This document shows, in pieces, positions 1 to 64,000 of a DNA stretch of 64,000 nucleotides. The notes under the pieces were generated by a model. The model made no database searches and had not been told where the DNA came from. It saw only the letters and a list, made by a program, of their open reading frames with translations. Numbering within the stretch: the first letter of the stretch is position 1; each line of letters opens with the position of its first letter. This stretch comes from a virus (Duplodnaviria > Heunggongvirae > Uroviricota > Caudoviricetes): positions 9,241 through 73,240 of IMG/VR virus record IMGVR_UViG_2562617057_000010; one strand, 5' to 3'. Made by a program: the position numbers and the translations under genes.

Positions 1-238
1 TCCGGCAGGGTAACGGAGTAGGCGACGGTGTTCTCATTTACCATTCCGTTGCGATCAACGTTCTGGCGGTGAACTATCTGTGCATCGGGGGGCAATGGTT
101 CGTTTTCAGACGGCGTGTCGGCAATGTTCAGATCCGGGATATTTGCAAATACAAACTGATCAATGATGATACGGTTGCCGCCTGCGGCTTCCTGCGCTTT
201 CAGGCGCTCAAATGCTGAAGTGATAGCGCTCTGGGTCA
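1..238 (-). CDS. tail fibre protein, N-terminal 79 codons (gene continues beyond window start)
   Basis: Start codon at rc(236-238), frame open to position 1 on minus strand (MTQSAITSAFERLKAQEAAGG...); lies downstream of the gpI-like gene as in P2 I-H order; not in supplied ORF track because it is truncated. Confidence 0.4.
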
Positions 239-780
239 TTTTTCATCTCCGGTGCATAAAAATAGTGATAGCTGCCATGCCAGTATCCGTGTCCGATAAC
301 ACAATCCGTGGATGTGATTATCTGAAGATGGTAACGGCGGCAGGTGCGACCGTACTGGCGAATTATCTGATTGAGTAATGTTGTATTTTCTGAGATCTGG
401 TTGTCTGTCAGGCGCAAAAGAACAACATCCCAGTCTGTGCCTGGCTGGCGCTCCTGAATCTCCACATAACCGATCCCCAGTCGTTCAAAAATTGCCCTGA
501 ATCCCGCCACGCTGCCCGCGTCCTGTGCGTTGATAAAGGCATATTTGACACGCTTTCTGTACAGCGTGAGCGGTTCGCCGTCAAAACGGGCTATATCATA
601 TTGCCAGGCTGTCAGGTTCAGAATGGATTCCGCACATGTCAGTGGGTCGGTCTGGCTCAGTGGCCATGTTACCCAGTCGTGCACCTTTCCCCAGAAACGG
701 ATAAAGGTGTTTTTCAGGCGGAGCACATCGCCGCGATTCAGCCATGACGGCAACTTAATGTCCGGTGATTTATCAGGCAT
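208..780 (-). CDS. tail protein, P2 gpI-like (baseplate/fibre attachment)
   Basis: 190-aa ORF overlapping the J-like gene by 8 nt; position after baseplate J as in P2 W-J-I-H. Confidence 0.45.
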   Translation of the reverse strand: MPDKSPDIKLPSWLNRGDVLRLKNTFIRFWGKVHDWVTWPLSQTDPLTCAESILNLTAWQYDIARFDGEPLTLYRKRVKYAFINAQDAGSVAGFRAIFERLGIGYVEIQERQPGTDWDVVLLRLTDNQISENTTLLNQIIRQYGRTCRRYHLQIITSTDCVIGHGYWHGSYHYFYAPEMKNDPERYHFSI

Positions 781-1951
781 TCTTCACCTCAACTGTCAGT
801 GTGTTCAGGCGGGGTACGTTCAGATCGCTGATGATATCCTCAAGGGAAAACGTCACGGATCCCACCAGAGGAAAGGTGTCATGCAGTTCGCGTCCCAGTT
901 GCGAGAATGAAAAGCGACTGTATGGCCATGTGCGGGTTACGTCGTAGTTACTGTTTTCACGGAATGCACAACGAATCAGGTTTTCAGTGCCTGATTTCAG
1001 GGCGTCGATATCGTTTTTGCTGATATTGGAAAGGTTTTCAACATACACCGTAACCGCCAGATCGTGGCGGGTTTCCGGCATGGCAAAACAACGCATATCA
1101 TCGCCGTGGCCGTGATGTCCCTGTGCCATGATGTAATCATTCACGCTGTCAACCCAGGGTTGCGAAATAACCCCGGTATCCAGCAGCAGGTAGGCATTAG
1201 TTGTACCAGGTCCTCGCGGGGCGTCATGTAAAAAGAAGATGCGATCGATGGTCAGTCCGGCCTGTGCAGCTATCAGGCTGCGGTAAACTGCGTCAGTGTG
1301 ATAACTGCCGGCAAGGTTAAACTGGTTACGGCAACGATCTTTCAGTTCGTCGTCACTTTCGCGGTTTGCGCCCGGTATGGTCAGCCAGTTATCACCGTTA
1401 CGTACAGACGCAATTCCGTTAATCGCTTTGGGGAGTATCTGGTAATAGCCTGGTGCCAGATTGAATGCCGTACCGCTGTCGGTGGCGATCACATCAATAA
1501 GGGTGCTTTGCGTGCCTGCGGGGATAATTACCTGCTCGCGGGTCGCCATGGAATAAATCACACCGTTAATACGCTCCGTCTGAATCAGTGTGCCAGCCGG
1601 TACGGTCACACTGTCATTCTGGTTGTTTTTGGTAAAAATGATTTTACCGATCGCACGCGTGGCTTCCTTGCGGGTAAGCTTGAGGGCGGCAGCGAACAGG
1701 TCAACGAACGGCCCTCTGGCAGTCATCAGAAACAGATTATGCAGTACATTGTCAGCCAGTGTGTCAACAATCCACACATACGGCGTGATAACCAGCAACT
1801 GAATCAGCCGCCAGAATGGCGACATGCGCGACGTATTGGTGATGAGTTTTTCATCATCTGCCACCTGTTGCAGGGTGTCACGTACGGTCTGTTCATCAAC
1901 CGGCATTCCGCTTTCGCGCAGTATGTTTTTGAAGTCGATATTATTCTGCAT
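773..1951 (-). CDS. baseplate assembly protein J-like
   Basis: 392-aa ORF in the baseplate position between small W-like gene and I-like gene; size and context typical of gpJ/gp47 family. Confidence 0.6.
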   Translation of the reverse strand: MQNNIDFKNILRESGMPVDEQTVRDTLQQVADDEKLITNTSRMSPFWRLIQLLVITPYVWIVDTLADNVLHNLFLMTARGPFVDLFAAALKLTRKEATRAIGKIIFTKNNQNDSVTVPAGTLIQTERINGVIYSMATREQVIIPAGTQSTLIDVIATDSGTAFNLAPGYYQILPKAINGIASVRNGDNWLTIPGANRESDDELKDRCRNQFNLAGSYHTDAVYRSLIAAQAGLTIDRIFFLHDAPRGPGTTNAYLLLDTGVISQPWVDSVNDYIMAQGHHGHGDDMRCFAMPETRHDLAVTVYVENLSNISKNDIDALKSGTENLIRCAFRENSNYDVTRTWPYSRFSFSQLGRELHDTFPLVGSVTFSLEDIISDLNVPRLNTLTVEVKNA

Positions 1952-2279
1952 AGCGCATCCCCTGGCTTAACTGACCAAAATCGTAGGTATCGGCGGTAAC
2001 AAGGAGCTGGCCGCGTTGCTCTTCGTCAATAAATACGGAGCCGGGAATGAGGCGTTCATCCTCCTCCAGGAGTATCACCATTTGCGTGAACAGGTCGGCC
2101 CTGAGTGTGGGGCTGTTCTCCGCAATCAGACGACAGGGCAGACCACTTTCAATCAGGGCGTGAATCATGTCCTGAGCAATACTCTGGCGGTTGTCACACA
2201 AGACCGGCTCACTGGCGGAGTTGAACGTAAGATCGCCGTCAGTAATGAGCAGGTCGATATAAAGTGATTTCGTACTCAT
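1941..2279 (-). CDS. small baseplate/tail protein (gpW-like by position)
   Basis: 112-aa ORF immediately after tape measure gene and overlapping J-like gene; assignment by size and position only. Confidence 0.35.
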   Translation of the reverse strand: MSTKSLYIDLLITDGDLTFNSASEPVLCDNRQSIAQDMIHALIESGLPCRLIAENSPTLRADLFTQMVILLEEDERLIPGSVFIDEEQRGQLLVTADTYDFGQLSQGMRYAE

Positions 2280-2282
2280 TTG

Positions 2283-4364
2283 TCACCCCGCTGCCAGTTC
2301 GCTGTATTCCGCCAGTTGTCCCGGTGTCGCCAGGGTGTCAACGTGCAGTGTGATATCCTGCTTAACGTTGTTATTGGTGACTTTGTCGCCCCGGTTGTTG
2401 CTTATCTGGTGACTTACCGGCCCGCCCTGGATGGCGGCGCTACGGTTGCCAGTGATAAGCTCCGGGGCGGGTGTCGGTGCGACGGTCTGTTGTGCGGTGC
2501 TGATATTGACACCGGGGATTTTGTTGAGCTTCTCTGCTATCCAGTTCCATGTCCCGGTAAAGGCGCTCTTAATGGAATCCCATATGCCGTCAAAGAGCTT
2601 GCCAATTCCAGCTGTGATATTGCCGAATGTGTCGGCCAGCGAGAAATTTTTAAACCAGTTCGTCAGATTGTCCCATCCGGCTTTAATGCTGTTCCATGCA
2701 TCATCAAACCAGCCCACCACAGCGTTAATGACTTTTAGCAGGGCACTGAAAGCTTCCGTGTCCATGATGGCGGCTTTAATACTGTCCCAGTATTTGATAG
2801 CCAGACAGATCCCTACGGCAAGTGCGGCAATGGCGAGAATAATCAGGGTTATGGGACTTATCAGGAGTTGAAGCGCACCGCCTGCGAATGCCGTCGCCAC
2901 GCCCCACAGGCGCATTGCAACCGCGCCCGCACGTAACACTACGTTCCAGGCTACGATCGCTGCTTTACAGATCCCTGCCCAAAGAGCGACCAGCTTTGAC
3001 CACACCCAGACGGCTTTTTCCTGAATCCATAGCCCCATCAGGCCAAGACGGGTTGAAAGCAGGGAGGGGCGTAATAAATCCAGGGTGAAGATTAGTCCTT
3101 TCCATGCGCCTTTCAGCACGCCAGCAATTCCGCTGAGCCCGGTCATGATAAAGCCGAAGGCCCCCATCGTGATACTGGCAAGCGCCCCTGCTGCGGCAAA
3201 GGCGAGGGTCATTGCAGTGATATATCCCAGCCAGCGGGCAATATTGGGGAACGTATCCAGCCATTTCATGAAGGCTTTCCCGCCGGTGATGATTTTTTGC
3301 AGGAACGGGGCAAAGACGGGATCGAGCCGCAGACCGATGCTGACGCGAACCTGCTCCAGTAAAGAATTAACCTGATCCCACGGGTCAACCATCTTTTTCG
3401 CCATTTCGATGGCTTTATCCATGCCTTTGATGTTACCTAATGTATTGATGTTCCGTTTCAGCCCGTCAACATCTCCGGCCAGTAGTTTAATCATGGACAC
3501 CGCTTCATCGCTGCCAAAGGCTTTTTTCAGCAGGTCTGCATCTGCCACTTTTGACAAATCGCCAAACTTTCCTTTAATCAGGTCGATGATACCGGTAATG
3601 CTTCTGGCACTGCCGTCCCGGTTGGTAAAGTTCAGCCCCAGCACTTTTTGCGCATTCCCAATCCCCGCCAGGAATGATTTATATTTGGTTCCCGCCTCGC
3701 TGCCTGACATGGTGGACTGGAGCTGTCCCAGTACGGCGAACTGTTCAGCGGCAGATACCTTCATTGCCTGCGCGTTGGCACCCAGCGCAGTAAAGGCAGC
3801 AGACATTTCATTACCGGTAGTTTTGAACACCTGAACGGCGGTTGCGGTCTGCCCGGCAATTTGTTCAACCCACTGCGTGCGCCCCATCTTCTCTGCGGTA
3901 TTTTTAAAAACACCGTACATGGTGCCCATATAGTTAGTAATGGTGGCCGTGTCTGATTTGGTGGCTTTGGCGAGAATGGCGGATGCTTCAGTAAATTTTG
4001 GCAGTTCGTCACCCTGAAGTCCTGCGATGGCGGACTGGATATCGTAGGCGCTGCGGACGAAATTGCTGGCGCTTTCGCCGTAGTTAATGGCAAACGTCTG
4101 TGAAGTTTTACGCAGCTGATCGAGTGTTTTATTTGCCACATCCAGCGAGCTGACTTCGGCCAGCGCGGCTTCCATGTCGCGGGCGGGGTTGACCAGTCCT
4201 TTTATTCCCTGAGCAGCCCCCCATAACCCGGCCACACCAAAACCGAGACGTTTAAAGTCGGCTGTTGCCTTGTCAGCAAATCCGGTCACAGCCGATTGCG
4301 CCTGTTTTAAGGGTCTCGTCAGCTTATCAACCAGACTTAGCGTAAAATCAAGTTCAGCAGCCAT
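2283..4364 (-). CDS. tail tape measure protein
   Basis: 693-aa ORF with Ala/Gly-rich N-half and long hydrophobic core (LAFAAAGALASITMGAFGFIMTGLSGIAG...); start ATG overlaps stop of the chaperone -1 frame. Confidence 0.8.
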   Translation of the reverse strand: MAAELDFTLSLVDKLTRPLKQAQSAVTGFADKATADFKRLGFGVAGLWGAAQGIKGLVNPARDMEAALAEVSSLDVANKTLDQLRKTSQTFAINYGESASNFVRSAYDIQSAIAGLQGDELPKFTEASAILAKATKSDTATITNYMGTMYGVFKNTAEKMGRTQWVEQIAGQTATAVQVFKTTGNEMSAAFTALGANAQAMKVSAAEQFAVLGQLQSTMSGSEAGTKYKSFLAGIGNAQKVLGLNFTNRDGSARSITGIIDLIKGKFGDLSKVADADLLKKAFGSDEAVSMIKLLAGDVDGLKRNINTLGNIKGMDKAIEMAKKMVDPWDQVNSLLEQVRVSIGLRLDPVFAPFLQKIITGGKAFMKWLDTFPNIARWLGYITAMTLAFAAAGALASITMGAFGFIMTGLSGIAGVLKGAWKGLIFTLDLLRPSLLSTRLGLMGLWIQEKAVWVWSKLVALWAGICKAAIVAWNVVLRAGAVAMRLWGVATAFAGGALQLLISPITLIILAIAALAVGICLAIKYWDSIKAAIMDTEAFSALLKVINAVVGWFDDAWNSIKAGWDNLTNWFKNFSLADTFGNITAGIGKLFDGIWDSIKSAFTGTWNWIAEKLNKIPGVNISTAQQTVAPTPAPELITGNRSAAIQGGPVSHQISNNRGDKVTNNNVKQDITLHVDTLATPGQLAEYSELAAG

Positions 4365-4851
4365 TACCCACCTTTAAATGCTCTCGCAATGCCGTTATTG
4401 ACGGCAACACTCATGTTTTCGAAATAACGGTTGTCCAGCCAGACCGCAGCGGCAATGTCTTCCGGTGTGTCCTCGCCATCCGGTAGCCAGTGGCGGCGTA
4501 ATACCAGATATTGCGCGTAGCCGTTGCGCTCAATGCCGGACAGTGCCGCCTTTATTTTTTTACGGTGATATCCAGATTGACGGCAAAATCTTCATTGAGT
4601 TTTGCTGCCATCTGAAGGGCTGCTCCCGGGCGGTGAATGAGCTTCTCCAGTTTCTCTTTGTCTTCCGGGTGTACGCAGCGCATCAGGTAGTTTTTGGCTG
4701 GCGCCACCTTGTTATCCATCGTTATTTCATTCACGAACTTGTTGTAGACAGCTTCGGTCGGGGCGAAGCGAATGTCCTCGCCTGCGACGGTCAGGGTGAT
4801 GATGGTGGTATTTTCGTCTTTCATGCTATTTTCCCCGGTGAGTGGTGCCAT
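4364..4851 (-). CDS. tail assembly chaperone, -1 frameshift fusion product (about 161 aa)
   Basis: -1 frame from A AAA AAA site is open for 63 codons (IKAALSGIERNGYAQYLVLRRHWLPDGEDTPEDIAAAVWLDNRYFENMSVAVNNGIARAFKGG) and stops at TAA overlapping the tape measure ATG (TAATG). Confidence 0.45.
4552..4851 (-). CDS. tail assembly chaperone (short, in-frame product)
   Basis: 99-aa ORF directly upstream of tape measure gene; ends ...ITVKK-stop on an A7 run. Confidence 0.6.
   Translation of the reverse strand: MAPLTGENSMKDENTTIITLTVAGEDIRFAPTEAVYNKFVNEITMDNKVAPAKNYLMRCVHPEDKEKLEKLIHRPGAALQMAAKLNEDFAVNLDITVKK
4555..4561 (-). other. slippery heptamer A AAA AAA for programmed -1 ribosomal frameshift
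   Basis: Seven consecutive A on minus strand followed by zero-frame TAA; same site class as dnaX A AAA AAG. Confidence 0.45.
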
Positions 4852-4854
4852 TTT

Positions 4855-5319
4855 TTAATGACATTGTTCAGTAATGTACTGTTGCAGGCCGTTCACTTGT
4901 GCAACGACGGCTTTCGCTTCGGCTCTGAGATGCTGATAATCCCGTTCAGCGTCCGGAGTAAGTCGGGCGGCGGTTGCATCAGTTGAGCCGGTGGCGGTGG
5001 TATCACGCGTGGCGGCGGGCATACAGACGGCGTGGAGCTGCAACCGGCGACGGCCAGAAGCAAGATCGGCGCGTAACTTTTCGGATTCAGCTTTTGCATT
5101 GGCGAGCTCCTTTGTGTATTTCGCATCAAGCGCGGCGTTCTGGCGCTGACGCAGTGTCATGTCGTCAATGGTCTGCTGTCGGGTGTCGGCAAGATTTACG
5201 GCTTTCTGGCGGGCTTTTTCTGCCTTGGTGAAGCGGTTGTGCCAGTAGTCAGCTGTGAAGCCGAGCACGGCCACGGCGACGACCATGAAGACGATAAAGG
5301 CGAGTGTTGCGCGTTTCAT
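4855..5319 (-). CDS. i-spanin (Rz-like)
   Basis: 154 aa, N-terminal TM helix (LAFIVFMVVAVAVLGF) then charged coiled-coil region (DAKYTKELANAKAESEKLRADLASGRRRLQL); follows endolysin. Confidence 0.8.
   Translation of the reverse strand: MKRATLAFIVFMVVAVAVLGFTADYWHNRFTKAEKARQKAVNLADTRQQTIDDMTLRQRQNAALDAKYTKELANAKAESEKLRADLASGRRRLQLHAVCMPAATRDTTATGSTDATAARLTPDAERDYQHLRAEAKAVVAQVNGLQQYITEQCH
4893..5129 (-). CDS. o-spanin (Rz1-like lipoprotein), embedded in the i-spanin gene in another frame
   Basis: Signal peptide with lipobox (LLLAVAGC), Pro-rich mature part (PPPRVIPPPPAQLMQPPP); lies wholly inside the Rz-like ORF; likely true start at internal Met near 5099. Confidence 0.75.
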   Translation of the reverse strand: MMRNTQRSSPMQKLNPKSYAPILLLAVAGCSSTPSVCPPPRVIPPPPAQLMQPPPDLLRTLNGIISISEPKRKPSLHK

Positions 5320-5325
5320 GTGGCC

Positions 5326-5769
5326 TTACCTCTGTCCCAGAAACATTGCCCGCTCACGTCCGCGACGCGGGGCCAGAATTGTCGGGTTACTGCCTGCGCG
5401 GCTCCATTTCAGGAAAGCATCAGCGGCGGCGGTGTAGTTGCCGGCGTTTAACTGACGGCGAACGGTGGAACCGATAAAAGCGTCAGCGCCGATATTGAAA
5501 ATCAGGCTACACAACGCGTCATACTGACTCTGGTTCAGCGGAACTGTTACCCGTTCAGCGATGCAGTGCTCCACCCATGACAGATCGTCGCGTAGCAGTC
5601 TGTCGGCGGTGTCCTGGGTGATGGTCATGCCTTTGTGAACTGCGACACCATCAACCTTTCCTGTGTGACCTGTACCAATGGTCCATACGCCGCGCGGATC
5701 GGGGTAAGCGGTCAGTTTGCAGTTTTCTTCGCGTTTAAGTGCGGCCAGCCCGTTGTCTGAAATTTTCAT
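5326..5769 (-). CDS. endolysin, T4-type lysozyme (GH24)
   Basis: 147 aa with E-x8-D-x5-T catalytic pattern (EENCKLTAYPDPRGVWTIGTGHT); 4-nt overlap with upstream holin gene. Confidence 0.85.
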   Translation of the reverse strand: MKISDNGLAALKREENCKLTAYPDPRGVWTIGTGHTGKVDGVAVHKGMTITQDTADRLLRDDLSWVEHCIAERVTVPLNQSQYDALCSLIFNIGADAFIGSTVRRQLNAGNYTAAADAFLKWSRAGSNPTILAPRRGRERAMFLGQR

Positions 5770-6104
5770 TCGTCACTTTTCCCTGCAAATTTCTTTGTGA
5801 TGAACACACCCAGTGCCCGGATATGTTCAACACCAATAAGGCCAATTGCGGCACCGATACCGACGCGCCAGTCTTCGGTCAGCCATGCGACGGGGACCGG
5901 CTTAATGAGGGTGAATGCCGCCACGGCCAGCAGGCAACACAACGGCACCTCAAGCAAAAGACGACGCCAGCTGCGGCCTGTGTAAAACACTCTGAGTGCT
6001 GCAATGACGGCAGTCATCAGCAGACTGTCAAGAGGGATATCACCACGTAACCAGTCTTTGATTATCGCCAGCCAGTCGCTCCAGTTGTGGGGGGTGCTTT
6101 GCAT
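5766..6104 (-). CDS. holin (candidate)
   Basis: 112-aa protein with hydrophobic helices and charged C-terminus (KKFAGKSDE), immediately upstream of and overlapping the endolysin gene. Confidence 0.55.
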   Translation of the reverse strand: MQSTPHNWSDWLAIIKDWLRGDIPLDSLLMTAVIAALRVFYTGRSWRRLLLEVPLCCLLAVAAFTLIKPVPVAWLTEDWRVGIGAAIGLIGVEHIRALGVFITKKFAGKSDE

Positions 6105-6112
6105 TGTCTTTC

Positions 6113-6574
6113 CTATTGGTTCATGATGTCCCGAACATCGGTGGCGCTGAGAACCGGAACACCGTCAATTTTGACGAACTCCGGCGAAGTCACCATAAAT
6201 TTGATTTTATGGCTTATGTTGTCACCGCCCTTGCTGTCGATATTCAGCAGGTTACTGATCAGCAGTTTGCAACCAAAGGCTTCCACCCTGAGTTCTGTCT
6301 TTGCTGCACGGGCAAAGAAGAGAAAGTCGGCTTCTTCGATGTCGCGCCAGCTCCCTGCTTCACGCGCGGCTTCACCAAGAAGCTGGAAGTTAACGGTATC
6401 CAGTTCAATTTCACCGCCGGCTTCCACGTCGCCGCGTACCCAGCCATCAGGTACACCGCGCTCCTGAATGGCTTTGGTGTTGTCGGTAATATCAAGGGTG
6501 GCGGTTTTTACGTGAACGATGCGGCCATTAAATGACGTGTCAAAGCTCATACCACTGATGCGTTCGGTGTTCAT
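6113..6574 (-). CDS. tail tube protein (candidate)
   Basis: 153-aa ORF directly downstream of the sheath-sized gene; assignment by size and position. Confidence 0.5.
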   Translation of the reverse strand: MNTERISGMSFDTSFNGRIVHVKTATLDITDNTKAIQERGVPDGWVRGDVEAGGEIELDTVNFQLLGEAAREAGSWRDIEEADFLFFARAAKTELRVEAFGCKLLISNLLNIDSKGGDNISHKIKFMVTSPEFVKIDGVPVLSATDVRDIMNQ

Positions 6575-6577
6575 GGG

Positions 6578-7702
6578 TTACTCTCCGCTTTCGTCCAGCA
6601 TGATGCTGATGGTGATTTCTTTCGGGCAGTTATACGGGCGAACCACGATCGCAATCTGCACTTTGTCTTTTTCCGGCCATGAGATTTTTACGTCGCCGTC
6701 GTGCGGTGACATGCAAAGGCCAGGGAATACCGTGCCGTTGATTTTCAGGCTCTTTGCGCCGTCGCGCATGGGCTTCGCGAAAAGCTGTTGGTGCGCGGCC
6801 ACACTTGCCGGGGTGGAGTTCAGTGAGCGATCGGCGATTTTTGGGATAGCCAGCAAACGCACCTGACGGGCCATTTCATCGGCAACGCGCAGATATTCGA
6901 TAGCCTGATAATCGCCACCGTCCACATCGAGCGTGACGCCGTCGGCCCAGTAGTAACCTTCGTAGTCGGGATACCACGTTGGTACGCTGAAACGCGCCCT
7001 GTTCAGGGCCCTGATGGTGGCAATGTCCAGTTCGCGCTTGTCGCTGTCCTGCGGTTTATCGTTGCGGCCCATATTGACCAGTGCGCCGGTTGCAACACGG
7101 GCGGGGGAATCAGCAATCGTCACTGATGGATTGCAAAGGCGACCGGCCAGTATCCCCGGTTCATTGCCGAACAGCATCGGGGTAAGCTGCACCGCGTAAG
7201 CGGCAATGCCTTTCTGTAGTCCGGTCATGGCGGTGACGTATTCTGACCACTTCTCGCCTGTTCCGCAGCCGCGAATAGCTAGGATAAACCATGTCCAGCG
7301 CTGGAAGGTGTTATTGAGTTTGCTGCGCAGTTGCTGCGCTTTGTCGATATCGTTACCTGAGGCGTTAGCGCGAACAACGACAACGCCTTCCACCGAGAGG
7401 GTGGCCTGTGCATCCATAACCACATCAGCCCACGTTCGGGTCTGACCAGAAGGCTGGGGTGTCTGCACGGTTGCCAGCCAGATCATGGCATTTTGTCCGG
7501 CATTATCCAGAAACGCCTGCACGTTACTGCGTAACAATGAATCCTTTGTTCCTAACAGCGAGTCAAGATCGGTTTGTGCTGTAACCGGTGTCGGGAGAAT
7601 GGCTTTTGTATGCTCGCCCACCATCAGCAGGGTGCAGGCGATCCCACGCTTGCTTCCGCTGTGGGTGTTGAGCTGATTAATTGTGACCTGTGGAAACGTC
7701 AT
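6578..7702 (-). CDS. tail sheath protein (candidate)
   Basis: 374-aa ORF followed by tube-sized gene, chaperone pair and tape measure; assignment by order and size. Confidence 0.5.
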   Translation of the reverse strand: MTFPQVTINQLNTHSGSKRGIACTLLMVGEHTKAILPTPVTAQTDLDSLLGTKDSLLRSNVQAFLDNAGQNAMIWLATVQTPQPSGQTRTWADVVMDAQATLSVEGVVVVRANASGNDIDKAQQLRSKLNNTFQRWTWFILAIRGCGTGEKWSEYVTAMTGLQKGIAAYAVQLTPMLFGNEPGILAGRLCNPSVTIADSPARVATGALVNMGRNDKPQDSDKRELDIATIRALNRARFSVPTWYPDYEGYYWADGVTLDVDGGDYQAIEYLRVADEMARQVRLLAIPKIADRSLNSTPASVAAHQQLFAKPMRDGAKSLKINGTVFPGLCMSPHDGDVKISWPEKDKVQIAIVVRPYNCPKEITISIMLDESGE

Positions 7703-7705
7703 GGG

Positions 7706-8434
7706 TTATTTCCTCTTAATGTCCTGCGGCTTTGTCTGCCAGCCATAATTGATGCCCTGCAACTGGCGGGACAGTATCCGTGCAAATTCCTCGTTACTGA
7801 CACCAAGGAACTGACGGGGTGGGATGGTTATCGTCCAGTAGCTTTTGGATGGTATGCCTTCCATGCTGCGGATAATCACGCCTGCCTGCCCTTTCGTGAG
7901 CGACGTCCGGATATCTGCCGTTGATGGTTTGCGGCGCGTCCCCCTTTTTTTGCCGCTCACCGTATAGCCCAGCTTGCGCAGCTTTATCGCCTGACGGCGG
8001 GAGCAGGGTTCCTTGCTGGCTTTTTCCATCGCGTCGGTTTTCAGCTGCGATGCGTTCACTGTGAACGTAACGCCATGGCTCTGGATATATCCCACTGCAC
8101 CCACGCTGATTTCCCTGTGGTTGTGGGGCTGGCGATAGCTCCTGCCTGCTGCGTATATACGCACCGATTTCGCTGATGGCATGTCGTGCACTTTCAGAAA
8201 TTTAGGGAGCCCCTTCAGCAGCGGTCTGTTGCCATAGCGGCGTTCTGCAAAACTGCTGCCATCAACATTCTTTTGTTCGCGAACATGGCGCTTTGCGGCC
8301 GGAATAACGCCGCGTTTTGCGATATGCTGCAGCAGACGCTGTTGTTTTGCCGGGGGGAGCTCACCGTTGGCCAGCATTGTCTGCAACTGCTTAAGCTGTG
8401 TCCGGTTAAGTTCGCCGTGCAGGGAGATGTCCAT
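7706..8434 (-). CDS. virion morphogenesis / tail completion protein (candidate)
   Basis: 242-aa ORF between head completion gene and sheath, basic C-terminal region; position only. Confidence 0.35.
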   Translation of the reverse strand: MDISLHGELNRTQLKQLQTMLANGELPPAKQQRLLQHIAKRGVIPAAKRHVREQKNVDGSSFAERRYGNRPLLKGLPKFLKVHDMPSAKSVRIYAAGRSYRQPHNHREISVGAVGYIQSHGVTFTVNASQLKTDAMEKASKEPCSRRQAIKLRKLGYTVSGKKRGTRRKPSTADIRTSLTKGQAGVIIRSMEGIPSKSYWTITIPPRQFLGVSNEEFARILSRQLQGINYGWQTKPQDIKRK

Positions 8435-8437
8435 TGT

Positions 8438-8917
8438 TTATTTCCCTGCCCTGATGGTGGATACAGTGATATTTTCTGCCACCCAGATCTCTGGCTTATC
8501 CAGCCGGTAACGGATGCCGCCCATCATGATAAAACCGGCCTCGTCCGGGATCAGAATGATGGGGTCAGCGAGCGGCATACTGACAGTCACTTCTGCAATG
8601 TTGTCGTCCGTGGGTTCGATGTTGACATCCGGCGCATCAAGCTCAAGCTGGCTGTAGTAGTCATTAGCCTGTTCGTCCCGCCAGACAAGTAGGGCGCATA
8701 ACAGCAAATCAGGGTCAACCTGACGCCATGGCCAGCGCTGCCAGTCGAACACGGCGTTGTACTGGCGAATACCCATTCTTATCTGTCCAAGCCCCATGTC
8801 TTTCTCTGCGGGCAAAAGACGAATATCACTCATCCACGAATCAAAGCCGGTATTGTCAAACACGGAAATGTCAAACACCTGCCGCAGATATGCATAAAGG
8901 CTGTCGAACTGGCTCAT
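8438..8917 (-). CDS. tail completion-like protein (candidate)
   Basis: 159-aa ORF overlapping gpL-like gene by 4 nt; position only. Confidence 0.3.
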   Translation of the reverse strand: MSQFDSLYAYLRQVFDISVFDNTGFDSWMSDIRLLPAEKDMGLGQIRMGIRQYNAVFDWQRWPWRQVDPDLLLCALLVWRDEQANDYYSQLELDAPDVNIEPTDDNIAEVTVSMPLADPIILIPDEAGFIMMGGIRYRLDKPEIWVAENITVSTIRAGK

Positions 8918-9459
8918 AAGATGTACACTCCCACACGGCCTGCGCCCTGGATAGCACGCAGCACAAAGGCCGCTTCAGCAAGCAGGGTTTCGCGGGTGTC
9001 ATTACTGTCGATATTGCTGTCGGCGTGGCGGGTGTTCACCGCCGTAAACTCACCGAGAAGATCGGCTTTGGCGCGGGCAAAGACCGCTTTTTTGTATTGT
9101 GCGCAAAGGGCGCTTTCTCCGTTAAGTTGCGGGCCTTCCACGTCCGCCGCCTGCGCTATTCCCTGCACTACGTAGCGGGATTTCACACCGGTCAGTGCGG
9201 TGTTCACCTCAAAGATGGCAGACAATAACGCCTGTTCTGCCAGTGATGCAGGGATATCCAGTGGGATAGTTCGGCTTTTGCGAAAATCAGCCATGGACAG
9301 ATCCGGCCAGAAGCCATCATTTTTAAGCATGCCTGTAGCAGTGTCTGTGTTCTGGTCTGTGCTGTAGCCTGGTTTCAGGTTCATGGCTGATTCTCTGTGT
9401 AGGTCAGGTCGGGCGAACGGTTCCGCGGCATGACTGACGCTTGTGCGTGTCATCCTCAC
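8914..9459 (-). CDS. head completion/stabilization protein, P2 gpL-like (candidate)
   Basis: 181-aa ORF (GTG at 9459 or ATG at 9453) at the position of P2 L; its partner gene M lies 36 kb away across the Mu-like insertion. Confidence 0.45.
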   Translation of the reverse strand: MRMTRTSVSHAAEPFARPDLHRESAMNLKPGYSTDQNTDTATGMLKNDGFWPDLSMADFRKSRTIPLDIPASLAEQALLSAIFEVNTALTGVKSRYVVQGIAQAADVEGPQLNGESALCAQYKKAVFARAKADLLGEFTAVNTRHADSNIDSNDTRETLLAEAAFVLRAIQGAGRVGVYIL

Positions 9460-9503
9460 CGTGCCCGCCTGAAGCCGTGGGGCTTTTATGACTAGGTAAT
9501 TTA

Positions 9504-9640
9504 TTCAAGATAACCGGGAAGAGATTAAAAAAGACGGGAATAGATTGGAATCAACAAGTTAGGAACTCAAGGTTTTCAAGATAAAGCGAGTCCAAAAATG
9601 TTAAACGGTTCGATATCAATAAAACATTCAAGATAACTCA
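9504..9640 (+). repeat. Mu-like left end: three transposase-binding-type repeats TTCAAGATAA (9504-9513, 9575-9584, 9627-9636)
   Basis: Same 10-mer three times within 135 bp; reverse complement TTATCTTGAA occurs three times at the other end of the element. Confidence 0.6.
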
Positions 9641-9760
9641 CAGGTTCTTACAATAGCCTTTAAAGACCGTTCAAAAACGATTCAGGTGTTTATTATAGCG
9701 CTGATGGGTGCAAGCGCCAAAACCAATGTAATTTTAGCACAGCTAGGCACTTGCACTGGG

Positions 9761-10381
9761 TTATGCGCTGGCTGCTTTCTGAGGTAGATTTAAGTGATCG
9801 CCCTTAGCTTCGGACAACGCGTAAATCTCTCTAACCTTTTCGTCTGGCAAATTACCAAGGCTTAACGCTATGGCTCTACGAACTCCAACTAGAGCGTGCA
9901 ACTCTTGGATGTGCTCATCCAGAAGAATGAGTAATTGCTCCGCTCCTTTTCTCCCAAGAACATCAGCTACTTGTTGTTTTTCTTGTGGTTTAAGAAATGA
10001 CAAGAACATTAGAATTTGAGCATCAACATTATCCGCATTCTCTTTTTTGGGTTCTTTGGAATCTTTTAGTTCAACATCACCCTCTCCCGTCATGAGCCAT
10101 TCCAAGGTAACATTTTCGCTTTCTGCTATCTTTTTTAACTGATGCGGGCGTGGTATCGGTGCGTAATCCCGCCTGTTGTAATAATTTTTTAAAGTGCCTT
10201 CATTGATCCCCCATGCCCGAGCAGCCGCATTTCTTGAAGGGTATCGTTCTACTAACCTAAAGATTCTTTCGATAATCGGTTCTTTTCCATCGGCAGGAAA
10301 AGAACCTTGGGGTGCTTTTCTCATTCTTGGTTCCTTTCTATCTAATTCATTGATAAATAATGAAATTAAAAAATAAACCAT
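9761..10381 (-). CDS. Mu c-type lysogeny repressor (HTH)
   Basis: Divergent from ner at the left end as in Mu; HTH-like segment RNAAARAWGINEGTLKNYY; true start may be internal Met at 10324. Confidence 0.7.
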   Translation of the reverse strand: MVYFLISLFINELDRKEPRMRKAPQGSFPADGKEPIIERIFRLVERYPSRNAAARAWGINEGTLKNYYNRRDYAPIPRPHQLKKIAESENVTLEWLMTGEGDVELKDSKEPKKENADNVDAQILMFLSFLKPQEKQQVADVLGRKGAEQLLILLDEHIQELHALVGVRRAIALSLGNLPDEKVREIYALSEAKGDHLNLPQKAASA

Positions 10382-10488
10382 AAAAACACCAAAGAACCCT
10401 TTACAAGGAATCTTTGGTATCTTAATCTTTATCCATACGGATATCCGACCGGATATCCGCGCGGGTAATTTTGTAGGGTAAAGGAAAG
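10382..10488. promoter_or_regulatory. early operator/promoter region between repressor and ner
   Basis: Two palindromes CGGATATCCG (10438-10447, 10450-10459) and inverted repeat CCAAAGA-N13-TCTTTGG (10391-10417) in the divergent intergenic region. Confidence 0.5.
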
Positions 10489-10740
10489 ATGAGACAAAGA
10501 GAAGATCGCGACCGCGATTGGCCTTCGCTAAAGATTCAGCTGGCGCTCAAAGATAACGGGTGGTCTTCCTTCCGGGAGCTTTCACTCCATGCTGGTTATG
10601 CTCAGGATTCACTGAAAGCGGTGGTTCGTACACCGAACAAAAAATACGAACGCGTAATTTCTGACGCTATAGGTGTACCGCCAGAAATCATCTGGCCCAG
10701 CCGGTATCGTAACGATGGATTTATCAGGAAGGCGTCGTGA
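10489..10740 (+). CDS. ner: Ner-type DNA-binding regulator
   Basis: 83 aa, first gene of the early operon, Ner-like layout (…IQLALKDNGWSSFRELSLHAGY…PEIIWPSRY). Confidence 0.8.
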   Translation: MRQREDRDRDWPSLKIQLALKDNGWSSFRELSLHAGYAQDSLKAVVRTPNKKYERVISDAIGVPPEIIWPSRYRNDGFIRKAS

Positions 10741-10741
10741 T

Positions 10742-12847
10742 ATGCAGTCGTACGTTACCGTAAATGACCTGCTCGGCGTACCAGGAATGCCAGCCACCAC
10801 AAAAGGCATCCGACAGGCGTTACAGCGTTTTTCTCGTGATCTTGGTGACGTTAGTCGCCGTCGGGAAGGCACAAAAGCCATTGAGTACCACATTGATTGT
10901 CTGCCTGAAATAACACGAAAGGCACTGCGTGAACGCTATGTGGAACAGCTGGTGGCTACAGAGAACAATGTTTCTGAAGTGAAAGCTGTTACCAGAAAAA
11001 CACGCAATCCTGACGCTGTCCAGGCAATCGAAGCATATCGCGGTTCTCCACAACTGATGGAAGAACGCCTGAATGCGCTGACCGAAAACCAGCGCCGGGT
11101 ATCTGAAGCAAGGGCTGCACTGGTGGTGGAGGTGCTGAAGCTGGAAAGCGACGGTAATCTCGGGCGACTGAAAGCCATCAACTTTCTTGTTGAAAAAGCC
11201 CGTAAAGGTGAATTACCGGAGCGCCTGCAACAAGCCGCAGTTAATGCCAATGCAAAGCGTGGTGCCAATCGCACCATCAGTCGTGACCCGCTTTATCAGT
11301 GGGTGCTGAAATACAACCAGTCGCAGAACGCAGCCGAACGACTGCTGTTACTGGCACCAGGAAAGCGCGACGAAATAAAACCGGAAGAAATTAGCTGGCT
11401 ACCTGAATTTCTGGCGCAGTATCGCCAGGCGAATGGCAGACCTATGTCAGAAGCCTACGAGGATTTTGTCGCGGAATGGCAGCGTCGCCATGCTGACGAA
11501 CCATACATGCTGGAGGTGATGCCTTCTTACGATGTGGTGCGTTATGCCATGAAGAAATTGCCGGAAGTGGTGAAACAAAAAGGGCGTGTTACCGGCAGTG
11601 AATACCGTCAGCTTGAAGGATTCACCCGCCGCGACTGGACAGCTATGCCGGTGAATTATGTCTGGATTGGTGACGGTCACGGTATGAAGCTGAAATGTGC
11701 GCATCCGGTTCACGGGCGTCCATTTTCGCCGGAAGTTACGTTTGTCATTGATGGTGGAACCCGGTTTGTGGTTGGCTGGAGTCTTGATCTTGCTGAAAAC
11801 GTGTTTGCTGTTGCCGGTGCGATACAGCACGGTATTCGTAATCACGGGAAACCCTTCCTGTATTACTCGGATAATGGTTCCGGTGAAACGGCAGACATGC
11901 TGGATAAAGAGATCGTCGGGATTCTGCCCCGTCTGGGGATTAACCACCCCACCGGTATTGCCGGAAATCCGCAGGGGCGCGGCATTATTGAGCGCCTGAA
12001 CCGGACGCTGCCGATGCGTATAGCCAGGAGGTATCGCACCTATTTTGGCAGGGGTGCTGACCGGGAATCGTTGCGAGTACTTAATCGTGATCTGCGTTCA
12101 GCGTTTAATGCCCTGCAACAGGACAAGCCGCTGAATGCTCGCCAGAAATCTGCAATGCGCGAGCTGCCGTCCTGGTCAGAACTGATTGAGGCTATTCGCG
12201 AAGGCGTGGAATGGTACAACAACCGCCCGCATTCTGAACTGCCGATGAAACCAAACGGGAAGCATTGCAGCCCGGCTGAGTTCAGGAAAAAACGCCTGGC
12301 GGAAGAAAACACCGAAATTGAGTGGCTGAGCGATCTTGAGCTGCGCGACATGTTCCGTCCGATGGTGGAGCGTCCGGTAAGACGCTGTGAAATCAAATGG
12401 CTTGGGAATATTTATTACGCGCCGGAGCTGCGTGATGAACATGGTCGCAAAGTGCTTATCAGCTATGACATTCATGATGCAGAGCGAATTACAGTGCGCC
12501 GTAAGGATGGCAGTTTTATTTGTGAGGCGATATGGAACGGCAATAAACGCGCAGCCTTTCCTGTCAGTGCGGAATATCACAAACAGCAGCAGCGTATTAA
12601 AGGAATGCGCAAACGCGCTGAGGGAAAAATTCGTGATGCTGAAGATGAAGGTATTCAGGTTATTGAACAAAAAACGACAGAACCCTGGCTGGGGAATGTT
12701 TATCGCCCTGTGGGTAATGTGGTGACAGTTCAGCCTCAGGCTCCTGAGGAGACGCTTGATAATGCATACAACGCTGAGCGTGATGAATATCTGAATCATT
12801 CACTGGATATTCTGGAACAGAAAAGACGTAAAAAGCTGTTTAATTAA
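10742..12847 (+). CDS. Mu A-type DDE transposase
   Basis: About 700 aa; core WIGDGHGMKLK...FLYYSDNGSGE; C-terminus ERDEYLNHSLDILEQKRRKK closely resembles the Mu A C-terminal region; ATG at 10742 just after ner stop (track ORF starts at 10673). Confidence 0.9.
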   Translation: MQSYVTVNDLLGVPGMPATTKGIRQALQRFSRDLGDVSRRREGTKAIEYHIDCLPEITRKALRERYVEQLVATENNVSEVKAVTRKTRNPDAVQAIEAYRGSPQLMEERLNALTENQRRVSEARAALVVEVLKLESDGNLGRLKAINFLVEKARKGELPERLQQAAVNANAKRGANRTISRDPLYQWVLKYNQSQNAAERLLLLAPGKRDEIKPEEISWLPEFLAQYRQANGRPMSEAYEDFVAEWQRRHADEPYMLEVMPSYDVVRYAMKKLPEVVKQKGRVTGSEYRQLEGFTRRDWTAMPVNYVWIGDGHGMKLKCAHPVHGRPFSPEVTFVIDGGTRFVVGWSLDLAENVFAVAGAIQHGIRNHGKPFLYYSDNGSGETADMLDKEIVGILPRLGINHPTGIAGNPQGRGIIERLNRTLPMRIARRYRTYFGRGADRESLRVLNRDLRSAFNALQQDKPLNARQKSAMRELPSWSELIEAIREGVEWYNNRPHSELPMKPNGKHCSPAEFRKKRLAEENTEIEWLSDLELRDMFRPMVERPVRRCEIKWLGNIYYAPELRDEHGRKVLISYDIHDAERITVRRKDGSFICEAIWNGNKRAAFPVSAEYHKQQQRIKGMRKRAEGKIRDAEDEGIQVIEQKTTEPWLGNVYRPVGNVVTVQPQAPEETLDNAYNAERDEYLNHSLDILEQKRRKKLFN

Positions 12848-12881
12848 CGTTTACACAAAATTTAATTATGAGGTTACTCCG

Positions 12882-13835
12882 ATGAATATTTCTGATATTC
12901 GCGAAGAACTACGCACACTTGTAGAAAGTGAAAAAGTCACTTTTAAACAAATTGCTATTGAGAGTGATATTTCTACCGGGACTGTCAGTGCGTTTATTAA
13001 CGATAAATACAGCGGCGATAATGAACGTATCGCACAGGTACTGAAGTGCTGGCTTGACGATTATCTTGCTGCCGCAGACCTGCCGGAATTGCCTGGTTTT
13101 GTTCAAACGCAGACGGTAAAACAAATCTGGACAAGTATACGCTTTGCCAGCCTGACAGAGAGTATTGCTGTTATCTGCGGTAATCCTGGTGTGGGTAAAT
13201 CTGAAGCAGCCAAAGAGTATCGCCGTACCAATAATAACGTCTGGATGATCACCATGGCACCATCCCGTGTCAGTGTTCTGGAATGTCTTACGGAACTGGC
13301 GTTTGAGCTGGGAATGAACGGTATCCCACGCTGCAAGGGGCCGTTATCCCGTGAATTGCGCCGTCGTCTTGGGGGAACGCATGGGGTGGTTATTGTAGAT
13401 GAAGCAGACCATCTTGATATTGCGGCGCTGGAAGAACTTCGTTTGTTACAGGAATCAACCCGTATTGGCCTGGTATTGATGGGTAATCACCATCTTTACA
13501 CGAATATGACGGGGGGGAGCAAAACGGTTGAGTTTGCCCGTCTGTTTTCGCGCATAGCAAAACGCACGGCTATCAAAGCGCCCAAAGTTAACGATGTAAA
13601 AGCGATTGCGGAAGCCTGGGATGTTACCGCCAAAAAAGAGCAGGAATTCTTACTGGAGATTGCACAGAAACCAGGTGCAATTCGCACCATGACTTACACA
13701 TTACGTCTTGCTGCCATGAATGCTTACGGTAAAGGCAAACGTGTTAACGAAGATTACCTGCGTGAGGCTTACGAAGAACTGGATCAGGATGTGGATGTTC
13801 AGGAACAGTTGGGTATAAGGAGAGCGAAATCATGA
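12882..13835 (+). CDS. MuB-type transposition ATPase
   Basis: 317 aa, Walker A GNPGVGKS and Walker [11 protein letters not shown]; follows the transposase. Confidence 0.85.
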
Positions 13836-14059
13836 TGTCACGAAATATAAAAATGGCAACGGATGCGCAGAACTGGTTACAGGCGCGCGGGAGTCATGTA
13901 AATGAATCATATCTCGGCGTGGCACGTCCGATTCTTGAAATCACTTACCCACCGGTGGAACTGGTAAAAAGCGCGGTCAGAATTATGGAGCATAAGTCCG
14001 GGGTGGCCCGTTCTGTATGGACGGCCCGTCTTAATGGTTGCCAGATTATCTGGAGATAA
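13832..14059 (+). CDS. hypothetical early protein (Mu kil position)
   Basis: 75-aa ORF overlapping MuB stop by 4 nt; position matches kil. Confidence 0.35.
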
Positions 14060-14292
14060 CGATGTGTACTAAAGCTGAAAAATATATTGAATGGGTTAAA
14101 CGGGTACAGAATAACAATGTGCCTCTGACTGCATTTAATTGCCCCAAATGCAAAGAGCAAATTATGACGCAATGCTCACCAGAAAATGAAGTATGGGACT
14201 CCTTTGCATGTTGTCCGTGGTGCAGCGCGGTTTTCTTTAAGCAGGTAAAAGGCGCGAAGGTAAAAGCCAGCGCAGTTATTCAGAATCAATAA
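14038..14292 (+). CDS. hypothetical early protein, zinc-ribbon-like
   Basis: 84 aa with CPKC...CCPWC cysteine pairs. Confidence 0.4.
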
Positions 14293-14303
14293 GGAGAAAC
14301 AAA

Positions 14304-14567
14304 ATGGCAAAGGTAATTATTGAAATTAAAAATACAGTATCTGGAACTAAAGGACGGCATTTGCGCACCAGTATTGCGGTAGGTGGTAGTGTGGAAATGG
14401 AAGGGGATGAGGCTACACTTGCAGGTCTGGTGGCGTTATTGGTGCTTAACAAAAGCCAGAAAATAATTAATGAGTCAGCTCATGAAGCCATTGAGATTTT
14501 GAAAAACGATGGTGTCATCACAGGTGGCAGTGTCACTGAAATGGCTGTTGAAAAAACATGTCACTGA
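14304..14567 (+). CDS. hypothetical early protein
   Basis: 87-aa ORF in co-directional early operon, AGGAG-like site upstream. Confidence 0.4.
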   Translation: MAKVIIEIKNTVSGTKGRHLRTSIAVGGSVEMEGDEATLAGLVALLVLNKSQKIINESAHEAIEILKNDGVITGGSVTEMAVEKTCH

Positions 14568-15001
14568 AAGGAACGCTGACAATGAATGTCAAAATCCGAA
14601 ATGAAATTCAGGCATTAATCCGAATTCAGGAACGCAATAACAACGGTGGTGAATTACGCGAGTTTATTTGCGCCCGGAAAGTTGATGATTGTGGTGAAAA
14701 GACTTACCTGATTGCCTTTGACCATTACAGCATTTGTGCACGTTACTGTGGTGAATCGATATTCTGTGCCATTGTGTATGGTAATGCGTTTGATGTGGAT
14801 TTATGGGAGTACGTTATGGACCGTGAATACATCTGCGCATCAGACCCGAAAGCCCGTGAGATGTGGCAGCGTATCTGGCGCGATTACCGGTTAATGGCAA
14901 AAGGCTGGGCACGCTGCTGTTATTCCTCGCTTGCCCTGAAAGCGGTTCAGTTATCGCTGCGGCATATTCCGGCATCACTGCGCGAGCCTCTGTTGTACTG
15001 A
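14558..15001 (+). CDS. hypothetical early protein
   Basis: 147-aa ORF, tightly packed with neighbours. Confidence 0.45.
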   Translation: MSLKGTLTMNVKIRNEIQALIRIQERNNNGGELREFICARKVDDCGEKTYLIAFDHYSICARYCGESIFCAIVYGNAFDVDLWEYVMDREYICASDPKAREMWQRIWRDYRLMAKGWARCCYSSLALKAVQLSLRHIPASLREPLLY

Positions 15002-15301
15002 GTGGTGACCGGAATGATGTGTAAGCGTAAACGCTGGTCACGCGAAGACCGGGAATTTATCGAAGCCAGTGTCGGGAAAATGACCGTCGAGGAAATGGCG
15101 AAAAAACTGAACGTTGCCCCAACAGCCCTACAGGCACATGCCAGAAGGCACGGAATATCGTTGTGTGCATACCGGGTCAGTGAGCACGACAAATATTTGT
15201 GTCGTGAACTTTATAAAGAAGGGCTGGCTATTCATGTCATTGCCCAAAAGATGGAATTAAGCAATCGTGCTGTATCCGGCATTGTATACAGCGAATATTA
15301 A
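15002..15301 (+). CDS. hypothetical early protein
   Basis: 99-aa ORF in early operon. Confidence 0.45.
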   Translation: MVTGMMCKRKRWSREDREFIEASVGKMTVEEMAKKLNVAPTALQAHARRHGISLCAYRVSEHDKYLCRELYKEGLAIHVIAQKMELSNRAVSGIVYSEY

Positions 15302-15319
15302 TTAACAGGAGCTTTATTT

Positions 15320-15844
15320 ATGGCTAAATCAGCAAAACGAATCAGGAACGCCGCAGCGGCTTATGTTCCGCAATCCCGCGATGCTGTGGTATGTGATATC
15401 CGCCGGATTGGGAACCTGCAACGCGAAGCGGCACGACTTGAAACGGAAATGAATGACGCTATCGCTGAGATTACGGAGAAATTTGCAGCCCGGATTGCAC
15501 CGCTTAAAACCGATATTGAAACCCTTTCAAAAGGCGTTCAGGGATGGTGTGAAGCGAACCGCGACGAACTGACGAACGGCGGCAAAGTGAAGACGGCAAA
15601 TCTTGTCACCGGCGATGTATCATGGCGTCAACGCCCGCCGTCAGTGAGCATTCGCGGCGTGGATGCCGTGATGGAAACGCTGGAGCGTCTTGGCCTGCAA
15701 CGCTTTATTCGCACGAAGCAGGAAATCAACAGGGAAGCGATTTTACTGGAACCGAAAGCGGTCGCAGGCGTTGCCGGAATTACGGTTAAATCGGGAATTG
15801 AAGATTTTTCCATTATTCCGTTTGAACAGGATGCCGGTATTTAA
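15320..15844 (+). CDS. gam: Gam host-nuclease inhibitor (Mu Gam-like)
   Basis: 174 aa, same length and early-region position as Mu Gam. Confidence 0.75.
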   Translation: MAKSAKRIRNAAAAYVPQSRDAVVCDIRRIGNLQREAARLETEMNDAIAEITEKFAARIAPLKTDIETLSKGVQGWCEANRDELTNGGKVKTANLVTGDVSWRQRPPSVSIRGVDAVMETLERLGLQRFIRTKQEINREAILLEPKAVAGVAGITVKSGIEDFSIIPFEQDAGI

Positions 15845-15936
15845 TACCACCATTAATATTTAATTAATTCACATTCTTTTAATTATTGGCGCGATGCGTC
15901 AGGGGACTACTCGCGCCTGAATCAGAACCGGAGAGA

Positions 15937-16491
15937 ATGAAAATGACAGCATGTGCTTATTTTAAACTGAGTGACACAGCCGCTAACGCTTATACGATTC
16001 GCTGGCTGAAAGATGTTTCTGTTAAGCGTGACAAAATCATCTGCTCATTGCAGCGTGCGTTTGGCGCAGACGGTGTTTCCCTTGTCAGTAACAGAGGGTA
16101 TGAACGGGTTGAATGTATCTGGATGAATCAATTAGCGCCGGAATTATGGCGTGGTAAATCAGACGGACTGTTTATTGGTGGATTTCCGTTTTATGGCGTT
16201 GTACCGGATATAACAACACCGGAAGGCCGAAACAATGCGACGCTTATTCAGGAACATGAAGAGCAACTCCGGAAATATCCCACATTCCCGGTCTGGTTGT
16301 GTAATGAACTCGGGGTTGATGTTGTACCCAACATGTTTGATCTCAAATCAGTCTGGACGATGCACCACAGCCGTGACGGATTCGGCATTTTGTTTGAGGT
16401 GTGCCTGCTGGATGGTGAGGTTAAGGGACCGGTTCCTGCCGAATGCCAGCGCATTAAACATTCTGAATTTGTGGCACTGACGGAGGAATAA
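15937..16491 (+). CDS. hypothetical early protein
   Basis: ATG at 15937 preceded by GGAGAG; track ORF begins at 15886. Confidence 0.5.
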   Translation: MKMTACAYFKLSDTAANAYTIRWLKDVSVKRDKIICSLQRAFGADGVSLVSNRGYERVECIWMNQLAPELWRGKSDGLFIGGFPFYGVVPDITTPEGRNNATLIQEHEEQLRKYPTFPVWLCNELGVDVVPNMFDLKSVWTMHHSRDGFGILFEVCLLDGEVKGPVPAECQRIKHSEFVALTEE

Positions 16492-16494
16492 CCG

Positions 16495-17025
16495 GTGATT
16501 GATGCAAAAGTTCTGAACGGTGTCAGCACATTATTACGGGCTCACGGGCGTCTGACCTGTGGGGTTCTGGCAGAGAAAATGCAAATGCCACCCTCTGCAA
16601 TGGTGTATTTCCTGCGTGATGCAGTTGATGCCGGTGCACTGACTGAGCTGAATGGCTTTTACGATGTTCCGCGCCCTCGTCCGACGCTGCCTGTAAGACA
16701 AAACGCAACAGAGCAGCCTTCTGTTGATGATGCGGTGTGGTGCAACTGGCGTCGCTCATTACCCTGGGTGGAAGGTAATACCATCCCCGCGCTGGCAAAA
16801 GAGTTTGCGACGGGCGTGCTGACCTGTGAGTCAGTCCACATTGTTGCTGAGGTGGATAACAGAATGTGCGAACAGGGAATGCCCCGTTTTGTGATGGCTT
16901 ATATCGATATCCGGCTGGGGCGTTTTATTTGCAGTTCAAGCGCCTGGAATATCACCGACCATGTACTGCGTTATCTCATTCTTGATTGTTCTCCGGCTCC
17001 CGCAGCGGTGCAGGAGGTGGCGTGA
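16495..17025 (+). CDS. hypothetical early protein
   Basis: 176 aa, GTG start with GGAGGAA upstream. Confidence 0.5.
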   Translation: MIDAKVLNGVSTLLRAHGRLTCGVLAEKMQMPPSAMVYFLRDAVDAGALTELNGFYDVPRPRPTLPVRQNATEQPSVDDAVWCNWRRSLPWVEGNTIPALAKEFATGVLTCESVHIVAEVDNRMCEQGMPRFVMAYIDIRLGRFICSSSAWNITDHVLRYLILDCSPAPAAVQEVA

Positions 17026-17555
17026 TGTTTTTTAAAACGTCAAATCCCGCAGCACTGCAGGCATGGGACCAGTTTATGGCGGACTGCCTGAAACTACGCG
17101 AAGAAGCCCGCCATCTTGATAAGGTTCTGGGCTGTGGTTGCCGGTCAGTATTCAGCACAGGTATTGGTGGGCGTCATTTTCATGGCGTGAATTTTCCGGG
17201 GAATGAGCGACCTTTCTCGCCGGAGTTGTGGACTGTACAACGCTCCGCATCAGGTAACAGTTGCAGGCCCAGAACTTCGCGGATACCTGTTCATCTCAGG
17301 GAGCAGGCAAGAGAGCTGGCGAAAATATGGCAGGAGAATATTCCGGTCACTTACGCCCGCACAGACGCTCTTTTACCCGCACTGGGACTGGATTTCAGCG
17401 CAACAATATTCGGGCCGCTCCGGTGGTTCCGTGTTGGTGATGTGATTTACGTCATGACGGGGATGACACCCGCACAAGGCCGCATGACTGAAATCCTTTC
17501 GGACGAATTTATCCGGGCGCAAAAACAGGCAGAGGTAAACAATGGAAAACAATGA
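17025..17555 (+). CDS. hypothetical early protein
   Basis: ATG at 17025 preceded by GGAGGTGG; track ORF begins at 16986. Confidence 0.45.
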   Translation: MFFKTSNPAALQAWDQFMADCLKLREEARHLDKVLGCGCRSVFSTGIGGRHFHGVNFPGNERPFSPELWTVQRSASGNSCRPRTSRIPVHLREQARELAKIWQENIPVTYARTDALLPALGLDFSATIFGPLRWFRVGDVIYVMTGMTPAQGRMTEILSDEFIRAQKQAEVNNGKQ

Positions 17556-17724
17556 AACATCGTATTCGTGGCTGGGGAAATTTACCTCGGTGAAACAGGA
17601 ATGCCCGACCTGCGGGAATGAATCCCCTGAATATCTGAAAGAGTGCCCTCATTGTGGCGGGCAGAAATGCAACCACTGCGATATGGGCGATGACACGGCG
17701 TGCATGAATTGTGAAGGTGAGTGA
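17542..17724 (+). CDS. small Cys-rich zinc-ribbon protein
   Basis: 60 aa with CPTCG, CPHCGG, CNHCD, CMNCEG. Confidence 0.45.
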   Translation: MENNETSYSWLGKFTSVKQECPTCGNESPEYLKECPHCGGQKCNHCDMGDDTACMNCEGE

Positions 17725-17725
17725 T

Positions 17726-18034
17726 ATGAATAATGGTGTATTTTCAAAATCAGAAGAGCTTGCCGCCCTGCTGATTGCCGGTGGTTTGCCGAAAAAAGAA
17801 GTGCATGACTTTGTGAATTTTGTATATGAGACGTCTCATGAAAAAGCTATTGATGAGGTCATGGCGTACCGGTTTGGCATTATTGCTGAGTCACTGAGTC
17901 CTCACTGGATTATTGAAAATCTCCGCGCTATTGCTGATGGCAACGATAAATCAGCAGCCGTTGCTGCACTGGATGTGTTACGGCAAATGAGTCTGAAATT
18001 TTATCCTGAATTTATTCTGAGGGCCGCAAAATGA
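17726..18034 (+). CDS. hypothetical early protein
   Basis: ATG at 17726 overlaps upstream stop (TGATATG); track ORF begins at 17711. Confidence 0.45.
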   Translation: MNNGVFSKSEELAALLIAGGLPKKEVHDFVNFVYETSHEKAIDEVMAYRFGIIAESLSPHWIIENLRAIADGNDKSAAVAALDVLRQMSLKFYPEFILRAAK

Positions 18035-18333
18035 ACAATGAAGATAAATTTACTCCCCTTAATATTGATAACGTCATGGCTGAAAAAGGGATGCTGGAAC
18101 GTGTTCGCGCTATCGTTGAATATGGTATTAAGCATAATCTCACCGCCAGAGAAGTCCGTGACATTATCAACCGCGAAATGAATCGTCTGGAAACAGTAGT
18201 GGCACTGCAAAATGAAACAGCCCGCGAGGAGTACATCCGCCGCAGGCTGGGGTTATCAGACCAGGATATTGTTACTGACGCTCATGTGTTTGGGGCTTTT
18301 GAGATCCGTCAGCATCTGGGTCTAACGAACTGA
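18031..18333 (+). CDS. hypothetical early protein
   Basis: 100-aa ORF overlapping upstream gene by 4 nt. Confidence 0.45.
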   Translation: MNNEDKFTPLNIDNVMAEKGMLERVRAIVEYGIKHNLTAREVRDIINREMNRLETVVALQNETAREEYIRRRLGLSDQDIVTDAHVFGAFEIRQHLGLTN

Positions 18334-18538
18334 TAATGTCTTCCATGATCTTTGACAGTTGCATGTTTTCGCGGCGGCTTGTTCTTATTGCAGGCGCATC
18401 TTTTAAAATCTCTGCTGAAGAGCTGAAAATGGCCTGGCCCTCTTCTGCGGTGATGATCGCCTTCTTCACCAGAAGGCGCACCAGTGCTGATGCAATCGCA
18501 TAACCTGCAACATCATAAGGTTGTACATTATTTTCCAT
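18272..18538 (-). CDS. hypothetical protein on the opposite strand of the Mu-like early operon
   Basis: 88-aa ORF with AGAGAGGA 5-6 nt upstream of ATG, in a 275-bp stretch lacking plus-strand ORFs. Confidence 0.4.
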   Translation of the reverse strand: MENNVQPYDVAGYAIASALVRLLVKKAIITAEEGQAIFSSSAEILKDAPAIRTSRRENMQLSKIMEDIISSLDPDADGSQKPQTHERQ

Positions 18539-18607
18539 AAAATCCTCTCTGATTGATGTGTAAATTCAGGCGGTGTTGCAGCACCGCCTCTTTCCGGAGG
18601 TACGATC

Positions 18608-19159
18608 ATGAATCGCACATCCCTGATTAAATTAATCCATGTCGCCCGTCGGGAGCTACAACTCGACGACGACACTTACCGCGCTTTTCTGATGCAGAAA
18701 ACGGGCAAAATCAGTTGCCGCGAGCTGACGGTTACGCAACTGGAACAGGTGCTCAATGCCATGAAAGAACGCGGCTTTAAGAAGCTGAATAAATACCCCC
18801 GTCGCCGCTTTAAGGAACATGTCACACCCCGTGAGAAGGTGTATAAAATCTGGCAGCAGATGGCAGAAGACGGTTTTATTACCGATGGCGGTGATGTGGC
18901 GCTGGACAGATATGTTCAACGCCTGACCGCGAAACGCAACGGCGGACAGGGTGTTTCCACACTGGCGTGGTGTCATGGCGACACGCTGCTGACAGTCCTC
19001 GAAACACTCAAGCAGTGGCACATCCGCTGTATTCGTGAAGCCTTTTCCCGTCACGGGCTTCCGTTGCCGGTCAGTCCGTCCGGTCGTGAACTGCGCGGCT
19101 ATGATGCCATGACGGCGGCTTATGCCCATGCCAGAAAGACACGGAGGATGGCACAATGA
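18608..19159 (+). CDS. GemA-like protein (Mu gp16 position)
   Basis: 183-aa ORF immediately upstream of and overlapping mor, as gemA is in Mu. Confidence 0.5.
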   Translation: MNRTSLIKLIHVARRELQLDDDTYRAFLMQKTGKISCRELTVTQLEQVLNAMKERGFKKLNKYPRRRFKEHVTPREKVYKIWQQMAEDGFITDGGDVALDRYVQRLTAKRNGGQGVSTLAWCHGDTLLTVLETLKQWHIRCIREAFSRHGLPLPVSPSGRELRGYDAMTAAYAHARKTRRMAQ

Positions 19160-19545
19160 CGGAAGATTTATTTGGTGATTTGCAGGATGACACCATCCTG
19201 GCACATCTTGACAATCCCGCCGAGGATACGTCACGCTTTCCGGCACTGCTGGCGGAGCTGAACGATTTACTGCGCGGGGAATTGTCCCGGCTGGGTGTTG
19301 ATCCTGCCCATTCACTGGAGATTGTTGTGGCTATCTGTAAGCATCTGGGCGGCGGTCAGGTCTACATTCCACGCGGTCAGGTTCTGGACTCGCTGATTCG
19401 GGATTTGCGTATCTGGAATGATTTTAACGGTCGCAACGTCAGCGAACTGACCACCCGTTATGGTGTCACTTTCAATACGGTTTACAAGGCCATTCGCCGG
19501 ATGCGACGGCTGAAATACCGCCAGTACCAGCCCTCACTTCTGTAA
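19156..19545 (+). CDS. mor: Mor middle-operon transcription activator
   Basis: 129 aa (Mu Mor length); paralogous to the 140-aa C-like protein downstream (shared ...GGxQxYIP... and C-terminal HTH). Confidence 0.8.
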   Translation: MTEDLFGDLQDDTILAHLDNPAEDTSRFPALLAELNDLLRGELSRLGVDPAHSLEIVVAICKHLGGGQVYIPRGQVLDSLIRDLRIWNDFNGRNVSELTTRYGVTFNTVYKAIRRMRRLKYRQYQPSLL

Positions 19546-19551
19546 ACAGTA

Positions 19552-19576
19552 AAGCCGGTTAATCCGGCTTTTTTTA
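19552..19576 (+). terminator. rho-independent terminator after mor
   Basis: AAGCCGG-TTAAT-CCGGCTT hairpin followed by TTTTT. Confidence 0.6.
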
Positions 19577-19622
19577 CGTCCTCAATATCCTGTGATGAAT
19601 TACCGTACCGGGGAAAATCATC

Positions 19623-19853
19623 ATGGGTAAAGGCTGGAATGCATCCTTTCATCTTGGCAGACGTGAGCGGCTGCGTCAGGAGGTTTTACACCGTGTCGCC
19701 GGTGGGCCACGGCCTTCGCCCCGCGACTATACCGGTCATGATGGCACCCACGGAAGTTATTACATGAAAGGCTGGCAGTCGGTTGATATGCCGGAAATTC
19801 TTCACCACTGTCAACGTTATAAGGAAAAATATTGTGTACAGAAAATTCAGTGA
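19623..19853 (+). CDS. hypothetical small protein between mor and C
   Basis: 76-aa ORF; upstream context ACCGGGGAAAATCATCATG resembles the C gene initiation context. Confidence 0.3.
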   Translation: MGKGWNASFHLGRRERLRQEVLHRVAGGPRPSPRDYTGHDGTHGSYYMKGWQSVDMPEILHHCQRYKEKYCVQKIQ

Positions 19854-19965
19854 TGAATGTTTCGGGCCGTCCACGCTGATGAGTGCGATAAAAGTGATTG
19901 CCCTTGTGGTTCTGATAACCATCAGTGCCGTGGTGTATCTTTCCGTCTGTTAACCGGGGGAAAAT

Positions 19966-20388
19966 ATGCAGCATGATTTATTTGAACACGATCCGGCAAT
20001 TCGCCAGTTAATCGGACATATTGATAACATCCCGGCCCCGGAACTGGAATCACGCTGGCCCCGTTCGGTGGTTGATCTGATTGATGTTCTGGAAAACGAA
20101 CTGAAACGCCAGAACATCAGCAATCCCCGTGAGCTTGCCCGTAAACAGGCCGTTGCCCTGTCCTGTTTTCTGGGGGGGCGGCAGTTTTATATCCCCTGTG
20201 GCGATACTATCCTGACCGCGTTACGCGACGATTTGCTTTACTGCCAGTTCAATGGTCGTAACATGGAAGAACTGCGTCGCCAGTACCGCCTGTCCCAGCC
20301 GCAGATCTACCAGATTATTGCCCGCCAGAGAAAGCTGCATACACGACGTCATCAGCCTGATCTGTTCTCACCAGAAAGCCCAAAATAA
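19966..20388 (+). CDS. C-type late transcription activator (Mor/C family)
   Basis: 140 aa (Mu C length), paralog of Mor, placed before the lysis/late genes. Confidence 0.8.
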   Translation: MQHDLFEHDPAIRQLIGHIDNIPAPELESRWPRSVVDLIDVLENELKRQNISNPRELARKQAVALSCFLGGRQFYIPCGDTILTALRDDLLYCQFNGRNMEELRRQYRLSQPQIYQIIARQRKLHTRRHQPDLFSPESPK

Positions 20389-20410
20389 CCGGCATCCTGC
20401 CGGTTATTTC
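20387..20410 (+). terminator. hairpin terminator candidate after the C gene
   Basis: AACCGGCA-TCC-TGCCGGTT perfect 8-bp stem followed by ATTTCC. Confidence 0.45.
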
Positions 20411-20479
20411 CTGTCACCATAATCCCGCACCTGCCATCTGATTTTTTAGACTGCCATCAGAGCATTTTTTCAGGGAAGC

Positions 20480-20998
20480 ATGATGGCGGGGATCCCAAAA
20501 AAACTGAAAGCCGCACTGCTGGCTGTAACAATTGCCGGTGGCGGTGTGGGTGGTTATCAGGAAATGACCCGTCAGTCTCTGATCCACCTGGAAAATATCG
20601 CTTATATGCCTTACCGCGATATTGCCGGTGTGCTTACGGTCTGTGTGGGACATACCGGGCCGGATATCGAAATGCGCCGTTACAGCCATGCGGAGTGTAT
20701 GGCTCTCCTCGACAGTGATTTAAAACCGGTTTATGCGGCAATCGATCGTCTTGTCAGGGTGCCGCTGACGCCCTATCAGAAAACGGCGCTGGCAACGTTT
20801 ATTTTCAACACCGGTGTTACCGCATTCAGTAAATCAACGCTGCTGAAAAAACTCAATGCCGGTGATTACGCCGGAGCGCGTGACCAGATGGCCCGCTGGG
20901 TGTTTGCCGCAGGCCATAAATGGAAAGGACTGATGAACCGTCGCGAAGTGGAAATGGCAATCTGGAATATCAGGGGGGCGGATGACCTTCGCCAGTAA
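20480..20998 (+). CDS. SAR-type endolysin (GH24 lysozyme with N-terminal signal-anchor-release domain)
   Basis: N-terminal Gly/Ala-rich weakly hydrophobic segment (KKLKAALLAVTIAGGGVGGY) then E-x8-D-x5-T catalytic pattern (ENIAYMPYRDIAGVLT). Confidence 0.8.
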   Translation: MMAGIPKKLKAALLAVTIAGGGVGGYQEMTRQSLIHLENIAYMPYRDIAGVLTVCVGHTGPDIEMRRYSHAECMALLDSDLKPVYAAIDRLVRVPLTPYQKTALATFIFNTGVTAFSKSTLLKKLNAGDYAGARDQMARWVFAAGHKWKGLMNRREVEMAIWNIRGADDLRQ

Positions 20999-21368
20999 AA
21001 GTTTACTGCTGGCAGCCGTGTTTGCCGCCGTTCTGTCCGGGGTGTTGTGGCACAGGCTGGACAGCACCCGCCACGATAACCAGACGCTGCGCCGTGAATT
21101 ACAGACGGAGCAACAGGCCCGCCACACTGCTGAATGGTTGTTACACGGTCAGGAACAGACGATGCAGGTATTTTCCGCTATCCGTGCCGCAAATCGTGCC
21201 GCACGGCTGGCAGATGAGACAGAACATCATGATGCAAAAGAAAAAATTACAACCGCCATTACCGGTGACGATTGCAGCACTCGTCCTGTGCCTGCCGTTG
21301 CTGCTGACAGGTTGCGGGAACTCGAAAAACGCACCCGTGCCATCGGTGGTGATCCTGCCCGAAACTGA
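20982..21368 (+). CDS. i-spanin
   Basis: 128 aa, N-terminal TM helix (SLLLAAVFAAVLSGVLW) then charged helical region; follows endolysin. Confidence 0.7.
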   Translation: MTFASKSLLLAAVFAAVLSGVLWHRLDSTRHDNQTLRRELQTEQQARHTAEWLLHGQEQTMQVFSAIRAANRAARLADETEHHDAKEKITTAITGDDCSTRPVPAVAADRLRELEKRTRAIGGDPARN

Positions 21369-21570
21369 TGCAGAACTGACGGAAGCAACGCCCGTTCCGC
21401 CCATGCCACAGCCCCTGACGTGGGGTGCATCCCTTCTCTGGAATGCTGACCTGCTGATGGCGCTCGGGCAGTGCAACCGCGACAAGGCATCAGTCCGGGA
21501 ACAGGAGACCCGGAGGAAAGAAATTTATGAACGAAGACCAGAACCGGGCGGCGGCGCTGCTGCTCGCTGA
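21229..21570 (+). CDS. o-spanin lipoprotein, overlapping architecture
   Basis: Internal Met of track ORF 21022-21570; signal peptide with lipobox LLLTGC; starts inside the i-spanin gene in another frame and extends past its stop. Confidence 0.7.
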   Translation: MMQKKKLQPPLPVTIAALVLCLPLLLTGCGNSKNAPVPSVVILPETDAELTEATPVPPMPQPLTWGASLLWNADLLMALGQCNRDKASVREQETRRKEIYERRPEPGGGAAAR

Positions 21571-21721
21571 ACTCTGGCAGGGGGATACCCGTGATATTCC
21601 CCGTCCGGCGGCGTATGACCCGCCTGTATTGTGTGCCGGTTGCGGTCGTGAGCTGCGGCCTGATGTGCTGAGACAGCAGCCAATGGCGAACTACTGTCAC
21701 TGGTGCCGTGGAGCGGAATAA
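21527..21721 (+). CDS. hypothetical zinc-ribbon protein
   Basis: 64 aa with CAGCG ... CHWC. Confidence 0.35.
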   Translation: MNEDQNRAAALLLAELWQGDTRDIPRPAAYDPPVLCAGCGRELRPDVLRQQPMANYCHWCRGAE

Positions 21722-22020
21722 TGGATTTGATTTCAGTTTTAGCGTTATGGCCTTACCTGTTGCCTGTTGTGGCCGGTGGGGCTGTCTGGGCGATGCGTCG
21801 TAGTTTTGCCAGCACCGAGCGCGTGGAACGTCTTGAAAACCGGATGACCGAAATGGAAACCCGCTACGCCAGCATCCCTGGCACAGAAGATGTACACGAA
21901 ATGCGCCTGCGTATTGCAGAGCTGTCCGGCGATATCCGGGTGCTGTCCCGGCAGGTGCAGTCATTTTCCCATCAACTGGAGCTGCTGCTTGAAAACGCAG
22001 TAAACCGGAGTAATTCATGA
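21721..22020 (+). CDS. small membrane protein (Mu gp25 position)
   Basis: ATG at 21721 with GGAGCGG upstream; N-terminal TM helix (LISVLALWPYLLPVVAGGAVWA) then coiled-coil-like region. Confidence 0.5.
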   Translation: MDLISVLALWPYLLPVVAGGAVWAMRRSFASTERVERLENRMTEMETRYASIPGTEDVHEMRLRIAELSGDIRVLSRQVQSFSHQLELLLENAVNRSNS

Positions 22021-22307
22021 TTAACGATATTCTGACCGAAGACCGTCGTCTGGTCATCCTGCGTTCCCTGATGGACTGCAATAACGAAGCAAACGAATCC
22101 ATCCTTCAGGACTGTCTGGATGCATACGGACACAACGTTTCCCGCGATGTGGTTCGCGGCCAGATTGACTGGCTGGCAGAGCAGCAACTGGTCACCGTGG
22201 AAAACCTGCGCGGCTTTTATGTCGTAACGCTGACCTCCCGTGGTCAGGATGTGGCAGAAGGTCGTGCCCGCGTTGCCGGTGTCAAGCGTCCGCGTCCCCG
22301 TGCATGA
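22017..22307 (+). CDS. hypothetical protein (Mu gp26 position)
   Basis: 96-aa ORF overlapping neighbours by 4 nt. Confidence 0.5.
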   Translation: MINDILTEDRRLVILRSLMDCNNEANESILQDCLDAYGHNVSRDVVRGQIDWLAEQQLVTVENLRGFYVVTLTSRGQDVAEGRARVAGVKRPRPRA

Positions 22308-22318
22308 CAGGAGGCGTG

Positions 22319-22894
22319 ATGGACAGGAAAACACGGGGCCGGGCTTCAAAAGTGGATTTACTGCCGGAAAACGTACGTAAAACGCTGCATGAAATGCTGC
22401 GTGACAAAGCGATTCCACAGGCCCGCATTCTGGAAGAAATTAACGCACTGATTGAAGACGCTGGCCTGCCGGATGAGATGAAACTCTCCCGTTCCGGTCT
22501 GAACCGTTACGCGACGAACGTCGAGCAGGTAGGCCATAACCTGCGACAGATGCGTGAAATGACGTCAGCACTGACCGCAGAACTTGGCGACAGGCCAATG
22601 GGAGAAACCACAAAGCTGATTCTGGAAATGGCCCGCAGCCAGCTTTTTAAGGCCATGATGCGGCAAATCGAAAACCCGGAATCTGACGTGGATATTGACC
22701 TGCTGAAAAATGCCATGCTGGCGGCACAGCGTCTGGAATCCACGGCAATGTCGAGCCACCGGCGCGAGAAAGAAATCCGCCAGGCATTCGCAGAAGAAGC
22801 AGCAAACGCCGTCAGTGAAGAACTGCGCGGGCAGGATGGCATCAGCGAAGAACTGGAGCAGCGCATCCGTGATGTACTGCTGGGGAAAGCGTAG
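22319..22894 (+). CDS. Mu gp27-like protein (candidate small terminase subunit)
   Basis: ATG at 22319 after AGGAGG; position directly upstream of the large terminase. Confidence 0.5.
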   Translation: MDRKTRGRASKVDLLPENVRKTLHEMLRDKAIPQARILEEINALIEDAGLPDEMKLSRSGLNRYATNVEQVGHNLRQMREMTSALTAELGDRPMGETTKLILEMARSQLFKAMMRQIENPESDVDIDLLKNAMLAAQRLESTAMSSHRREKEIRQAFAEEAANAVSEELRGQDGISEELEQRIRDVLLGKA

Positions 22895-23168
22895 GCGTTA
22901 CGTTATGAAAAATAATTACAAAGCACAGCTAATCAGTGCCCATAAAAAAGCCTTCAGGATTGCAACATTGTCTGATGTCCGGTTGATACACCAGATTCGG
23001 GATGTGCTTGTTCAGGCCATGGCTTCAGGCAATTCATGGCATACCACCATAAAGCAACTAAGGATGTTGTCCTGAGGAGATGAAAATGGCGGATGCCCGG
23101 CGACGGCAGGTCAGGTGATCGGTTGTTCCTGGATTCGCCGGTAACGTTTTACACCGGATTTTTCACCC

Positions 23169-24824
23169 ATGAGCACCAGAGAAAGCAAACTTAAAGCCCT
23201 TCATGCGCCCCGCAAAATCGACCTGCGTAGGGAAGCCGAACTGCTCGGCGTGAATATCGTTACCGATATCGGGGAAGCACAGCCCCGCAATGAACCGGTT
23301 TTTCTGGGCTATCAGCGCCGCTGGTTTGAGGATGAAAGCCAGATTTGCATCGCTGAAAAATCCCGTCGTACCGGTCTGACATGGGCCGAAGCGGGCCGCA
23401 ATGTCATGACGGCAGCAAAGCCGCGCCGCCGTGGCGGTCGCAACGTCTTTTATGTGGGTTCCCGTCAGGAAATGGCGCTGGAATACATCGCCGCCTGTGC
23501 CCTGTTTGCCCGCGCCTTTAACCAGCTGGCAAAGGCTGACGTATGGGAGCAGACCTTCTGGGACAGTGACAAAAAAGAAGAAATCCTCACTTATATGATC
23601 CGTTTCCCTAACAGCGGATTTAAGGTGCAGGCGCTGTCAAGCCGTCCGTCTAACCTGCGTGGTTTGCAGGGGGACGTGGTGATTGATGAGGCGGCATTTC
23701 ATGAAGCCCTGGACGAACTCCTGAAAGCGGCCTTTGCTCTCATCATGTGGGGTGCCCGCGTGCGGATCATATCGACACATAACGGCGTCGATAACCTGTT
23801 TAACCAGTACATTCAGGATGCGCGTGAGGGGCGCAAGGATTACAGCGTTCACCGCATCACGCTGGATGATGCCATCGCTGACGGACTGTACCGGCGTATC
23901 TGTTACGTCACGAATCAGCCGTGGTCGCCGGAAGCGGAAAAAGCCTGGCGTGATGGCCTGTACCGGAATGCGCCGAATAAAGAGAGTGCCGACGAGGAAT
24001 ACGGCTGTATTCCAAAAAAATCCGGGGGCGCTTATCTGTCACGCGTGCTGATTGAAGCCGCCATGACGCCAGCGCGGGATATCCCGGTTCTGCGTTTTGA
24101 AGCCCCGGACGATTTTGAATCGCTGACACCACAAATGCGCCACGGCATCGTTCAGGACTGGTGTGAACAGGAGCTGCTCCCGTTGCTCGATGCGCTGTCG
24201 CCGCTCAATAAACACGTACTGGGCGAAGACTTTGCACGCCGTGGCGACCTGACGGTGTTTGTGCCGCTTGCCATCACTCCTGACTTACGCAAACGCGAAT
24301 GTTTCCGCGTGGAGCTGCGTAATGTGACCTATGACCAGCAGCGACAAATCCTTTTATTCATTCTGTCCCGTTTGCCCCGTTTTACCGGCGCTGCATTTGA
24401 TGCCACCGGTAACGGCGGTTATCTGGCAGAAGCCGCCCGTCTGATTTATGGCCCGGAGATGATCGACTGCATCAGTCTGACCGCCGCCTGGTATCAGGAG
24501 TGGATGCCGAAACTGAAAGGCGAGTTTGAAGCGCAGAACATCACGATTGCCCGGCATCAGACCACACTCGATGACCTGCTTCATATCAAGGTGGACAAAG
24601 GTATTCCGCAGATTGATAAGGGGCGCACAAAAGATGAAAGCGGTAAAGGCCGACGACATGGTGACTTTGCCGTGGCGCTCTGTATGGCTGTCAGGGCGTC
24701 TTATATGAATGGTTTTGTTATCGACGAGGACAGCATACAGGCGCTGCCACCACGCCACCGTGGTGATGATGTTGATAACGATGATTTTGATGATTATCAC
24801 CAGTTTGAACGAGGGGGCTGGTAA
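23169..24824 (+). CDS. terminase large subunit (Mu gp28-like)
   Basis: 551-aa ORF immediately before the portal gene in a Mu-type head module. Confidence 0.8.
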   Translation: MSTRESKLKALHAPRKIDLRREAELLGVNIVTDIGEAQPRNEPVFLGYQRRWFEDESQICIAEKSRRTGLTWAEAGRNVMTAAKPRRRGGRNVFYVGSRQEMALEYIAACALFARAFNQLAKADVWEQTFWDSDKKEEILTYMIRFPNSGFKVQALSSRPSNLRGLQGDVVIDEAAFHEALDELLKAAFALIMWGARVRIISTHNGVDNLFNQYIQDAREGRKDYSVHRITLDDAIADGLYRRICYVTNQPWSPEAEKAWRDGLYRNAPNKESADEEYGCIPKKSGGAYLSRVLIEAAMTPARDIPVLRFEAPDDFESLTPQMRHGIVQDWCEQELLPLLDALSPLNKHVLGEDFARRGDLTVFVPLAITPDLRKRECFRVELRNVTYDQQRQILLFILSRLPRFTGAAFDATGNGGYLAEAARLIYGPEMIDCISLTAAWYQEWMPKLKGEFEAQNITIARHQTTLDDLLHIKVDKGIPQIDKGRTKDESGKGRRHGDFAVALCMAVRASYMNGFVIDEDSIQALPPRHRGDDVDNDDFDDYHQFERGGW

Positions 24825-26362
24825 TGGGCCGTATTCTGGATATTTCCGGGCAGCCGTTTGATTTTGACGATGAAATGCAGACCCGCAGCGATGAGCTGGC
24901 AATGGTCATGAAGCGCACGCAGGAGCATCCTTCCAGTGGTGTGACGCCGAACCGGGCCGCGCAGATGCTGCGTGATGCCGAACGCGGTGATCTGACAGCA
25001 CAGGCTGACCTGGCCTTTGATATGGAAGAAAAGGACACCCACCTTTTTTCCGAACTGAGCAAGCGCCGCCTTGCCATTCAGGCGCTGGAATGGCGCATCG
25101 CTCCGGCACGTGATGCCAGCGCACAGGAGAAAAAAGACGCCGACATGCTGAATGAATATCTGCATGATGCGGCGTGGTTTGAAGATGCCCTGTTTGATGC
25201 CGGTGATGCCATTCTCAAGGGTTATTCCATGCAGGAGATTGAATGGGGCTGGCTGGGCAAAATGCGCGTGCCGGTGGCGCTGCATCATCGCGATCCGGCG
25301 CTGTTCTGCGCGAACCCCGATAATCTGAACGAATTACGTCTGCGTGATACGTCTTATCACGGGCTGGAGCTGCAACCGTTCGGCTGGTTTATGCACCGGG
25401 CCAAATCCCGCACCGGGTATGTTGGCACCAATGGCCTTGTGCGCACGCTTATCTGGCCTTTTATTTTTAAAAACTATTCCGTGCGTGATTTTGCAGAGTT
25501 TCTGGAAATTTACGGACTCCCCATGCGCGTCGGTAAATATCCGACCGGCTCCACAAACCGTGAGAAAGCCACGCTGATGCAGGCCGTGATGGATATCGGG
25601 CGACGTGCCGGTGGCATTATTCCGATGGGGATGACGCTGGATTTTCAGAGCGCCGCAGATGGTCAGTCAGACCCCTTTATGGCGATGATTGGCTGGGCAG
25701 AAAAAGCGATTTCAAAAGCCATTCTGGGCGGCACCCTGACCACAGAGGCTGGCGATAAAGGTGCACGGTCGCTGGGTGAAGTGCATGATGAGGTTCGCCG
25801 GGAAATCCGTAACGCGGATGTGGGCCAGCTTGCCCGCAGTATTAACCGTGACCTGATTTATCCCCTGCTGGCACTGAACAGTGACAGCACCATTGATATT
25901 AACCGCCTGCCGGGCATTGTATTTGATACCAGTGAAGCGGGTGATATTACGGCACTGTCTGACGCCATTCCGAAACTGGCGGCGGGAATGCGTATTCCGG
26001 TCTCCTGGATACAGGAAAAACTTCATATTCCACAGCCGGTCGGTGATGAAGCCGTGTTTACTGCTCAACCGGTTGTCCCGGATAACGGTCCGCAGAAAGA
26101 GGCCGCATTATCCGCTGAAGATATCCCGCAGGAGGATGATATCGACCGGATGGGCGTCTCACCGGAAGACTGGCAGCGTTCGGTTGATCCCCTGCTGAAA
26201 CCCGTCATTTTTTCTGTGCTGAAAGATGGCCCGGAAGCCGCCATGAACAAAGCCGCTTCATTATATCCGCAGATGGATGATGCAGAACTTATCGACATGC
26301 TGACCCGTGCCATTTTTGTTGCCGATATATGGGGGCGTCTGGATGCCGCAGCAGACCATTGA
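24824..26362 (+). CDS. portal protein (Mu gp29-like)
   Basis: 512-aa ORF between terminase and F-like head morphogenesis gene; start overlaps terminase stop (TAATG). Confidence 0.8.
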   Translation: MGRILDISGQPFDFDDEMQTRSDELAMVMKRTQEHPSSGVTPNRAAQMLRDAERGDLTAQADLAFDMEEKDTHLFSELSKRRLAIQALEWRIAPARDASAQEKKDADMLNEYLHDAAWFEDALFDAGDAILKGYSMQEIEWGWLGKMRVPVALHHRDPALFCANPDNLNELRLRDTSYHGLELQPFGWFMHRAKSRTGYVGTNGLVRTLIWPFIFKNYSVRDFAEFLEIYGLPMRVGKYPTGSTNREKATLMQAVMDIGRRAGGIIPMGMTLDFQSAADGQSDPFMAMIGWAEKAISKAILGGTLTTEAGDKGARSLGEVHDEVRREIRNADVGQLARSINRDLIYPLLALNSDSTIDINRLPGIVFDTSEAGDITALSDAIPKLAAGMRIPVSWIQEKLHIPQPVGDEAVFTAQPVVPDNGPQKEAALSAEDIPQEDDIDRMGVSPEDWQRSVDPLLKPVIFSVLKDGPEAAMNKAASLYPQMDDAELIDMLTRAIFVADIWGRLDAAADH

Positions 26363-27662
26363 TCTGGCGTATGCCGCACGCCTCCCGCCAAAGGAGGCTG
26401 TCGCGTATTTCCGCGCCAAAGGCTACAACATCACCTGGAACTGGTACGAACAACTGGCAGACGCGCACGCCCGCGCCTTTACCGTTGCCAAAGCCACCCG
26501 GATGGATGTCCTGACCACAATCCGTGGGGAAGTGGAGCGGGCTGTCAGTGAAGGCATCACCCGTGAAGAATTTACCCGCACACTGGCCCCCCGGCTGCAA
26601 AAACTCGGATGGTGGGGAAAACAAATCATCGTGGATGCAGAGGGAAACGCGAAGGTAATCGAGCTGGGCAGTCCGCGTCGTCTGGCAACCATTTATAACG
26701 TCAATACCCGTACAGCGTACGGGGCGGGACGTTATGCACAGATGATGAATACCGCAGATTTGTATCCGTACTGGCAGTACGTTGCCGTTATGGATGGCAG
26801 AACACGCCCGGAACATGCGCGGCTGCACAATATGGTTTTCCGGTATGACGACATTTTCTGGCAGACGCATTACCCGCCCAATGGCTGGAACTGCCGCTGT
26901 CGCGTCCGGGCGCTGTCTGCGGCCCGCATGAAAGAACTGGGGCTACAGGTCAGTTATGGGGCGTCATTCATGAATACCCGCGAAGTGGATGCCGGTACGG
27001 ATGAAAGCACCGGAGAGATTTTCCGCACATCGTCAACCACGTTTGACAACGGTCGGGTAAAAATGACGCCGGATGTGGGCTGGTCATATAACCCCGGTTC
27101 GGCGGCATTTGGTACGGATCAGGCACTGATTCGAAAACTGGTGGAAGTTCGTGACGCGCAGCTGCGTGAGCAGGTTGTTCAGACGCTGAATAACAGCCGG
27201 GAGCGTCAGCTTGCTTTTTCCCTCTGGCTTAAACGTCTGGCGAAATCACGCCGGGCCGGACATGAGGTCCGTGCGCTGGGGTTTATGACGGAAGCCGTGG
27301 CGGAGGCCGTATATCAGCGCACCGGGAATATGCCAGCCCGTCTGCTTGTGATGAACGGAAAAAGTCTGGCGACCACTGCTGATGCCGCCCTGAAACTGGA
27401 GGATTTACAGCGTCTGCCGTCACTGATGGCAAAACCACAGGCGGTATTGTGGGACAGGGAGAACCACCAGTTGCTGTATGTTGTGGCAACCCGCGACGGC
27501 ACTGCAAAAGTTGTGGTCAGAACATCGCAGGCTGTCAGCAAACAGAATGACCGGGCGGATGTGCTGGTCAGTATCAGCCGCGTATCTGCACAGTCGCTTG
27601 AAGCCGCGATTGCTGACGGGATGATTGACATACTGGAGGGGCATGTGGAGGTGAATAAGTGA
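26343..27662 (+). CDS. head morphogenesis protein (Mu F / gp30-like)
   Basis: About 440-aa ORF after portal; start uncertain (26307 or 26343). Confidence 0.7.
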   Translation: MPQQTIDLAYAARLPPKEAVAYFRAKGYNITWNWYEQLADAHARAFTVAKATRMDVLTTIRGEVERAVSEGITREEFTRTLAPRLQKLGWWGKQIIVDAEGNAKVIELGSPRRLATIYNVNTRTAYGAGRYAQMMNTADLYPYWQYVAVMDGRTRPEHARLHNMVFRYDDIFWQTHYPPNGWNCRCRVRALSAARMKELGLQVSYGASFMNTREVDAGTDESTGEIFRTSSTTFDNGRVKMTPDVGWSYNPGSAAFGTDQALIRKLVEVRDAQLREQVVQTLNNSRERQLAFSLWLKRLAKSRRAGHEVRALGFMTEAVAEAVYQRTGNMPARLLVMNGKSLATTADAALKLEDLQRLPSLMAKPQAVLWDRENHQLLYVVATRDGTAKVVVRTSQAVSKQNDRADVLVSISRVSAQSLEAAIADGMIDILEGHVEVNK

Positions 27663-28129
27663 GTCTTGATATGAACGTTGCCGTGGATGTGCGACGTATT
27701 CAGCTTGCGCTGGATGAACTGGGAACCGTCACACGTGACCGCGTCATTCCCCGTGTGATGGCTGCGGCGCTGCTGTCATCCACGGAACAGGCATTTGAAC
27801 GGCAGGCAGACCCGGATACAGGGAAAGGCTGGGAAGCGTGGAGCGATTCGTGGCTGGCATGGCGTCAGGATCATGGTTTTGTTCCGGGCAGTATTCTTAC
27901 CCTGCATGGCGATCTGGCACGCAGCATTACCACCGATTATGGACAGGATTATGCCCTGATTGGTTCGCCAAAAATTTATGCTGCCATTCATCAGTGGGGC
28001 GGTACACCCGATATGGCCCCCCGCCCGGCAGGCGTTCCTGCGCGTCCTTATATGGGGCTGGATAAGACCGGGGAACAGGAAATTTTTGATGCCATCAGAA
28101 AACGCGTCAGCGCCGCTCTGAGGCAATAA
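27659..28129 (+). CDS. virion morphogenesis protein (Mu G-like)
   Basis: 156-aa ORF overlapping F stop, followed by a ~200-bp noncoding gap as in Mu. Confidence 0.6.
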   Translation: MSLDMNVAVDVRRIQLALDELGTVTRDRVIPRVMAAALLSSTEQAFERQADPDTGKGWEAWSDSWLAWRQDHGFVPGSILTLHGDLARSITTDYGQDYALIGSPKIYAAIHQWGGTPDMAPRPAGVPARPYMGLDKTGEQEIFDAIRKRVSAALRQ

Positions 28130-28325
28130 ACAGAATCAGGCATAAAATCAGCCGCACAGATTTTTTAAAACGCGCCACGGGATTTTTAAACCGGTATTTA
28201 ACGGTGTATGAATCCCGTTTTATCTTCCTTCCACTTTCTTTCTCCAGTACTCAAATAGCATAACCCCAGATTTTCCCGCACCTCCCGCAAACTGACTGCT
28301 CACAAACCATGATGAGCAGCAGGAC
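28130..28325. promoter_or_regulatory. central noncoding gap; candidate strong gyrase site
   Basis: 196-bp intergenic region between G-like and I-like genes about 18.7 kb from the left end (element centre); assignment by conserved position only. Confidence 0.3.
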
Positions 28326-29411
28326 ATGAAAAAACACGCGATTGGCATTGCCGCACTGAGTGCGCTGTCCATTGACGATGACGGCTGGTGCCAGCTATTG
28401 CCTGCCGGTCATTTCAGTGCCCGTGATGGTCGTCCGTTTGATGTGACAGGCGGTCAGGGGTGGTTCATCGACGGTGAGATTGCCGGGCGTCTGGTTGAAG
28501 GCGTTCGCGCGCTCAACCAGGACGTGCTGATTGATTACGAGCATAACCAGCTACGTAAGGACAAAGGATTACCCCCGGAACAACTCGTCGCGGCTGGCTG
28601 GTTTAACGCCGATGAAATGCAGTGGCGTGAAGGTGAAGGGTTATTTATCCACCCACGCTGGACGGCGGCGGCCCAGCAGCGCATCGATGACGGCGAATTT
28701 GGTTATCTCTCTGCGGTTTTTCCGTATGACACCGCCACCGGTGCGGTGCTGCAAATCCGCCTTGCTGCGCTGACCAATGACCCCGGTGCCACCGGCATGA
28801 AAAAGCTGACCGCACTGGCGGCAGACCTTCCCGACATCCTTCAACAGGAGAACAAACCCATGAATGAAACGCTGCGCAAGCTGCTTGCGCGTCTTGGGGT
28901 GACTGTCCCCGAAAATGCAGACATCACCGATGAACAGGCAACAGCGGCACTGACCGCACTGGACACGCTGGAAAGTAATGCCGGGAAAGTGGCGTCGTTA
29001 TCCGCCGAACTGGAAAAGGCACAGAACGCCGCCGTTGACCTGACGAAATACGTCCCGGTGGAAAGCTACAACGCCCTGCGTGATGAACTGGCACAGGCGA
29101 CTGCACAAAGCGCCACAGCCAGCCTGAGCGCCGTTCTGGACAAGGCGGAACAGGAAGGCCGCATTTTCAAAAGCGAACGTACCTATCTGGAACAGCTTGG
29201 CGGTCAGATTGGCGTGGCGGCACTGTCGGCACAGCTTGAGAAAAAACAGCCCATCGCTGCGTTATCTGCCATGCAGACCACAACGGTACAAAACCTGTCA
29301 CAGGAAAAACCGGCAGTGGCGGTGCTGTCTGCTGATGAACAGGCAGCAGTGAAGGCGCTCGGCATTACTGAGGCTGAGTATCTGAAAATGAAACAGGAAC
29401 AAGAAAAATGA
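28326..29411 (+). CDS. head protease/scaffold (Mu I-like)
   Basis: 361-aa ORF directly upstream of major capsid gene; C-terminal Ala/Gln-rich helical region typical of scaffolds. Confidence 0.7.
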   Translation: MKKHAIGIAALSALSIDDDGWCQLLPAGHFSARDGRPFDVTGGQGWFIDGEIAGRLVEGVRALNQDVLIDYEHNQLRKDKGLPPEQLVAAGWFNADEMQWREGEGLFIHPRWTAAAQQRIDDGEFGYLSAVFPYDTATGAVLQIRLAALTNDPGATGMKKLTALAADLPDILQQENKPMNETLRKLLARLGVTVPENADITDEQATAALTALDTLESNAGKVASLSAELEKAQNAAVDLTKYVPVESYNALRDELAQATAQSATASLSAVLDKAEQEGRIFKSERTYLEQLGGQIGVAALSAQLEKKQPIAALSAMQTTTVQNLSQEKPAVAVLSADEQAAVKALGITEAEYLKMKQEQEK

Positions 29412-30325
29412 TTGTCACCCCGGCATCCATTAAAGCCCTGATGACCTCCTGGCGTAAGGATTTTCAGGGCGGTCTTGAAGACGCCCCGTCGCAGTACAGC
29501 AAAATTGCAATGGTGGTGAACTCTTCCACCCGCAGTAATACCTATGGCTGGCTGGGTAAATTCCCGACCCTGAAAGAATGGGTGGGTAAGCGAACCATTC
29601 AGCAAATGGAAGCGCATGGCTACTCTATCGCCAATAAAACGTTTGAAGGCACCGTGGGTATTTCCCGTGATGACTTCGAGGATGACAATCTGGGTATTTA
29701 TGCGCCGATTTTTCAGGAGATGGGCCGTTCTGCGGCAGTTCAGCCGGATGAGCTGATTTTTAAACTTCTGAAAGATGGCTTTACCCAGCCCTGCTATGAC
29801 GGTCAGAACTTCTTCGACAAGGAGCATCCGGTATATCCGAATGTGGACGGCACGGGCAGCGCGGTTAATACCTCCAACATCGTTGAGCAGGACAGCTTCA
29901 GCGGTCTGCCATTCTATCTGCTGGACTGCTCCCGCGCAGTCAAACCGCTGATTTTCCAGGAGCGCCGCAAACCGGAACTGGTCGCACGTACCCGTATCGA
30001 TGACGACCACGTTTTTATGGATAACGAGTTCCTGTTTGGTGCCAGCGCCCGCCGTGCTGCCGGTTACGGCTTCTGGCAGATGGCTGTCGCGGTAAAAGGC
30101 GATCTGACGCTGGATAACCTCTGGAAGGGCTGGCAACTGATGCGATCTTTTGAAGGTGATGGCGGTAAGAAGCTGGGCCTGAAGCCGACGCATATCGTTG
30201 TACCGGTCGGGCTGGAAAAAGCCGCAGAGCAACTGCTTAACCGTGAACTGTTCGCGGATGGCAATACCACCGTCTCCAACGAGATGAAGGGCAAGCTGCA
30301 ACTGGTTGTCGCTGACTACCTGTAA
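29408..30325 (+). CDS. major capsid protein (Mu T-like)
   Basis: 305-aa ORF overlapping protease/scaffold stop, followed by a hairpin at 30330-30358. Confidence 0.8.
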   Translation: MIVTPASIKALMTSWRKDFQGGLEDAPSQYSKIAMVVNSSTRSNTYGWLGKFPTLKEWVGKRTIQQMEAHGYSIANKTFEGTVGISRDDFEDDNLGIYAPIFQEMGRSAAVQPDELIFKLLKDGFTQPCYDGQNFFDKEHPVYPNVDGTGSAVNTSNIVEQDSFSGLPFYLLDCSRAVKPLIFQERRKPELVARTRIDDDHVFMDNEFLFGASARRAAGYGFWQMAVAVKGDLTLDNLWKGWQLMRSFEGDGGKKLGLKPTHIVVPVGLEKAAEQLLNRELFADGNTTVSNEMKGKLQLVVADYL

Positions 30326-30391
30326 CCGTCATTAAAAGGCGGTTCAGACCGCCTTTTAACCTGATTTAAAGGAAAAGGAGGAGCATGTGTT

Positions 30392-30802
30392 ATGTCAGGC
30401 ACTTCGCTTAATTCACAACGGCTGGACACTTCTCGCATCACTTGCACGGCGATTATTAAATGCCTTCGTCCGGTCTACCGCCGCGCCGGAATCGCCTTTA
30501 CACGTGGCGAAAACACCGTGGAAGTCACCGAAGAACAACTGGCGATCATTCGTGCCGACAGCGTGCTGTCTGTGGTATCTGCATCGTCAGCAGAAACGCT
30601 CGCTGAGGCTGGGGGGCTGGACGTTCTGGGTGTGGGCGATCTGAACGCCCGTATCCGTGCGACCGTTGCCGGTCTGGATAAGGCAAACCCGGAACACTTT
30701 ACCGCAGGGGGGGAACCCAAAGTGAAAGCCGTCAGTGCGGCGCTGGGGGAACCGGTAAGCAGCGCGCAAATCAAAGCGGCGCAGGCTGAGGCGGATGCAT
30801 GA
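30392..30802 (+). CDS. hypothetical head-associated protein (Mu gp35 position)
   Basis: 136-aa ORF with AAGGAGGAG upstream. Confidence 0.5.
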   Translation: MSGTSLNSQRLDTSRITCTAIIKCLRPVYRRAGIAFTRGENTVEVTEEQLAIIRADSVLSVVSASSAETLAEAGGLDVLGVGDLNARIRATVAGLDKANPEHFTAGGEPKVKAVSAALGEPVSSAQIKAAQAEADA

Positions 30803-31224
30803 ATTACGCGACGGTAAATGACCTGTGCGCCCGCTATACACGTACGCGGCTGGATATTCTCACCCGCCCTAAAACAGCGGACGGGCAGCCGGATGATGCC
30901 GTGGCAGAACAGGCACTGGCAGATGCTTCGGCCTTTATTGATGGCTATCTCGCCGCGCGCTTTGTTCTGCCGCTTACCGTCGTCCCCTCACTGCTGAAAC
31001 GGCAGTGTTGCGTGGTGGCCTGGTTTTATCTGAATGAATCACAACCCACCGAGCAGATCACCGCTGCCTACAGGGACACAGTGCGCTGGCTGGAACAGGT
31101 GCGCGATGGCAAAACAGATCCCGGCGTGGAAAGCAGGACGGCAGCCTCGCCGGATGGTGAAAACCTTGTGCAGGTGCAGTCTGACGCGCCGGTCTTCTCA
31201 CGAAAACAGAAGGGGTTTATCTGA
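30799..31224 (+). CDS. head-tail connector-type protein (Mu gp36 position)
   Basis: 141-aa ORF, 4-nt overlaps. Confidence 0.5.
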   Translation: MNYATVNDLCARYTRTRLDILTRPKTADGQPDDAVAEQALADASAFIDGYLAARFVLPLTVVPSLLKRQCCVVAWFYLNESQPTEQITAAYRDTVRWLEQVRDGKTDPGVESRTAASPDGENLVQVQSDAPVFSRKQKGFI

Positions 31225-31772
31225 TGCTGGAAGAAACCGAAGCCGCACTGCTGGCGCGCGTTCGTGAGTTGTTTGGGGCAACCCTGCGGCAGGTGGAACC
31301 CCTTACCGGCACATGGACTAACGAGGATGTGCACCGTCTCTTTCTGGCCCCGCCATCGGTATTTCTGGCATGGATGGGCTGTGGTGAGGGGCGTACGCGT
31401 CGGGAAGTTGAAAGTCGCTGGGCATTTTTTGTCGTGGCGGAGTTGCTGAACGGGGAACAGGTAAACCGGCCCGGTATTTATCAGATTGTGGAGCGACTGA
31501 TTGCCGGTGTTAACGGTCAGACGTTTGGCCCGACCACCGGGATGAGACTGACGCAGGTCAGAAATCTTTGTGACGACAACCGTATCAATGCCGGTGTGGT
31601 GCTTTACGGTGTTCTGTTCAGTGGCACTACCCCGCTGCCGTCCGTGGTGGACATGGATTCGCTGGATGATTACGAGCGCCACTGGCAGACCTGGAAATTC
31701 CCGGACGAAACCCCGGAATTTGCCGCACATATCAATGTGAATCAGGAAAAGGATCATGATGCTGAAAATTAA
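31224..31772 (+). CDS. tail completion-type protein (Mu gp37 position)
   Basis: 182-aa ORF. Confidence 0.5.
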   Translation: MLEETEAALLARVRELFGATLRQVEPLTGTWTNEDVHRLFLAPPSVFLAWMGCGEGRTRREVESRWAFFVVAELLNGEQVNRPGIYQIVERLIAGVNGQTFGPTTGMRLTQVRNLCDDNRINAGVVLYGVLFSGTTPLPSVVDMDSLDDYERHWQTWKFPDETPEFAAHINVNQEKDHDAEN

Positions 31773-31962
31773 ACCCGCAGCGGGAAAAGCCATCCGTGAC
31801 CCGCTCACGATGAAATTACTGGCGTCTGAGGGAGAAGAAAAGCCCCGTAACAGTTTCTGGATACGTCGCCTTGCAGCCGGTGATGTGGTTGAAGTCGGGA
31901 GCACCGAAAACACGGCGGATGATACCGACACTGCGCCGAAAAAACGGAGTAAATCGAAATGA
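31756..31962 (+). CDS. small protein (Mu gp38 position)
   Basis: 68-aa ORF overlapping both neighbours. Confidence 0.4.
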
Positions 31963-33446
31963 GCGATATTTCATTTAACGCGATCCCGTCAGATGTTCGC
32001 GTTCCTCTGACGTATATCGAATTTGATAACAGTAATGCCGTCAGCGGAACACCGGCACCCCGTCAGCGCGTGCTGATGTTCGGGCAAAGCGGAAGTAAAG
32101 CCAGTGCGGCACCAGACGTGCCTGTCCGTATCCGTTCCGGCTCACAGGCCAGTGCGGCGTTTGGTCAGGGTTCCATGCTGGCACTGATGGCAGATGCATT
32201 CCTGAACGCTAACCGCGTGGCGGAGCTGTGGTGTATCCCGCAGGGGAACGGCACCGGTAATGCTGCTGTCGGTGAAATCTCACTGTCCGGAACGGCAGGC
32301 GAAAACGGCTCGCTTGTGACTTACATTGCCGGTCAGCGACTGGCGGTATCTGTCGCAGCAGGTGCAACGGGAGCGGCGCTGGCTGACCTGCTGGTTGCCC
32401 GAATCAAAGGCCAGCCGGATTTACCGGTGACGGCAGAAGTTCGCGCAGACAGCGGAGATGATGACACCCATGCAGATGTGGTTCTGAGTGCAAAATTTAT
32501 TGGTGCATTATCTGCCGTGGACGTGCGCTGGAACTATTACGCGGGTGAAACCACCCCTTACGGGATTATTACGGCATTCAAAGCCGCCACCGGGAAAAAC
32601 GGCAACCCGGATATCAGCGCCAGTATCGCGGGGATGGGCGATCTGCAATACAAATACATTGTGATGCCCTATACCGATGAACCGAACCTGAACCTGTTAC
32701 GCACGGAATTACAGGAACGCTGGGGACCGGTCAATCAGGCTGATGGCTTTGCCGTGACAGTGCTGTCCGGCACGTATGGCGATATTTCCACGTTTGGTGT
32801 CAGCCGTAATGACCATCTGATCTCCTGTATGGGGATTGCCGGTGCACCGGAACCGTCATATCTGTACGCCGCCACACTGTGTGCCGTTGCCAGCCAGGCG
32901 CTTTCCATCGACCCGGCACGTCCGCTCCAGACGCTGACGCTGCCCGGCAGGCTACCGCCTGCGGTGGGCGATCGTTTCACCTGGTCAGAACGTAATGCGC
33001 TGCTGTTTGACGGCATCTCCACGTTTAACGTGAATGATGGCGGTGAAATGCAGATTGAACGCATGATCACAATGTACCGCACGAACAGGTACGGCGACAG
33101 TGACCCGTCTTATCTGAATGTGAACACCATCGCCACGCTGAGTTATCTGCGTTATTCGCTGCGAACCCGTATCACACAGAAATTCCCGCGCCACAAACTG
33201 GCAAGTGATGGCACCCGCTTTGCCACCGGTCAGGCGGTGGTGACACCTTCCGTGATCCGGACCGAGTTGCTGGCACTGTTTGAAGAATGGGAAAACGACG
33301 GGCTGGTTGAAGACTTCGACACGTTCAAAGAGGAGCTGTATGTCGTGCGTAATACAGCCGATCAGGATCGTCTTGATGTGTTGTGCGGCCCGAACCTGAT
33401 TAACCAGTTCCGCATCTTTGCGGCACAGATCCAGTTCATTCTGTAA
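31959..33446 (+). CDS. contractile tail sheath protein (Mu L-like)
   Basis: 495 aa (Mu L size), followed by 118-aa tube gene. Confidence 0.85.
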
Positions 33447-33455
33447 GGAGCATTT

Positions 33456-33812
33456 ATGGCAGGAAATCAGCGTCAGGGGGTGGCGTACATCCGTGTCAAT
33501 GGCATGGAGCTTGAATCAATGGAAGGTGCTTCCTTCACGCCGTCCGGCACCACCCGTGAAGAAGTGACCGGCTCGCGGGTTTACGGCTGGAAAGGGAAAC
33601 CCCGCGCCGCAAAGCTGGAATGCAAAATTCCGGGCGGTGGTGATATCGGTCTGGATGAAATCATCGGCTGGGAAAACATCACGGCAGAGTTTCAGGCAGA
33701 CACCGGTGAAACCTGGATGATGGCGAATGCCTGGCAGGCAGATGAACCGAAAAACGACGGCGGCGAAATTTCGCTGGTACTGATGGCAAAACAAAGCAAA
33801 CGCATTGCATAA
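33456..33812 (+). CDS. tail tube protein (Mu M-like)
   Basis: 118-aa ORF between sheath and chaperone. Confidence 0.8.
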   Translation: MAGNQRQGVAYIRVNGMELESMEGASFTPSGTTREEVTGSRVYGWKGKPRAAKLECKIPGGGDIGLDEIIGWENITAEFQADTGETWMMANAWQADEPKNDGGEISLVLMAKQSKRIA

Positions 33813-33821
33813 GGGGAAACA

Positions 33822-34256
33822 ATGGACGAAATGAATTTAAGTCCTGAAGCACAGGAACTGCATGACAGCATTGTGGCAGAACTTCAGTCCGGCGGGCTGA
33901 AACTGAAAGACGGCCTGCCGTTCGGCACCGGTGACGAGACTGAAATGCAGTATGACGTGACGCTGCGTGAACTGACCGCAGGCGATCTGATTGATGCCCA
34001 GATGGCGGCTGAAAAAGTGGTAATGAGCAAGGAAGGCCCGGTGCTGGTCAGTTCCCCGTCCCTGATGGGACTGGAAATGCTGCGCCGTCAGATTGCCGGT
34101 GTGGGCTGCCTCAAAGGCCCGTTATCACTGGCGCTGATGCGTAAGCTGTCCGTCGATGACTTCCAGCGTCTGTCGCTGGCAGTGGAGCTGCGCGACATGG
34201 CGGTGGCGGCATCGCTGACGCAAGAACGGGGGCGAGTGGCTGCGGTGCCGGAATGA
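33822..34256 (+). CDS. tail assembly chaperone (Mu gp41 position)
   Basis: 144-aa ORF between tube and tape measure. Confidence 0.55.
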   Translation: MDEMNLSPEAQELHDSIVAELQSGGLKLKDGLPFGTGDETEMQYDVTLRELTAGDLIDAQMAAEKVVMSKEGPVLVSSPSLMGLEMLRRQIAGVGCLKGPLSLALMRKLSVDDFQRLSLAVELRDMAVAASLTQERGRVAAVPE

Positions 34257-34307
34257 TATTGAGAAAGCGGCGACAGCGATTGGCATCATTCTGAAAAGTG
34301 GCCCGGA

Positions 34308-36473
34308 ATGGGCCTTGTCCCTCCCGCTGTCCCGCTTTTTCCGGCACTGCCAGCAGGCGAAAACCCTCTCTCAATATCACCGTTAAATCAGGAGATTTCT
34401 GTGACCGGGAAACGCTTAAAAGCGTCTGTCATTATTGATCTTAATGGCAATCTTTCCCGGCGTTCCCGCCAGTATTCGAACCAGATAAACGCCCTGTCCC
34501 GCAGCGGGCAGAGTTCCCTGCGTGCCCTGCGTATGGAGGTTGTGCGCGTTTCTGGTGCCATTGACAGAATGGGTTCTCTGTCAACCCGTACATTCCGAAT
34601 GCTGTCAGCCGGGGCGCTGGGTATCGCTGGCGTGGGTTACACCGCCAATAAACTGTTTATTGGTGCAGCCGCCCAGCGTGAGCAGCAGATTATCGCCATG
34701 AACTCGCTCTATCACGGCGATAAGGCCAGAGCACAGGCCATGATGGCGTGGGCGAAGCAGAACGCAAAAGAAACCACCTGGGGGCTGGGTGGTGTTCTGC
34801 AGGAGATCCGCACATCAACTGCGTTTGGCATGACTGATGCCCAGGTAAAACAGTTCATCACCATGCTACAGAACCAGGGCGCGATGCATGGCTGGGATTT
34901 ACCCACTGCACAGGGGGCTTCGTTACAGTTCAAACAGATGTTTGCCCGTCAGCAAATCACGGCGGCGGATGCCAACCTGCTGACCGGTTACGGTATCAAC
35001 GTTTACAAGGTGCTGGCAGATGCAACGGGTGAGGATGAGAAAAAAATCCGTAAGCTGGGTGAAAAAGGCAAACTGGGCCTGAAATCCATCCTGACGGTGT
35101 TCAGAATCTTACTGGAACAGTCAAAAGGCGCACAGGCGGCGGCCATGAACTCCTGGGACGGGATGATGGCCCAGATGGAGGGCAATCTGCTTGAGTTTCG
35201 TACAAAGGTGGCAAACAGCGGCCCCTTTGAAGAAATCAAGAACGAGATGCGCCGGGTACTTAACTGGCACGACATGGCGGATAAATCCGGGGAACTTGAC
35301 GCACTGGCAGAAAACATTGGTCAGAAATTTCTGACCACGTTCAGAACGGTAAAAATCGCGGCGCAGGAATTATGGCGCTGGCTGAAACCGGGTAAAGATG
35401 CGCTGGCATGGGTTGACCAGAATATTGCCAGCCTGAAAAAACTGGCTGCTGTTCTGGTGTCTGTCTGGCTTGCCAATAAAGCCCTGAGAGCAGGCTGGGC
35501 CGTGGCAAAACCTTCGTGGCAGGTTGCCAGTTACCCGTTTAAAACCGGGCGTCGTATGTGGCGCTGGATGCGGAACCGCAAACGTGGGCGGGCAGGTCTG
35601 CCGGTGCCGGATGCCATGACGTCTGAGACGCTGTTGCAGGGCACCGGCATTCAGCGTGTGTTTGTCATCAACTGGCCCCGTGGATTTGGTGGCTACGGGA
35701 GTGGCGGCGGTCGTCGCGGACGGAGCGGCGGAAGAATGGCCCCGCTGTTACCCCGCCAGCCGTTATTGCTGTCCGGGCCACAGCCGCTGGCATTACCTGC
35801 ACCACGCCCTGTACTGGCATTACCCCCACCCGGCGTACCGGTAACGGCACGGCCTGCACCATTACCTTTACCCGGTAAATCCGGTCTTCTGAGCAGGCTT
35901 GCAGGCAGTGCTGCCGGGCAACTGGTTACGGGAACGGTCGGAAAGCTGGCTGATGCCGGGCGTGCTGTTGGCGGGTGGTTTTCCGGTATCGGAAACAAAC
36001 TTGCAGGCAGTGCGATCGGTCGGGTTGTGACAAAAGGTGCCGGGGCGCTGGGCTGGATGGGGAAAGGTGCCGGTCGTGCGTTGTCATGTCTGGGTGGCCC
36101 GGTAATGGGGGCACTCCAGCTTGCCCCCGTCCTGATGGATGAGCAGGCGTCAACCCATGAAAAAGCAGGCGCAATTGGCAGTACAGCCGGTGCATGGCTC
36201 GGCGGTGCCGTTGGCAGCCTTGCCGGACCGCTGGGTACGGTTGCCGGTGCCACGCTGGGCAGTGTCGCCGGGGAGTATCTGGGCGGTTTTGTAACCGACC
36301 TGTATCAGAAATGGACGGCCCCGGATAAGGAACCGCAGGAACAAAAAGTGAATGCGGAAGCCTCGCTGCGCGTCGAACTTGGCGAGGGGTTACGCCTGAC
36401 CAGTTCCCGTGTCACCGAGGATGGTATGGGGCTGAATATTTACGCGGGCGATAACTACATTACGGGCTGGTAA
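34308..36473 (+). CDS. tail tape measure protein (Mu Y-like)
   Basis: About 700 aa, Gly/Ala/Pro-rich; alternative start GTG at 34401 with AGGAG upstream. Confidence 0.8.
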
Positions 36474-36477
36474 AACC

Positions 36478-37965
36478 ATGTTTGAAGATGCTTTAAATGC
36501 CGTTAATGCTGTCCGGGATAAAACCGGTGGAGGCAGGAAAACAACCGGCAAAGGCACGTTCCGTAACGTGCCGTTTCTCGTCATCGAGGAGCAAAAACAG
36601 GCTGGCGGACGTCGCCTGGTTAAACGCGAGTACCCGTTACGTGATACCGGCGGCGTCAATGACCTGGGGAAAAAGCTTCGCTCCCGTACATTCAGCGCCT
36701 GCATTCTGAACAGTAACGCAGAAACAGCCAGAGATGAAGCGGATGCGCTGATGGATGCTCTTGATGCTCCGGGCAGCGGTGAGCTGGTACATCCTGATTT
36801 CGGCACTGTGGACGTCATGGTGGATTCATGGGAATGCCGCACTAAAGCGGATGAACTGAATTATTACGCGTTCACCGTTACCGTTTATCCGTCGTTGCAG
36901 GATACTGCCCCGGACGCAGAAACAGACACCAGTGCAGCCGTACCGGCACAGGCTGTTGCTGTAACCGGTTCTCTGGGGGATACGCTGTCCTCTGTCTGGC
37001 AGACCGTAAAAGATGGCACTGCGGCGGCAACCGCCGTGATGGAAGCTGTAACCGGTGTCATCGATGATATCAGTGATGCGGTGGACAATCTGGGGGTTAC
37101 GCAGACTGTCAGCGGTCTGATGGGATCGCTTTCTGCGATGAAAGGCTCTGTGACCAGCCTGATTAACCAGCCTGCCATGCTGGCCTCCTCGCTGATGGGG
37201 GCGCTGTCCGGCGTTTCATCGTTATGCGATACCCGGACAGCATTTTCCACATGGAACCGTCTGGCGCAGCGATTCGAACGTCGCCATGCCGCCACCGCAG
37301 GCAGACAGGGGGCAATCACAACCTCGTACAACAGTCCGGTTGCAGAAAAAAATATTGCCACACTGAACTACGTCATGCTGGCAGCGGCGCAGACATACCG
37401 GGCAGAAGCTGCCAGCCAGGCACTGACTGCGGCACTGGATTTCAGTCGCCGGATGGATAATGCCGCCCGTACACCTGTACTGGATGCCCCGTCCACCACA
37501 ACCGGCACAGCCAGCGGGGCCAGCAGCACATCTGCTACCGTCACACAGGGACAGTTACAGTTAACTACCATAACCCCGAACGGCGGCTTTTCACAGGTAT
37601 CCTTTTCAGACAGTGGTACAGCCACGCCCCCGGTATTTGAAAGTGTGTCCGATATCGGAAAAACAGCCGCCATGCTGGGGGCTGCACTGGATACCGTCAT
37701 TCTGACGGCATCTGAGCAGGGCTTTTCGACAGACAGCGTTCAGCTTACGCAACTGCGTCTGCTGGTTGTTGCCGATCTGGAAAAACGCGGGCTGCAACTG
37801 GCGGGCAGTGAAACGCACCGCCTGCCGGAGACGATGCCTGCAATGGTGGCCCTGTACCGTTACACAGGAAACAGCCGGAACTGGCAACGGCTGGCCCGCA
37901 GGAACGGTATCAGCAACCCGTTGTTTGTTCCCGGTGGCGTCAGTATTGAGGTGATTAATGAGTAA
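36478..37965 (+). CDS. DNA circularization protein (Mu N-like)
   Basis: 495-aa ORF immediately after tape measure as in Mu. Confidence 0.7.
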
Positions 37966-39091
37966 TACCGTCACGCTGCGAACGGATGGCAGGCTTTTTA
38001 CCGGCTGGACGTCAGTCTCTGTCACCCGCTCGATTGAATCCGTAGCCGGATATTTTGAGCTGGGGGTGAACGTGCCACCGGATACGGATTTATCCGGGCT
38101 GGCACCGGGGAAGGCGTTCACGCTGGAAATCGAGGGGCAGATTGTCTGCACCGGTTATATCGATTCACGGCGACGCCAGATGACCGCTGACAGTATAAAA
38201 ATCACTGTCGCCGGACGTGACAAAACGGCTGACCTGATTGACTGTGCTGCCGTTTACAGTGGCGGACAGTGGAAAAACCGCACACTGGAGCAGATTGCGC
38301 GTGACCTGTGCGCCCCTTATGGCGTTACCGTTCGCTGGGAGCTTTCCGATAAGGAAAGTTCGGCAGTTTTTCCCGGCTTCACGCTGGACCATTCAGAAAC
38401 CGTTTATGAGGCGCTGGTGCGCGCCTCCCGCGCACGCGGTGTACTGATGACCAGCAATGCCGCCGGAGAGCTGGTATTCAGCCGGGCTGCCAGCACAGCC
38501 ACTGATGAGCTGGTTCTCGGAGAAAATCTGCTGACACTGGATTTTGATGAAGATTTCCGCGACCGGTTCAGCGAATACATTGTTAAGGGATATGCACGCG
38601 CGAACGGCGCTGACGGGGATGATATTGATGCGGAAAGTATTGTCTCCCGGAAAGGAACCGCCACTGACAGTGATGTGACCCGTTACAGACCGATGATCAT
38701 CATTGCTGACAGCAAAATTACGGCGAAGGATGCACAGGCCCGCGCCCTGCGTGAGCAACGCCGCAGACTGGCAAAATCCATCACTTTTGAGGCAGAAATT
38801 GACGGATGGACACGCAGGGACGGGCAACTCTGGATGCCGAATCTGCTGGTCACTATTGATGCCTCGAAATATGCCATCAAAACCACGGAATTACTGGTCA
38901 GCAAAGTCACCCTGATACTGAATGACCAGGACGGGCTGAAAACCCGCGTCAGCCTTGCACCACGCGAAGGCTTTCTGGTGCCGGTTGAAAGCGACCGCAA
39001 ATCCAGAGGGGATGGTAATGATGGCGTTGATGATCTGGTTGAGGCTTATTTCCGCAGACACCCGGAGAAAACACCACCATGGAAAGAGTAA
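37958..39091 (+). CDS. baseplate hub protein (Mu P / gp44-like)
   Basis: 377-aa ORF in Mu baseplate order N-P-Q-V-W-R. Confidence 0.7.
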
Positions 39092-39672
39092 ATGATTCCG
39101 CCCTGAACCGCCTGCTGATGCCGTTGATGCGTCGTGTACGGCTGATGGTGGCCCGCGCCGTTGTTAACGTGATTCACGACGGGCGAAAGGTTCAGAACCT
39201 GCAGGTCGGTCTGCTGGATGATGAGGAATCTGATGATGTGGAGCGCCTGCAAAATTACGGGCATTTCAGCGTTCCCCTGCCGGGCGCAGAAGCGCTGATT
39301 GCCTGTGTGGGCGCACAACGTGATCAGGGGATTGCCGTTGTGGTGGAAGACCGCCGCTACCGCCCGACAAATCTTGAACCGGGAGATGCAGGCATTTACC
39401 ACCACGAGGGGCATCGTATCAGGCTGACAAAGGACGGACGCTGCATCATTACCTGTAAAACGGTTGAGGTTTACGCTGATGAAAGTATGACCGTTGACAC
39501 CCCGAAAACCACGTTTACCGGCGATGTTGAAATTCTGAAAGGCCTCAGCGTTAAAGGTGAAAGTGACTTTGCAGGCAATATCAGCGCCCCGGATGCCATC
39601 ATCAATGGCAAATCGACGGATAAGCATATCCACCGTGGCGACAGCGGCGGAACCACGGGGCCGATGCAATGA
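39079..39672 (+). CDS. baseplate spike/assembly protein (Mu gp45-like)
   Basis: 197-aa ORF. Confidence 0.65.
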   Translation: MERVNDSALNRLLMPLMRRVRLMVARAVVNVIHDGRKVQNLQVGLLDDEESDDVERLQNYGHFSVPLPGAEALIACVGAQRDQGIAVVVEDRRYRPTNLEPGDAGIYHHEGHRIRLTKDGRCIITCKTVEVYADESMTVDTPKTTFTGDVEILKGLSVKGESDFAGNISAPDAIINGKSTDKHIHRGDSGGTTGPMQ

Positions 39673-40106
39673 CCGATTTAGCCATTATCTGGACGAACGG
39701 ACGCGGCGATATTGCACAGGATGGCATTGATATGCTGACCGACGACAGCCTGACAACCGATGTGACAATCTCCCTGTTTACCGACCGGCGCGCGCTGGAT
39801 TCTGACACCCTGCCGGATGGTTCAGATGATCGCCGTGGATGGTGGGGTGACAGTTACCGCGACCGCCCCATCGGTTCGCGGTTGTGGCTGTTATCACGTG
39901 AAAAAGCCACACCGGATACGCTGGAACGCGCCAGAGGGTATGCCGAAGAGGCGCTGGAATGGCTGAAAACAGCGGGCCGGGTAAGTGCGGTTAACGTCAG
40001 AGCGGAACAGTTACATCAGGGCTGGTTATACCTCTACATTGCACTGACATTACCGGATGGTTCCGTTATTCCTTATGAGTTTAAAGCAGCATTTAACGGG
40101 GTTTAA
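39669..40106 (+). CDS. baseplate wedge protein, gp25/gpW-like (Mu gp46 position)
   Basis: 145-aa ORF. Confidence 0.6.
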   Translation: MTDLAIIWTNGRGDIAQDGIDMLTDDSLTTDVTISLFTDRRALDSDTLPDGSDDRRGWWGDSYRDRPIGSRLWLLSREKATPDTLERARGYAEEALEWLKTAGRVSAVNVRAEQLHQGWLYLYIALTLPDGSVIPYEFKAAFNGV

Positions 40107-41189
40107 ATGGCTTATTCACCACCGACATTATCATCGCTGATTGCCCGTACAGAACAGAATATTGAACAGCGCCTGCCGGGTAGCTGGCCTCAGGCCCGTG
40201 AAAAAACGCTGAGTGCCATTGCTTATGCTCAGGCGGGCCTTGCTGCCGGTTGTTACGAGCATATTTCATGGGTTGGACGGCAGATTATCCCGTCGACAGC
40301 AGATGAAGATGAGTTGCTGGAGCACTGCCGGTTCTGGGGCGTGCGCCGCAAACAGGCGACAGCCGCCAGCGGCCCGCTGACTGTCACCACATCGGCAGCG
40401 ACCACCATTCCTGCCGGTACACGCTGGCAGCGTGCTGATGGTGTGGTTTACAGCCTGGCTGATGCCATTGTGATTGACCGTGCAGGAACGACGGAAATTA
40501 CCGTTACCGCACTGGCTGCCGGTGAGGCAGGAAATACCGGTGAGAATACCCTTTTAACGTTGATTACTCCGGTTGCCTGTGTTGTTTCCGATGCCATCAC
40601 TGTAAAAGGGTTTTCCGGTGGAGCTGATATTGAGAGTGCAGCGGAGCTGCTGTCACGGCTGGAATATCGTGTCCAGTATCCTCCGTTCGGCGGTAATCAG
40701 TTTGATTATGTTCGCTGGGCGCGTGAAGTCAGCGGCGTTACCCGTGCCTGGTGTTTTCCGACATGGAAAGGCGGTGGCACAGTCGGGGTGACGTTTGTTA
40801 TGGATAACCGGAGCAATATTTTTCCACAACCGGCAGATGTGGAACGTGTGGCGGATTATATCGCCGGTCATACTGACCCGATAACCGGCCTGATTGTCGG
40901 GCAGCCTGATGGTGTAAATGTCACGGTATTTGCGCCAGAGTCAAAGCCGGTAAATCCACGGATTTATATATCACCGAAGACTGCCGAACTGAAACAGGCC
41001 ATTACCCACGCCATTAATACCATGTTTTTTAATGAGGTGACGCCGGGCGGTGCACTTGCCCCCTCCCGTATTATCCGTGCGGTGGCAGGTGTTACCGGTC
41101 TGGATGATTTTGAAGTGCGTTTCCCGACAGAGATCCAGCGTTCGGAGAATACGGAACTGTTAACACCGGGGACAATTGAATGGCTGTAA
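40107..41189 (+). CDS. baseplate J-like protein (Mu gp47 position)
   Basis: 360-aa ORF. Confidence 0.75.
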   Translation: MAYSPPTLSSLIARTEQNIEQRLPGSWPQAREKTLSAIAYAQAGLAAGCYEHISWVGRQIIPSTADEDELLEHCRFWGVRRKQATAASGPLTVTTSAATTIPAGTRWQRADGVVYSLADAIVIDRAGTTEITVTALAAGEAGNTGENTLLTLITPVACVVSDAITVKGFSGGADIESAAELLSRLEYRVQYPPFGGNQFDYVRWAREVSGVTRAWCFPTWKGGGTVGVTFVMDNRSNIFPQPADVERVADYIAGHTDPITGLIVGQPDGVNVTVFAPESKPVNPRIYISPKTAELKQAITHAINTMFFNEVTPGGALAPSRIIRAVAGVTGLDDFEVRFPTEIQRSENTELLTPGTIEWL

Positions 41190-41722
41190 CACCCTGGCAG
41201 ACGGCCTTTCTGCAATTACTGCCGTCAGGGCTTGCCTGGAATAAAAGCCCCGACAGCAAATTATCTGCGCTGGCGCAGGCCATCAGCGACGTGATTGCCA
41301 CTGCGGCGGATGATGCGCGGCAAATACTGCGGGAGCGTTTCCCGTCCACATCCCGCTGGTATCTGGGTGAGTGGGAATCACTTCTGGGGTTGCCGGACTG
41401 TACAAGCGAAAACGGCACCCTGTCCGAACGCCAGCGGGCTGCCGCGAATAAAATGCGTATGACCGGCAATCTGAGTCGGCGCTTTTATGAATGGCTGGCT
41501 GCGCAGTACGGTTTTACCGTCAGGCTGACGGATTCCACAGAAGGCCAGTGGGTTACGCAGGTCAATATTTACGGTATTAAAAATTATCGCAACGCAACGG
41601 TGCTGGATAATGTTCTGACGCCGTTACGTGTTTATGAATCGGGTGCGCTGGAATGTTTACTGGAGAAATATAAACCCGCGCATCAGATTTATAAATTTGT
41701 TTACCATGACGGAGATAACTAA
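41180..41722 (+). CDS. tail protein (Mu gp48 position, gpI-like)
   Basis: 180-aa ORF before the tail fibre gene. Confidence 0.6.
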   Translation: MAVTPWQTAFLQLLPSGLAWNKSPDSKLSALAQAISDVIATAADDARQILRERFPSTSRWYLGEWESLLGLPDCTSENGTLSERQRAAANKMRMTGNLSRRFYEWLAAQYGFTVRLTDSTEGQWVTQVNIYGIKNYRNATVLDNVLTPLRVYESGALECLLEKYKPAHQIYKFVYHDGDN

Positions 41723-43233
41723 TGTTTTATATTGATAACGACAGCGGCGTAACCGTCATGCCGCCCGTATCCGCCCAGCGTAGTGCTATCGTTCGCTGGT
41801 TTTCAGAAGGTGACGGGAATAATGTTATCACATGGCCCGGCATGGACTGGTTTAATATTGTGCAGGCGGAGTTATTAAACACGCTGGAAGAAGCCGGTAT
41901 TCAACCGGATAAAACAAAATTAAACCAGCTTGCACTGTCCATTAAAGCCATTATGAGCAATAACGCGCTGCTGATAAAAAATAACCTCAGCGAAATTAAA
42001 ACTGCCGGGGCATCAGCACAGCGTACAGCACGTGAAAATCTGGATATCTATGATGCCAGCCTGAACAAAAAAGGACTCGTTCAGCTAACCAGTGCCACTG
42101 ACAGCCCCAGTGAAACGCTGGCAGCCACCGCAAAAGCGGTGAAAATTGCGATGGATAATGCCAGTGCCCGTCTGGCAAAAGACCGGAACGGAGCAGATAT
42201 TCCCAATAAGCCGCTGTTTATCCAAAACGTCGGTTTACAGGAAACGGTAAACCGGGCCAGGAACGCTGTGCAAAAAAATGGCGATACCTTGTCCGGCGGA
42301 CTTACTTTTGAAAACAACTCAATCCTTGCCTGGATTCGGAATACTGACTGGGCAAAGATTGGTTTTAAAAATGATGCCGACAGCGATACTGATTCCTACA
42401 TGTGGTTTGAAACAGGCGACAACGGCAATGAATATTTCAAATGGAGACACCGCATCATTGGCACCCGGCCTAAAGACCTGATGAATCTTAAATGGAATGC
42501 TTTGTCTGTTCTTGTTAAAGCCCTTTTCAGCAGTGAAGTGAAAATATCGACAGTCAATGCACTGAGGATATTTAATTCATCTTTTGGTGCCATTTTTCGC
42601 CGTTCTGAAGAATGCCTGCATATCATCCCTACACGAGAGAATGAGGGAGAAAATGGTAATATAGGGCCATTACGCCCCTTTACGCTTAATCTCAGAACTG
42701 GCCGGATAAGCATGGGGCATGGTCTGGTTGTTACAGGAGATATATTTGCAAACCGTTTTGCAATTAACAGTAGTACCGGCATGTGGATTCATATGCGTGA
42801 CCAGAATGTTATTCTGGGCCGTAATGCGGTATCCAACGATGGTGCGCAGGCATTGCTTCGCCAGGACCATACCGACCGTAAATTCGTAATTGGTGGGCTG
42901 GGGAATAAGCAATTTGGCATCTACATGATTAATAACTCAAGGACAGCCAATGGCACCGATGGTCAGGCGTACATGGATAATAACGGTAACTGGCTTTGTG
43001 GTGCGCAAGTTATTCCCGGCAACTATGGCAATTTTGATTCCAGATATGTGAAAGATGTTCGACTTGGTACTCGTGTTGTTCAGGTCATGCAAAGAGGCGT
43101 GATGTATGAAAAATCAGGTCATGTAATAACAGGGCTTGGCATTATTGGCTCTGTTGATGGTGATGACCCAGCAGTATTCAGACCAATACAAAAATACATC
43201 AATGGCACATGGTATAACGTCGCACAGGTATAA
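41722..43233 (+). CDS. tail fibre protein S (constant part plus variable part Sv)
   Basis: 503 aa; gix-like site at codon ~167; C-terminus ...RPIQKYINGTWYNVAQV shared with the S' cassette end (...PVQYCINGTWYNAGSI). Confidence 0.85.
   Translation: MFYIDNDSGVTVMPPVSAQRSAIVRWFSEGDGNNVITWPGMDWFNIVQAELLNTLEEAGIQPDKTKLNQLALSIKAIMSNNALLIKNNLSEIKTAGASAQRTARENLDIYDASLNKKGLVQLTSATDSPSETLAATAKAVKIAMDNASARLAKDRNGADIPNKPLFIQNVGLQETVNRARNAVQKNGDTLSGGLTFENNSILAWIRNTDWAKIGFKNDADSDTDSYMWFETGDNGNEYFKWRHRIIGTRPKDLMNLKWNALSVLVKALFSSEVKISTVNALRIFNSSFGAIFRRSEECLHIIPTRENEGENGNIGPLRPFTLNLRTGRISMGHGLVVTGDIFANRFAINSSTGMWIHMRDQNVILGRNAVSNDGAQALLRQDHTDRKFVIGGLGNKQFGIYMINNSRTANGTDGQAYMDNNGNWLCGAQVIPGNYGNFDSRYVKDVRLGTRVVQVMQRGVMYEKSGHVITGLGIIGSVDGDDPAVFRPIQKYINGTWYNVAQV
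42218..42243 (+). other. gix-like invertase crossover site inside S (left G-segment boundary)
   Basis: TTATCCAAAACGTCGGTTTACAGGAA, imperfect 12-2-12 dyad of the gix/hix/cix type; no inverted second copy found. Confidence 0.6.
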
Positions 43234-43236
43234 ATC

Positions 43237-43764
43237 ATGCAGCATTTAAAAAACATCAGGTCAGGAAACCCAAAGATAAAAGAGCAATACCAATTAACAA
43301 AGAATTTTGACGTAATCTGGTTGTGGACAGAAGACGGAAAAAACTGGTATGAGGAAGTGAAGAACTTTCAGCCAGATACAATAAAGATTGTTTACGATGA
43401 AAATAATATTATTGTCGCCATCACTAAAGATGCCTCCACGCTTAATCCTGAAGGCTTTAGCGTCGTTGAGGTCCCCGATATAACAGCAAATCGTCGTGCC
43501 GATGATTCCGGGAAGTGGATGTTTAAGGACGGAGCTGTGGTTAAGCGGATTTATACGGCAGACGAACAGCAGCAACAGGCCGAATCACAAAAGGCCGCAT
43601 TGCTTTCCGAAGCTGAATCAGTCATCCAGCCGCTGGAGCGCTCTGTCAGGCTGAATATGGCGACGGATGAGGAACGCGCACGACTGGAGTCATGGGAACA
43701 CTATAGTGTTCTGGTCAGCCGTGTGGATACGGCAAATCCTGAATGGCCACAAAAGCCTGAATAA
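43237..43764 (+). CDS. tail fibre assembly protein U
   Basis: 175 aa; paralog of U' on the opposite strand ([22 protein letters not shown] vs [22 protein letters not shown]). Confidence 0.8.
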
Positions 43765-43769
43765 AAATT

Positions 43770-43789
43770 AAGGCCCGATAGCGGGCCTT
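43770..43789. terminator. bidirectional hairpin terminator between convergent U and U'
   Basis: AAGGCCCG-ATAG-CGGGCCTT perfect 8-bp stem with A-run upstream and T-run downstream. Confidence 0.6.
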
Positions 43790-43792
43790 GTT

Positions 43793-44326
43793 TCATTCTG
43801 GTTGTTCTGGAAACGTTACTGGCAGGCTGGAGGTGTCTGTGGATTCGACCTTCTGCGCATAGAGCATCCACTCGGTTAATTTTTGTTTATTCTCGTCGGA
43901 AATGATGCCCAGCCGTAGCTGTGAGTCCCATAGCTGAGTTTTATCCCTGACAAGTTGCAACAGACTTTGCTTTTCATTTTCCGCCTGTTGCCTCTGTTCT
44001 TCCCCGGTATAAGTTCGCTTTATCACTACGCCATCTTTGAACATCCATTTACCCGAAATATCAGCCCGGCGATTTGCTGTAATATCAGGTAATTCAATGA
44101 CGCTTGCGCCTTCCGGATTAATTGCTGAAACATCCTTTTCAATACAAATAATAACGCCGTTGTGGTCATAGACCATTTTCAACGTATCAGGCTGAAAGTT
44201 CTTTTGCTCCTCATACCAGTTTTTCCCATCCTCTGTATAAAGCCATTTGATGTTAAATTGCTTTGTTAGCTGGTATTGCTCTTTTGTTTCAGGATTACCA
44301 GCAGAAATGTTTTTTAAGTGCATCAT
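43793..44326 (-). CDS. tail fibre assembly protein U' (alternative cassette, not expressed in this orientation)
   Basis: 177-aa intact ORF paralogous to U. Confidence 0.75.
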   Translation of the reverse strand: MMHLKNISAGNPETKEQYQLTKQFNIKWLYTEDGKNWYEEQKNFQPDTLKMVYDHNGVIICIEKDVSAINPEGASVIELPDITANRRADISGKWMFKDGVVIKRTYTGEEQRQQAENEKQSLLQLVRDKTQLWDSQLRLGIISDENKQKLTEWMLYAQKVESTDTSSLPVTFPEQPE

Positions 44327-44328
44327 CG

Positions 44329-44841
44329 TTAAATACTCCCCGCGTTATACCACGTTCCATTAATGCAATACTGAACTGGCCTTGCCTGAGTTGTATCAAT
44401 TAGTGCATCTCTGTTTGAGTTAACGGAACCGGTAACAACATAACCTGACCTGTCAGACCAGCCGGGACCATTCCATGTCTGAACAGATGACAGACCACCA
44501 AGGCGAATACCTGTAATAAACCTTGAGTTACATTCTGCCTGCGTATATGCGCCAACATCTCTCGCTGATGGCTTGCGTGTTGTGGTGTAAAACTCTGACC
44601 AGCCAGCCTCAAATCCATAACCATCACGCGCTGAACGATAAAAAATACCGCCGTTCTTATAATTCACACGGAACTGTACAGCAGGGCAACTCCCCGTATT
44701 CATATTGAAGTGGAGTATTAATGCTGTTGCGCCTTTGATATCTGCATCATAAACACCGCTAATCAATGCAATATAGAAAACGACGATCGAATCAATTGAA
44801 TCGATCGGTAATACAGATCGATTATGTCCTGATAACCACAC
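44329..44841 (-). other. S' variable tail-fibre cassette remnant, 5'-truncated
   Basis: C-terminal fibre-tip homology to Sv; in-frame stop immediately upstream of the GTG at 44841; the first ~20 codons coincide with the mom GATC control region. Confidence 0.6.
44785..44819 (+). promoter_or_regulatory. three clustered GATC sites upstream of com-mom (Dam-dependent mom control region)
   Basis: GATC at 44785, 44803 and 44816, 75-110 bp upstream of com ATG, matching the known Mu mom regulation layout. Confidence 0.6.
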
Positions 44842-44893
44842 TCACCCCATGATGTTTTTTAAGATAGTGGCGAATTGATGCAAAGGAGGTGAG

Positions 44894-45082
44894 ATGAAAT
44901 CAATTCGCTGTAAGAACTGCAACAAACTGTTATTTAAGGCGGGTTCCTTTGATCACATTGAAATCAGGTGTCCGCGTTGCAAACGTCACATCATAATGCT
45001 GAATGCCTGCGAGCATCCCACGGAGAAACATTGTGGGAAAAGAGAAGAAATCACGCATTCTGACGAAACCGTGCGTTATTGA
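44894..45082 (+). CDS. com: Com zinc-finger translational activator of mom
   Basis: 62 aa, [16 protein letters not shown]...[12 protein letters not shown], matching Mu Com as recalled from memory; overlaps mom start. Confidence 0.85.
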
Positions 45083-45728
45083 GTATGAAGGCCAGATTGT
45101 TGGCTATGGTTCAAAGGAGCTGCGCGTTGAAACCATATCCTGCTGGCTGGCCCGCACAATCATTCAGACAAAACATTACTCCCGCCGTTTTGTGAATAAC
45201 TCTTACCTTCACCTGGGAGTATTCAGCGGACGTGAGCTGGTTGGCGTTCTCCAGTGGGGATATGCCCTTAACCCCAACTCAGGTCGTCGTGTCGTGCTTG
45301 AAACGGATAACCGGGGTTATATGGAGCTGAACCGCATGTGGCTACACGACGACATGCCCCGCAACTCTGAATCACGGGCCATCAGTTATGCGCTGAAAAC
45401 CATCAGATTACTGTATCCATCAGTGGAATGGGTACAGTCCTTTGCAGACGAACGCTGCGGACGTGCTGGCGTTGTGTATCAGGCGTCAAATTTTGATTTT
45501 ATTGGCGGCCATGAAAGCACGTTCTACGAGCTGGATGGCGAGTGGTATCACGAGATAACGATGAACGCGATTAAGCGCGGTGGACAACGAGGCGTGTATT
45601 TACGGGCTAATAAAGAGCGTGCCGTGGTGCATAAATTTAATCAGTATCGCTACATCAGGTTCCTGAACAAGCGAGCAAAGAAGCGGCTAAATACTAAGCT
45701 ATTCAGGATTCAGCCATATCCGAAATGA
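45003..45728 (+). CDS. mom: Mom DNA modification protein (acetyltransferase-like)
   Basis: 241-aa ORF overlapping com, Mu Mom-like, last gene before the right end. Confidence 0.85.
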
Positions 45729-45748
45729 TCCCATTTAATGAATAAAAA

Positions 45749-45772
45749 AACAGCGGTTAATGCCGCTGTTTT
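45749..45772 (+). terminator. rho-independent terminator after mom
   Basis: AACAGCGG-TTAAT-GCCGCTGTT hairpin followed by TTTT, overlapping the innermost right-end repeat. Confidence 0.6.
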
Positions 45773-45846
45773 ATCTTGAATAACTTCCATATGCGCGCTT
45801 CTGGCTTATCTTGAATGATTTCCATATCTATCTTGAATAATTTTCC
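45771..45846 (+). repeat. Mu-like right end: three inverted transposase-binding-type repeats TTATCTTGAA (45771, 45806, 45829)
   Basis: Reverse complements of the left-end 10-mer, compactly spaced; outermost copy with flank (GGAAAATTATTCAAGATA) mirrors the left terminus (GGTAATTTATTCAAGATA). Confidence 0.6.
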
Positions 45847-45860
45847 GCGCTTTACTTTCG

Positions 45861-46562
45861 TTATACCGCCCGTAATGCGCGCAGACGGGCGGCTATTTTG
45901 TTTCGTATGGCGCGAACACCTGCTTTGGGAGTGGTGCTGTGCGCACGGGCCATCCACTCATCGGCGCTACGTAGTTTCGCCACGTCGTAAATGGCGGCCG
46001 GGGTTGTCGGTTTGCCATCGCTGTCCCGTAACAGGTTAAGACCGGCGAATTTGTACCATCTGGCAACTATCTCTTCGTGCAGTGTCCAGTCTTTTTCGAT
46101 ATGGCTCATCACGCGGCTGAAATAGGGCTCGACGGAAAGGCCTTTATCAAACTGAATCTGTGCCCACTGCATGACCTCATCGGCGACGAACGTTGGCAAA
46201 TCACGGTCAAAGCGTGGTGGCATGGGTTGATTCTGTCCGATGGCGATATCGGCCCATTCCAGAGCTTTGTCCATTTCGCCGGTATCAAACAGCCAGACGA
46301 TGCACCAGGTAAACGGGATGTATTTGTACTCCTCGCCGCTTTGCAGCCACGCCTCAATCGTCGGCATCCAGCGCGGCAGCAGGGATTCACGCTTGAATGC
46401 CACACGATCGGCGTTGGTGGCGCAACTGCTCACAGCCCTGCAGTCGATTTCCAGTTGCGCCAGTTGCAGATGAAGACTGTCGCGTACGGTCAGTGCCTCG
46501 CGGTGTTCCATTGCCTGCTGCGCGGCCAGTCTGGCTCTGAACTTTTGCGCCGGAGTCTGCAT
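45861..46562 (-). CDS. terminase endonuclease (small) subunit, P2 gpM-like
   Basis: 233-aa ORF following N-like capsid gene in P2 O-N-M order. Confidence 0.7.
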   Translation of the reverse strand: MQTPAQKFRARLAAQQAMEHREALTVRDSLHLQLAQLEIDCRAVSSCATNADRVAFKRESLLPRWMPTIEAWLQSGEEYKYIPFTWCIVWLFDTGEMDKALEWADIAIGQNQPMPPRFDRDLPTFVADEVMQWAQIQFDKGLSVEPYFSRVMSHIEKDWTLHEEIVARWYKFAGLNLLRDSDGKPTTPAAIYDVAKLRSADEWMARAHSTTPKAGVRAIRNKIAARLRALRAV

Positions 46563-46573
46563 ACGTCAGTCCG

Positions 46574-47623
46574 TTACGCTGCCTGGTTTGGTTTCGCATG
46601 TTCAGGTGATGGCAGTCCTGCCAGTTCAATGTTGTCAAACGAACCGTAGAGTGCGTCATATTCCACGGCGCAACCCTGCATACGCAGCCAGTTGTTTTCG
46701 AAGCGTTTGCGGTCATCAATCCATTCGGCACGGCGTTGCTGTGTTCCGCGCTGGAAGTACATATGCAGATTCCAGAGCGTGGTGACAACCAGGCGGTTAT
46801 CCGGCATAAATGGCGGACTGAATGACTTGCGTCCGGCGATCTCACGGTTGATAAGCTGGGCGGCGACTTTTTCTGTCGGGCGGTCGATGCGGTTCAGCAT
46901 ACTGACCGTATCTGCTGCGATAATGTTCTGTGATACCAGTACAACCAGATCCGGGTGTTGACGGAATTCGGGTGGAATGCAGGTATTGATTACATCGGCG
47001 GCAATAGCATCAACAGACGTAAAATCAGCCCCGGTTCCTGTACGGTTCAATACGACCTTGTCAGTAATGATCTGTTTTGGTGTGCGCGCTTTAACAATCT
47101 GATGCCATCCCGGGTGAATATCTTCCCCGTTCGGGCAGGTATCAGGATTGGTTTCATCTGCGGCATGTGTACCGTTCAGTGCCACGCGTAACAGGTCGTT
47201 GGTGACTGACTTGTAAAAGAACGCCTGAAGACGGTTATAGAACTCGTTTTCGGTGCCTGCGTTTGCCCAGTTGGTCAGGGTGGTGTAGTCCAGGAATGAA
47301 CCGGAATCCACTTCGTAAAGCTTGTACTCGTTGCCTTCACTCCCCAGCGCTTTATTGAAGCGTCCGTCTTTCTTGCGCCCGGTATACAACCCCGGAATTC
47401 CGGTACTGACTACCTGGCCGACAAGCTGTTCGACCAGCATGACGGTGATCTTGCCCATGAACGGGTCGGCATTCTCAATCAGGGCATCGCGTAGCAGGGT
47501 TTCACGCGGTGGGCTGATGGTAAAAAACTGTTGTGCTGTAAATACGCCATTGGCTTTTGCCATCGAAATGGCGTAATTACGCAAAAACTTTTGCGCCTGT
47601 GGTGATAACATCTGTGCGGCCAT
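46574..47623 (-). CDS. major capsid protein, P2 gpN-like
   Basis: 349 aa (P2 N ~357), between O-like and M-like genes. Confidence 0.8.
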   Translation of the reverse strand: MAAQMLSPQAQKFLRNYAISMAKANGVFTAQQFFTISPPRETLLRDALIENADPFMGKITVMLVEQLVGQVVSTGIPGLYTGRKKDGRFNKALGSEGNEYKLYEVDSGSFLDYTTLTNWANAGTENEFYNRLQAFFYKSVTNDLLRVALNGTHAADETNPDTCPNGEDIHPGWHQIVKARTPKQIITDKVVLNRTGTGADFTSVDAIAADVINTCIPPEFRQHPDLVVLVSQNIIAADTVSMLNRIDRPTEKVAAQLINREIAGRKSFSPPFMPDNRLVVTTLWNLHMYFQRGTQQRRAEWIDDRKRFENNWLRMQGCAVEYDALYGSFDNIELAGLPSPEHAKPNQAA

Positions 47624-47671
47624 TGGTTTTTTCTCCGGTTGGTCCTTTTGTCTGTTTTTCTCAACGACCGC

Positions 47672-48784
47672 TTACAGCGGCTCAAACTGTGCGGGTTGTC
47701 CGCCGGGTGCTACGCCCGGCATCGGTGTGCGCCGGGCTTCAATGGCCGAAAAACGCTGGCTCAGATTTTCGATTGCACTGGTAAGCGTTGTCAGTGTGGC
47801 GGCGTCGGCCTCATCATCTTTTTCCGTCTTTCGGGTACTGAAATTCTGCGCTGCGGCTGGTGCTGGCTGTTGTCCGCCATTACGGGCGGCGATACGTGCC
47901 TGGAGTTTTGCGGTTTCAGCATCCTGTGGCTGCACCGTAAAGGTGTTAAGTGCGGTCTGTAGCTCCGTCACGGCGGTGGTGTAGTTCTGGCGTGCCGTGT
48001 CGTCTTTCGGGTTGATGGCCAGTGTGTCAGTGGCAACGGAAAGCTTTTCACTCAGCTCCGCAACGTGATTAGCGTGAGCGCTGAAATCCCCGGTTACTGG
48101 CTGTGTGTCTGCTGTTGCGGATGCCGTGGGCTGCGCCGGTGCGGGTTGCTGTGCCTGTGGTTGCGTGTTCGCCTGCGCGTCAATTTTTGCCGTCAGAGTG
48201 ACAATCTGGGCTAGCAACTGGTTCGCCTGTTCTTTAGTCATGGATTTATCCTCATGATGGTTTGTTGGGGTGTCAGCGACCAGCGTCAGACGCCCAAGAC
48301 TGAACATTTCAATATTTCCAGCGGCGGCATACTGCGGACGTGAGCCCTGTGTGTTGTTTTCCACTGATTTGATTTCCATGCGCTGGGTTCCCAGACTTGC
48401 CGGACTGTCGGTTGCTGCCAGCCCGTACAGATAGGTTTGCCCGGTGTTGGCATAGTTCTCCCAGAACTCGCACGAGGTAAAGAGCTTCTGGCCGCGATCG
48501 TTAAGGTTAACCAGCGCCTGGTTAGGCTCCAGCTTCGCCATAAGGCGCAGTCTTCCGGCGTCTTCTTTAGCCGCCAGCTCGGAAACAAGCCCCAGATTGG
48601 GGGTAAATTCTCGCTCCTGAAGACTGTATACGGGGTGATTAGGCCAGATCATCGCTGTGTATCTGGCGGTGCTGTAGTTGTCAGCGGCCTGCTGGATCAT
48701 TTCGCGGGTAATGGGGCGACCGTCGATGGCGTAGCCTTCGGTTGCTATGCATATCCAGTCAGTGGTGTATTTCTGCTTTGCCAT
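47672..48784 (-). CDS. capsid scaffolding protein, P2 gpO-like
   Basis: Start at MAKQKYTT (track ORF starts at 48844); central Q/A/P-rich linker; divergent from P. Confidence 0.75.
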   Translation of the reverse strand: MAKQKYTTDWICIATEGYAIDGRPITREMIQQAADNYSTARYTAMIWPNHPVYSLQEREFTPNLGLVSELAAKEDAGRLRLMAKLEPNQALVNLNDRGQKLFTSCEFWENYANTGQTYLYGLAATDSPASLGTQRMEIKSVENNTQGSRPQYAAAGNIEMFSLGRLTLVADTPTNHHEDKSMTKEQANQLLAQIVTLTAKIDAQANTQPQAQQPAPAQPTASATADTQPVTGDFSAHANHVAELSEKLSVATDTLAINPKDDTARQNYTTAVTELQTALNTFTVQPQDAETAKLQARIAARNGGQQPAPAAAQNFSTRKTEKDDEADAATLTTLTSAIENLSQRFSAIEARRTPMPGVAPGGQPAQFEPL

Positions 48785-48941
48785 TTCATTACCGCTTTTT
48801 GATGTATCTGGCGGTATTATTGCGGCTGTTTTCGCGGGTTTCATTCGTTCTGAATCCGGGCTTTTCGTATATGATTTTATGTGCGAAAAATGCCAAAATT
48901 TAACGATATTTCAGAGTGTTATTGCTCTTTATGATGGGCGA

Positions 48942-50765
48942 ATGAAATATACCGAAGAAGTCAGGGACGCTGCCCGCGCCCTGTATCTGAAATTCAGTAC
49001 ACCAAAAGAGATAGCGGCCACGCTGGGGCTTCCTGTGCGTACCGTTTATAACTGGGCTGTCCGGGGGCAATGGAATGAAATGTTACCAGCCGAGTCGGTG
49101 GAAGTGGCTGTCGCTCGGCGAGTGGAACGACTGACCTGCAAGGATGGTAAAAGCGAGCTTGAGCTTGAAGAGCTGCGCTTCCTGATATCCCAGCACGTCA
49201 GGCTGATGGCGCAGAAGAACAAACATGCTGAACGGATGGAAGAGATCCGGGCGATGGTCAATACCGGCGTGGTGGTCAATGATGGCCGACAGGGTAGCAG
49301 TGAAGAAGGGAATGACGAAGGTGGTAAAAAAAGGAAGCGACTACGTAAAAATGATGTCGGCGGACTGACAAAAGAAATATTTGATGAAAAAGCGAATGGT
49401 CATCTGTTTGAATATCAGCAATATGTGCGTGAGCACGGCGACGAACTGTTCCGCTTCATTCTGAAAGGGCGACAGGAAGGATTTACCTACTATTTTGCAT
49501 GGGAAGGGTTTGAAAAGGCCGTTCTCACGGGCAAGAATCAGATATTCTTTTCCGCCAGTAAACCCCAGGCGGAAGTTTTCCGTTTCTATATTCTCAGTAT
49601 TGCGCAGCAATTCTTTGGTGTCGAGCTTAAAGGCAACCCGATTCGCCTCAGCAATGGTGCGATACTGCGTTTTCTGGCGACCAATCCCAATACGGCGCAG
49701 TCCTACAGTGGCGACCTGTACGGGGATGAGGTCTTCTGGATATCGAAATTTGCCCGCCTGCATGAAGTGGCGTCAGCGATGGCGACGCATGACGAATTCC
49801 GTATTACCTATTTTTCAACCCCCAGCACTAAAACGCACCAGGCTTACAGGCTGTGGACAGGGGATGAATGGAAGGGCGACGATCCGAAACGTAAGGCGGC
49901 GGAGTTCCCGACCAGCAAGGAATTGCGTAAAGGTGGACAGGTCTGCCCTGACGGGATCTGGCGCTATGTCATCACAATGGAGGATGCGTGCGCTAAGGGA
50001 CTCAGTGCCAGAGTTAACATTGAGAAGCTGCGTAACCGCTACAGCGCCACGGCGTTTGCCATGCTGTACATGTGTGAGTTCACTGACTCCCGCGACACAG
50101 TATTTAAATTCTCAGACCTTGAAAAATGTGAGGTTGAGTTCGGCATCTGGCAGGACTTCGACCCCTCCGCATTACGGCCTTTTGGTAATCGTGAGGTGTG
50201 GGGTGGTTTTGATCCGTCACGAACGGGTGATAACTCAACATTTGTTATTGTGGCCCCGCCTGTTGAGCCTAAAGAAAAATTTCGCGTGCTGGCTGTCTAC
50301 CAGTGGGTGGGGCTTAACTTCACCTGGCAGGTTAAGCAGATTGAAGAATTAATGAAACGCTACCGGTTTACGCATATCGGGGTGGATATCACGGGTATTG
50401 GCCGGGGTGTTTATGATCAACTGGTACGCTCCGCACCGCGTGAGGTGATGGGGATTAACTACAGTGTTGATAATAAAAATAAACTGGTGCTTAAGATGAT
50501 TGACCTCATTGAGCGGCGACGTATCCAGTGGGTGAAAGATGCGGTTGATGAGGTGACAAAAGAACGTGCCGATATCCCGCTGGCATTTATGGCCATCCGC
50601 CGTGTAATGACTGCCAGTCAGAACGCAATGACGTTCGCCGCCGAACGCAGCGAAACGACCGGTCACGCGGACGTATTTTTTGCCATATCGCACGCGGTCT
50701 GTAATGAACCGCTCGACTATGAATATGACCGCCCCTCGGTGTGGGCATTCGGGAAGGCTGCATGA
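48942..50765 (+). CDS. terminase ATPase (large) subunit, P2 gpP-like
   Basis: About 607 aa from ATG 48942 (track ORF 48747 has an N-terminal extension overlapping O); divergent from O as in P2. Confidence 0.8.
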   Translation: MKYTEEVRDAARALYLKFSTPKEIAATLGLPVRTVYNWAVRGQWNEMLPAESVEVAVARRVERLTCKDGKSELELEELRFLISQHVRLMAQKNKHAERMEEIRAMVNTGVVVNDGRQGSSEEGNDEGGKKRKRLRKNDVGGLTKEIFDEKANGHLFEYQQYVREHGDELFRFILKGRQEGFTYYFAWEGFEKAVLTGKNQIFFSASKPQAEVFRFYILSIAQQFFGVELKGNPIRLSNGAILRFLATNPNTAQSYSGDLYGDEVFWISKFARLHEVASAMATHDEFRITYFSTPSTKTHQAYRLWTGDEWKGDDPKRKAAEFPTSKELRKGGQVCPDGIWRYVITMEDACAKGLSARVNIEKLRNRYSATAFAMLYMCEFTDSRDTVFKFSDLEKCEVEFGIWQDFDPSALRPFGNREVWGGFDPSRTGDNSTFVIVAPPVEPKEKFRVLAVYQWVGLNFTWQVKQIEELMKRYRFTHIGVDITGIGRGVYDQLVRSAPREVMGINYSVDNKNKLVLKMIDLIERRRIQWVKDAVDEVTKERADIPLAFMAIRRVMTASQNAMTFAAERSETTGHADVFFAISHAVCNEPLDYEYDRPSVWAFGKAA

Positions 50766-51817
50766 GTAAACGTAAAAGCGCACGCCTGCGTAAACGGGCA
50801 CAGACAGAAAATTTTACTCCCGGACGCGGCAATATTATCACTTTTGGGGAGCCGGAACCGATACTGACTACCGGCACGGAATACATCAACGTCTGGTATA
50901 ACGGTAGCTACAACTACTGGACACTACCAATAGACAGACTTGCGCTCGCGCAGTTGCCGAACCTTAACGCCCAGCATGGCGGCGTACTGTATGCACGCAA
51001 AAATATGGTGTGTGCCAGCTACCAGGGGGGTGGACTGACGACCGATCAGATGGAAATGGCTGTCTTTGACTACCTGCTGTTTGGTGATGTGGCCATTCTG
51101 AAGGTCCGTAACGGGTGGGGACGGGTGGTGGCGCTGGCACCATTACCGTCTTTGTATCTGCGTCGCAGCAAGCAACTTGATTTTATCGTGTTACAGGAGG
51201 GCGAGCCGCTGGTCTATTCGCCGTCTGATGTTGTGTTTTTACGTATGCATGATCCGCGACAGCAGATTTATGGACTGCCTGATTATATCGGTGGTATTCA
51301 TTCAGCGTTACTGAACAGTGAGGCGACCATTTTCAGACGTCGCTACTATCACAACGGTGCGCATATGGGGTTCATCATGTACGCGTCCGACCCGAATATG
51401 TCTGTTGAGGCTGAAGAAGCTATACGTAAAAAAATAGAGAGCGGTAACGGGCTTGGGAATTTCCGTAACATGTTTATCAGTATCCCAAAAGGGCAACCGG
51501 ACGGGATTAAAATTATTCCGGTTGGGGATATTCAGCAAAAAGATGAGTTTTCAAATGTGAAGAATATCAGCGCTCAGGATGTTCTTACGGCGCACCGCTT
51601 TCCGGCTGGTCTTGCCGGTATTATCCCGCAAAATGCGAGCGGACTTGGCGATCCCGATAAGGCAAGGACAACCTATGGACGGGATGAAGTGACACCTGTC
51701 TGCCGTAAATTCATGCAGGCTGTGAACAGCGATCCCGAAATCCCCCCGTCGTTACACCTTAATTTTACGCTGGAAGATGTGGAAAATGTGGTGTCTGCGC
51801 TGGCTGATGAAAAATAA
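50762..51817 (+). CDS. portal protein, P2 gpQ-like
   Basis: 351 aa from ATG 50762 overlapping P stop (ATGA); follows terminase as in P2 P-Q. Confidence 0.8.
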   Translation: MSKRKSARLRKRAQTENFTPGRGNIITFGEPEPILTTGTEYINVWYNGSYNYWTLPIDRLALAQLPNLNAQHGGVLYARKNMVCASYQGGGLTTDQMEMAVFDYLLFGDVAILKVRNGWGRVVALAPLPSLYLRRSKQLDFIVLQEGEPLVYSPSDVVFLRMHDPRQQIYGLPDYIGGIHSALLNSEATIFRRRYYHNGAHMGFIMYASDPNMSVEAEEAIRKKIESGNGLGNFRNMFISIPKGQPDGIKIIPVGDIQQKDEFSNVKNISAQDVLTAHRFPAGLAGIIPQNASGLGDPDKARTTYGRDEVTPVCRKFMQAVNSDPEIPPSLHLNFTLEDVENVVSALADEK

Positions 51818-51867
51818 CCCGAAAAAGACTATATTACCCCTGCAACCGGTCAGATTGTGGGGGGGTT

Positions 51868-52143
51868 ATGGCGGGTGTGATGAAAATTGAATGTCCGGCG
51901 TGTCACTGCCGGGCGGCTATACGCAAAACTGCATGGCAGGATGACGCAAAAACGCTGGCGGTAGTTTATTGCACCTGCACTAATTCTGACTGTAATATGC
52001 GTTTTTCGCTCAATCTTTCCGATCTTCGCGTGATTTCACCCAGTGACCTGCAAACTGATGGTGTCGTTAAAGCATTGCTCCAGCGCCTTAAACCAGACGA
52101 AAGGCAAATGGCACTGGATATTCTGCTCAGTGATGGCGCGTAA
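51868..52143 (+). CDS. ogr: Ogr/Delta-type zinc-finger late transcription activator
   Basis: CPAC-x~20-CTCTNSDC cysteine pattern of Ogr/Delta family; 91-aa ORF. Confidence 0.6.
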   Translation: MAGVMKIECPACHCRAAIRKTAWQDDAKTLAVVYCTCTNSDCNMRFSLNLSDLRVISPSDLQTDGVVKALLQRLKPDERQMALDILLSDGA

Positions 52144-52198
52144 GTGCCATTCTGTGGGGCGGTGGATCTTCCGCTTCCTCGCCCTGACAGACTCACCG

Positions 52199-52447
52199 CT
52201 ATGCGGTTCGCCCGGCATTTCTGAAATCAATGTGCAATAGCTCCAGTGCGGCTTCTTTATCAGCACCCGTTAATTCGAGATAATCCCAGAGGCTGGCGCA
52301 TAAACCACAGTTTCGCGAAAATATTCCGTCTGGATTTGCTCCGTTTTTCAGCCACAAATCATAAGTAATATAAAATCCGTGAAGTTGTTGCCTGATATTT
52401 TCTTTGATTTCCTGTACTGGCACGGTGTCTGGTAATTGCTCTCTCAT
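52199..52447 (-). CDS. hypothetical protein (distal to replication gene)
   Basis: 82-aa ORF overlapping upstream gene by 4 nt. Confidence 0.4.
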   Translation of the reverse strand: MREQLPDTVPVQEIKENIRQQLHGFYITYDLWLKNGANPDGIFSRNCGLCASLWDYLELTGADKEAALELLHIDFRNAGRTA

Positions 52448-52875
52448 TGTGGATCTCTCCTGTGTTGTGCCGGTCTGGCGAATGAAGGGTGCTGCGATGA
52501 AAAGACCCTTCGCGCCAGTGCGGCCTTGCGATTGACGGCAGTCAGTGTTCTGGCCAGCGCGACATTGTGTTTGCGGGCCTGCTCTTCGTGGTACTTCTGC
52601 ATGATTTTTCCGGCCGGGGTGAGCGGCTCCGGTTCTTCCGGCGAACGGCGTGGGCGAACGGCAATGGTCCAGCTCTGATATTCACTGCCCGGTCGCCTGT
52701 TAAGTATGTCGGTGATGGTGGTTGTGGTGGTGCGATCGGGGCTGGCCACCGTGATTTCCAGTTCGTCCCCGGGCTGTGGTCTTGTGGCTACGCCTCTCAG
52801 TGTCATGGCTGGCGTGCGCTGGCGCATAACGGCGTCGAACTGCTGACGCTGCATGGTGCAGTGAAATCGCGTCAT
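52444..52875 (-). CDS. hypothetical protein
   Basis: 143-aa ORF overlapping the stop of the replication gene by 4 nt. Confidence 0.45.
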   Translation of the reverse strand: MTRFHCTMQRQQFDAVMRQRTPAMTLRGVATRPQPGDELEITVASPDRTTTTTITDILNRRPGSEYQSWTIAVRPRRSPEEPEPLTPAGKIMQKYHEEQARKHNVALARTLTAVNRKAALARRVFSSQHPSFARPAQHRRDPQ

Positions 52876-55391
52876 GATCTTACCTCCGCTGACGACTCCT
52901 GTGTGATGACGATACGGCGGGTTGTGGCGCTCCAGTACGCGATACGCCCGTCGCCCGGGCGAACGCGGGCACCGTTACTCACGGAAATAATGGCTGCGTC
53001 AGGCAGCTGCACACCCAGCGCGTCGAGTTCGCGGGTGATTTGTGCGATGGTCGTGGTGTCGACAGGCACGACAACCTCCACCCTGACAGGGGTGTCTGAT
53101 GCTGGTCTGGTGTTATTTTGTCCGGTATCCGTGGTGGGCGGCTGATTTTTAAGCTGTCTGATGAGCTGTTTCCGCTCGTGACGGGTTAACGTCTGCAACC
53201 AGTGCGCCAGGCCGCTTTCCGGAAGCGTCAGCCGCGACCCACGCTGCCTGTTTTCTGTGCCGGTTCCGGCTGTTTTTTCGTCACCGGGACAGTTATTGCC
53301 ACGAGTCCAAGGGGCGGCAGGGCCGCCCTGAAGGTCAAAACCATTTTCGCGGGCGCTGTCTTCCGCTTCCGGTTTACGTCTTACCAGCTTCCAGTTGTCC
53401 GGATGCGTGCACACACGGGAGGATTCCCCGATGAGTGGCGACCAGATCCCGTAAATCTGTACGCTCTGTTCGCCGTAATCGTTCAGCTCATCTGCGAGGT
53501 CGTAGGCGGTGCGAATCAGGTAGTCCTTACGTGGAACAAGTACGCCGCCCTGTTTCTCTATGTAGGTGGCAAAACACCCGGCATCAGCGGCAGCAAGAAC
53601 CGCATCCATTGCGTCATCCTTCAGCCGTTGCGGACCTTCTGGGTTGCGTGCCATCTGGCTGGCAAGGCGGCGCAGTTCACGCCATACCTGACGGGAGGGG
53701 ATGCCAAAGAACTGGAACTGGCGGACCCGGTGAAGGCGCGCCCAGCCGATGGCGCGTTCCACGCTTTCTGCCATCGTCTTTCCTGATTCGTCGTCGATGC
53801 GCGGTTTGCCTGTTTTCGGGTCAATGCCATCCACGGCGTGGCTGTCCAGGTTCTTTCCGATGTAGGTGGCGATATAGCTGGTCGGCGTACCTTTCGAACC
53901 GTCGACGTACTCCGCCTTAAAGCGCGGAGTTATGTCATCGCCCAGCTCGTGGCGGTCTTCACGAATGGCAATATCGCGGGCGATGGTCACGATGCTGTCG
54001 ATTTCTTCAGGATGTGCAAAGACCATCATATGCCAGTGCACCGTGCCGTCATGGTGAGGCTCCACCGTGCGGATGCCATACCAGCGCAGGCCCTTGCGGT
54101 CCAGTCTGTTACGAACGGCTTTAAAAAAAGTGTTAACCAGATAATCACTGGAATCGCGCATGGTAGCCCCGTTCCATTTGGGGTTCGGATGACCGTTCTC
54201 CGTTGTTGCGTGGTATTTTGACGGGCAGGTGACAGTCAGAAACACCGCTTTGTCGCCACGGGATTCGGCTATAAGTTCCGCCCCTTTCATGGTGGCCATC
54301 ATTTCTGCCTTACGGTGAACCGGGTTACTTACTCCCGCGTAATACACTGTCTCGAGATCAATCGTGAACCCGTCTTCATTTTCCAGCATGAAACTTTTCA
54401 GAAAATCGCGTGTTTTCTCGCGCTGTGCGCGAAACTCACTTAACGCGTCCTGGCTCAGATAGGGCGATGTTTTTCTGGAAACCAGACAGGCGGCGCGGAG
54501 TTGTTCTTCTCTCCACTCGCAACGTAAAAGCCACAGTTTGCGTTTCCACCAGTCCGCACAGGTCAGGCGAAGGATTGCGCTCGGCAGCAGTTCCGTGTCC
54601 GGTTCGTTCTTGCGGTCTTTGTCTGTTGTCAGCGCGTCATAATGTGGAGGCATGGCGTGCAGGTGTAGCGCCATGCGGGCCAGCATCTGATACGCCTTCA
54701 GTGCCACCTCCATGGTCAGCTCGCCATCTCTGGCACCGAAACCATCACAGAGTGTTTCAAAGGAGCTGCTGAACATTGCCGCCGTCATGGTGCCCAGCGT
54801 CTGTATCTGGTGCTTGTTAAGCTGCGGCAGGTACAGCAAATCGTCTAGGCGTTCGCGTCCGGCAAGGGCGCGATAACCCGGTGTCAGCCAGCGGCTGTCG
54901 GTGCGGTCCAGTCGTTCGAATATTTTGCGCAGGGTTCCGCGCGCGTAGCCCTCTGATGGTCGACTCTTTTTGCCTTTCTGGCGGTCAGATTCCTGCTTCT
55001 TACGTAAAAAAGAGAGGCGGCGGCTCAGAGGTTCACGCAGATAAACAGGTAGCGCCTTTAGTGTGACAAATGCACGGGCCACCGGGTCTTGTTCTGTTGC
55101 CTGGCGCTTGCTGATGATGCTTTGTGTTACCTTCTCGCGCCGTTCGTCCTCATCGAGGGCGACCATGAGTTTTTTACCCATGTCTGACTGCACAAAAAAG
55201 GCTTCTTCTTCCGCCTCCCTGACTTCCTGTGCTTTCAGATCTGCTTCCTGGTAGTAGCGTATGGCCTGTTGCAACGGGGTTTCAGGCGTAGGCTGATACT
55301 TCGCAAATGTGGCTGGGTCAATGGCCTGCCGTGGTTCGTTCCAGTCCCAGGTAAATTTACTCATGGTTGACACCCTGTCACGCGTTGCCAT
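52872..55391 (-). CDS. replication initiation endonuclease, P2 gpA-like
   Basis: 839 aa with HUH-type motif (TVHWHMMVF), at the end of the early operon. Confidence 0.85.
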   Translation of the reverse strand: MATRDRVSTMSKFTWDWNEPRQAIDPATFAKYQPTPETPLQQAIRYYQEADLKAQEVREAEEEAFFVQSDMGKKLMVALDEDERREKVTQSIISKRQATEQDPVARAFVTLKALPVYLREPLSRRLSFLRKKQESDRQKGKKSRPSEGYARGTLRKIFERLDRTDSRWLTPGYRALAGRERLDDLLYLPQLNKHQIQTLGTMTAAMFSSSFETLCDGFGARDGELTMEVALKAYQMLARMALHLHAMPPHYDALTTDKDRKNEPDTELLPSAILRLTCADWWKRKLWLLRCEWREEQLRAACLVSRKTSPYLSQDALSEFRAQREKTRDFLKSFMLENEDGFTIDLETVYYAGVSNPVHRKAEMMATMKGAELIAESRGDKAVFLTVTCPSKYHATTENGHPNPKWNGATMRDSSDYLVNTFFKAVRNRLDRKGLRWYGIRTVEPHHDGTVHWHMMVFAHPEEIDSIVTIARDIAIREDRHELGDDITPRFKAEYVDGSKGTPTSYIATYIGKNLDSHAVDGIDPKTGKPRIDDESGKTMAESVERAIGWARLHRVRQFQFFGIPSRQVWRELRRLASQMARNPEGPQRLKDDAMDAVLAAADAGCFATYIEKQGGVLVPRKDYLIRTAYDLADELNDYGEQSVQIYGIWSPLIGESSRVCTHPDNWKLVRRKPEAEDSARENGFDLQGGPAAPWTRGNNCPGDEKTAGTGTENRQRGSRLTLPESGLAHWLQTLTRHERKQLIRQLKNQPPTTDTGQNNTRPASDTPVRVEVVVPVDTTTIAQITRELDALGVQLPDAAIISVSNGARVRPGDGRIAYWSATTRRIVITQESSAEVRS

Positions 55392-55750
55392 TCCTGCGAG
55401 AAGAGGGCAGAAAGACGGTTAAACTCAGTGGTGTATTCACTCAGCGAGGCACACCCGCCAGCGGTGCGATGCGCCAGCATTGCTGCAAACACGGAGGCAG
55501 GGGAGTTGTAATACGCCAGCAGGGAGTCGCCGTGTGGTGTCAGGGTGTACAGGGCCAGACCGTGTGGTGTGAAGTCCACGCGGTAACAGTCGTCCACGAT
55601 GAAATAAAGGGGGCCTGCGTTCTCTGGTTTTGTGGTGCGAGCCTGGCTGGCGCGGGCACGGAGATAGAAATCAAACATTGCCTGAAGTTTTGGAGCCAGA
55701 CGGGTGTCCTGTGTGCGCACCCATTTTACGAAGTCATGACGGTCAATCAT
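55361..55750 (-). CDS. hypothetical early protein
   Basis: 129-aa ORF overlapping A start. Confidence 0.45.
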   Translation of the reverse strand: MIDRHDFVKWVRTQDTRLAPKLQAMFDFYLRARASQARTTKPENAGPLYFIVDDCYRVDFTPHGLALYTLTPHGDSLLAYYNSPASVFAAMLAHRTAGGCASLSEYTTEFNRLSALFSQEWQRVTGCQP

Positions 55751-55822
55751 GCTGCACCTCGCTTTGTTAAAGATGTGCGAAGGCCTCCCGCCGCAAGGTG
55801 CAGGAAAGGCCCGGAACAGGAA

Positions 55823-56053
55823 TTAATGGAGTTTGTTTTGCTGCTGGATGAGCTGTTGAAGCTCGTGCAGATCATCCGCCAGATAGCTGAATACAGCGGC
55901 GCAGTAGCTGTCTGACAGCGCGTGGCTGCGTTCATGCAGCATATTGATGTGCATGATTTGCGCGACGCGTGATGCGCGGAAAAGTCTGCGGTTGATTTCA
56001 GTCTGGATGTGACGACGCGCAGCGTATGCGCGCTGTTGTTTGCGGTTTGCCAT
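55823..56053 (-). CDS. hypothetical early protein
   Basis: 76-aa ORF. Confidence 0.4.
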   Translation of the reverse strand: MANRKQQRAYAARRHIQTEINRRLFRASRVAQIMHINMLHERSHALSDSYCAAVFSYLADDLHELQQLIQQQNKLH

Positions 56054-56373
56054 GATGTGGCCTCTATGTGTGTAAGTTTTGAAAACTCACCATCCAGAGG
56101 TCTCAAACTCGGGGTGGCGAGACGTACAGGGTTGAGACTACCGGCAAACATAGAACCCGGCCCGACCGAAGTCGGCCCCGTACGCCCCACCATAATTCGT
56201 GTGCGAAAAAGATGTGGCGATACAGTACGCACAAAAAAACCGCTGGCGCGGTTGTGCGCTATGTTTGTCAGCGGGGTCTCAATCCCGGCACCCGTTTTAT
56301 GAGGTGCAGCGGAAATGTAACCTGACTGATTGCGACATGGCAAGCGGTTTTTTTGTGTGTGCATGATGATCAC

Positions 56374-56928
56374 TCAGTTCGGCAGCAGTTCGTACAACAG
56401 GGCGTCGGCGGCGGTCCGGCGGTTGTAGAGGTGAAACGCCGTATCATCGCTGATGTGCATTTGCATCGTGATGTTGATGTGTTTCGCGATTATGCAGAAC
56501 GTCATGTTGCGTCTGTCGCGTAGCTCCGTAACCAGCTCAGCCAGACGATCGCTGTATCTGGTGCAATGGTGGCTCTCGCCGCATTTCTTAAGGCTGTAAC
56601 CCCGTTTATGCAGTGTGTACCTCACGGTGCACTCGCTGCATCCCGCCTTCCGGGCCAGTTCCCGTGCGGTTTTTGCGTGACGGTTTTTGATGAGAAAGGC
56701 GATGGCTTCTGCACTCAGCGGTGCTTTTTTCTTGCGACCAATCAACCCGCGATTACGTAAAAAAAGAATCCGGTGCATCACTGCGCTGCGGGTTCGCTGA
56801 AGTCGTTCAGCCATTTGCCATGTGCTGTGATCCTGATAAAGCGAGATAAGCAGTTCGTCTTCCTGTTGTGTCCATGCACTGACGTGCTTCGGTGCTTTAC
56901 CTGGTCCCCCCATTGGTTTCAGAAACAT
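56374..56928 (-). CDS. hypothetical DNA-binding protein
   Basis: 184-aa ORF with several basic HTH-like segments. Confidence 0.45.
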   Translation of the reverse strand: MFLKPMGGPGKAPKHVSAWTQQEDELLISLYQDHSTWQMAERLQRTRSAVMHRILFLRNRGLIGRKKKAPLSAEAIAFLIKNRHAKTARELARKAGCSECTVRYTLHKRGYSLKKCGESHHCTRYSDRLAELVTELRDRRNMTFCIIAKHINITMQMHISDDTAFHLYNRRTAADALLYELLPN

Positions 56929-57230
56929 GATTTGGCCTCCTTACGGCTTTCTGGTGTGGAGATGATCAGATTCAGTTTCAGGGCGGTGGCGTGTTCCTCT
57001 TTTGCCCCCGGCGAGTCCTCCCAGCCATCCAGCAGGTAAATCACATCGGCACAGTGCAGCATGGCGCTCCCGATAAGCATGTAGTCCCTGTATCTCAGCC
57101 CGTCAGGGAGTGTTGCGGGGTTGAGTACGGTATGGCCCTGCATCCTCAGGCGGGTCGCTGTCATGGTGAAGGCGGTGCGGTTGAAATCAGGCTTTCCCGT
57201 CATGGGGCCGGCGATATAGATAACGGTCAT
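56919..57230 (-). CDS. small conserved phage protein (DUF4406-like candidate)
   Basis: 103 aa (MTVIYIAGPMTG...), overlaps dam stop. Confidence 0.4.
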   Translation of the reverse strand: MTVIYIAGPMTGKPDFNRTAFTMTATRLRMQGHTVLNPATLPDGLRYRDYMLIGSAMLHCADVIYLLDGWEDSPGAKEEHATALKLNLIISTPESRKEAKSCF

Positions 57231-58189
57231 TGCATGATCTCCGTGGTGGGGTGTGGAGCGTGAAGGGGAGACGGCCAGCCCACATTGACGTCCCGGAGCT
57301 GGCTTTTATGGGCTGGCGGATAAACACCAATTACCTCTTTTGCCTGCTGGCGTGCGCTGCTGCTGGCAGCAACAGAGCGGCGAACGCTCAGGGTGTGCAG
57401 CTCAAACGAGGAATAGATTTGCCGGGTTTCGGTGGTGTCACTGTTGGAGACCACCGGGCGGATACCGTAACGCTGCCAGGCGTTCATCATGAGCGCCGCA
57501 AGGTCACGGTGGTCTTTACGGGTGAATGCCCGGCCGTTGTAGTGAGTGAATGCCTCTTTACCGTCCGGCGGCAGGTAGGGCGGATCGCAGTAAATGGCGA
57601 TACCGCCGTGCACTGAAGAAAAACGGCGGATCTCAGCCGGCATTGTGAAGGCTGTACGGAAATCCGCGTGAATAAAGCGGGTTCGTGTCTCGCGGGCTTT
57701 ATCAGCAAACAGGCGCATTTCCTGATCGGGGAAATAAGGTGTGCGGTGTTTGCCGAATGGCACATTGAATTCGCCTTTTTGGTTGGTGCGGTGCAGGCCG
57801 TTAAAGCAATAGCGGTTCAGGTACAGAAACAGCGCTGCCCATTCCAGGGATTCGCCGCGTAATCTGTCGGTGGCCAGCGCGATGGTGTTAAATGCCCCGC
57901 GATGGCGTTTGTAGGCTTCCGGTGTGCCACCATCCTTAAAGAGTGACCATGCACGATCCATTAATTCCATGGTGTTGGTCGTCAGTTGCTGGTAGAAATT
58001 AATCAGCGCGGGGTTGCTGTCACACAATACGTAATGGTCGTAATCCGTATTCATGAAGACAGAGCCACCGCCCACGAAGGGTTCGATCAGGCAGGCGGCT
58101 TTGGGTAAATATTCGCGCAGCTGCGGCATGATACTGAATTTGCCGCCCGCCCATTTGAGCGGTGAGCGCTGGTTCAGAATACCTTTCAT
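57227..58189 (-). CDS. dam: DNA adenine methyltransferase (Dam family, orphan)
   Basis: LKWAGGK and FVGGGS SAM-binding motifs plus DPPY catalytic motif; no adjacent restriction enzyme gene. Confidence 0.85.
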   Translation of the reverse strand: MKGILNQRSPLKWAGGKFSIMPQLREYLPKAACLIEPFVGGGSVFMNTDYDHYVLCDSNPALINFYQQLTTNTMELMDRAWSLFKDGGTPEAYKRHRGAFNTIALATDRLRGESLEWAALFLYLNRYCFNGLHRTNQKGEFNVPFGKHRTPYFPDQEMRLFADKARETRTRFIHADFRTAFTMPAEIRRFSSVHGGIAIYCDPPYLPPDGKEAFTHYNGRAFTRKDHRDLAALMMNAWQRYGIRPVVSNSDTTETRQIYSSFELHTLSVRRSVAASSSARQQAKEVIGVYPPAHKSQLRDVNVGWPSPLHAPHPTTEIMQ

Positions 58190-58425
58190 GCGTCACTCTC
58201 CGGTTTTTTCCCGCGTGTGAATGGGGTGGGTTCGAGCGTGATTTCGCGCCGGATATTGCGCACGCGTAACTGCGAGCCGTCGTTCAGGCAGATCACGCGT
58301 TCATCATCCGGGCCGGTGATGTTGTCCAGCAGCGAACGGTCAGGGTTGATGTGGCGTTCCCTGATGCGGTAATGGTCGCCGGTGACAGTGCTCTCGCACA
58401 GAATGCAGATAATGGCGGGTTTCAT
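58186..58425 (-). CDS. hypothetical protein
   Basis: 79-aa ORF with 4-nt overlaps. Confidence 0.4.
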   Translation of the reverse strand: MKPAIICILCESTVTGDHYRIRERHINPDRSLLDNITGPDDERVICLNDGSQLRVRNIRREITLEPTPFTRGKKPESDA

Positions 58426-58952
58426 GCGTCAGCCCTCCACTGCGACAACATCACGATGTGGGTGAAGGTGTACCGCCAGTAGGTTTCGTTTTTGGGGTTT
58501 TCTATGTGGCAGGTGTCCCGCATGAATGCAAAGAGTTCGTCGCGGGGATGGTTTTCAGGGTTAAAGCCGTCCCTGACGGCCACTTCATCGGTTATCTGGC
58601 GGCCCTGTATTACACCGATATCGGCAATGAAGGCCACGGCGAACGGCACGGTTTCGCCGTTCTTGTTTTCTGTGACCAGATGAATGTTGTCATACTGCCG
58701 GTAGGGCTGTCTTTTCAGGAGTCCGGCAAAGTCTGATGCGCGGGTAAATGTGGTTCCCTCTTCAAAAACCAGGGTACCGCCGGCGCTGTAATCGGGAAGA
58801 ACGATGTTGCGGGTCAGGGTGTCTTCATGAAAATATTCTGCTGACTCCTGGCCCGCCTGGTAGCAATCAAACCCCGTCGGGCGAAGGGATGTGGTCTTGC
58901 GTCCGTTGCGGAATGCGTCAATAAAGCAGGGCTTAAATTTCATCTGTAACAT
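58422..58952 (-). CDS. ASCH-domain-like protein (candidate)
   Basis: 176 aa; N-terminal FRNGRKTTSLR resembles the ASCH GxKxxExR motif. Confidence 0.4.
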   Translation of the reverse strand: MLQMKFKPCFIDAFRNGRKTTSLRPTGFDCYQAGQESAEYFHEDTLTRNIVLPDYSAGGTLVFEEGTTFTRASDFAGLLKRQPYRQYDNIHLVTENKNGETVPFAVAFIADIGVIQGRQITDEVAVRDGFNPENHPRDELFAFMRDTCHIENPKNETYWRYTFTHIVMLSQWRADA

Positions 58953-59193
58953 CGTCTTATCCTCTTCACGTATTCGTTATGGTTAAGCAGTACCCATGTC
59001 CGGCTTTCGTCCAGACTTAACAGCCGGTAACGGTACATGACGTTGATGACGCGGGCGGGCGGTACCCGCTCCAGCCGTCGCACGTGTGACCGGCCCCCTT
59101 CAGCAGGCGACGGTATGCCGCCCTTGCTGCCCGCTCCGGCTTTCCCCCCTGGCTTCATCCGGTTTTTGCGGTGTCGCGCAGGGATAATCAGCT

Positions 59194-59616
59194 TCATTTG
59201 TCGGGGGTTATTTCCAGGTTTCTGGTCTTTACCCAGCGGTCTTCCTCGAAGGGGGAATCGAAACGGACGAAAACCCGGTCAATGGCGGGGCTACTGGTGC
59301 GGGTGTCAACGATCGTTCCGCGTTGCTGCGGACTGTTTTTCAGACATACGCGGGTCCCTTTGATGAATGTGGTGTGGCAGGTGTGTTCAGCACTTTCCTT
59401 TGCCGGGTCAGCTGCTGTCTGAAGGGTGGCAAGCTGATTTCTCAGACAGGTGTTTTCCTGTACCACCTGTTCAATTGCGTCTGCGGCGATAAGGTGAGGC
59501 TCCACTGACAGCACCATCATCGGGTTGTCAGTGTCAGCCATCATTGCGGCGTAGTTGCGTAAAAACATTGCGCCCGCAAGGGCTTTATCTTTGAGGGTGA
59601 GTGTCGGATTAATCAT
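59194..59616 (-). CDS. hypothetical early protein
   Basis: 140-aa ORF. Confidence 0.45.
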   Translation of the reverse strand: MINPTLTLKDKALAGAMFLRNYAAMMADTDNPMMVLSVEPHLIAADAIEQVVQENTCLRNQLATLQTAADPAKESAEHTCHTTFIKGTRVCLKNSPQQRGTIVDTRTSSPAIDRVFVRFDSPFEEDRWVKTRNLEITPDK

Positions 59617-59683
59617 TTTTATTTCCCTTATTCAGATTGTGCGAATCCCGCCGCGTGAGCGGTGTATTAACGAAACCGGTTAA

Positions 59684-59899
59684 TTAACTAAAGAGGCGGC
59701 GTGCTTTACGCTCTACGTCTTCTTTGTGCTGAATGAATGCGTTGTATGCATCCCGTTTTTTTTTCTGGCGACGTCTGTCGCGTATTTCCCGCCATGTATC
59801 AATAAGTGTCAGTATGCAGATGGCAAAAAACATTGCGGCTGCAATCAGTGTGATAACAAATAACGACTCCGGTACACTGAATGAATAACTGAAATTCAT
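59684..59899 (-). CDS. small membrane protein
   Basis: 71 aa, one TM helix (LFVITLIAAAMFFAICILTLI) then highly basic tail. Confidence 0.4.
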   Translation of the reverse strand: MNFSYSFSVPESLFVITLIAAAMFFAICILTLIDTWREIRDRRRQKKKRDAYNAFIQHKEDVERKARRLFS

Positions 59900-59904
59900 C
59901 GTGA

Positions 59905-60147
59905 TTACTCCGTAATTATTGCGGGTTCGGGAACCATGCCATCCGTTAATTGTTTCGCCATCCGGTTAAGTTCTTTAAGGTCCTCGCTGGCTCCCGTATC
60001 TTTTGAACAAAACAGGGTGTTGCGGACGCTGAATATTCCGCACTTCATTACTTCGAAGTGTGTTTTTCTGGCGCGGGGATTAATTTCGTTATCGAAGTAA
60101 TATCCCTGCAGAAATTCGTTTACCTGTTCTGCTGTGTGTTTTCTCAT
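59905..60147 (-). CDS. hypothetical early protein
   Basis: 80-aa ORF. Confidence 0.4.
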   Translation of the reverse strand: MRKHTAEQVNEFLQGYYFDNEINPRARKTHFEVMKCGIFSVRNTLFCSKDTGASEDLKELNRMAKQLTDGMVPEPAIITE

Positions 60148-60188
60148 AACGGAGTCCTCGTTAAAAATAACCGGTGATAAACCCGCTG

Positions 60189-60539
60189 TTATAACTCAGC
60201 CTGTTTAATAAAATTTTCTCCGTAAAGAAGGCGATCAACTGTGCGTAGCGCTTCGTACAACGTGAAATCCTGCCCGAACTGATTGTCGCCGCAGCTCAGA
60301 GCAAAAATGCGGTTTCCGGTAAACGGATTGCGCGGGTATTTGTGGACCACTATTCCAGCTTTCTCAATCATCCAGGTATGCTCGCCGATTTGTTTTACTG
60401 CGTGGCCATCCGGTGTTGCGTGTGTCTCGCTCAGGCTGTAGCGGATGTTGCTGCGTGATGCGCTGGTAGCGAAACGGTTGGCATAGCGTTCTGCGCCGTT
60501 GCGGAAGCGCTGCTGTGAAGAATTGAGTTGTTGTTTCAT
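60189..60539 (-). CDS. hypothetical early protein
   Basis: 116-aa ORF. Confidence 0.45.
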   Translation of the reverse strand: MKQQLNSSQQRFRNGAERYANRFATSASRSNIRYSLSETHATPDGHAVKQIGEHTWMIEKAGIVVHKYPRNPFTGNRIFALSCGDNQFGQDFTLYEALRTVDRLLYGENFIKQAEL

Positions 60540-60567
60540 ATTTCTACTGGTCCTTGTGTGACGGTAG

Positions 60568-60762
60568 TTACAGTGACTCGTTTATTGCCAGCTTAAAAAT
60601 CATTTCAGCCAGAACTTCGCTAATTACATTGACGTCCTGATTGGTCAGTGCCATTTTCCAGGCATGGCTTGCCCGTGTAGGAGCCAGCCGGCCTGATTGT
60701 TGTTGCATGATGATGATGCGTAAATTGCTGTATAAGTCTTTTGTTTGAGTGAAGCCAGTCAT
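60568..60762 (-). CDS. hypothetical early protein
   Basis: 64-aa ORF. Confidence 0.35.
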   Translation of the reverse strand: MTGFTQTKDLYSNLRIIIMQQQSGRLAPTRASHAWKMALTNQDVNVISEVLAEMIFKLAINESL

Positions 60763-61059
60763 ATCAACACCTTCAAATCTTGATGTTTTTAATGAAACCT
60801 TTGGGTTTTAATTAATGTGTTCATTTTTAATATCATGTTAAAAATATAACTGGTGATAAATTTAATGGTTGTAGTAACCAAACTATACCTAAACAGATGA
60901 TCGCAATCCCCCTGTTATGCCTGCAAGCAGGTTTTTTGGGTTGAACATGATTAAGCCCTGTTAAAAGTTATAATAATCAGCGATGCCAGCATGGCTAGAA
61001 CAGGTATAATCATGTATTTGATTGAAATATATATTAGTGTTTTGCTCATGGCTGCAAGT

Positions 61060-61263
61060 TCAGCTATTCGCAATGGCATCTTTCAGCATGGCTACGAGAT
61101 TTACCTCAATAGCGTCTTTAGCTTTTTCTTTTGGACGGATAATAATCCGTCCATCGCGAACCATTCCCCTACATGTGCCGATTGGTGTACCTGTCATTTC
61201 CGCGTATTTCTCCAAGCGGACGTAGGCTGTAGGTATGTTAATGTTGATAGTTATGTTACTCAT
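61060..61263 (-). CDS. Cox-like HTH regulator/excisionase (candidate)
   Basis: 67 aa with HTH-like YAEMTGTPIGTCRGMVRDGRI, early position divergent from repressor. Confidence 0.45.
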   Translation of the reverse strand: MSNITININIPTAYVRLEKYAEMTGTPIGTCRGMVRDGRIIIRPKEKAKDAIEVNLVAMLKDAIANS

Positions 61264-61466
61264 TCTTTTTCTTCTCCCTCCTGAGTGATGATCTCAAGTC
61301 CGCGCATGAAAATGACGTGGGCCATATTGCAGTCAGTGCGAAGCTCTTTCTTTGCCAGGTCCTCTACAGTCTTACGAACTTCTGGTGTCAGACGCAGGGC
61401 GATCGGCCTGCCTTTGAAGGCACCTTTAGGCAATCGTGACTTATGAGCGTGTTGTTCTTGATTCAT
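61260..61466 (-). CDS. ribbon-helix-helix-type small regulator (candidate)
   Basis: 68 aa, first gene divergent from repressor. Confidence 0.4.
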   Translation of the reverse strand: MNQEQHAHKSRLPKGAFKGRPIALRLTPEVRKTVEDLAKKELRTDCNMAHVIFMRGLEIITQEGEEKE

Positions 61467-61509
61467 AGTGATATATTGTGATCCTCTATCAGTTCGTTAA
61501 TGACATTGT

Positions 61510-61527
61510 GGTACGTTTTTGCGTACC
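61510..61527. promoter_or_regulatory. operator-type palindrome in the lysis/lysogeny switch region
   Basis: GGTACG-TTTTTG-CGTACC perfect inverted repeat between divergent regulator genes. Confidence 0.4.
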
Positions 61528-61542
61528 TGTCAAGGTGATTTA

Positions 61543-61921
61543 TATGCATTTAAGTATAGGTGAACGCCTTAGAGAGGAACGTCTCCGCTTAGAATTAAGC
61601 CAAGCTGCTCTTGGTGAGATCGGCGGGGTTAGAAAGCAAGCGCAGCTCCTCTATGAAAAAGGTGAGCGCAATCCAGATACTGCTTACCTTTCTGCGATAT
61701 CAAAGTTCGGGGTGGATATTCAATATGTTGTGGTTGGTGAGCGCTCTGTGTCGGCATTGAGTAATGATGAAAGTGAGCTTTTGTCGCTTTATCGTTCTGC
61801 TCCATTGGCCGTTAAAGCGGCAGCATTGGCAGCTCTTACAGCCGGTAGTTCTGCTTCTGTTTCTGTCAATGTATCAGGCAACAGTAACCGTGTAGCGGGC
61901 GGGGATTATCACGAAAAGTAA
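61543..61921 (+). CDS. C-type immunity repressor (XRE-family HTH)
   Basis: Start at MHLSIGERLREERLRLELSQAALGE (track ORF starts 61478); divergent from early operon, same strand as integrase. Confidence 0.65.
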
Positions 61922-61942
61922 GCTGCGAGAGGAAGGCGGGGT

Positions 61943-62617
61943 ATGGATTTAAACTCAAACGGGGATAAGAATAAAATTGCAGGACGTGATTATAAAGAAA
62001 ATAACGTCCAGATTGAGAGTTTGGATAGTAGCCAGACAATCAATATCAATGTTCCAGCTAAGGCTGGCGAAGAGCGCCCGTTAGTAAAGTCCCAACGTAT
62101 CAGCATTCGAAAACTTGTAAATGCTGTAGCTGAGTCTGAAAACACAGAAACAGTGCCAGTTTGGGTAAAGTTGCACGCTGAACTTGGCGTGAACGGTGTG
62201 AGTGAGATATCAGGTAGTCAGTACAAGGTTGCGTTAAAATTCCTCAACGATTTACTGGCAGAAAGTAAGGAGAAGAAAACAAAAAAAGTTCTTGTCGCTA
62301 AGATCTTGAATAAAACAGAGGCGCAGGATTTGCGCCATAAACTGAATGAACATTGTAGTATTTATTACAAAAACACACGGCTGGATGAATTAAGCCACAA
62401 TCAACTCGTTGAAATTTATGAGTGGATAGAAAAAACAGCTCCCATTGTTTCACCTGAATGTAAAGAGGATATGTCTGTTTCCTTTAATGACAACATCAGA
62501 ACTAGTAATTCTGTTAATAGAACACCATTTATTAAATTGCTGACAACGCATTATTTAGTGTTCATTATCGTATTTGTTGTTGGTTTTGTTGTGGGCGAAA
62601 TCGTTTCAAAAATATGA
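61943..62617 (+). CDS. membrane-anchored hypothetical protein (cargo between repressor and integrase)
   Basis: 224 aa, Lys/Glu-rich, C-terminal TM helix (LVFIIVFVVGFVVGEIV); locally AT-rich DNA. Confidence 0.5.
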   Translation: MDLNSNGDKNKIAGRDYKENNVQIESLDSSQTININVPAKAGEERPLVKSQRISIRKLVNAVAESENTETVPVWVKLHAELGVNGVSEISGSQYKVALKFLNDLLAESKEKKTKKVLVAKILNKTEAQDLRHKLNEHCSIYYKNTRLDELSHNQLVEIYEWIEKTAPIVSPECKEDMSVSFNDNIRTSNSVNRTPFIKLLTTHYLVFIIVFVVGFVVGEIVSKI

Positions 62618-62629
62618 AGTGAGATAGCT

Positions 62630-62964
62630 ATGGGAAATCACAATGAAATTTTGAAAATAGTGCATTGCCAAAAATGTGATTGTTATATACCTAGTACAGA
62701 TACTAATTGCCCTATCTGTGGTTCGAAGTTTGTTTTACTGGTTTTAAAAAAACAGATAAGGACAGGCTAAAAAATTCTGCAATTTCTGCCGGTATGATAG
62801 TTCGCAATGATGTGACTGCAAATCTTCATATTCTTTGCTGTGGCCGCAATGCGGGTCCGAAAAAAATGGAAATAGCAGCATTAAAAGGAACTATGATATT
62901 AACTGAAAGTGAGTTTCTGGATTTTTTAAATTTAGGCGTAATCCCTGACAAATATTGTTCATGA
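62630..62964 (+). pseudogene. zinc-ribbon + BRCT-domain protein gene interrupted by a 1-nt frameshift
   Basis: Frame A 62630-62770 encodes CxxC...CPICG zinc ribbon; frame B 62707-62964 encodes BRCT-like FTGFKKTDKDRLKNSAISAGMIV...ESEFLDFL; restoring one T in the run at 62733-62736 joins them as GSKFVFTGF. Confidence 0.5.
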
Positions 62965-62974
62965 GGGTTGTGAC

Positions 62975-64000
62975 ATGACAGTTCGGCGACTCGCATCAGG
63001 AAAGTGGCTTTGTGAATGTTATCCATATGGGGCAAGCGGAAGGCGTATTCGTAGACAGTTTGCTACAAAAGGTGAGGCGCTTTCTCATGAGCGCCGATTG
63101 ATGGTGCATGCCGATGTTTCAGTGGTTAATAGTTCAAAACGATTGTCTGAGCTTGTTGATATTTGGTACGAGATGCACGGTAAAACATTGACTACGGGTG
63201 AAGAACGGCAGGCTAAGTTGAAGGCTGTTTGCGAAAGGATGGGAGATCCGCTCGTTTCAGAATTTGACCGCAATATGTTTGCTGTTTACCGGAAGCGTCG
63301 GTTATCAGGTGAATGGAGTGCTAATAAGAAAAAGCCAACTAAGGAAGCTACCGTAAATCGTGAGCAGTCATATTTGCACGCTGTTTTTTCTGAGTTAAAG
63401 CGTCTTGGCGCGTGGGCTGGTGAAAATCCTTTAGAAGGTGTGCGCCATTTTAAAGTTAGTGAAAGCGAACTCTCATTTCTGTATGAAGATGAGATTGAGA
63501 GGCTTCTTTCGGTTTGCGATGAATCAGGCAACGCCGATCTTGGTTCTGTTGTTCGTGTATGTCTGGCGACTGGGGCCAGATGGAGTGAGGCTGAAAAATT
63601 AACACAGTCTCAGGTTTTACCGGGACGGATCACATTTACGAATACCAAGAGCAAGAAAAACAGAACCGTCCCGATTTCGGATAACATCCAGAAGCTGTTA
63701 CCCAAACGTCGAGGCCGTCTCTTTTCAAATTGCTATGAAGCTTTTACTTGGGCGCTAAAGAAAGCAAAAATTGAGTTGCCGGAAGGTCAGCGAACTCACG
63801 TTCTCAGGCATACCTTTGCAAGCCACTTTATGATGAATGGGGGGAATATCTTGGTGCTACAGCAGATACTAGGTCATAGTACGATTCTTATGACGATGCG
63901 ATATGCACACTTTGCCCCAGACCACCTTGAGGCTGCGGTAACGCTCAATCCATTAGATCGTATTTACACCAAAAATAGTGGCGATAAAAACGCACTATAG
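62975..64000 (+). CDS. int: tyrosine integrase (P2-type)
   Basis: 341 aa, C-terminal catalytic region HVLRHTFASHFMMNGGNILVLQQILGHSTILMTMRYAHF; stop codon at 63998-64000. Confidence 0.85.
   Translation: MTVRRLASGKWLCECYPYGASGRRIRRQFATKGEALSHERRLMVHADVSVVNSSKRLSELVDIWYEMHGKTLTTGEERQAKLKAVCERMGDPLVSEFDRNMFAVYRKRRLSGEWSANKKKPTKEATVNREQSYLHAVFSELKRLGAWAGENPLEGVRHFKVSESELSFLYEDEIERLLSVCDESGNADLGSVVRVCLATGARWSEAEKLTQSQVLPGRITFTNTKSKKNRTVPISDNIQKLLPKRRGRLFSNCYEAFTWALKKAKIELPEGQRTHVLRHTFASHFMMNGGNILVLQQILGHSTILMTMRYAHFAPDHLEAAVTLNPLDRIYTKNSGDKNAL

Follow-up and report, generated by a model that had tools for sequence, protein, structure and literature searches.

The interval just upstream of the tape-measure gene in this prophage raises the question of whether one tail assembly chaperone gene, read from one start, gives rise to two proteins. 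In the window analyzed here (the whole stretch of viral DNA, 64,000 nucleotides long), a chaperone reading frame ends in GTA AAA AAA TAA, and a second open reading frame in the -1 frame exactly occupies the space between this chaperone gene and the tape-measure gene (Table 1). A sequence-only reading had described a 99-codon ORF with this ending (its strand unstated), an A AAA AAA heptamer at 4555-4561 acting as a -1 slippery site, and a 63-codon -1 frame whose TAA overlaps the tape-measure ATG. All of these are present, on the minus strand, with the heptamer in the correct phase and conserved in 113 distinct relatives. We propose, with a probability of roughly 85%, that this HP1-type Peduoviridae prophage makes two proteins from one chaperone gene and one start through a -1 ribosomal slip on A AAA AAA.

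Table 1. Features of the chaperone, slip site, extension and tape-measure locus (window coordinates)
Feature	Position	Strand	Details
Tail assembly chaperone ORF, 0 frame	4552..4824	minus	90 aa; ATG 4824-4822 (probable start), TAA 4554-4552
Longest possible chaperone ORF	4851..4552	minus	99 codons from ATG 4851; ends GTA AAA AAA TAA
Chaperone 3' codons	GTA 4563-4561, AAA 4560-4558, AAA 4557-4555, TAA 4554-4552	minus	direct reading
Slippery heptamer A AAA AAA	4561-4555	minus	X XXY YYZ phase; spans the chaperone's two final sense codons
0-frame stop TAA	4552..4554	minus	adjoins the heptamer on its 3' side; candidate 'shifty stop'
-1 frame extension	4364..4555	minus	63 codons (4555..4367) + TAA 4366-4364
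Predicted 153-aa fusion	complement join(4555..4824, 4364..4555)	minus	base 4555 used twice
0/-1 overlap zone	4555..4591	minus	13 codons with both frames open; -1 frame opens after TGA 4594-4592
Tail tape-measure gene	2283..4364	minus	693 aa; PF10145, E 1.7e-28; RefSeq annotation
Candidate downstream stem	4492..4550	minus	GGCGGC (4550-4545) / GCCGCC (4497-4492); starts 4 nt past the heptamer

The extension's TAA and the tape-measure ATG (4364-4362) share one base (TAATG). Within the zone where the 0 and -1 frames are both open, the heptamer is the sole X XXY YYZ motif, and the +1 frame closes within 7 codons. After a slip the message would read ATA AAG GCG..., giving the predicted junction peptide VKK-IKAALSGIER (...TVKKIKAALSGIER, of which the K-IKAALSGIER part is VKKIKAALSGIER). 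The heptamer by itself could arise by chance: A7 runs number 21 in the window, where 17 are expected. Chance does not account for the combination of a gap-filling -1 ORF, its match to DUF6890, and the conservation of the arrangement in the 113 distinct relatives.

Both halves of the locus are recognized by Pfam models above their gathering thresholds, each in its own frame: the chaperone by PF10963 Phage_TAC_10 (E 4.5e-31, 107.3 bits, cut-off 25.7) and the extension by PF21830 DUF6890 (E 9e-24, 83.4 bits, cut-off 23.6). The corresponding PHROG matches are phrog_1214 and, for the extension, phrog_7050. The fold of the chaperone's N-terminal domain matches solved tail assembly chaperones, and a search of solved structures by sequence returned only insignificant matches, to ATP synthase subunit b. 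The prophage belongs to the Peduoviridae, and family matches place its chaperone with the HP1 orf26 type, that is, PF10963 with a DUF6890 extension. Gene context is that of HP1 as well: chaperone and extension adjoin the tape-measure gene, and holin, lysozyme and Rz genes separate them from the tube gene (PF10772, window 6113-6574).

The chaperone likely starts at the second ATG (4824), which has GGGGAA 6 nt upstream, is the start chosen by RefSeq, and matches the position at which the relatives begin. The 99-codon ORF thus exists as first described, whereas the products of 99 and ~161 aa attached to it probably do not hold; because of the likely start at 4824, we expect products of 90 and 153 aa, or about 10 and 17 kDa.

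Strong evidence that the extension is translated as part of the chaperone comes from relatives. We compared 129 loci (113 distinct sequences) spanning 37-100% amino-acid identity, drawn from Enterobacterales, Aeromonas, Vibrio, Photobacterium and Pseudomonas and including phage HP1. In 126 of the 129 loci (113 distinct sequences) the chaperone ends in GTA AAA AAN plus a stop and the -1 frame stays open for 62-65 codons, so the conservation of this frame, which the sequence-only reading had left to be checked, is borne out. The +1 frame is shorter in every locus, mostly shut within about ten codons and never open past 31. The six leading A's of the heptamer do not vary among the 113 distinct relatives, even at the third positions of GTA and AAA, where a change would be synonymous; at the seventh position, 102 relatives have C and 11 have A. 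A stop follows the heptamer directly in all 113 (TGA in 62, TAA in 49, TAG in 2), and the -1 frame Leu codon that overlaps this stop, 4-fold degenerate at its third position, only ever has G or A there. The heptamer and its adjacent stop are therefore under selection at the nucleotide level.

The same alignment shows where one frame gives way to the other. The heptamer is the exact point at which third-position variability passes from the 0 frame to the -1 frame; in the extension, the -1 frame has a third-position entropy of 1.43, compared with 0.70 and 0.51, and the alignment is gap-free from the first post-slip codon. When the predicted fusion was used as a tblastn query, at least 90% of it was recovered as two pieces in two frames in 76 of 76 matching phage records, HP1, HP2, K139, F108 and phiO18P among them. 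The extension codes for protein in the -1 frame, is conserved, and lacks a start of its own.

This last point bears on the possibility that the locus holds two independent genes, a chaperone and a small DUF6890 protein whose translation begins at a start codon of its own or by termination-reinitiation once the chaperone stop is reached. A separate small CDS is indeed what RefSeq and several GenBank records annotate, and the junction reads CTGA in 62 of 113 relatives, resembling an overlapping stop and start. Among the 113 distinct relatives, however, we found no conserved start codon for the extension, and such start codons as occur are scattered; the first ATG falls at codon 47 of about 63 in 69 relatives, as it does in the window (codon 47 of 63), and is missing in 38. 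The RefSeq call, a 30-aa 'DUF6890 family protein', has to start at ATT and covers only 30 of the 63 conserved codons, whereas amino-acid conservation and -1 periodicity are evident from the first post-slip codon onward. No promoter, terminator or ribosome-binding site was found between the chaperone and extension ORFs. The junction codon is the non-initiator CTA in 39 distinct relatives, for which reason we reject termination-reinitiation at CTGA, and it is ATA in the window. We regard two separate genes as very unlikely.

Nor do the relatives favor a single ORF split by a one-nucleotide homopolymer indel, whether through pseudogenization or an assembly error. Homopolymer runs are error-prone, and a Mu-like element interrupts this prophage, which may be decaying; yet many genera, in 113 distinct sequences, have these two frames with the stop in the same place, and the arrangement is kept in the isolated, viable phages HP1, K139, F108 and phiO18P. 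Six complete E. coli genomes carry this sequence at 99.7% identity, and the protein database holds no fused single-frame version. A broken gene or artefact is, in our judgment, extremely improbable.

The remaining alternative to a ribosomal slip is that RNA polymerase adds one A on the A7 run, so that a fraction of the mRNA carries A8 and encodes the fusion in a single frame. The site is indeed a homopolymer of seven A's, and transcriptional slippage on A/T runs is known to yield products of this kind (PMC5009743). The relatives speak against it: 102 of the 113 distinct sequences have just six A's followed by C, and Pseudomonas phage phi3 has the dnaX-type A AAA AAG. Appreciable transcriptional slippage in bacteria needs runs of about 8-9 or more. 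The motif always sits in X XXY YYZ phase, although this is partly forced by the conserved V-K-K/N, and the strictly conserved adjacent stop has a rationale for a ribosomal shift and none for a polymerase. We therefore consider slippage during transcription unlikely, if less so than two genes. For the window, transcriptional slippage would give a fusion of identical amino-acid sequence.

The GGCGGC/GCCGCC stem is present in the minimum-free-energy fold of the window, with z = -0.9 against shuffles and -0.2 for the 60-nt segment, and it is not conserved in relatives. RNAalifold found no consensus downstream structure among 31 diverse relatives. In the ESSI-2-like subset of relatives, an 8-bp hairpin 8 nt past the heptamer shows a degree of covariation, with pairing in 66% of cells as opposed to 20-46% when the hairpin is slid, and the window forms 1 of its 8 pairs. 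Fold z-scores per sequence just downstream of the heptamer average -0.93 in relatives, against mostly positive controls, and the window's is -0.2. Given the weak z-scores, the lack of a consensus and the single hairpin pair, we claim no stimulatory structure for the window, and the GGCGGC/GCCGCC stem, weak and unconserved, is not supported as such an element. Upstream, a conserved UGGA 9 nt before the heptamer is a weak Shine-Dalgarno-like candidate; since it overlaps conserved Leu-Asp/Glu codons, nucleotide and protein constraint are inseparable there.

The adjacent 0-frame stop offers a different candidate. Interchanging stops in 113 of 113 relatives, a Leu third position confined to G or A, and no shared RNA structure are all consistent with a 'shifty stop', and we raise, tentatively and with more doubt than confidence, the idea that this stop rather than RNA structure may be the universal frameshift stimulator in this chaperone family. 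In the distant phages ACA1 and phi3 the stop is not adjacent to the heptamer. If the idea were true, ribosomes would slip with the stop codon still undecoded in the A site, and competition with release factors would determine how much short product is made relative to long.

How does the locus compare with frameshifted chaperones already described? It had been called P2-like, and two parts of that description stand: the prophage is of the Peduoviridae, and the architecture, including the position directly upstream of the tape-measure gene, is that of P2, whose record (NC_001895) annotates the E/E+E' frameshift. Product sizes are also similar, at 91 and 142 aa in P2 and 90 and 153 aa in the window. 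Membership of the P2 gpE family does not stand. P2 combines PF10109 Phage_TAC_7 with PF06528 Phage_P2_GpE, whereas the window has PF10963 and PF21830 only; aligning the profile of the window's fusion to P2 E+E' with hhalign gave a probability of 0.1%, and we reject homology to P2 gpE/E+E' on these two grounds. P2 also slips on T TTT TTG with a stop 6 codons later, as opposed to A AAA AAA with an adjacent stop, and its chaperone gene directly follows the tube gene, where the window has the lysis genes in between. The frameshift joining gpE and gpE+E' in the FETUD tail operon of P2 was reportedly shown experimentally by Christie and co-workers in 2002; that of the window is a prediction.

The closer match is to the HP1 group. 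HP1 orf26 (UniProt P51730), K139 orf30, F108 Orf31/32, phiO18P and ESSI-2 share the window's Pfam families and its gene order of sheath, tube, lysis cassette, chaperone, extension and tape measure, and they have the slip site at the same V-K-K/N codons, the adjacent stop and a -1 extension of 60-64 codons. HP1 itself is about 42% identical to the window and carries A AAA AAC in place of A AAA AAA, a heptamer that, followed by a stop, is also found in K139, F108 and YenM324. The records of HP1, K139 and F108 leave the extension unannotated or give it as a separate small ORF, and none of them annotates the frameshift. One precedent for the joined form exists: Pseudoalteromonas phage ACA1 gp36/gp36a (GenBank OR438928), a PF10963 homologue about 37% identical to the window, has A AAA AAA at the window's codons, and its depositors entered gp36a as a joined CDS with the note 'projected programmed frameshift analogous to that in phage P2'. 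The ACA1 stop lies 7 codons past the heptamer, and its shift is likewise a prediction. Among the systems compared, the extension has its counterparts in the HP1 group and shows no detectable sequence relation to P2 E+E'. The proposed chaperone and chaperone-extension arrangement is supported by position, conservation, frame periodicity, the lack of an own start and the ACA1 precedent.

Two further systems are useful by analogy. The gpG/gpGT pair of phage lambda, said to have been the subject of studies by Levin and co-workers in 1993 and Xu and co-workers in 2004, 2013 and 2014, belongs to a non-contractile tail, uses the heptamer G GGA AAG and has no sequence similarity to the window; its mechanism is experimentally proven. 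E. coli dnaX (A AAA AAG) resembles the window in its all-A Lys-codon heptamer read by the same tRNA-Lys, and its heptamer is identical to that of phi3. dnaX has an upstream Shine-Dalgarno-like element, for which the window offers only the ambiguous UGGA, and a downstream hairpin. In the window the stop directly follows the site and a hairpin is unsupported: fold z-scores, consensus folding and a hairpin check gave no dnaX-type structure, hairpin or pseudoknot, at 5-9 nt past the heptamer.

We propose the following mechanism for the ribosomal slip. Most ribosomes would read 90 codons and release at the TAA, yielding a short chaperone analogous to lambda gpG and P2 gpE. A minority would move back one nucleotide on A AAA AAA. 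At that moment Lys-tRNAs would fill both ribosomal sites, P and A, or else only the P-site tRNA would slip and the A site would face the adjacent stop. These ribosomes would read 63 further codons to the TAA over the tape-measure ATG, yielding a 153-aa fusion analogous to gpGT and gpE+E'. If the parallel with lambda holds, the N-terminal domain common to both forms would coat the tape-measure protein, the DUF6890 extension would recruit the tail tube protein, and neither chaperone form would end up in the virion. The lambda G/GT mechanism operates with a 30:1 ratio (PMC5009743). In E. coli, A AAA AAA and A AAA AAC are modestly shifty, and A AAA AAA is far less so than A AAA AAG (PMC5009743), so the efficiency at this locus may be low. 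We infer the ribosomal nature of the slip, its low efficiency and the roles of both domains. A Mu-like prophage splits the host prophage, which makes it uncertain whether the locus is expressed in this strain; strain CFSAN029787 is one example with an unbroken copy.

A frameshifted chaperone is a well-known feature of long-tailed phages, and a frameshift in a PF10963 homologue is already annotated in GenBank for ACA1; the kind is thus known, and the observation is sound but ordinary. In the open literature we found no paper mentioning DUF6890 or PF10963, none describing a frameshift in the PF10963 family or its phages, and neither the product nor the shift reported as observed for any phage of this family; the phiA051 paper gives the chaperone and extension ORFs separately. 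A database of 5.8 billion proteins contains no fused chaperone-extension protein, its matches covering at most 59% of the fusion and only the chaperone part. The absence of fusion entries reflects annotation practice, yet it leaves no independent support.

The importance of the locus lies mostly in annotation, as RefSeq and most phage records split it or omit the extension. Sequence comparison indicates that DUF6890 is the C-terminal domain which the frameshift adds to the HP1-type tail assembly chaperone. Throughout the HP1-type phage group, the fusion of about 153 aa ought to be entered as a joined CDS. While no concept is changed, the HP1-type chaperones would add one more independent family that keeps the frameshift strategy of lambda and P2.

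The chaperone ORF, the heptamer and the -1-frame extension all lie where a sequence-only reading had placed them, on the minus strand, which that reading left unstated. The 99-codon ORF ends in an A AAA AAA in slip phase, and the -1 frame, opened by a TGA at 4594-4592, continues through the extension to a TAA whose last base is the first of the ATG (4364-4362) of a 693-aa tape-measure ORF (PF10145); the +1 frame is shut after 7 codons. Since the window holds 21 A7 runs against 17 expected, a lone run is not unusual, and the argument depends on context and conservation. The two-product layout first proposed is also supported, with different sizes from the 99 and ~161 aa then given: GGGGAA lies 6 nt ahead of the second ATG (4824), which matches the position where relatives' chaperones start with good ribosome-binding sites, whereas the ATG at 4851, 3 nt past the Rz stop, has none, so that the likely products are a 90-aa chaperone and a 153-aa fusion. 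Directly upstream is an Rz-type spanin gene (PF03245), and a 78-codon ORF embedded in it in another frame could be its Rz1, or o-spanin, partner.

Our comparison covered 129 loci: the window, 3 phage records, 1 E. coli genome, 44 species genomes and 80 viral contigs. Of these, 126 have a chaperone gene that closes with GTA AAA AAY and an immediate stop; they comprise 113 distinct sequences at the nucleotide level, with 37-100% amino-acid identity, from hosts that include Salmonella, Enterobacter, Kluyvera, Cedecea, Morganella, Providencia, Photorhabdus, Serratia, Aeromonas, Photobacterium, Vibrio and Pseudomonas; of the other three loci, one is a copy with an internal disruption and two are contigs ending too early. 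Past the heptamer the -1 frame of relatives is open for 62-65 codons, and the +1 frame is shorter in every locus (mostly about 10 codons or fewer, at most 31). The arrangement is thus conserved, as the earlier reading had supposed, and its conservation in viable phages leaves a negligible chance that the window carries a pseudogene or homopolymer error. The 3-base period of nucleotide variability follows the 0 frame before the heptamer and the -1 frame right after it; in relatives the alignment of the extension is gap-free from the first post-slip codon (consensus L-T-x-R-V-x-A-I-E-x-N-x-L-E-Q...LRRHYLP...WLDN...ANGI..AFKG), with entropies of 0.70, 0.51 and 1.43 at codon positions 1, 2 and 3. 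That conservation begins at this codon, that the junction codon is CTA in 39 relatives and that no start codon is conserved in the -1 ORF of the 113 relatives (the first ATG is codon 47 in 69 and missing in 38; other start codons are scattered) make it very improbable that the extension is translated independently or by reinitiation. Of the 113 distinct sequences, 102 have AAAAAAC as their heptamer and 11 have AAAAAAA, with zero variation at the third (synonymous) positions of its GTA and AAA codons. Transcriptional slippage would give an identical protein in the window, but with a run of just six A's in most relatives it is unlikely. We regard -1 ribosomal frameshifting on A AAA AAA as the best reading of these sequences (probability about 0.85), in support of the original interpretation.

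A -1 ribosomal slip would yield the fusion as a minority product beside the chaperone, on the model of lambda G/GT and P2 E/E+E'. In lambda the 30:1 ratio of G to GT matters, the G part binding the tape measure and the T part the tube protein, and in E. coli both A AAA AAA and A AAA AAC are reported to slip far less readily than A AAA AAG (review PMC5009743); such low shiftiness is consistent with a low-level shift. Downstream of the heptamer, no significant RNA structure was found in the window (z = -0.9) and no consensus structure by RNAalifold in relatives, where downstream segments on average show a little more structure than controls (mean z -0.93; window -0.2). An ESSI-2-like subset has an 8-bp hairpin 8 nt past the heptamer, with some covariation, of which the window pairs 1 of 8. 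This hairpin (15-nt loop; columns 21-28 and 44-51 of alignment A3) is present in many relatives (among them loci L058, L092, L114 and L048), with compensatory changes in L048 (CUAACCCG / CGGGUUAG versus CGAGUCCG / CGGACUCG); other relatives (Aeromonas, L043) instead have long GC-rich stems. Stimulators may differ between lineages of the chaperone family. The 0-frame stop is TGA in 62, TAA in 49 and TAG in 2 of the 113 distinct sequences, and the base after its T, a 4-fold-degenerate third position of a -1-frame Leu codon, is exclusively G or A, a restriction that shows the stop itself to be selected. Strictly conserved beside the heptamer, it is a tentative candidate for a stimulator, a 'shifty stop', and offers one mildly novel angle.

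The chaperone ORF matches Pfam PF10963 (Phage_TAC_10, E 4.5e-31) and the extension PF21830 (DUF6890, E 9e-24); their PHROGs matches, phrog_1214 and phrog_7050, are both labelled 'unknown function'. Upstream lie, in order, Rz, lysozyme, holin, tube (PF10772 HP1_Orf24) and sheath (DUF2586), and downstream of the tape measure DUF2590 and baseplate J; the locus is a Peduoviridae tail module of HP1 type. The label 'P2-like' holds for architecture, equal to that of P2 E/E+E' (91 and 142 aa in GenBank, extension stop overlapping the tape-measure ATG), but not for the chaperone family. The P2 proteins belong to PF10109 and PF06528, the P2 slip site is T TTT TTG with the stop six codons later rather than adjacent, and hhalign against the window fusion profile gave a probability of 0.1%; by these comparisons the window gene is an analogue of P2 gpE, not a detectable homologue, and clearly groups with the HP1 orf26 family. 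For ACA1 gp36a, of the same family, GenBank already notes a 'projected programmed frameshift analogous to that in phage P2'; we found no paper in the open-access literature describing a frameshift in this family. The window site would be a further case of an already known phage frameshift arrangement.

By tblastn with the fusion, all 76 matching phage records, HP1, HP2, K139, Kappa, F108, phiO18P, ESSI-2, phi3, ACA1 and C5a among them, have both pieces in two frames over at least 90% of the query. HP1, K139, F108 and vB_YenM_324 have A AAA AAC plus stop, and two Vibrio phages A AAA AAA TAG. ACA1 (A AAA AAA) and Pseudomonas phage phi3 (A AAA AAG, the dnaX heptamer) have the 0-frame stop 7 codons on, so the heptamer is universal and the adjacent stop confined to closer relatives.

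Features of the tail locus and of the Mu-like prophage in the window
Feature	Position	Strand	Detail
Chaperone ORF	4851..4552	minus	99 codons, terminal GTA AAA AAA TAA
Heptamer A AAA AAA	4561-4555	minus	X XXY YYZ phase
-1-frame extension	ATA at 4555 to TAA 4366-4364	minus	63 codons, IKAALSGIERNGYAQYLVLRRHWLPDGEDTPEDIAAAVWLDNRYFENMSVAVNNGIARAFKGG
30-aa DUF6890 CDS	4456-4364	minus	RefSeq; NZ_CP011416.1 104443-104535
Rz-type spanin gene	4855-5319	minus	PF03245
78-codon ORF	4893-5129	minus	candidate Rz1
Mu-like prophage	9487-45854		36.4 kb
MuA	10673-12847		Mu-like prophage
MuB	12882-13835		Mu-like prophage
Mu portal	24824-26362		Mu-like prophage
gpT capsid	29408-30325		Mu-like prophage
Sheath	31959-33446		Mu-like prophage
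Tube gene	33456-33812		Mu-like prophage
Mu-like chaperone	33822-34256	plus	PF23746 Gp41_Mu
Tape measure	34308-36473		Mu-like prophage
Mom	45003-45728		Mu-like prophage

Of 5426 complete E. coli genomes, 6 have the same sequence (99.7% identity) as a prophage adjoining yecA and carrying P2-family capsid, terminase, portal, ogr and replication genes. Related E. coli genome L138 has an extra 3.4 kb in the early region of the prophage (13700-17061; window 52207-52211), absent from the window, with an IS600 transposase (for which a programmed frameshift is itself annotated), part of a partition gene and an HTH/PIN gene pair. In the window a Mu-like transposable prophage sits inside the HP1-type prophage, just past the gpM (small terminase) stop and ahead of the head-completion gene, with a CTTT duplication flanking it (9483-9486 and 45855-45858) and imperfect inverted repeats at its ends (TATGAC...ATTCAAGATA). 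This junction is absent from all 5426 genomes; NZ_CP011416.1 carries the uninterrupted prophage. The insertion may separate tail genes from the late promoter. Its own chaperone, between tube and tape measure and weakly matching PF10109, gives the window two unrelated chaperone families.

Overall, the observation is confirmed and its interpretation supported, but three points are corrected: the strand and start codon, the assignment to the HP1 type instead of the P2 gpE type, and the RNA stimulator, for which the window gave no demonstrable case. RefSeq has a 90-aa 'putative phage tail assembly chaperone' from the equivalent of 4824 and a separate 30-aa 'DUF6890 family protein' (WP_432206260.1) from an ATT codon; as the latter spans just the last 30 of the 63 conserved codons, it looks like an artefact of an unrecognised frameshift. 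The main value of the finding is this annotation fix: DUF6890 is predicted to be the frameshift-encoded C-terminal domain of the HP1-type chaperone family.

Follow-up and report, generated by a model that had tools for sequence, protein, structure and literature searches.

Phages of the P2 family (Peduoviridae) are recognised by divergent Q-P and O-N-M-L gene clusters, and P2-like phages package their DNA from cos to cos in genomes of about 30-35 kb. Mu proper is characterised by TG...CA termini, a 5-bp duplication of the target, a MuA transposase whose N-terminal DNA-binding domain is also present in the repressor, and an invertible G segment with the gin invertase; Mu-like transposable phages in general have a DDE transposase encoded beside a MuB-type AAA+ ATPase. 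The classical Mu relative D108 has the body of Mu with a swapped left-end immunity region and transposase N-terminus. Among other transposable phages, phage B3 and transposable prophages of Leptospira make 6-bp duplications and have TA-TA or TG-CA termini (PMC8705779).

The DNA analysed here, of 64,000 nucleotides over its whole length (the window), comes from the chromosome of Escherichia coli GCA_000167915.2, a publicly deposited genome, in which it belongs to the whole-genome-shotgun scaffold AAKB02000001.1. Within a P2-family prophage of this chromosome lies a Mu-type element of 36,368 bp (Table 1), and there is little doubt that a Mu-type phage integrated by transposition into the already resident prophage, in the gap between genes M and L, with duplication of CTTT. 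Literature searches found no description of this nested prophage. Nesting as such is ordinary and expected behaviour for Mu; the 4-bp footprint of the element and the apparently modular transposase are of more interest.

Table 1. Features of the Mu-type element and of the P2-family prophage that contains it (positions in the window)
Feature	Position	Strand	Evidence
gpL-type head completion gene, first gene downstream of the insertion	8914-9384	-	PF05926, E 6.7e-36; 156 aa in RefSeq and other assemblies
Left CTTT copy of the target-site duplication	9483-9486		Empty site aligned with both junctions
Mu-type transposable prophage, 36,368 bp, termini TATGAC... / ...GCGCTTTA	9487-45854	+	Breakpoints against empty-site genomes; Mu identity; same termini in five other insertions
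Putative left-end transposase-binding repeats, each TTCAAGATAA: L1 9504-9513, L2 9575-9584, L3 9627-9636	9504-9636	+	Repeat search
Repressor, gene in the c position, 187 aa	9761-10324	-	PHROG 3037 (transcriptional repressor), E 1e-43
ner-type early regulator	10489-10740	+	PF13693; PHROG 769; 35% identity to Mu Ner
Transposase A, 701 aa, non-Mu clade with Mu-type C-terminal tail	10742-12847	+	PF09299, PF02316; PHROG 310, E 3e-194
MuB-type AAA+ transposition ATPase	12882-13835	+	PF09077, PF13401; 72-75% identity to MuB
Mu early, middle and lysis genes: kil, gam, gemA, mor, C, lys, gp23-27	13835-22894	+	tblastn; blastn blocks
Mu head and tail genes, terminase gp28 to baseplate gp48, all full length	23169-41722	+	90-99% amino-acid identity over full length
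G segment, locked in one orientation	41722-44766		S 41722-43233, U 43237-43764; on the minus strand U' 43793-44326, truncated S' 44329-44766
Deletion junction, about 1.1 kb lost	44741-44764		blastn blocks; alignment; equals Mu 34502-35613
com (44894-45082) and mom (45003-45728)	44894-45728	+	PF25680, E 3.6e-75; 97% identity to Mu Com and Mom
GC-rich hairpin with T-runs on both strands	45747-45772		Consensus scan only
Putative right-end binding repeats: R3 45771-45780, R2 45806-45815, R1 45829-45838 (TTCAAGATAG)	45771-45838	-	Repeat search
Right CTTT copy of the target-site duplication	45855-45858		Empty site aligned with both junctions
gpM-type small terminase subunit, stop codon 2 nt from the duplication	45861-46562	-	PF05944, E 9.9e-36; homologue is gpM in RefSeq
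N, capsid	46574-47623	-	Pfam; RefSeq annotation of collinear prophage; gene calls
O, scaffold	47672-48844	-	Pfam; RefSeq annotation of collinear prophage; gene calls
P, large terminase	48942-50765	+	Pfam; RefSeq annotation of collinear prophage; gene calls
Q, portal	50762-51817	+	Pfam; RefSeq annotation of collinear prophage; gene calls
ogr-like zinc finger	51868-52143	+	Pfam PF04606 below cut-off; RefSeq names homologue ogr/Delta-like

Insertion site and reconstruction of the empty site

The original prediction, that gpL-like and gpM-like genes bracket about 36.4 kb of Mu-type DNA, is upheld by the domain matches of both genes, and genomes with an empty site bear out that M and L are adjacent where nothing is inserted and that the P2-like prophage was there beforehand as the target of transposition. 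The proposed check, alignment of both flanks and rebuilding of the empty site, was run: M and L become adjacent, in a gap-free join, once 9487-45858 is removed. The match to the uninterrupted prophage ends at 9486 on the left and restarts at 45855 on the right, and CTTT, which is present as a single copy in the empty site, occurs as two direct copies around the element. After the same removal, the window could be aligned with two uninterrupted contigs over 12,471 bp without gaps and with 2-7 mismatches (99.94-99.98% identity), and it is collinear with the prophage of strain FDAARGOS_943 for 17.8 kb spanning the site. Empty sites were found in FDAARGOS_943, VL40 and four more complete E. coli genomes, with flank identities of 98.6-99.8%. 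The target is the 104-bp intergenic gap between M and L, in which the element occupies the M-proximal side, 2 nt beyond the gpM stop codon, and leaves 98-102 bp joined to L. The limits first assigned to the element (9460-45860) were slightly off, the homology breakpoints giving 9487-45854 plus the 4-bp duplication, and gpL, thought to extend to 9459, is placed by gene callers and RefSeq with its start at 9384.

As the source record is a whole-genome-shotgun scaffold, and some E. coli genomes hold repeated Mu-like sequences, a Mu-like prophage from elsewhere might have been misjoined into the P2-like prophage in a draft-derived assembly; this is highly improbable, since both joints fall exactly at the conserved termini of the element with a precise target duplication, excision of the element rebuilds the prophage without any gap, a single copy of the transposase was found in the record, and the identical left junction was assembled from an independent sequencing run (L022). 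Scarcely credible is the reverse order of events, in which a P2-like phage entered or came to surround a resident Mu prophage, or the P2-like arms are separate remnants: it has the bare arrangement of the sequence in its favour and nothing further, whereas the arms join into a single collinear prophage that carries an integrase of its own at its far end, they stop at the Mu termini rather than at an attachment site, the target duplication bounds Mu, the uninterrupted P2-like prophage exists in several strains at 99.9% identity, and no related strain was seen to have Mu at this position without the P2-like arms. The left junction as an exact string had no match among one-genome-per-species bacterial contigs, and the left-end repeat string had none among viral contigs; exact matches of proteins identified the source record. 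A look-up of the Mom protein for further right junctions returned the source genome alone.

Ends of the element and the 4-bp footprint

Five exact copies of TTCAAGATAA, three on the plus strand at the left end and two on the minus strand at the right, were found against a chance expectation of 0.09, and 0 of 100 shuffles reached five; the sixth copy of the repeat is TTCAAGATAG. They are arranged like transposase-binding sites L1-L3 and R1-R3, inverted between the ends, with L1 and R1 each beginning 17 nt in from the terminus. Inverted triplets had been predicted, and there are indeed three repeats at each end in inverted orientation, but they do not flank the element, since all of them are internal to it. 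The termini, TATGAC... and ...GCTTTA, amount to TA...TA, and not to the TG...CA of Mu proper.

The duplication is of 4 bp in all six independent insertions of this transposase clade that have both ends readable (the present one and five others), confirmed in two of the six against real empty sites; a canonical Mu insertion, which served as a control, gave the 5-bp duplication of Mu proper. Reading the junctions as duplications of 5 bp or 6 bp was considered and rejected, the extra base being in six of six cases the element's own left T or right A. No duplication is readable around the prophage of strain RM9088, the right end of which has been destroyed by IS elements. Literature searches turned up no account of Mu-like phages duplicating 4 bp. 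The insertion sites of the clade are the present prophage, the genes alr, gsiA and ybjS, positions beside cusS, metA and rihC, and a 136-kb plasmid record; in other assemblies, the identical 701-aa transposase with the identical left end is located beside metA and beside ispH/rihC.

A transposase clade of possibly exchangeable parts

Among 5,426 complete E. coli genomes, 248 have sequences related to this clade, the Sp18-type prophages of O157:H7 being examples, and such sequences also occur in isolated Mu-like phages of Yersinia. The N-terminal 220 or so residues of the transposase appear to change in step with the type of end repeat, TTCAAGATAA or TTTGATAC; the terminal bases and 4-bp footprint seem to be conserved along with the core; and the last 25 or so residues seem to go with one or another type of B protein. 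These patterns suggest a widespread clade with a 4-bp stagger, T(A/G)...TA termini and a transposase of three exchangeable modules, a tentative proposal whose chance of being both correct and not already described falls a little short of even. A 4-bp stagger, if true, widens the range of footprints among transposable phages, for which Mu gives 5 bp and B3 and the Leptospira prophages give 6 bp, and rules for finding ends that expect TG...CA with a 5-6-bp duplication would overlook the ends of this common E. coli clade or put them in the wrong place. These natural swaps appear to pair the N-terminus with the end repeats, the core with the cleavage geometry, and the C-terminal tail with the B partner, and such natural chimeras could be used to test how transpososomes of the MuA family set specificity and stagger.

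Gene content of the element

The element has the DDE transposase beside a MuB-type AAA+ ATPase that marks Mu-like transposable phages, and does not have the combination of MuA with a repressor sharing its N-terminal DNA-binding domain that marks Mu proper. Its transposase is 24% identical in amino-acid sequence to MuA and 92% identical to the A protein of the STEC346 prophage, with DDE residues that align, by inspection, with those of MuA. The repressor has no real sequence similarity to Mu c, and a likeness to the N-terminus of its own transposase, such as is known in Mu, was tested for and none was found. The remainder is attributed to Mu, with which the element is about 95% identical in nucleotide sequence over 12754-45780 (blastn blocks); megablast gave 95-98% identity to Mu, D108 and SfMu. 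This identity, together with the Pfam domains of the transposase, MuB and Mom, confirms the membership of the Mu family predicted from transposase, MuB, head, tail and com-mom genes. When every Mu protein was searched for by tblastn, those from B to mom were all full length except gp19, which is absent, gin, which had no match, and the 5' part of S'; amino-acid identities to Mu are 90-100% for most head, tail, lysis, late-regulation and com-mom genes and 79% for the tail fibre S. Relative to Mu there is an extra ORF at 15886-16491 (PHROG 2260), and a second extra-ORF region at about 22906-23076.

The element is of recombinant origin. Both ends, the repressor gene, ner and some 670 of the 701 codons of the transposase derive from an E. 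coli Mu-like lineage other than Mu, related to the Sp18-type and STEC346-type prophages and to the Yersinia phages vB_YpM_5/6; from the last 30 or so codons of A and gene B through mom the element is Mu. Its transposase would recognise the TTCAAGATAA repeats, use the TA termini and cut the target with a 4-bp stagger.

The stretch deleted at 44741-44764 comprises, in Mu, the 5' part of S', the right crossover site and gin. The left crossover repeat of the G segment is present at 42218-42257, and a search for its inverted partner found none; the invertible G segment with gin invertase of Mu proper is thus not found here. The deletion of gin is a sign of lesions starting to accumulate in the element. 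Its predicted completeness holds for the other Mu genes, which are full length, but not for gin, the right G crossover and the 5' part of S', nor does the transposition and immunity module belong to Mu.

The interrupted prophage and the state of both phages

With the insert removed, matches to PF04860, PF03237/PF17289/PF06056, PF05929, PF05125, PF05944 and PF05926 follow the order and orientation of P2, in the divergent Q-P and O-N-M-L clusters of the Peduoviridae; beyond gpM, the P2-type head and packaging genes extend over 46574-52143. The ogr-like gene scores 23.5 bits with PF04606, under the cut-off of 26.3. The genes after L (gpR-like, an unknown gene, DUF2586, HP1 Orf24-like, holin, lysozyme, Rz-like, chaperone and tape measure) are not in the P2 order of lysis and tail genes. 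The capsid of the host prophage shares no more than 56% identity with the capsid of any sequenced phage, and the replication endonuclease is about 90% identical to that of P88. The label P2-like, as originally given, therefore suits the head, packaging and replication modules and fits poorly the differently ordered tail module and the divergent capsid.

The P2-like prophage is probably no longer able to produce phage, because its late operon is cut and the composite genome would be about 70 kb when excised, roughly twice the length of the uninterrupted prophage; the argument from size draws on a 33-kb reference prophage and established P2 biology. The 36 kb of DNA now lying between M and L are in the opposite orientation and start, when entered from M, with a terminator-like hairpin; they would separate the O-N-M transcript from L and about 9 kb of close-packed tail and lysis genes. 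This predicted hairpin lies about 85 nt in from the right end of the element, on the strand that is read from M, and has the look of a terminator both for mom and for transcripts arriving from gpM. From L through the tail fibres the genes are contiguous, without another intergenic gap. The nesting would be a clean, fully reconstructable example of one temperate phage disabling another, and is a pitfall for prophage predictors, which would call a single prophage of about 70 kb.

Conceivably the insertion is not polar, and a late promoter in the 100 bp or so upstream of L, or read-out from the repressor promoter, drives L and the tail and lysis genes, leaving genome size alone as the cause of failure. 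The bases left attached to L would allow this, and consensus scans found a minus-strand promoter-like site at 9720-9692 that is aimed at L without an intervening terminator; it is nonetheless unlikely, as the gap is GC-rich and yielded no promoter-like match in such scans, and the TGT-N12-ACA dyad of P2 late promoters is absent from the relevant gaps and not enriched in the window (12 matches versus 17 expected). Transcription of the repressor gene runs toward L, and a consensus scan detected no terminator on the way, so that some read-out into L may occur. Also unlikely is that the Mu-type element is a decaying, immobile remnant and neither prophage is active, as might be supposed from the deletion of gin and the right crossover site, the truncation of S', and the visible degradation of its relatives (the FDAARGOS_943 copy is cut by ISEc60, and the RM9088 copy has IS66 elements and a truncated mom). 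Against this, gin and S'/U' are dispensable for growth of Mu in a fixed orientation, the other Mu genes are full length and 90-100% identical in amino-acid sequence, three predicted binding sites are kept at each end, the DDE residues line up with those of MuA, and other strains have the identical transposase at different loci. The Mu-type element should still be capable of lytic growth, because the essential genes of Mu are intact and its transposase recurs, identical, at further positions in other strains.

Comparison with known systems

The host prophage resembles P2 and P88 in its divergent Q-P and O-N-M-L clusters, gpL, gpM, P2-family capsid and candidate ogr-like zinc finger, and differs from P2 in the order of the genes downstream of L, where the gpR-like, DUF2586 and HP1 Orf24-like genes, lysis genes and tape measure follow one another. 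The inserted element has the gene order of Mu (NC_000929) throughout, and shares with it MuB, mor/C, the head and tail genes, the G-segment genes and com-mom, as well as three transposase-binding sites per end, of which L1 is apart from L2 and L3 and R1-R3 are close together. It is unlike Mu in having no nucleotide similarity over 9487-12754, a distant transposase and an unrelated repressor, in combining TA...TA with 4 bp where Mu combines TG...CA with 5 bp, and in lacking gin and gp19 while possessing the extra ORFs. D108 retains ends and a transposase core of Mu type, whereas in this element the core, both ends and the footprint length have all been replaced.

An identical hybrid plan is seen in Muvirus hybrids, the Yersinia phages vB_YpM_5/6 and the prophage of E. 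coli RM8082, which combine this type of transposase core with a Mu-type C-terminal tail, Mu-type B and a Mu body, and have the same terminal bases, TATGA... and ...GCGCGCTTTA. The RM8082 prophage has a transposase core of 97% amino-acid identity and a 4-bp duplication, and vB_YpM_5/6 are about 95% identical in nucleotide sequence from 11324 onward; both differ from the element in their end repeats (TTTGATAC), in the first 220 residues of the transposase (52% identical) and in having kept gin. The Sp18-type (O157:H7) and STEC346/VL40-type prophages belong to the same clade, with the middle of the transposase 87-94% identical and 4-bp duplications, and STEC346 and VL40 have TTCAAGATAA ends, the left end of VL40 being identical for 110 nt; these prophages differ in B (35-41% identical), in the C-terminal tail of the transposase and in their structural and lysis genes. 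B3 and the Leptospira prophages likewise illustrate that footprint length and terminal dinucleotide vary among transposable phages, with 6 bp in their case as against the 4 bp of this clade.

Insertion of a Mu-type element between the M and L genes of a P2-family prophage

The window contains nothing but two nested prophages. The gpL-type and gpM-type genes of the host prophage lie ~36.4 kb apart, and all genes between them are of Mu type, including those for the transposase (A), the MuB-type ATPase (B), tail fibre and assembly proteins, and Mom. P2-family capsid, scaffold, large terminase and portal genes adjoin M (Pfam), and a weak ogr-like zinc finger was detected near M (Pfam). The original prediction that Mu-type DNA separates L from M is borne out by these assignments, and its main interpretation, that a Mu-type phage inserted into a resident P2-like prophage, is correct.

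Comparison of each junction with complete E. coli genomes (megablast) identified the same P2-family prophage, without an interruption, in six genomes. The match to the left flank ends at window position 9486, the match to the right flank begins at 45855, and the two share four bases on the reference; the aligned sequences are GGGGCTTTCGTT at the empty site and GGGGCTTT[element]CTTTCGTT in the window. The alignment upheld the insertion itself, but placed its limits at these breaks in homology rather than at the 9460-45860 first proposed. When 9487-45858 is removed, the window is collinear with the prophage of strain FDAARGOS_943 (98.4% over 17.8 kb across the site). Two uninterrupted contigs that stem from other sequencing runs likewise align to this shortened sequence over 12,471 bp free of gaps, one differing at 2 positions and the other at 7. 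Where the prophage is uninterrupted, M is next to L across a gap of 104 bp; aligning the flanks to such relatives, the check suggested with the original prediction, recovered both the M-L adjacency and the empty site. The element occupies the M-proximal edge of this gap, 2 nt past the M stop codon.

The sequence is that of record AAKB02000001.1 of NCBI assembly GCA_000167915.2 (exact-protein match), which we take to be E. coli 53638, an enteroinvasive strain. A Mu G homologue from E. coli 53638 was listed in 2008 (PMC2628397). The left junction was also assembled in an independent run (SRR9425317), and a misjoin is ruled out by the precise termini, the duplication, the gapless reconstruction and the second assembly together. 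The M-L site is empty in all seven other carriers seen (six complete genomes and two distinct contigs). Nearly any site can take a Mu-type insertion, and prophage DNA tolerates such events well; given this near-random insertion and the empty site in other carriers, the nesting is an ordinary chance event with no hotspot, a fresh instance of a known phenomenon.

Features of the nested prophages (window positions)
Feature	Position	Strand	Description	Assignment
gpL-type head completion gene	8914-9384	minus		Pfam
ORF not in Mu	15886-16491		201 aa, between gam and gp11	PHROG 2260, function unknown
~275-bp insert relative to Mu	22894-23169		between gp27 and large terminase gene; small ORF ~22906-23076	
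gpM-type small terminase gene	45861-46562	minus		Pfam

Mu-derived body of the element

From 12754 to 45780 the element shares ~95% identity with phage Mu and with the Mu relatives D108, SfMu and PhiR68_1; no nucleotide similarity to Mu was found in its first 3.3 kb (9487-12754) or last 75 bp. A tblastn search with all 54 Mu proteins found B to Mom all full length, mostly at 90-100% identity, and did not recover gp19, Gin or the first 185 residues of S'. A deletion of ~1.1 kb, corresponding to Mu 34502-35613, has removed the 5' part of S', the right crossover site and gin, and no inverted partner was found for the left crossover repeat (42218-42257). Since the right site and gin are gone and the left repeat is unpartnered, the G segment is fixed in the orientation that expresses S and U, a state in which Mu, according to its established genetics, can grow on hosts that these two proteins recognise. 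The ORF between gam and gp11 is shared with the FDAARGOS_943 remnant described below. The gp27-terminase interval holds other small ORFs at the same spot in strain RM8082, and therefore appears to be a variable slot.

Termini and target duplication

The element begins with TATGAC and ends with GCTTTA, and is flanked by a four-base duplication; the same termini and duplication length were found in five more independent insertions of its clade. At none of the six does the fifth base match in either direction, since this base, a T or an A, belongs to the element itself. Joining the gsiA flanks under the 4-bp model matched empty sites of strains without the prophage at 67 of 67 bases. As a control, a prophage in nrdE of strain JCKP02 that has canonical Mu ends was put through the same procedure and showed a 5-bp duplication (ATCAG), the textbook length for Mu.

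Target duplications of the element and its relatives
Insertion	Site	Duplication
This window	P2-like prophage, M-L gap	CTTT
STEC346	alr	ATTC
06-00048	136-kb plasmid record (chromosome has same junctions)	TATA
VL40	next to cusS	TTCA
RM8082	ybjS	CGAA
O157:H7 F1273	gsiA	GGTT

Modular transposase

The predicted TTCAAGATAA repeats proved real, with five exact copies and one with a single mismatch in the element against 0.09 expected; there are three at each end, and L1 and R1 both begin 17 nt from the terminus. Among seven elements compared, transposase residues 1-220 co-vary with the end repeats, with 83-100% identity inside the group that has TTCAAGATAA ends but only 52-55% between these and elements with TTTGATAC ends (RM8082 and O157 F1273); Yersinia phage vB_YpM_5 likewise has TTTGATAC ends. 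Across the clade, identity in the middle region is 87-97%, accompanied by conserved terminal bases. The catalytic D, D and E of the element's transposase align by inspection with those of MuA. The last ~25 residues co-vary with the type of B partner: Mu-type B goes with a Mu-like tail (ERDEYLNHSLDILEQ.RRKK), and the STEC346-type B (35-41% identical to the element's B, 40-47% to MuB) with an alternative tail ending DDPLA. In the element, the recombination point is at ~12751-12754, within the 3' end of A. In MuA, domain I binds the ends, domain II is catalytic and the extreme C-terminus contacts B and ClpX, a plan that the putative module boundaries fit.

Strain VL40 carries, besides an uninterrupted P2-like prophage, a separate Mu-like prophage (3661204 onward) that matches the element exactly over its initial 110 nt and over transposase residues 1-220 but has a body of STEC346 type. 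Such a combination shows that the end and N-terminal module passed very recently between Mu-like bodies of different kinds.

Related copies and activity

Of 5,426 complete E. coli genomes, 248 hold sequences related to the transposase core, many O157:H7 strains among them. An identical 701-residue transposase with an identical left end adjoins metA in one assembly and ispH/rihC in another, which argues for recent mobility. Relatives carried by other strains show visible decay: the RM9088 copy carries IS66 elements, and FDAARGOS_943, in which the P2-like site is empty, has in narI a 7-kb left-end remnant of a close relative (1211839-1219188; transposase segment 99.9% identical), cut off by ISEc60 beside partial ansP. 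The sole lesion of the window copy is the gin deletion, and it is probably still capable of lytic growth.

In strain 06-00048 (NZ_CP015229.1), the right and left ends of one Mu-like prophage lie 101 kb apart in direct orientation (~1823919 and ~1925153), and the 136-kb plasmid record NZ_CP012497.1 consists of those 101 kb plus one prophage copy with identical junctions, which looks like either a Mu-mediated cointegrate and resolved circle or an assembly duplication. In STEC388 (NZ_CP041425.1, with four right-end matches), a left and a right end of a prophage of this kind each abut a fliH fragment (~2852469 and ~1939240), 0.9 Mb apart on opposite strands, suggesting a large inversion between prophage copies. 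The 'circular' record of vB_YpM_5 (MT374853.1, 4640-4740) has ~80 bp of unrelated sequence between the right and left ends, presumably packaged host DNA caught by the assembly.

Probable consequences for the host prophage

The Mu genes, on the plus strand, run against the O-N-M-L operon, which is read from the minus strand. On the strand read from M, a GC-rich hairpin of 10 bp with a T-run behind it lies ~85-110 nt inside the Mu right end, and a transcript leaving M would run into that end and meet the hairpin within about this distance. The tail and lysis genes downstream of L overlap or abut, with no further intergenic space, and therefore depend on sequence upstream of L. The ~100 bp still joined to L are GC-rich and gave no promoter-like match in a promoter scan, nor was a P2 late-promoter dyad found anywhere useful. 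The Mu repressor gene is oriented toward L, with a promoter-like site at 9720-9692 and no terminator-like site found between it and L, so that low-level transcription may read out of the element into L. On the plus strand, the insertion created a terminator-like hairpin and T-run (9464-9481), built from host CCCGCC...GTGGG, the duplication and the first element bases.

Independently of transcription, the excised composite genome would be ~70 kb, too large for a P2-type head, against ~33 kb for the uninterrupted prophage, and Mu-type prophages do not excise precisely at useful frequency; for these reasons the P2-like prophage has most likely lost the ability to form phage. Its resemblance to P2 is confined to the head, packaging and replication modules: its capsid reaches no more than 56% identity with the capsid of any sequenced phage, its replication region is ~90% identical to that of P88-type phages, and its gene order after L departs from that of P2.

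Comparison with known transposable phages

A Mu-like transposase clade common in E. coli emerges from these genome comparisons, marked by TA termini, a footprint of 4 bp and three co-varying modules; this by-product is worth modest follow-up. No report of a 4-bp duplication was found in the literature searched, though one may exist in papers beyond that search. The element transposase is 92% identical to that of the STEC346 Mu-like prophage, 81% to that of vB_YpM_5, 47% to that of Pseudomonas phage VW-6B, ~30% to those of D3112-type phages and 24% to MuA across most of its length. The layout of the TTCAAGATAA repeats is like that of the transposase-binding sites of Mu. The repressors of the element and of Mu are unrelated, and that of Mu resembles the N-terminus of its transposase, a similarity not found when the element's repressor was compared with its own transposase. 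Target duplications are 5 bp in Mu and 6 bp in B3 and in Leptospira prophages, the latter with TA-TA or TG-CA termini (PMC8705779).

Follow-up and report, generated by a model that had tools for sequence, protein, structure and literature searches.

Gene content and mosaic structure of the prophage

The window (the whole 64,000-nt stretch of DNA analyzed here) contains a complete Mu-family transposable prophage of 36,368 bp (9487-45854, plus strand), the termini of which were set from the limits of its homology to related elements at other loci. Its left end carries a c-like repressor gene with a helix-turn-helix (9761-10381, minus strand), which occupies the position of Mu c and gives a weak Phage_CI_repr match, followed on the plus strand by genes for a Ner-like small DNA-binding protein (10489-10740; Pfam HTH_35, E = 1e-13), a 699-aa transposase (10748-12847; weak HTH_Tnp_Mu_1, rve-like DDE core and Mu-transpos_C) and a MuB-like AAA+ transposition ATPase (12882-13835; Pfam Phage-MuB_C, E = 2e-27, and AAA_22). 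The transposase and B reading frames are both intact. The Pfam assignments hence place a DDE transposase and a MuB-like ATPase beside repressor and ner at the left end, as is typical of the Mu family, and the element also has the size (36-40 kb) and the habit of inserting at many loci with a short duplication (17 insertions, see below) that define this family.

Between 12754 and 45780 the window aligns with Mu in collinear blocks of 79-98% identity. Mu covers 81% of the first 23.5 kb at 95.8% identity and the late genes are approximately 96% Mu-identical, a degree of nucleotide identity over most of the genome that is characteristic of the genus Muvirus. The com-mom region is 94% identical to that of Mu, in agreement with the original prediction, which had described Com, Mom and the transposase C-terminus as nearly Mu-identical. 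For the transposase, this description is accurate for the last ~30 codons, which lie in Mu DNA (from 12754), but not for the remainder of the protein, which shares 27% identity with MuA. No DNA homology to Mu is seen in the first 3.3 kb of the element or in its final 74 bp, and the left end had no match when searched as DNA in a set of 50,697 phage records. Mu homology begins only at 12754 and ends at 45780, the end sites do not follow the Mu att consensus, and Mu DNA has thus been replaced at both extremities of the element, with joints at these two positions. Such a double replacement is what should be expected if ends and enzyme must match. A separate deletion is seen at window positions 44761-44771, where Mu 34500-35644, comprising the gin invertase gene and the 5' part of S', is missing; as a result, the G segment is locked in a single orientation.

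The sequences flanking the element (7706-9459 and 45861-47623) indicate that it sits inside a P2-family prophage, in the gap between a small-terminase gene (gpM-like, 45861-46562) and a head-completion gene (gpL-like, 8914-9396), and a P2-type capsid gene and gpR adjoin these insertion-flanking genes. A megablast search of the right flank against the phage collection gave no match.

Termini and target-site duplication

Homology to prophages at other loci begins at window position 9487 (TATGACTAGG...), and at the opposite end the hexamer GCTTTA (45849-45854) is identical in all related elements inserted elsewhere, with unrelated host DNA beyond it. Positions 9487 and 45854 are assigned as the termini because they are the points where homology with independent insertions starts and stops. 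The tips of the element (TATGAC... and ...GCGCTTTA) thus read 5'-TA...TA-3', as opposed to the 5'-TG...CA-3' of Mu-type elements, which was recovered in a Mu-type prophage of E. coli W used as a control. The original prediction had proposed a left terminus at 9487 beginning with TA, which coincides with the start of homology across independent insertions, and had pointed to a TG at 9489-9490, which is indeed present. The right terminus that it implied (45848) is wrong, since every related right end retains GCTTTA and the tip falls at 45854. Within a single transposase lineage, the left tip is either TG or TA depending on the element (TGTAACCAGG vs. TATAACCAGG; the survey of this polymorphism included L030, L037, L040, L044, L047, L087 and others). 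The right tip is TA in all the right ends retrieved or paired, and a 4-bp duplication accompanies either left tip. In view of the left-tip variation among relatives, the second base of the tip therefore appears to tolerate change.

The four bases preceding the left tip (CTTT, 9483-9486) are repeated directly after the right tip (45855-45858). Perfect 4-bp direct repeats, and never 5-bp ones, flank all seven insertions comprising that of the window (CTTT) and six in E. coli (GAAA, ATTC, TTCA, TAAG, TATA and CAGG), and repeats of the same length were found in relatives carrying a different end motif (CGAA, CGTG) and in IMG/VR ends paired on the same contig (GATA, ATCA, GTGC, AGGA) or within the same genome (GTCG, AACA, TGCC, AGTC). 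The duplication is therefore of 4 bp in 17 of 17 independent insertions at different loci, and not of the 5 bp of Mu-type elements, exemplified by the repeat GCCGC that flanks a genuine Mu-type prophage in E. coli W. The length of the duplication can also be read from the interrupted genes. When the fliH gene of E. coli STEC388 is rebuilt with a single CAGG, 400 of 400 positions are identical, with no gaps, to the intact fliH of other strains, and in two of the E. coli insertions long reading frames reappear once the element and 4 bp are taken out; frame restoration was judged in the E. coli insertions, as that of the window is intergenic, within the P2-family prophage, and uninformative in this respect. 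Alternative placements of the tips yielding a 5-bp or a 6-bp duplication were rejected, given that they leave no identical flanks and conflict with the 400/400 match in fliH. It had been proposed earlier that GCTTT, at 9482-9486 and 45849-45853, was a 5-bp target duplication. The pentamer does occur at both positions, but its right copy is conserved element sequence and the true duplication is the 4-bp CTTT, which refutes that reading; the two GCTTT pentamers match by chance, the left one being host DNA and the right one part of the conserved element.

Distribution and rearrangement of related elements

Of the 5,426 complete E. coli genomes searched, six have this left end, and it is these six that also have the right end and the transposase N-terminus, at different loci. 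A probe spanning the transposase yields DNA matches in about 290 of these 5,426 genomes, a figure that may include matches to Mu-type B genes, and a scan of species-representative genomes gave 3 loci only. Relatives of the transposase core with 48-49% identity are found in Pasteurellaceae-type loci (L071-L075 and L085), including Mannheimia haemolytica; these are possibly FluMu-like and could serve to date the origin of the 4-bp stagger.

Two of the insertions appear to have been rearranged. In STEC388 (L008, L009) the two halves of fliH, with the left and right ends of the element, lie 0.9 Mb apart on opposite strands and have CAGG in common, and in E. coli 06-00048 (L006, L007) the right end is found upstream of the left one, at a distance of 100 kb, and the two have TATA in common. 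In both cases, prophage copies seem to have undergone large rearrangements with each other once inserted. In addition, the 'circular' genome of Yersinia phage vB_YpM_5 (MT374853; L010, 4655-4732) is permuted, and its right and left tips are separated by some 80 nt that are not phage DNA; this stretch probably represents flanking host sequence packaged in virions and brought together when the genome was assembled.

Organization of the end repeats

The left end contains three exact plus-strand copies of TTCAAGATAA, at 9504-9513, 9575-9584 and 9627-9636, exactly where the original prediction had located three repeats. Its view that these repeats occupy L1-L3-like positions and differ in sequence from the Mu att sites is upheld by our analysis, and three further copies, which it had not noticed, are found on the minus strand at the right end (45771-45780, 45806-45815 and 45828-45837, the last one being TTCAAGATAG). 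The left tip and L1 (TATGACTAGGTAATTTA followed by TTCAAGATAA) span 9487-9513 on the plus strand and the right tip and R1 (TAAAGCGCGGAAAATTA followed by TTCAAGATAG, from the tip inward) span 45828-45854 on the minus strand. Counted inward, the first motif thus starts at base 18 from the tip in both ends. L2 and L3 start at bases 89 and 141 from the left tip, and R2 and R3 at bases 40 and 75 from the right tip, with R2 located 22 bp from R1, a spacing equal to the length of a Mu site, and R3 placed at the point where Mu homology ends. R1, R2 and R3 share a single orientation.

The exact 9-mer TTCAAGATA occurs 6 times in the 64-kb window against 0.39 occurrences expected from base composition, and all 6 copies are confined to the two ends of the element, with 3 copies per end in inverted sets 36 kb apart. 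The repeat is hence real and non-random. All elements of the TTCAAGATA class have the motif at the same offsets from the tip (18/89/141 in the left end, with 140 in two cases, and 18/40/75 in the right end), and in five left ends with diverged spacers and flanks the three motifs, L2 among them, stand out as invariant islands. Both ends therefore carry three inverted, putatively transposase-binding repeats at conserved offsets. Read as its reverse complement, TTATCTTGAA, the motif is similar to the center of Mu sites such as TTCACTTGAA.

The transposase

The 699-aa transposase shows 27% identity to MuA over the catalytic core and C-terminal parts, and no detectable similarity to MuA in its end-binding region. 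Only the last ~30 codons form a Mu-like portion, beyond the recombination joint at 12754. Pfam recovers Mu-transpos_C, a weak HTH_Tnp_Mu_1 over residues 8-127 and rve below threshold, whereas the DDE_2 core and HTH_Tnp_Mu_2 (I-gamma) models, both strong in MuA itself, give no match in the window protein. As judged from these comparisons, the transposase is not a MuA orthologue. In a search of its sequence against PDB chains, only retroviral integrase cores were matched, with MuA appearing at E > 0.02, and a comparison of folds was accordingly used for the N-terminus. The predicted structure of residues 1-301 displays I-alpha-, I-beta- and I-gamma-like folds, that is, the MuA-like succession of a winged-helix I-alpha and two helix-turn-helix subdomains, in which the order of the domains and the location of the helices were used to place residues 120-195 in the I-beta-like subdomain. 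On this structural prediction, the window transposase is a protein with the domain plan of MuA but not its sequence.

Covariation of end motif and transposase in two classes of elements

Transposases with a core 85-99% identical to that of the window are encoded by Yersinia phage vB_YpM_5 and by numerous E. coli prophages, but the ends of these elements carry a different repeat, TTTGATAC. Their tips (TATGAAGAGGTAAATCA... and ...TTTTGCGCGCTTTA) match the tip sequences of the window class, although some members have a left tip TG, and their repeats lie at 18/113-122/164-165 in the left end and at 18/40/75 in the right end. The tip-proximal 17 bp are common to both motif classes, but the left end differs from the right end. 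The vB_YpM_5 transposase is nearly identical to that of the window from about residue 195 on and diverged over the first ~190 residues, with 39% identity over residues 120-195. In an alignment of 12 representative transposase N-termini, 26 of the 27 class-discriminating positions fall within residues 125-193.

Covariation between motif and protein was assessed on the two motif classes and on three natural recombinants (L017, L057 and L081). The transposase of L081 is window-like over residues 1-75 (85%) and 76-119 (89%) and vB_YpM_5-like over residues 120-195 (99%), and its ends carry TTTGATAC. The converse arrangement is seen in L017, which is vB_YpM_5-like over residues 1-75 (77%), window-like over residues 120-195 (97%) and has TTCAAGATA ends; L057 repeats the pattern of L017 in a third background. 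In these sequences, the motif class tracks residues 120-195 of the transposase, and neither residues 1-75 nor the repressor. Elements with TTCAAGATA ends encode three unrelated repressors (26-36% identity), and one of these shares 83% identity with the repressor encoded by a TTTGATAC phage. The segment that follows the motif class corresponds in the window to codons 120-195 (11105-11332, plus strand), the putative specificity determinant of the system. The original proposal of a mosaic phage of the Mu family that recognizes its ends with a specificity of its own thus finds support in the covariation of the motif with a transposase subdomain, which makes for a stronger case than the original prediction could present.

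Origin and function of the end repeats

Taken together, these results indicate that the TTCAAGATA(A/G) repeats are very probably the end-binding sites L1-L3 and R1-R3 of a phage with Mu late genes and a transposition module derived from a different Mu-family lineage. The foreign module would comprise both ends, the repressor, ner and the transposase except for its last ~30 codons, and would have been grafted, with its swappable I-beta-like domain and matching end motif, onto a Mu backbone. The transposase would bind three sites per end, its I-beta-like helix-turn-helix subdomain (residues ~120-195) reading the 9-bp motif and its conserved I-gamma-like subdomain, with the catalytic core, handling the conserved tip-proximal bases. 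Cleavage at the 3'-terminal TA would then be followed by joining of the ends to the target with a 4-bp stagger. The direct contact between motif and I-beta-like subdomain, the assignment of each half-site to a subdomain and the chemistry of cleavage are here inferred from the features described above.

Other functions may be contemplated for the repeats. The Mu repressor and the I-alpha domain of MuA have common DNA targets near the left end, and the left repeats of the window element lie just upstream of its repressor gene, so that they might be conceived as repressor operators or as sites for the enhancer-binding, I-alpha-like domain instead of end-recognition sites. The right end, however, also has three such repeats, at a great distance from any repressor gene, and elements with the same motif have unrelated repressors, including the one shared in large part with a TTTGATAC element, while transposase residues 1-75 reassort freely relative to motif class in L081, L017 and L057; we thus regard this reading as extremely improbable. 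To an involvement of host architectural proteins of the IHF, HU or Fis type, with the transposase reading only the tip region, we assign a very low probability. It would accord with the conservation of the tip-proximal 17 bp between motif classes, and with the participation of HU and IHF in Mu transposition, but the two motif classes coexist in one host species, E. coli (where the TTTGATAC class is represented by L086 and L087), and a host factor does not account for the existence of two mutually exclusive motifs, each segregating with its own segment of the transposase. The motif also appears unlike the IHF consensus.

The loss of gin and part of S' from the window copy does reveal some decay, and could be taken to mean that the repeats are chance or decayed sequence of a dead prophage devoid of present function. 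We lend next to no credence to this idea in light of the six exact 9-mers found only at the ends, when 0.39 are expected, of the invariance of the motif across diverged elements, of the intact duplications in seventeen independent insertions and of the intact transposase and B frames. The sister module is, moreover, present in plaque-forming Yersinia phages (PMC10434027). Recognition of the repeats by the transposase as end-binding sites thus stands as the preferred interpretation.

Implications for Mu-like transposition

Mu is the reference system for replicative transposition, and its TG/CA tips and 5-bp duplication serve as diagnostic marks in the detection of transposable prophages. The presence of a TA-tipped module with a 4-bp duplication on a genome with Mu virion genes overturns the treatment of these marks as Mu-type constants, and boundary rules based on TG/CA and 5 bp will misplace elements of the window class, as happened in the earlier call of its right boundary. 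More generally, we incline, if only slightly, to the view that enterobacterial 'Mu-like' phages include a common, undescribed Mu-like transposition system, with TA ends, a 4-bp stagger, a transposase that is not a MuA orthologue and a specificity cassette of ~75 residues swapped between at least two orthogonal motif classes, which is able to replace the Mu module on a Mu genome. If true, this would provide orthogonal tools for Mu-type transposition that already exist in nature, and a natural setting in which to study the determinants of stagger length. The two motif classes and their matching protein segments amount to a natural specificity swap, potentially usable for orthogonal transposition in vitro, and a comparison of the window transposase core with MuA could reveal what fixes the length of the stagger. 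No report of a 4-bp duplication or of TA ends in enterobacterial Mu-like phages was found in the full-text literature searched, which covers few of the subscription journals, and the PluMu paper presents no analysis of ends.

Comparison with known transposable phages

Among the known systems closest to the window element are Yersinia phages vB_YpM_5 and vB_YpM_6 (MT374853 and MT374854) and E. coli prophages such as those of RM8082 and CI5, which belong to the same transposase lineage (core 85-99%). Members of this group share with it the tips, a first site at base 18, the right-end layout (18/40/75) and the 4-bp duplication, but differ in the TTTGATAC motif, in residues 120-195 (~39% identity) and in the TG left tip of some elements. 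The published description of these Yersinia Mu-like phages does not discuss their ends or transposase type (PMC10434027).

D108 offers a precedent for a Mu backbone in which an early-region module has been exchanged through recombination. The differences between this phage and Mu concern immunity and the I-alpha region, and its ends and transposase core remain of the Mu type, whereas the window element has exchanged its end sites, most of its transposase and its right end.

TA at both ends and a duplication length other than 5 bp are also features of the transposable prophages of Leptospira and of phage B3. The Leptospira prophages have TA-TA ends with 6-bp duplications, and encode a transposase of the B3/Tn552 family without an enhancer-binding domain (PMC8705779). 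They thus differ from the window element in duplication length and transposase type, and their hosts and genomes are unrelated. The same 2021 survey, which has a Mu specialist among its co-authors, presents TG-CA as a conserved feature of every Mu and B3-like phage or prophage reported until then (PMC8705779).

With Mu itself, the window element shares the presence of three sites at each end, the separation of L1 from L2 and L3, a 22-bp distance between R1 and R2, the left-end gene order repressor, ner, A, B and a transposase N-terminus with predicted I-alpha-, I-beta- and I-gamma-like folds. The Mu sites L1-L3 and R1-R3 were reportedly defined by Craigie, Mizuuchi and Mizuuchi in 1984; when the Mu ends were scanned with a 23-mer consensus, only L2, L3 and R3 were recovered. 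The structure of the Mu transpososome is 4FCY. The L1-L2 spacer still aligns with that of Mu, in that window positions 9514-9560 (CCGGGAAGAGATT...GACGGGAATAGATTGG) resemble Mu (L003) 31-75 (CCGGGAGGACATTGG...CGGGATCTGATGGG) in spite of the different binding motif, and this likeness points to a shared ancestry of the ends of both elements. Against this common background, the motif is TTCAAGATA and not the Mu consensus, the tips are TA...TA and not TG...CA, the duplication is of 4 bp instead of the 5 bp of a true Mu-type prophage, and the transposase is only 27% identical to MuA. The right sites lie in one orientation, as opposed to the inverted R3 of Mu, and the assembly of the transpososome may therefore differ from that of Mu. 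The system described here thus works like that of Mu att and MuA, yet departs from it in tips, duplication length, MuA orthology and att consensus.

Follow-up and report, generated by a model that had tools for sequence, protein, structure and literature searches.

The DNA analysed here is a stretch of 64,000 nucleotides from a tailed phage of the Caudoviricetes, referred to below as the window. In this stretch the genes of a tail assembly chaperone and of a tape measure protein follow each other in an unusual arrangement. As the original prediction had described it, both open reading frames lie in one frame with TGA-TAT-TGA between them, the tape-measure frame is open upstream of both of its candidate starts (ATG 34308 and GTG 34401), and the +1 frame is open as well, from 34219 to 34386. 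We wondered if this layout reflects readthrough, an unconventional route of recoding, or nothing at all.

All of these coordinates were confirmed. The chaperone ORF (33822..34256), ATG 34308 and GTG 34401 belong to one common frame (position mod 3 = 0). In that frame, TGA 34254 and TGA 34260 are the sole stops between the two genes; they form the tandem TGA-TAT-TGA (34254..34262, + strand), which ends the chaperone gene and is unchanged throughout the Mu group. From 34263 on, no stop interrupts frame 0 of the window sequence, which runs on into the tape-measure gene. Stops are likewise absent from the +1 frame (mod 1) between 34219, directly after TGA 34216, and TAA 34384..34386; this frame overlaps the chaperone gene by 35 nt. 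The -1 frame is closed 38 nt beyond the chaperone stop in the window. Taken alone, this layout is within chance expectation. At the local base composition a stop-free run of 55 codons arises by chance with P ~0.11 and one of 46 codons with P ~0.16, and in 33% of long stop-to-stop ORFs of the window the +1 frame stays open for 124 nt or more beyond the stop. The layout is significant because it is conserved in relatives, and not by virtue of the window sequence alone.

Identity of the genes was established by profile searches. The chaperone gene (33822..34256, + strand) matches Pfam family PF23746, Gp41_Mu ("Tail assembly protein gp41"), with E=2.9e-34 and 117.8 bits against a cut-off of 27, and also PHROG 508, "tail assembly chaperone". 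Its product by standard decoding, gp41, has 144 amino acids and terminates at TGA 34254; it is homologous to Mu_41 of AF083977.1 and analogous to lambda G and P2 E. The tape measure gene (34401..36473, + strand), a homologue of Mu gp42, was recognised by Pfam TMP_3 (E=2e-14). Upstream of the chaperone lies the tail tube gene (33456..33812, + strand; Pfam Tail_tube, E=1.4e-34), homologous to Mu gp40/M and labelled tail tube protein in the records of Mu, D108 and SfMu, preceded by the Pfam-identified tail sheath gene (31959..33446). The tail tube gene settles the order as sheath, tube, Gp41_Mu chaperone and tape measure; the chaperone pair thus sits between the tail tube and tape-measure genes, as in G/GT-type systems. 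A promoter and terminator scan of 33400..34700 detected nothing above shuffle expectation and no internal promoter of the tape-measure gene.

The second frame also has the form of the T part of a G/GT-type pair. It overlaps the 3' end of the chaperone gene, lacks a separate start and runs up to the start of the tape-measure gene, stopping 14 nt short of GTG 34401. Among its codons TTG 34315 alone is an ATG, GTG or TTG, and no Shine-Dalgarno sequence precedes it. The T-like extension comprises 51 codons and TAA 34384-34386 in the +1/-2 frame (34231..34386, + strand), equivalent to the corresponding part of Mu_56. Joined to the chaperone as join(33822..34232, 34231..34386), it yields a product of 188 aa, FS-gp41, with the junction ...QERG|GEWLRC.... 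When extension and fusion were searched against Pfam and NCBIfam, no family covered the T part; only PHROG 12783, of unknown function, does so (E=2.5e-29).

Over 33456..34800 the window shares 99.8% nucleotide identity with Shigella phage SfMu, 95% with D108 and 94% with phage Mu, and positions 34221..34284 (alignment columns 72-135) are identical base for base in all four sequences. The Mu record AF083977.1 contains a joined CDS, Mu_56 (23552..24116), which maps exactly to window 33822..34386. The Mu_56 entry of that record carries the note [quoted passage not shown]. Mu is likewise listed as a case of -2 frameshifting in PMC5009743, which cites Xu, Hendrix & Duda 2004, and the same work is cited for the Mu frameshift in PMC2628397. 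Efficiency of the shift in Mu is given as ~2.2% (PMC3498833), and the review lists Mu as -2. The -2 product of Mu (188 aa), as rebuilt by us, coincides in full with UniProt P0DJY4 ("Probable tail assembly protein FS-gp41") and with the GenBank entry UIW09302.1; no database record matched the +1 version of the Mu product. D108 annotations present the second frame as gene 41.5 (48 aa), and SfMu records contain chaperone and tape measure alone, without a frameshift product. The peculiar arrangement of frames is the already-known -2 programmed frameshift of Mu gp41/FS-gp41, present in a prophage with a late region almost the same as that of SfMu; it is real but ordinary. Of the explanations offered originally, unconventional recoding was the right one: it is by the documented -2 frameshift of Mu that ribosomes enter the open +1 frame, and this frame encodes the T-like extension (AF083977.1, PMC5009743, PMC3498833).

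The slip site is CGG_GGG_CGA (34227..34235, + strand), read in the zero frame as Arg-Gly-Arg within the codons CAA GAA CGG GGG CGA GUG. The 9-mer CGGGGGCGA was found once in the 64-kb window, and its G5 run (34228-34232) is the sole run of at least five G or C within the chaperone gene. On this sequence, tRNA-Gly can move back by two bases from GGG 34230-34232 to GGG 34228-34230 with perfect re-pairing, and the next codon would then be GGC 34231-34233 in the +1 frame. The absence of a clean slippery heptamer, stated in the original prediction, holds true for the pattern X_XXY_YYZ, which was sought across the whole chaperone ORF, both in-phase and out-of-phase, and not found. The conserved slip site at 34227..34235, which is not a heptamer, had escaped that reading.

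Canonical -1 frameshifting was also considered and rejected: there is no heptamer, the -1 frame is closed at 38 nt, and the downstream fold resembles that of shuffled sequences. A stimulatory RNA structure was sought by folding of 34221..34330 in the window copy alone; the value of -35.7 kcal/mol, compared with -36.6 ± 3.5 for shuffles (z = 0.26), leaves such a structure unsupported. This agrees with a 2025 preprint (10.1101/2025.10.02.679949) in which the Mu 10-mer alone caused shifting in a purified cell-free system, at 14%, in a reporter assay that cannot tell -2 from +1.

We then examined conservation of the alternative frame in related genomes, which had been proposed as a check; the +1 frame proved open in all the relatives examined. 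The set of close relatives consists of 21 loci that represent 13 Mu-group haplotypes, aligned over 619 columns. Among these haplotypes 85 columns vary, CGG_GGG_CGA is invariant, and positions 34228-34256 are free of substitutions. The part that belongs to the extension only has 17 variable columns, and 10 of them are third positions of +1-frame codons. Its peptide is identical in 11 haplotypes, and the SfMu type differs by one I/V change.

The set of distant relatives comprises eight loci from Vibrio, Aliivibrio and metagenomic viruses, at 35-50% protein identity. A contig scan with a single protein yielded only two relatives, to which an alignment-based viral scan added four. Three loci (L022, L023 and L024) are near-identical and two others (L050 and L051) are similar to each other, so that the lineages, four or five, are fewer than the loci. 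All distant relatives carry CGG_GGG_CGA, or, in L050 and L051, CGG_GGG_GAG, shortly before the stop and in an unchanged codon phase. The core CGGGGG followed by C or G is kept in phase in L022-L026, L045, L046, L050 and L051. In all distant relatives the +1/-2 frame stays open for 115-142 nt past the stop and the -1 frame closes after 8-29 nt. Motif and phase are thus kept down to 35% identity, as is characteristic of a G/GT-type arrangement. Arg-Gly-Arg can be encoded in 144 ways; that the same codons are kept, even in Vibrio and Aliivibrio, points to selection on the nucleotides themselves.

Substitutions in the extension were further compared with those of L045, whose chaperone is 50% identical to that of the window. 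Identity of the extension peptides is 67%, above that of the chaperone body. Codon differences in the +1/-2 frame amount to 14 synonymous and 13 non-synonymous ones, none of them involving a stop, and of 39 differences 22 affect the third base of a +1-frame codon. Frame 0 of the same region contains no synonymous and 29 non-synonymous differences, two of which involve stops. To judge from the aligned sequences, this pattern fits coding in the +1 frame. The extension peptides of the most distant relatives are only 20-22% identical to that of the window and have in common their length and a ...LP(I/L/V)xR(L/F)... motif; at such identity, the case for homology of the T parts is weak. The phase-locked C-GG-GGG-(C/G) across Gp41_Mu may mean that G-run shifting by -2 (or +1) is an ancient signal, maybe one that works without a stimulator, and we regard the chances of this as about even; in L050 and L051, where the run is G6, the direction may differ.

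Could the same extension be reached by a +1 shift at the same site? In this case tRNA-Gly would move from GGG 34230-32 to GGC 34231-33 with CGA waiting in the A site, giving a protein of 187 aa with the junction ...QERG|EWLRC.... A +1 and a -2 shift arrive in the same frame, E. coli decodes the Arg codon CGA slowly, and +1 re-pairing is perfect too on the G6 run of L050 and L051. The blindness of the reporter assay (10.1101/2025.10.02.679949) to direction is compatible with either shift. On the Mu-type motif, however, the +1 move leaves tRNA-Gly mismatched on GGC, whereas -2 re-pairing on GGG is perfect. The wording "verified -2" in the Mu_56 entry, the extra Gly in UniProt P0DJY4 and the listing of Mu as -2 in reviews speak against +1 as well, and we consider this alternative improbable. 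Even less probable is transcriptional slippage, in which RNA polymerase would add two G to the G5 run or drop one, so that a minority of mRNAs would encode the fusion. A transcript with G7 in place of G5 should give the same protein as the -2 shift, and peptides could not separate the two. Some assemblies do encode fusions of 187 aa (P0002 and P0008), as if one G were missing, which shows only a change of run length or a miscall. Known cases of productive transcriptional slippage use longer runs of A or T, and five G are short by comparison. Moreover, the conserved element takes in the flanking C and the codon phase. Conservation of phase disfavours slippage of the polymerase, because phase matters to re-pairing of tRNA and should not matter to polymerase. 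Both the +1 shift and transcriptional slippage are thus disfavoured by the logic of re-pairing, by conservation of phase and by the published verification.

The remaining two alternatives have a negligible probability. One of them is readthrough of TGA-TAT-TGA, which would fuse the chaperone to the tape measure, or initiation of the tape measure at ATG 34308. Either would be compatible with frame 0 of the window, which has no stop between 34263 and the tape-measure gene and contains this ATG. Nevertheless, readthrough, as suggested originally, would have to pass two stops within 9 nt, and 11 of the 13 haplotypes, Mu and D108 included, carry an additional frame-0 stop, TAA, at the 34359 position; a further stop, at 34305, is present in one haplotype. 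At 34359 the window reads GAA, which in the +1 frame amounts to a synonymous change (GCG/GCT, Ala). Since 11 of 13 haplotypes carry the TAA, open frame 0 between the genes is an accident of the SfMu type and cannot serve a conserved readthrough or an upstream start of the tape measure. The frame-0 differences from L045 listed above, with none synonymous, argue in the same direction. ATG 34308 also has no Shine-Dalgarno sequence, whereas GTG 34401 is preceded at 6 nt by AGGAG (34390..34394, + strand), where a ribosome-binding site is annotated in Mu; Mu, D108 and SfMu records all place the start at the position of 34401, where 12 of 13 haplotypes have ATG and the window has GTG. Hence the tape measure most likely starts at GTG 34401 and not at ATG 34308. 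According to the other alternative, the +1-frame ORF is translated separately as a small protein. Such a reading is embodied in the 48-aa "41.5" CDS of D108 records, and PHROG 12783 gathers stand-alone annotations of this kind. Yet the D108 41.5 annotation begins at a CTG codon, translation from TTG 34315 of the window would yield just 23 aa, and in every lineage the open frame, which begins ahead of the gp41 stop, overlaps the conserved slip site. Both readthrough and independent initiation are contradicted by these data.

We are therefore highly confident that the locus represents Mu-type -2 recoding of the tail assembly chaperone, the contractile-tail equivalent of lambda G/GT and of P2 E/E+E'. 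The present analysis shows the identities of the genes, their reading frames, the slip motif and how it is conserved, as well as purifying selection acting on the +1 frame. The direction (-2) and efficiency of the shift come from literature and annotation, -2 and +1 leading into the same frame with products that differ by one Gly.

By this Mu-type route, most ribosomes would make gp41 (33822..34256) and terminate at TGA 34254. In a small fraction of them, peptidyl-tRNA-Gly on GGG 34230-34232 would slip two bases back to GGG 34228-34230; these ribosomes would then read GGC 34231-34233 and carry on through the +1 frame until TAA 34384. The outcome would be a protein of 188 aa composed of gp41 residues 1-137 and a T-like tail of 51 residues. 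The frameshift would thereby fix the ratio of short and extended chaperone forms. If the analogy with lambda holds, the shared N-terminal part would bind or coat the tape measure protein, the rare extended form would recruit or bridge to the tail tube subunit, and neither form would stay in the virion. Likewise, gp41 was not resolved in the Mu particle by cryo-EM (PMC11915804). Chaperones of the lambda type are presumed to couple the tape measure to polymerisation of the tube (PMC5009743); the need of both forms for tail assembly has been demonstrated in lambda, and the role in Mu is extrapolated from there.

Among known systems, the closest is gp41/FS-gp41 of phage Mu (Mu_41/Mu_56, P0DJY4). 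It belongs to the same Gp41_Mu family and occupies the same place between tube and tape-measure genes. The slip motif and the overlap region of 29 nt are identical to those of the window, the +1-frame extension is the same apart from one I/V difference in 51 residues, and the stop and the position of the tape-measure start agree. The two differ by ~6% nucleotide divergence, by the start codon of the tape measure (ATG in Mu, GTG in the window and SfMu) and by the frame-0 TAA at 34359, which Mu has and the window lacks.

Lambda gpG/gpGT (Levin, Hendrix & Casjens 1993; Xu et al. 2013, 2014) are likewise two nested chaperones with one start, encoded directly upstream of the tape-measure gene. Lambda shifts by -1 on a canonical heptamer, G_GGA_AAG, whereas the window site would shift by -2 on a G5 run without any heptamer; the lambda tail is non-contractile, and there is no detectable sequence similarity between the two systems. 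The P2 pair gpE/gpE+E' comes from a phage with contractile tail and displays the same nested layout ahead of the tape-measure gene. Unlike the Mu-type site, the site of the P2-family prophage in the window is a textbook -1 heptamer.

Both types occur side by side in the window. The Mu-like prophage spans ~9487..45854 and is inserted within a P2-family prophage, which is uninterrupted in E. coli FDAARGOS_943. The chaperone gene of the latter lies at 4851..4364 (- strand), and its -1 site, A_AAA_AAA followed by TAA (4561..4555, - strand), provides a contrast inside one window; the -1 frame there (DUF6890) extends to the tape-measure start. Searches with canonical Mu end sequences, which bear on the ends of the Mu-like prophage, gave no match.

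What this analysis adds to the knowledge of Mu is modest: the SfMu reference lacks the frameshift product, and the G-run motif is kept across Gp41_Mu well beyond Mu. For annotation, the value lies in the fact that SfMu references and prophages like them miss the product that the Mu record and UniProt contain, and that the start of the tape measure belongs at 34401 and not at the upstream ATG. Predictors of recoding sites usually seek X_XXY_YYZ heptamers and would miss a short G-run site such as this one, so that its conservation throughout the family is a small useful addition. Biologically, the locus is a further instance of a rule already well studied, that of tail chaperones made in two forms by programmed frameshifting, here in the rare -2 variant.

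The Mu-like prophage (window 9487..45854) lies within a second prophage of the P2 family, as revealed by comparison of the flanks (1..9486 and 45855..64000) with E. coli FDAARGOS_943, where both run contiguously (NZ_CP065615.1 644427..653912 and 653909..672107). The insert is flanked on either side by the tetranucleotide CTTT (9483-9486 and 45855-45858), an apparent target-site duplication.

Sequence comparison shows the Mu-like prophage itself to be a mosaic, with late genes 99.8% identical to those of Shigella phage SfMu. Megablast found no match among phage records for the left (early) end, which is approximately 90% identical to a prophage of E. coli 06-00048 annotated with "Mu transposase C-terminal domain". 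The Mu left-end 25-mer was not found even when 3 mismatches were allowed. The sequence ATCTTGAATAA is repeated at both ends of the prophage (left, 9487..11324; right, 45760..45854), and these repeats may represent transposase binding sites with specificity unlike that of Mu.

Both prophages carry tail assembly chaperone genes. The P2-family pair (4851..4364, minus strand) possesses a textbook -1 site at 4561..4555, the 3' end of the chaperone (4851..4552) reading GTA_AAA_AAA_TAA. Its -1 frame (4555..4364) extends up to the start of the tape-measure gene (4364..2283) and is separately annotated as "DUF6890 family protein"; RefSeq treats chaperone and -1 frame as two independent genes.

In the Mu-like prophage, the tape-measure start (34401) is GTG, as in SfMu, and the corresponding codon is ATG in 12 of the 13 haplotypes compared, including Mu and D108. 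As regards its chaperone, gp41 (33822..34256), two public Logan assemblies encode 187-aa proteins (P0002 and P0008), homologous to 33822..34386, that combine gp41 and its extension (34231..34386) in a single frame, with junctions ERGEWL and ERGQWL, as if one G had been lost from the G5 run (34228-34232). These proteins could be genuine fused variants, or the fusions could stem from homopolymer sequencing errors.

In the most distant relatives, viral contigs IMGVR_UViG_3300028831_000816 (L050, site at 1538) and IMGVR_UViG_3300038701_000691 (L051, site at 1532), G5-C is replaced by a G6 run (CGG_GGG_GAG). Perfect re-pairing would be expected there for -2 as well as for +1, so the direction of the shift in these viruses could differ from that in Mu.
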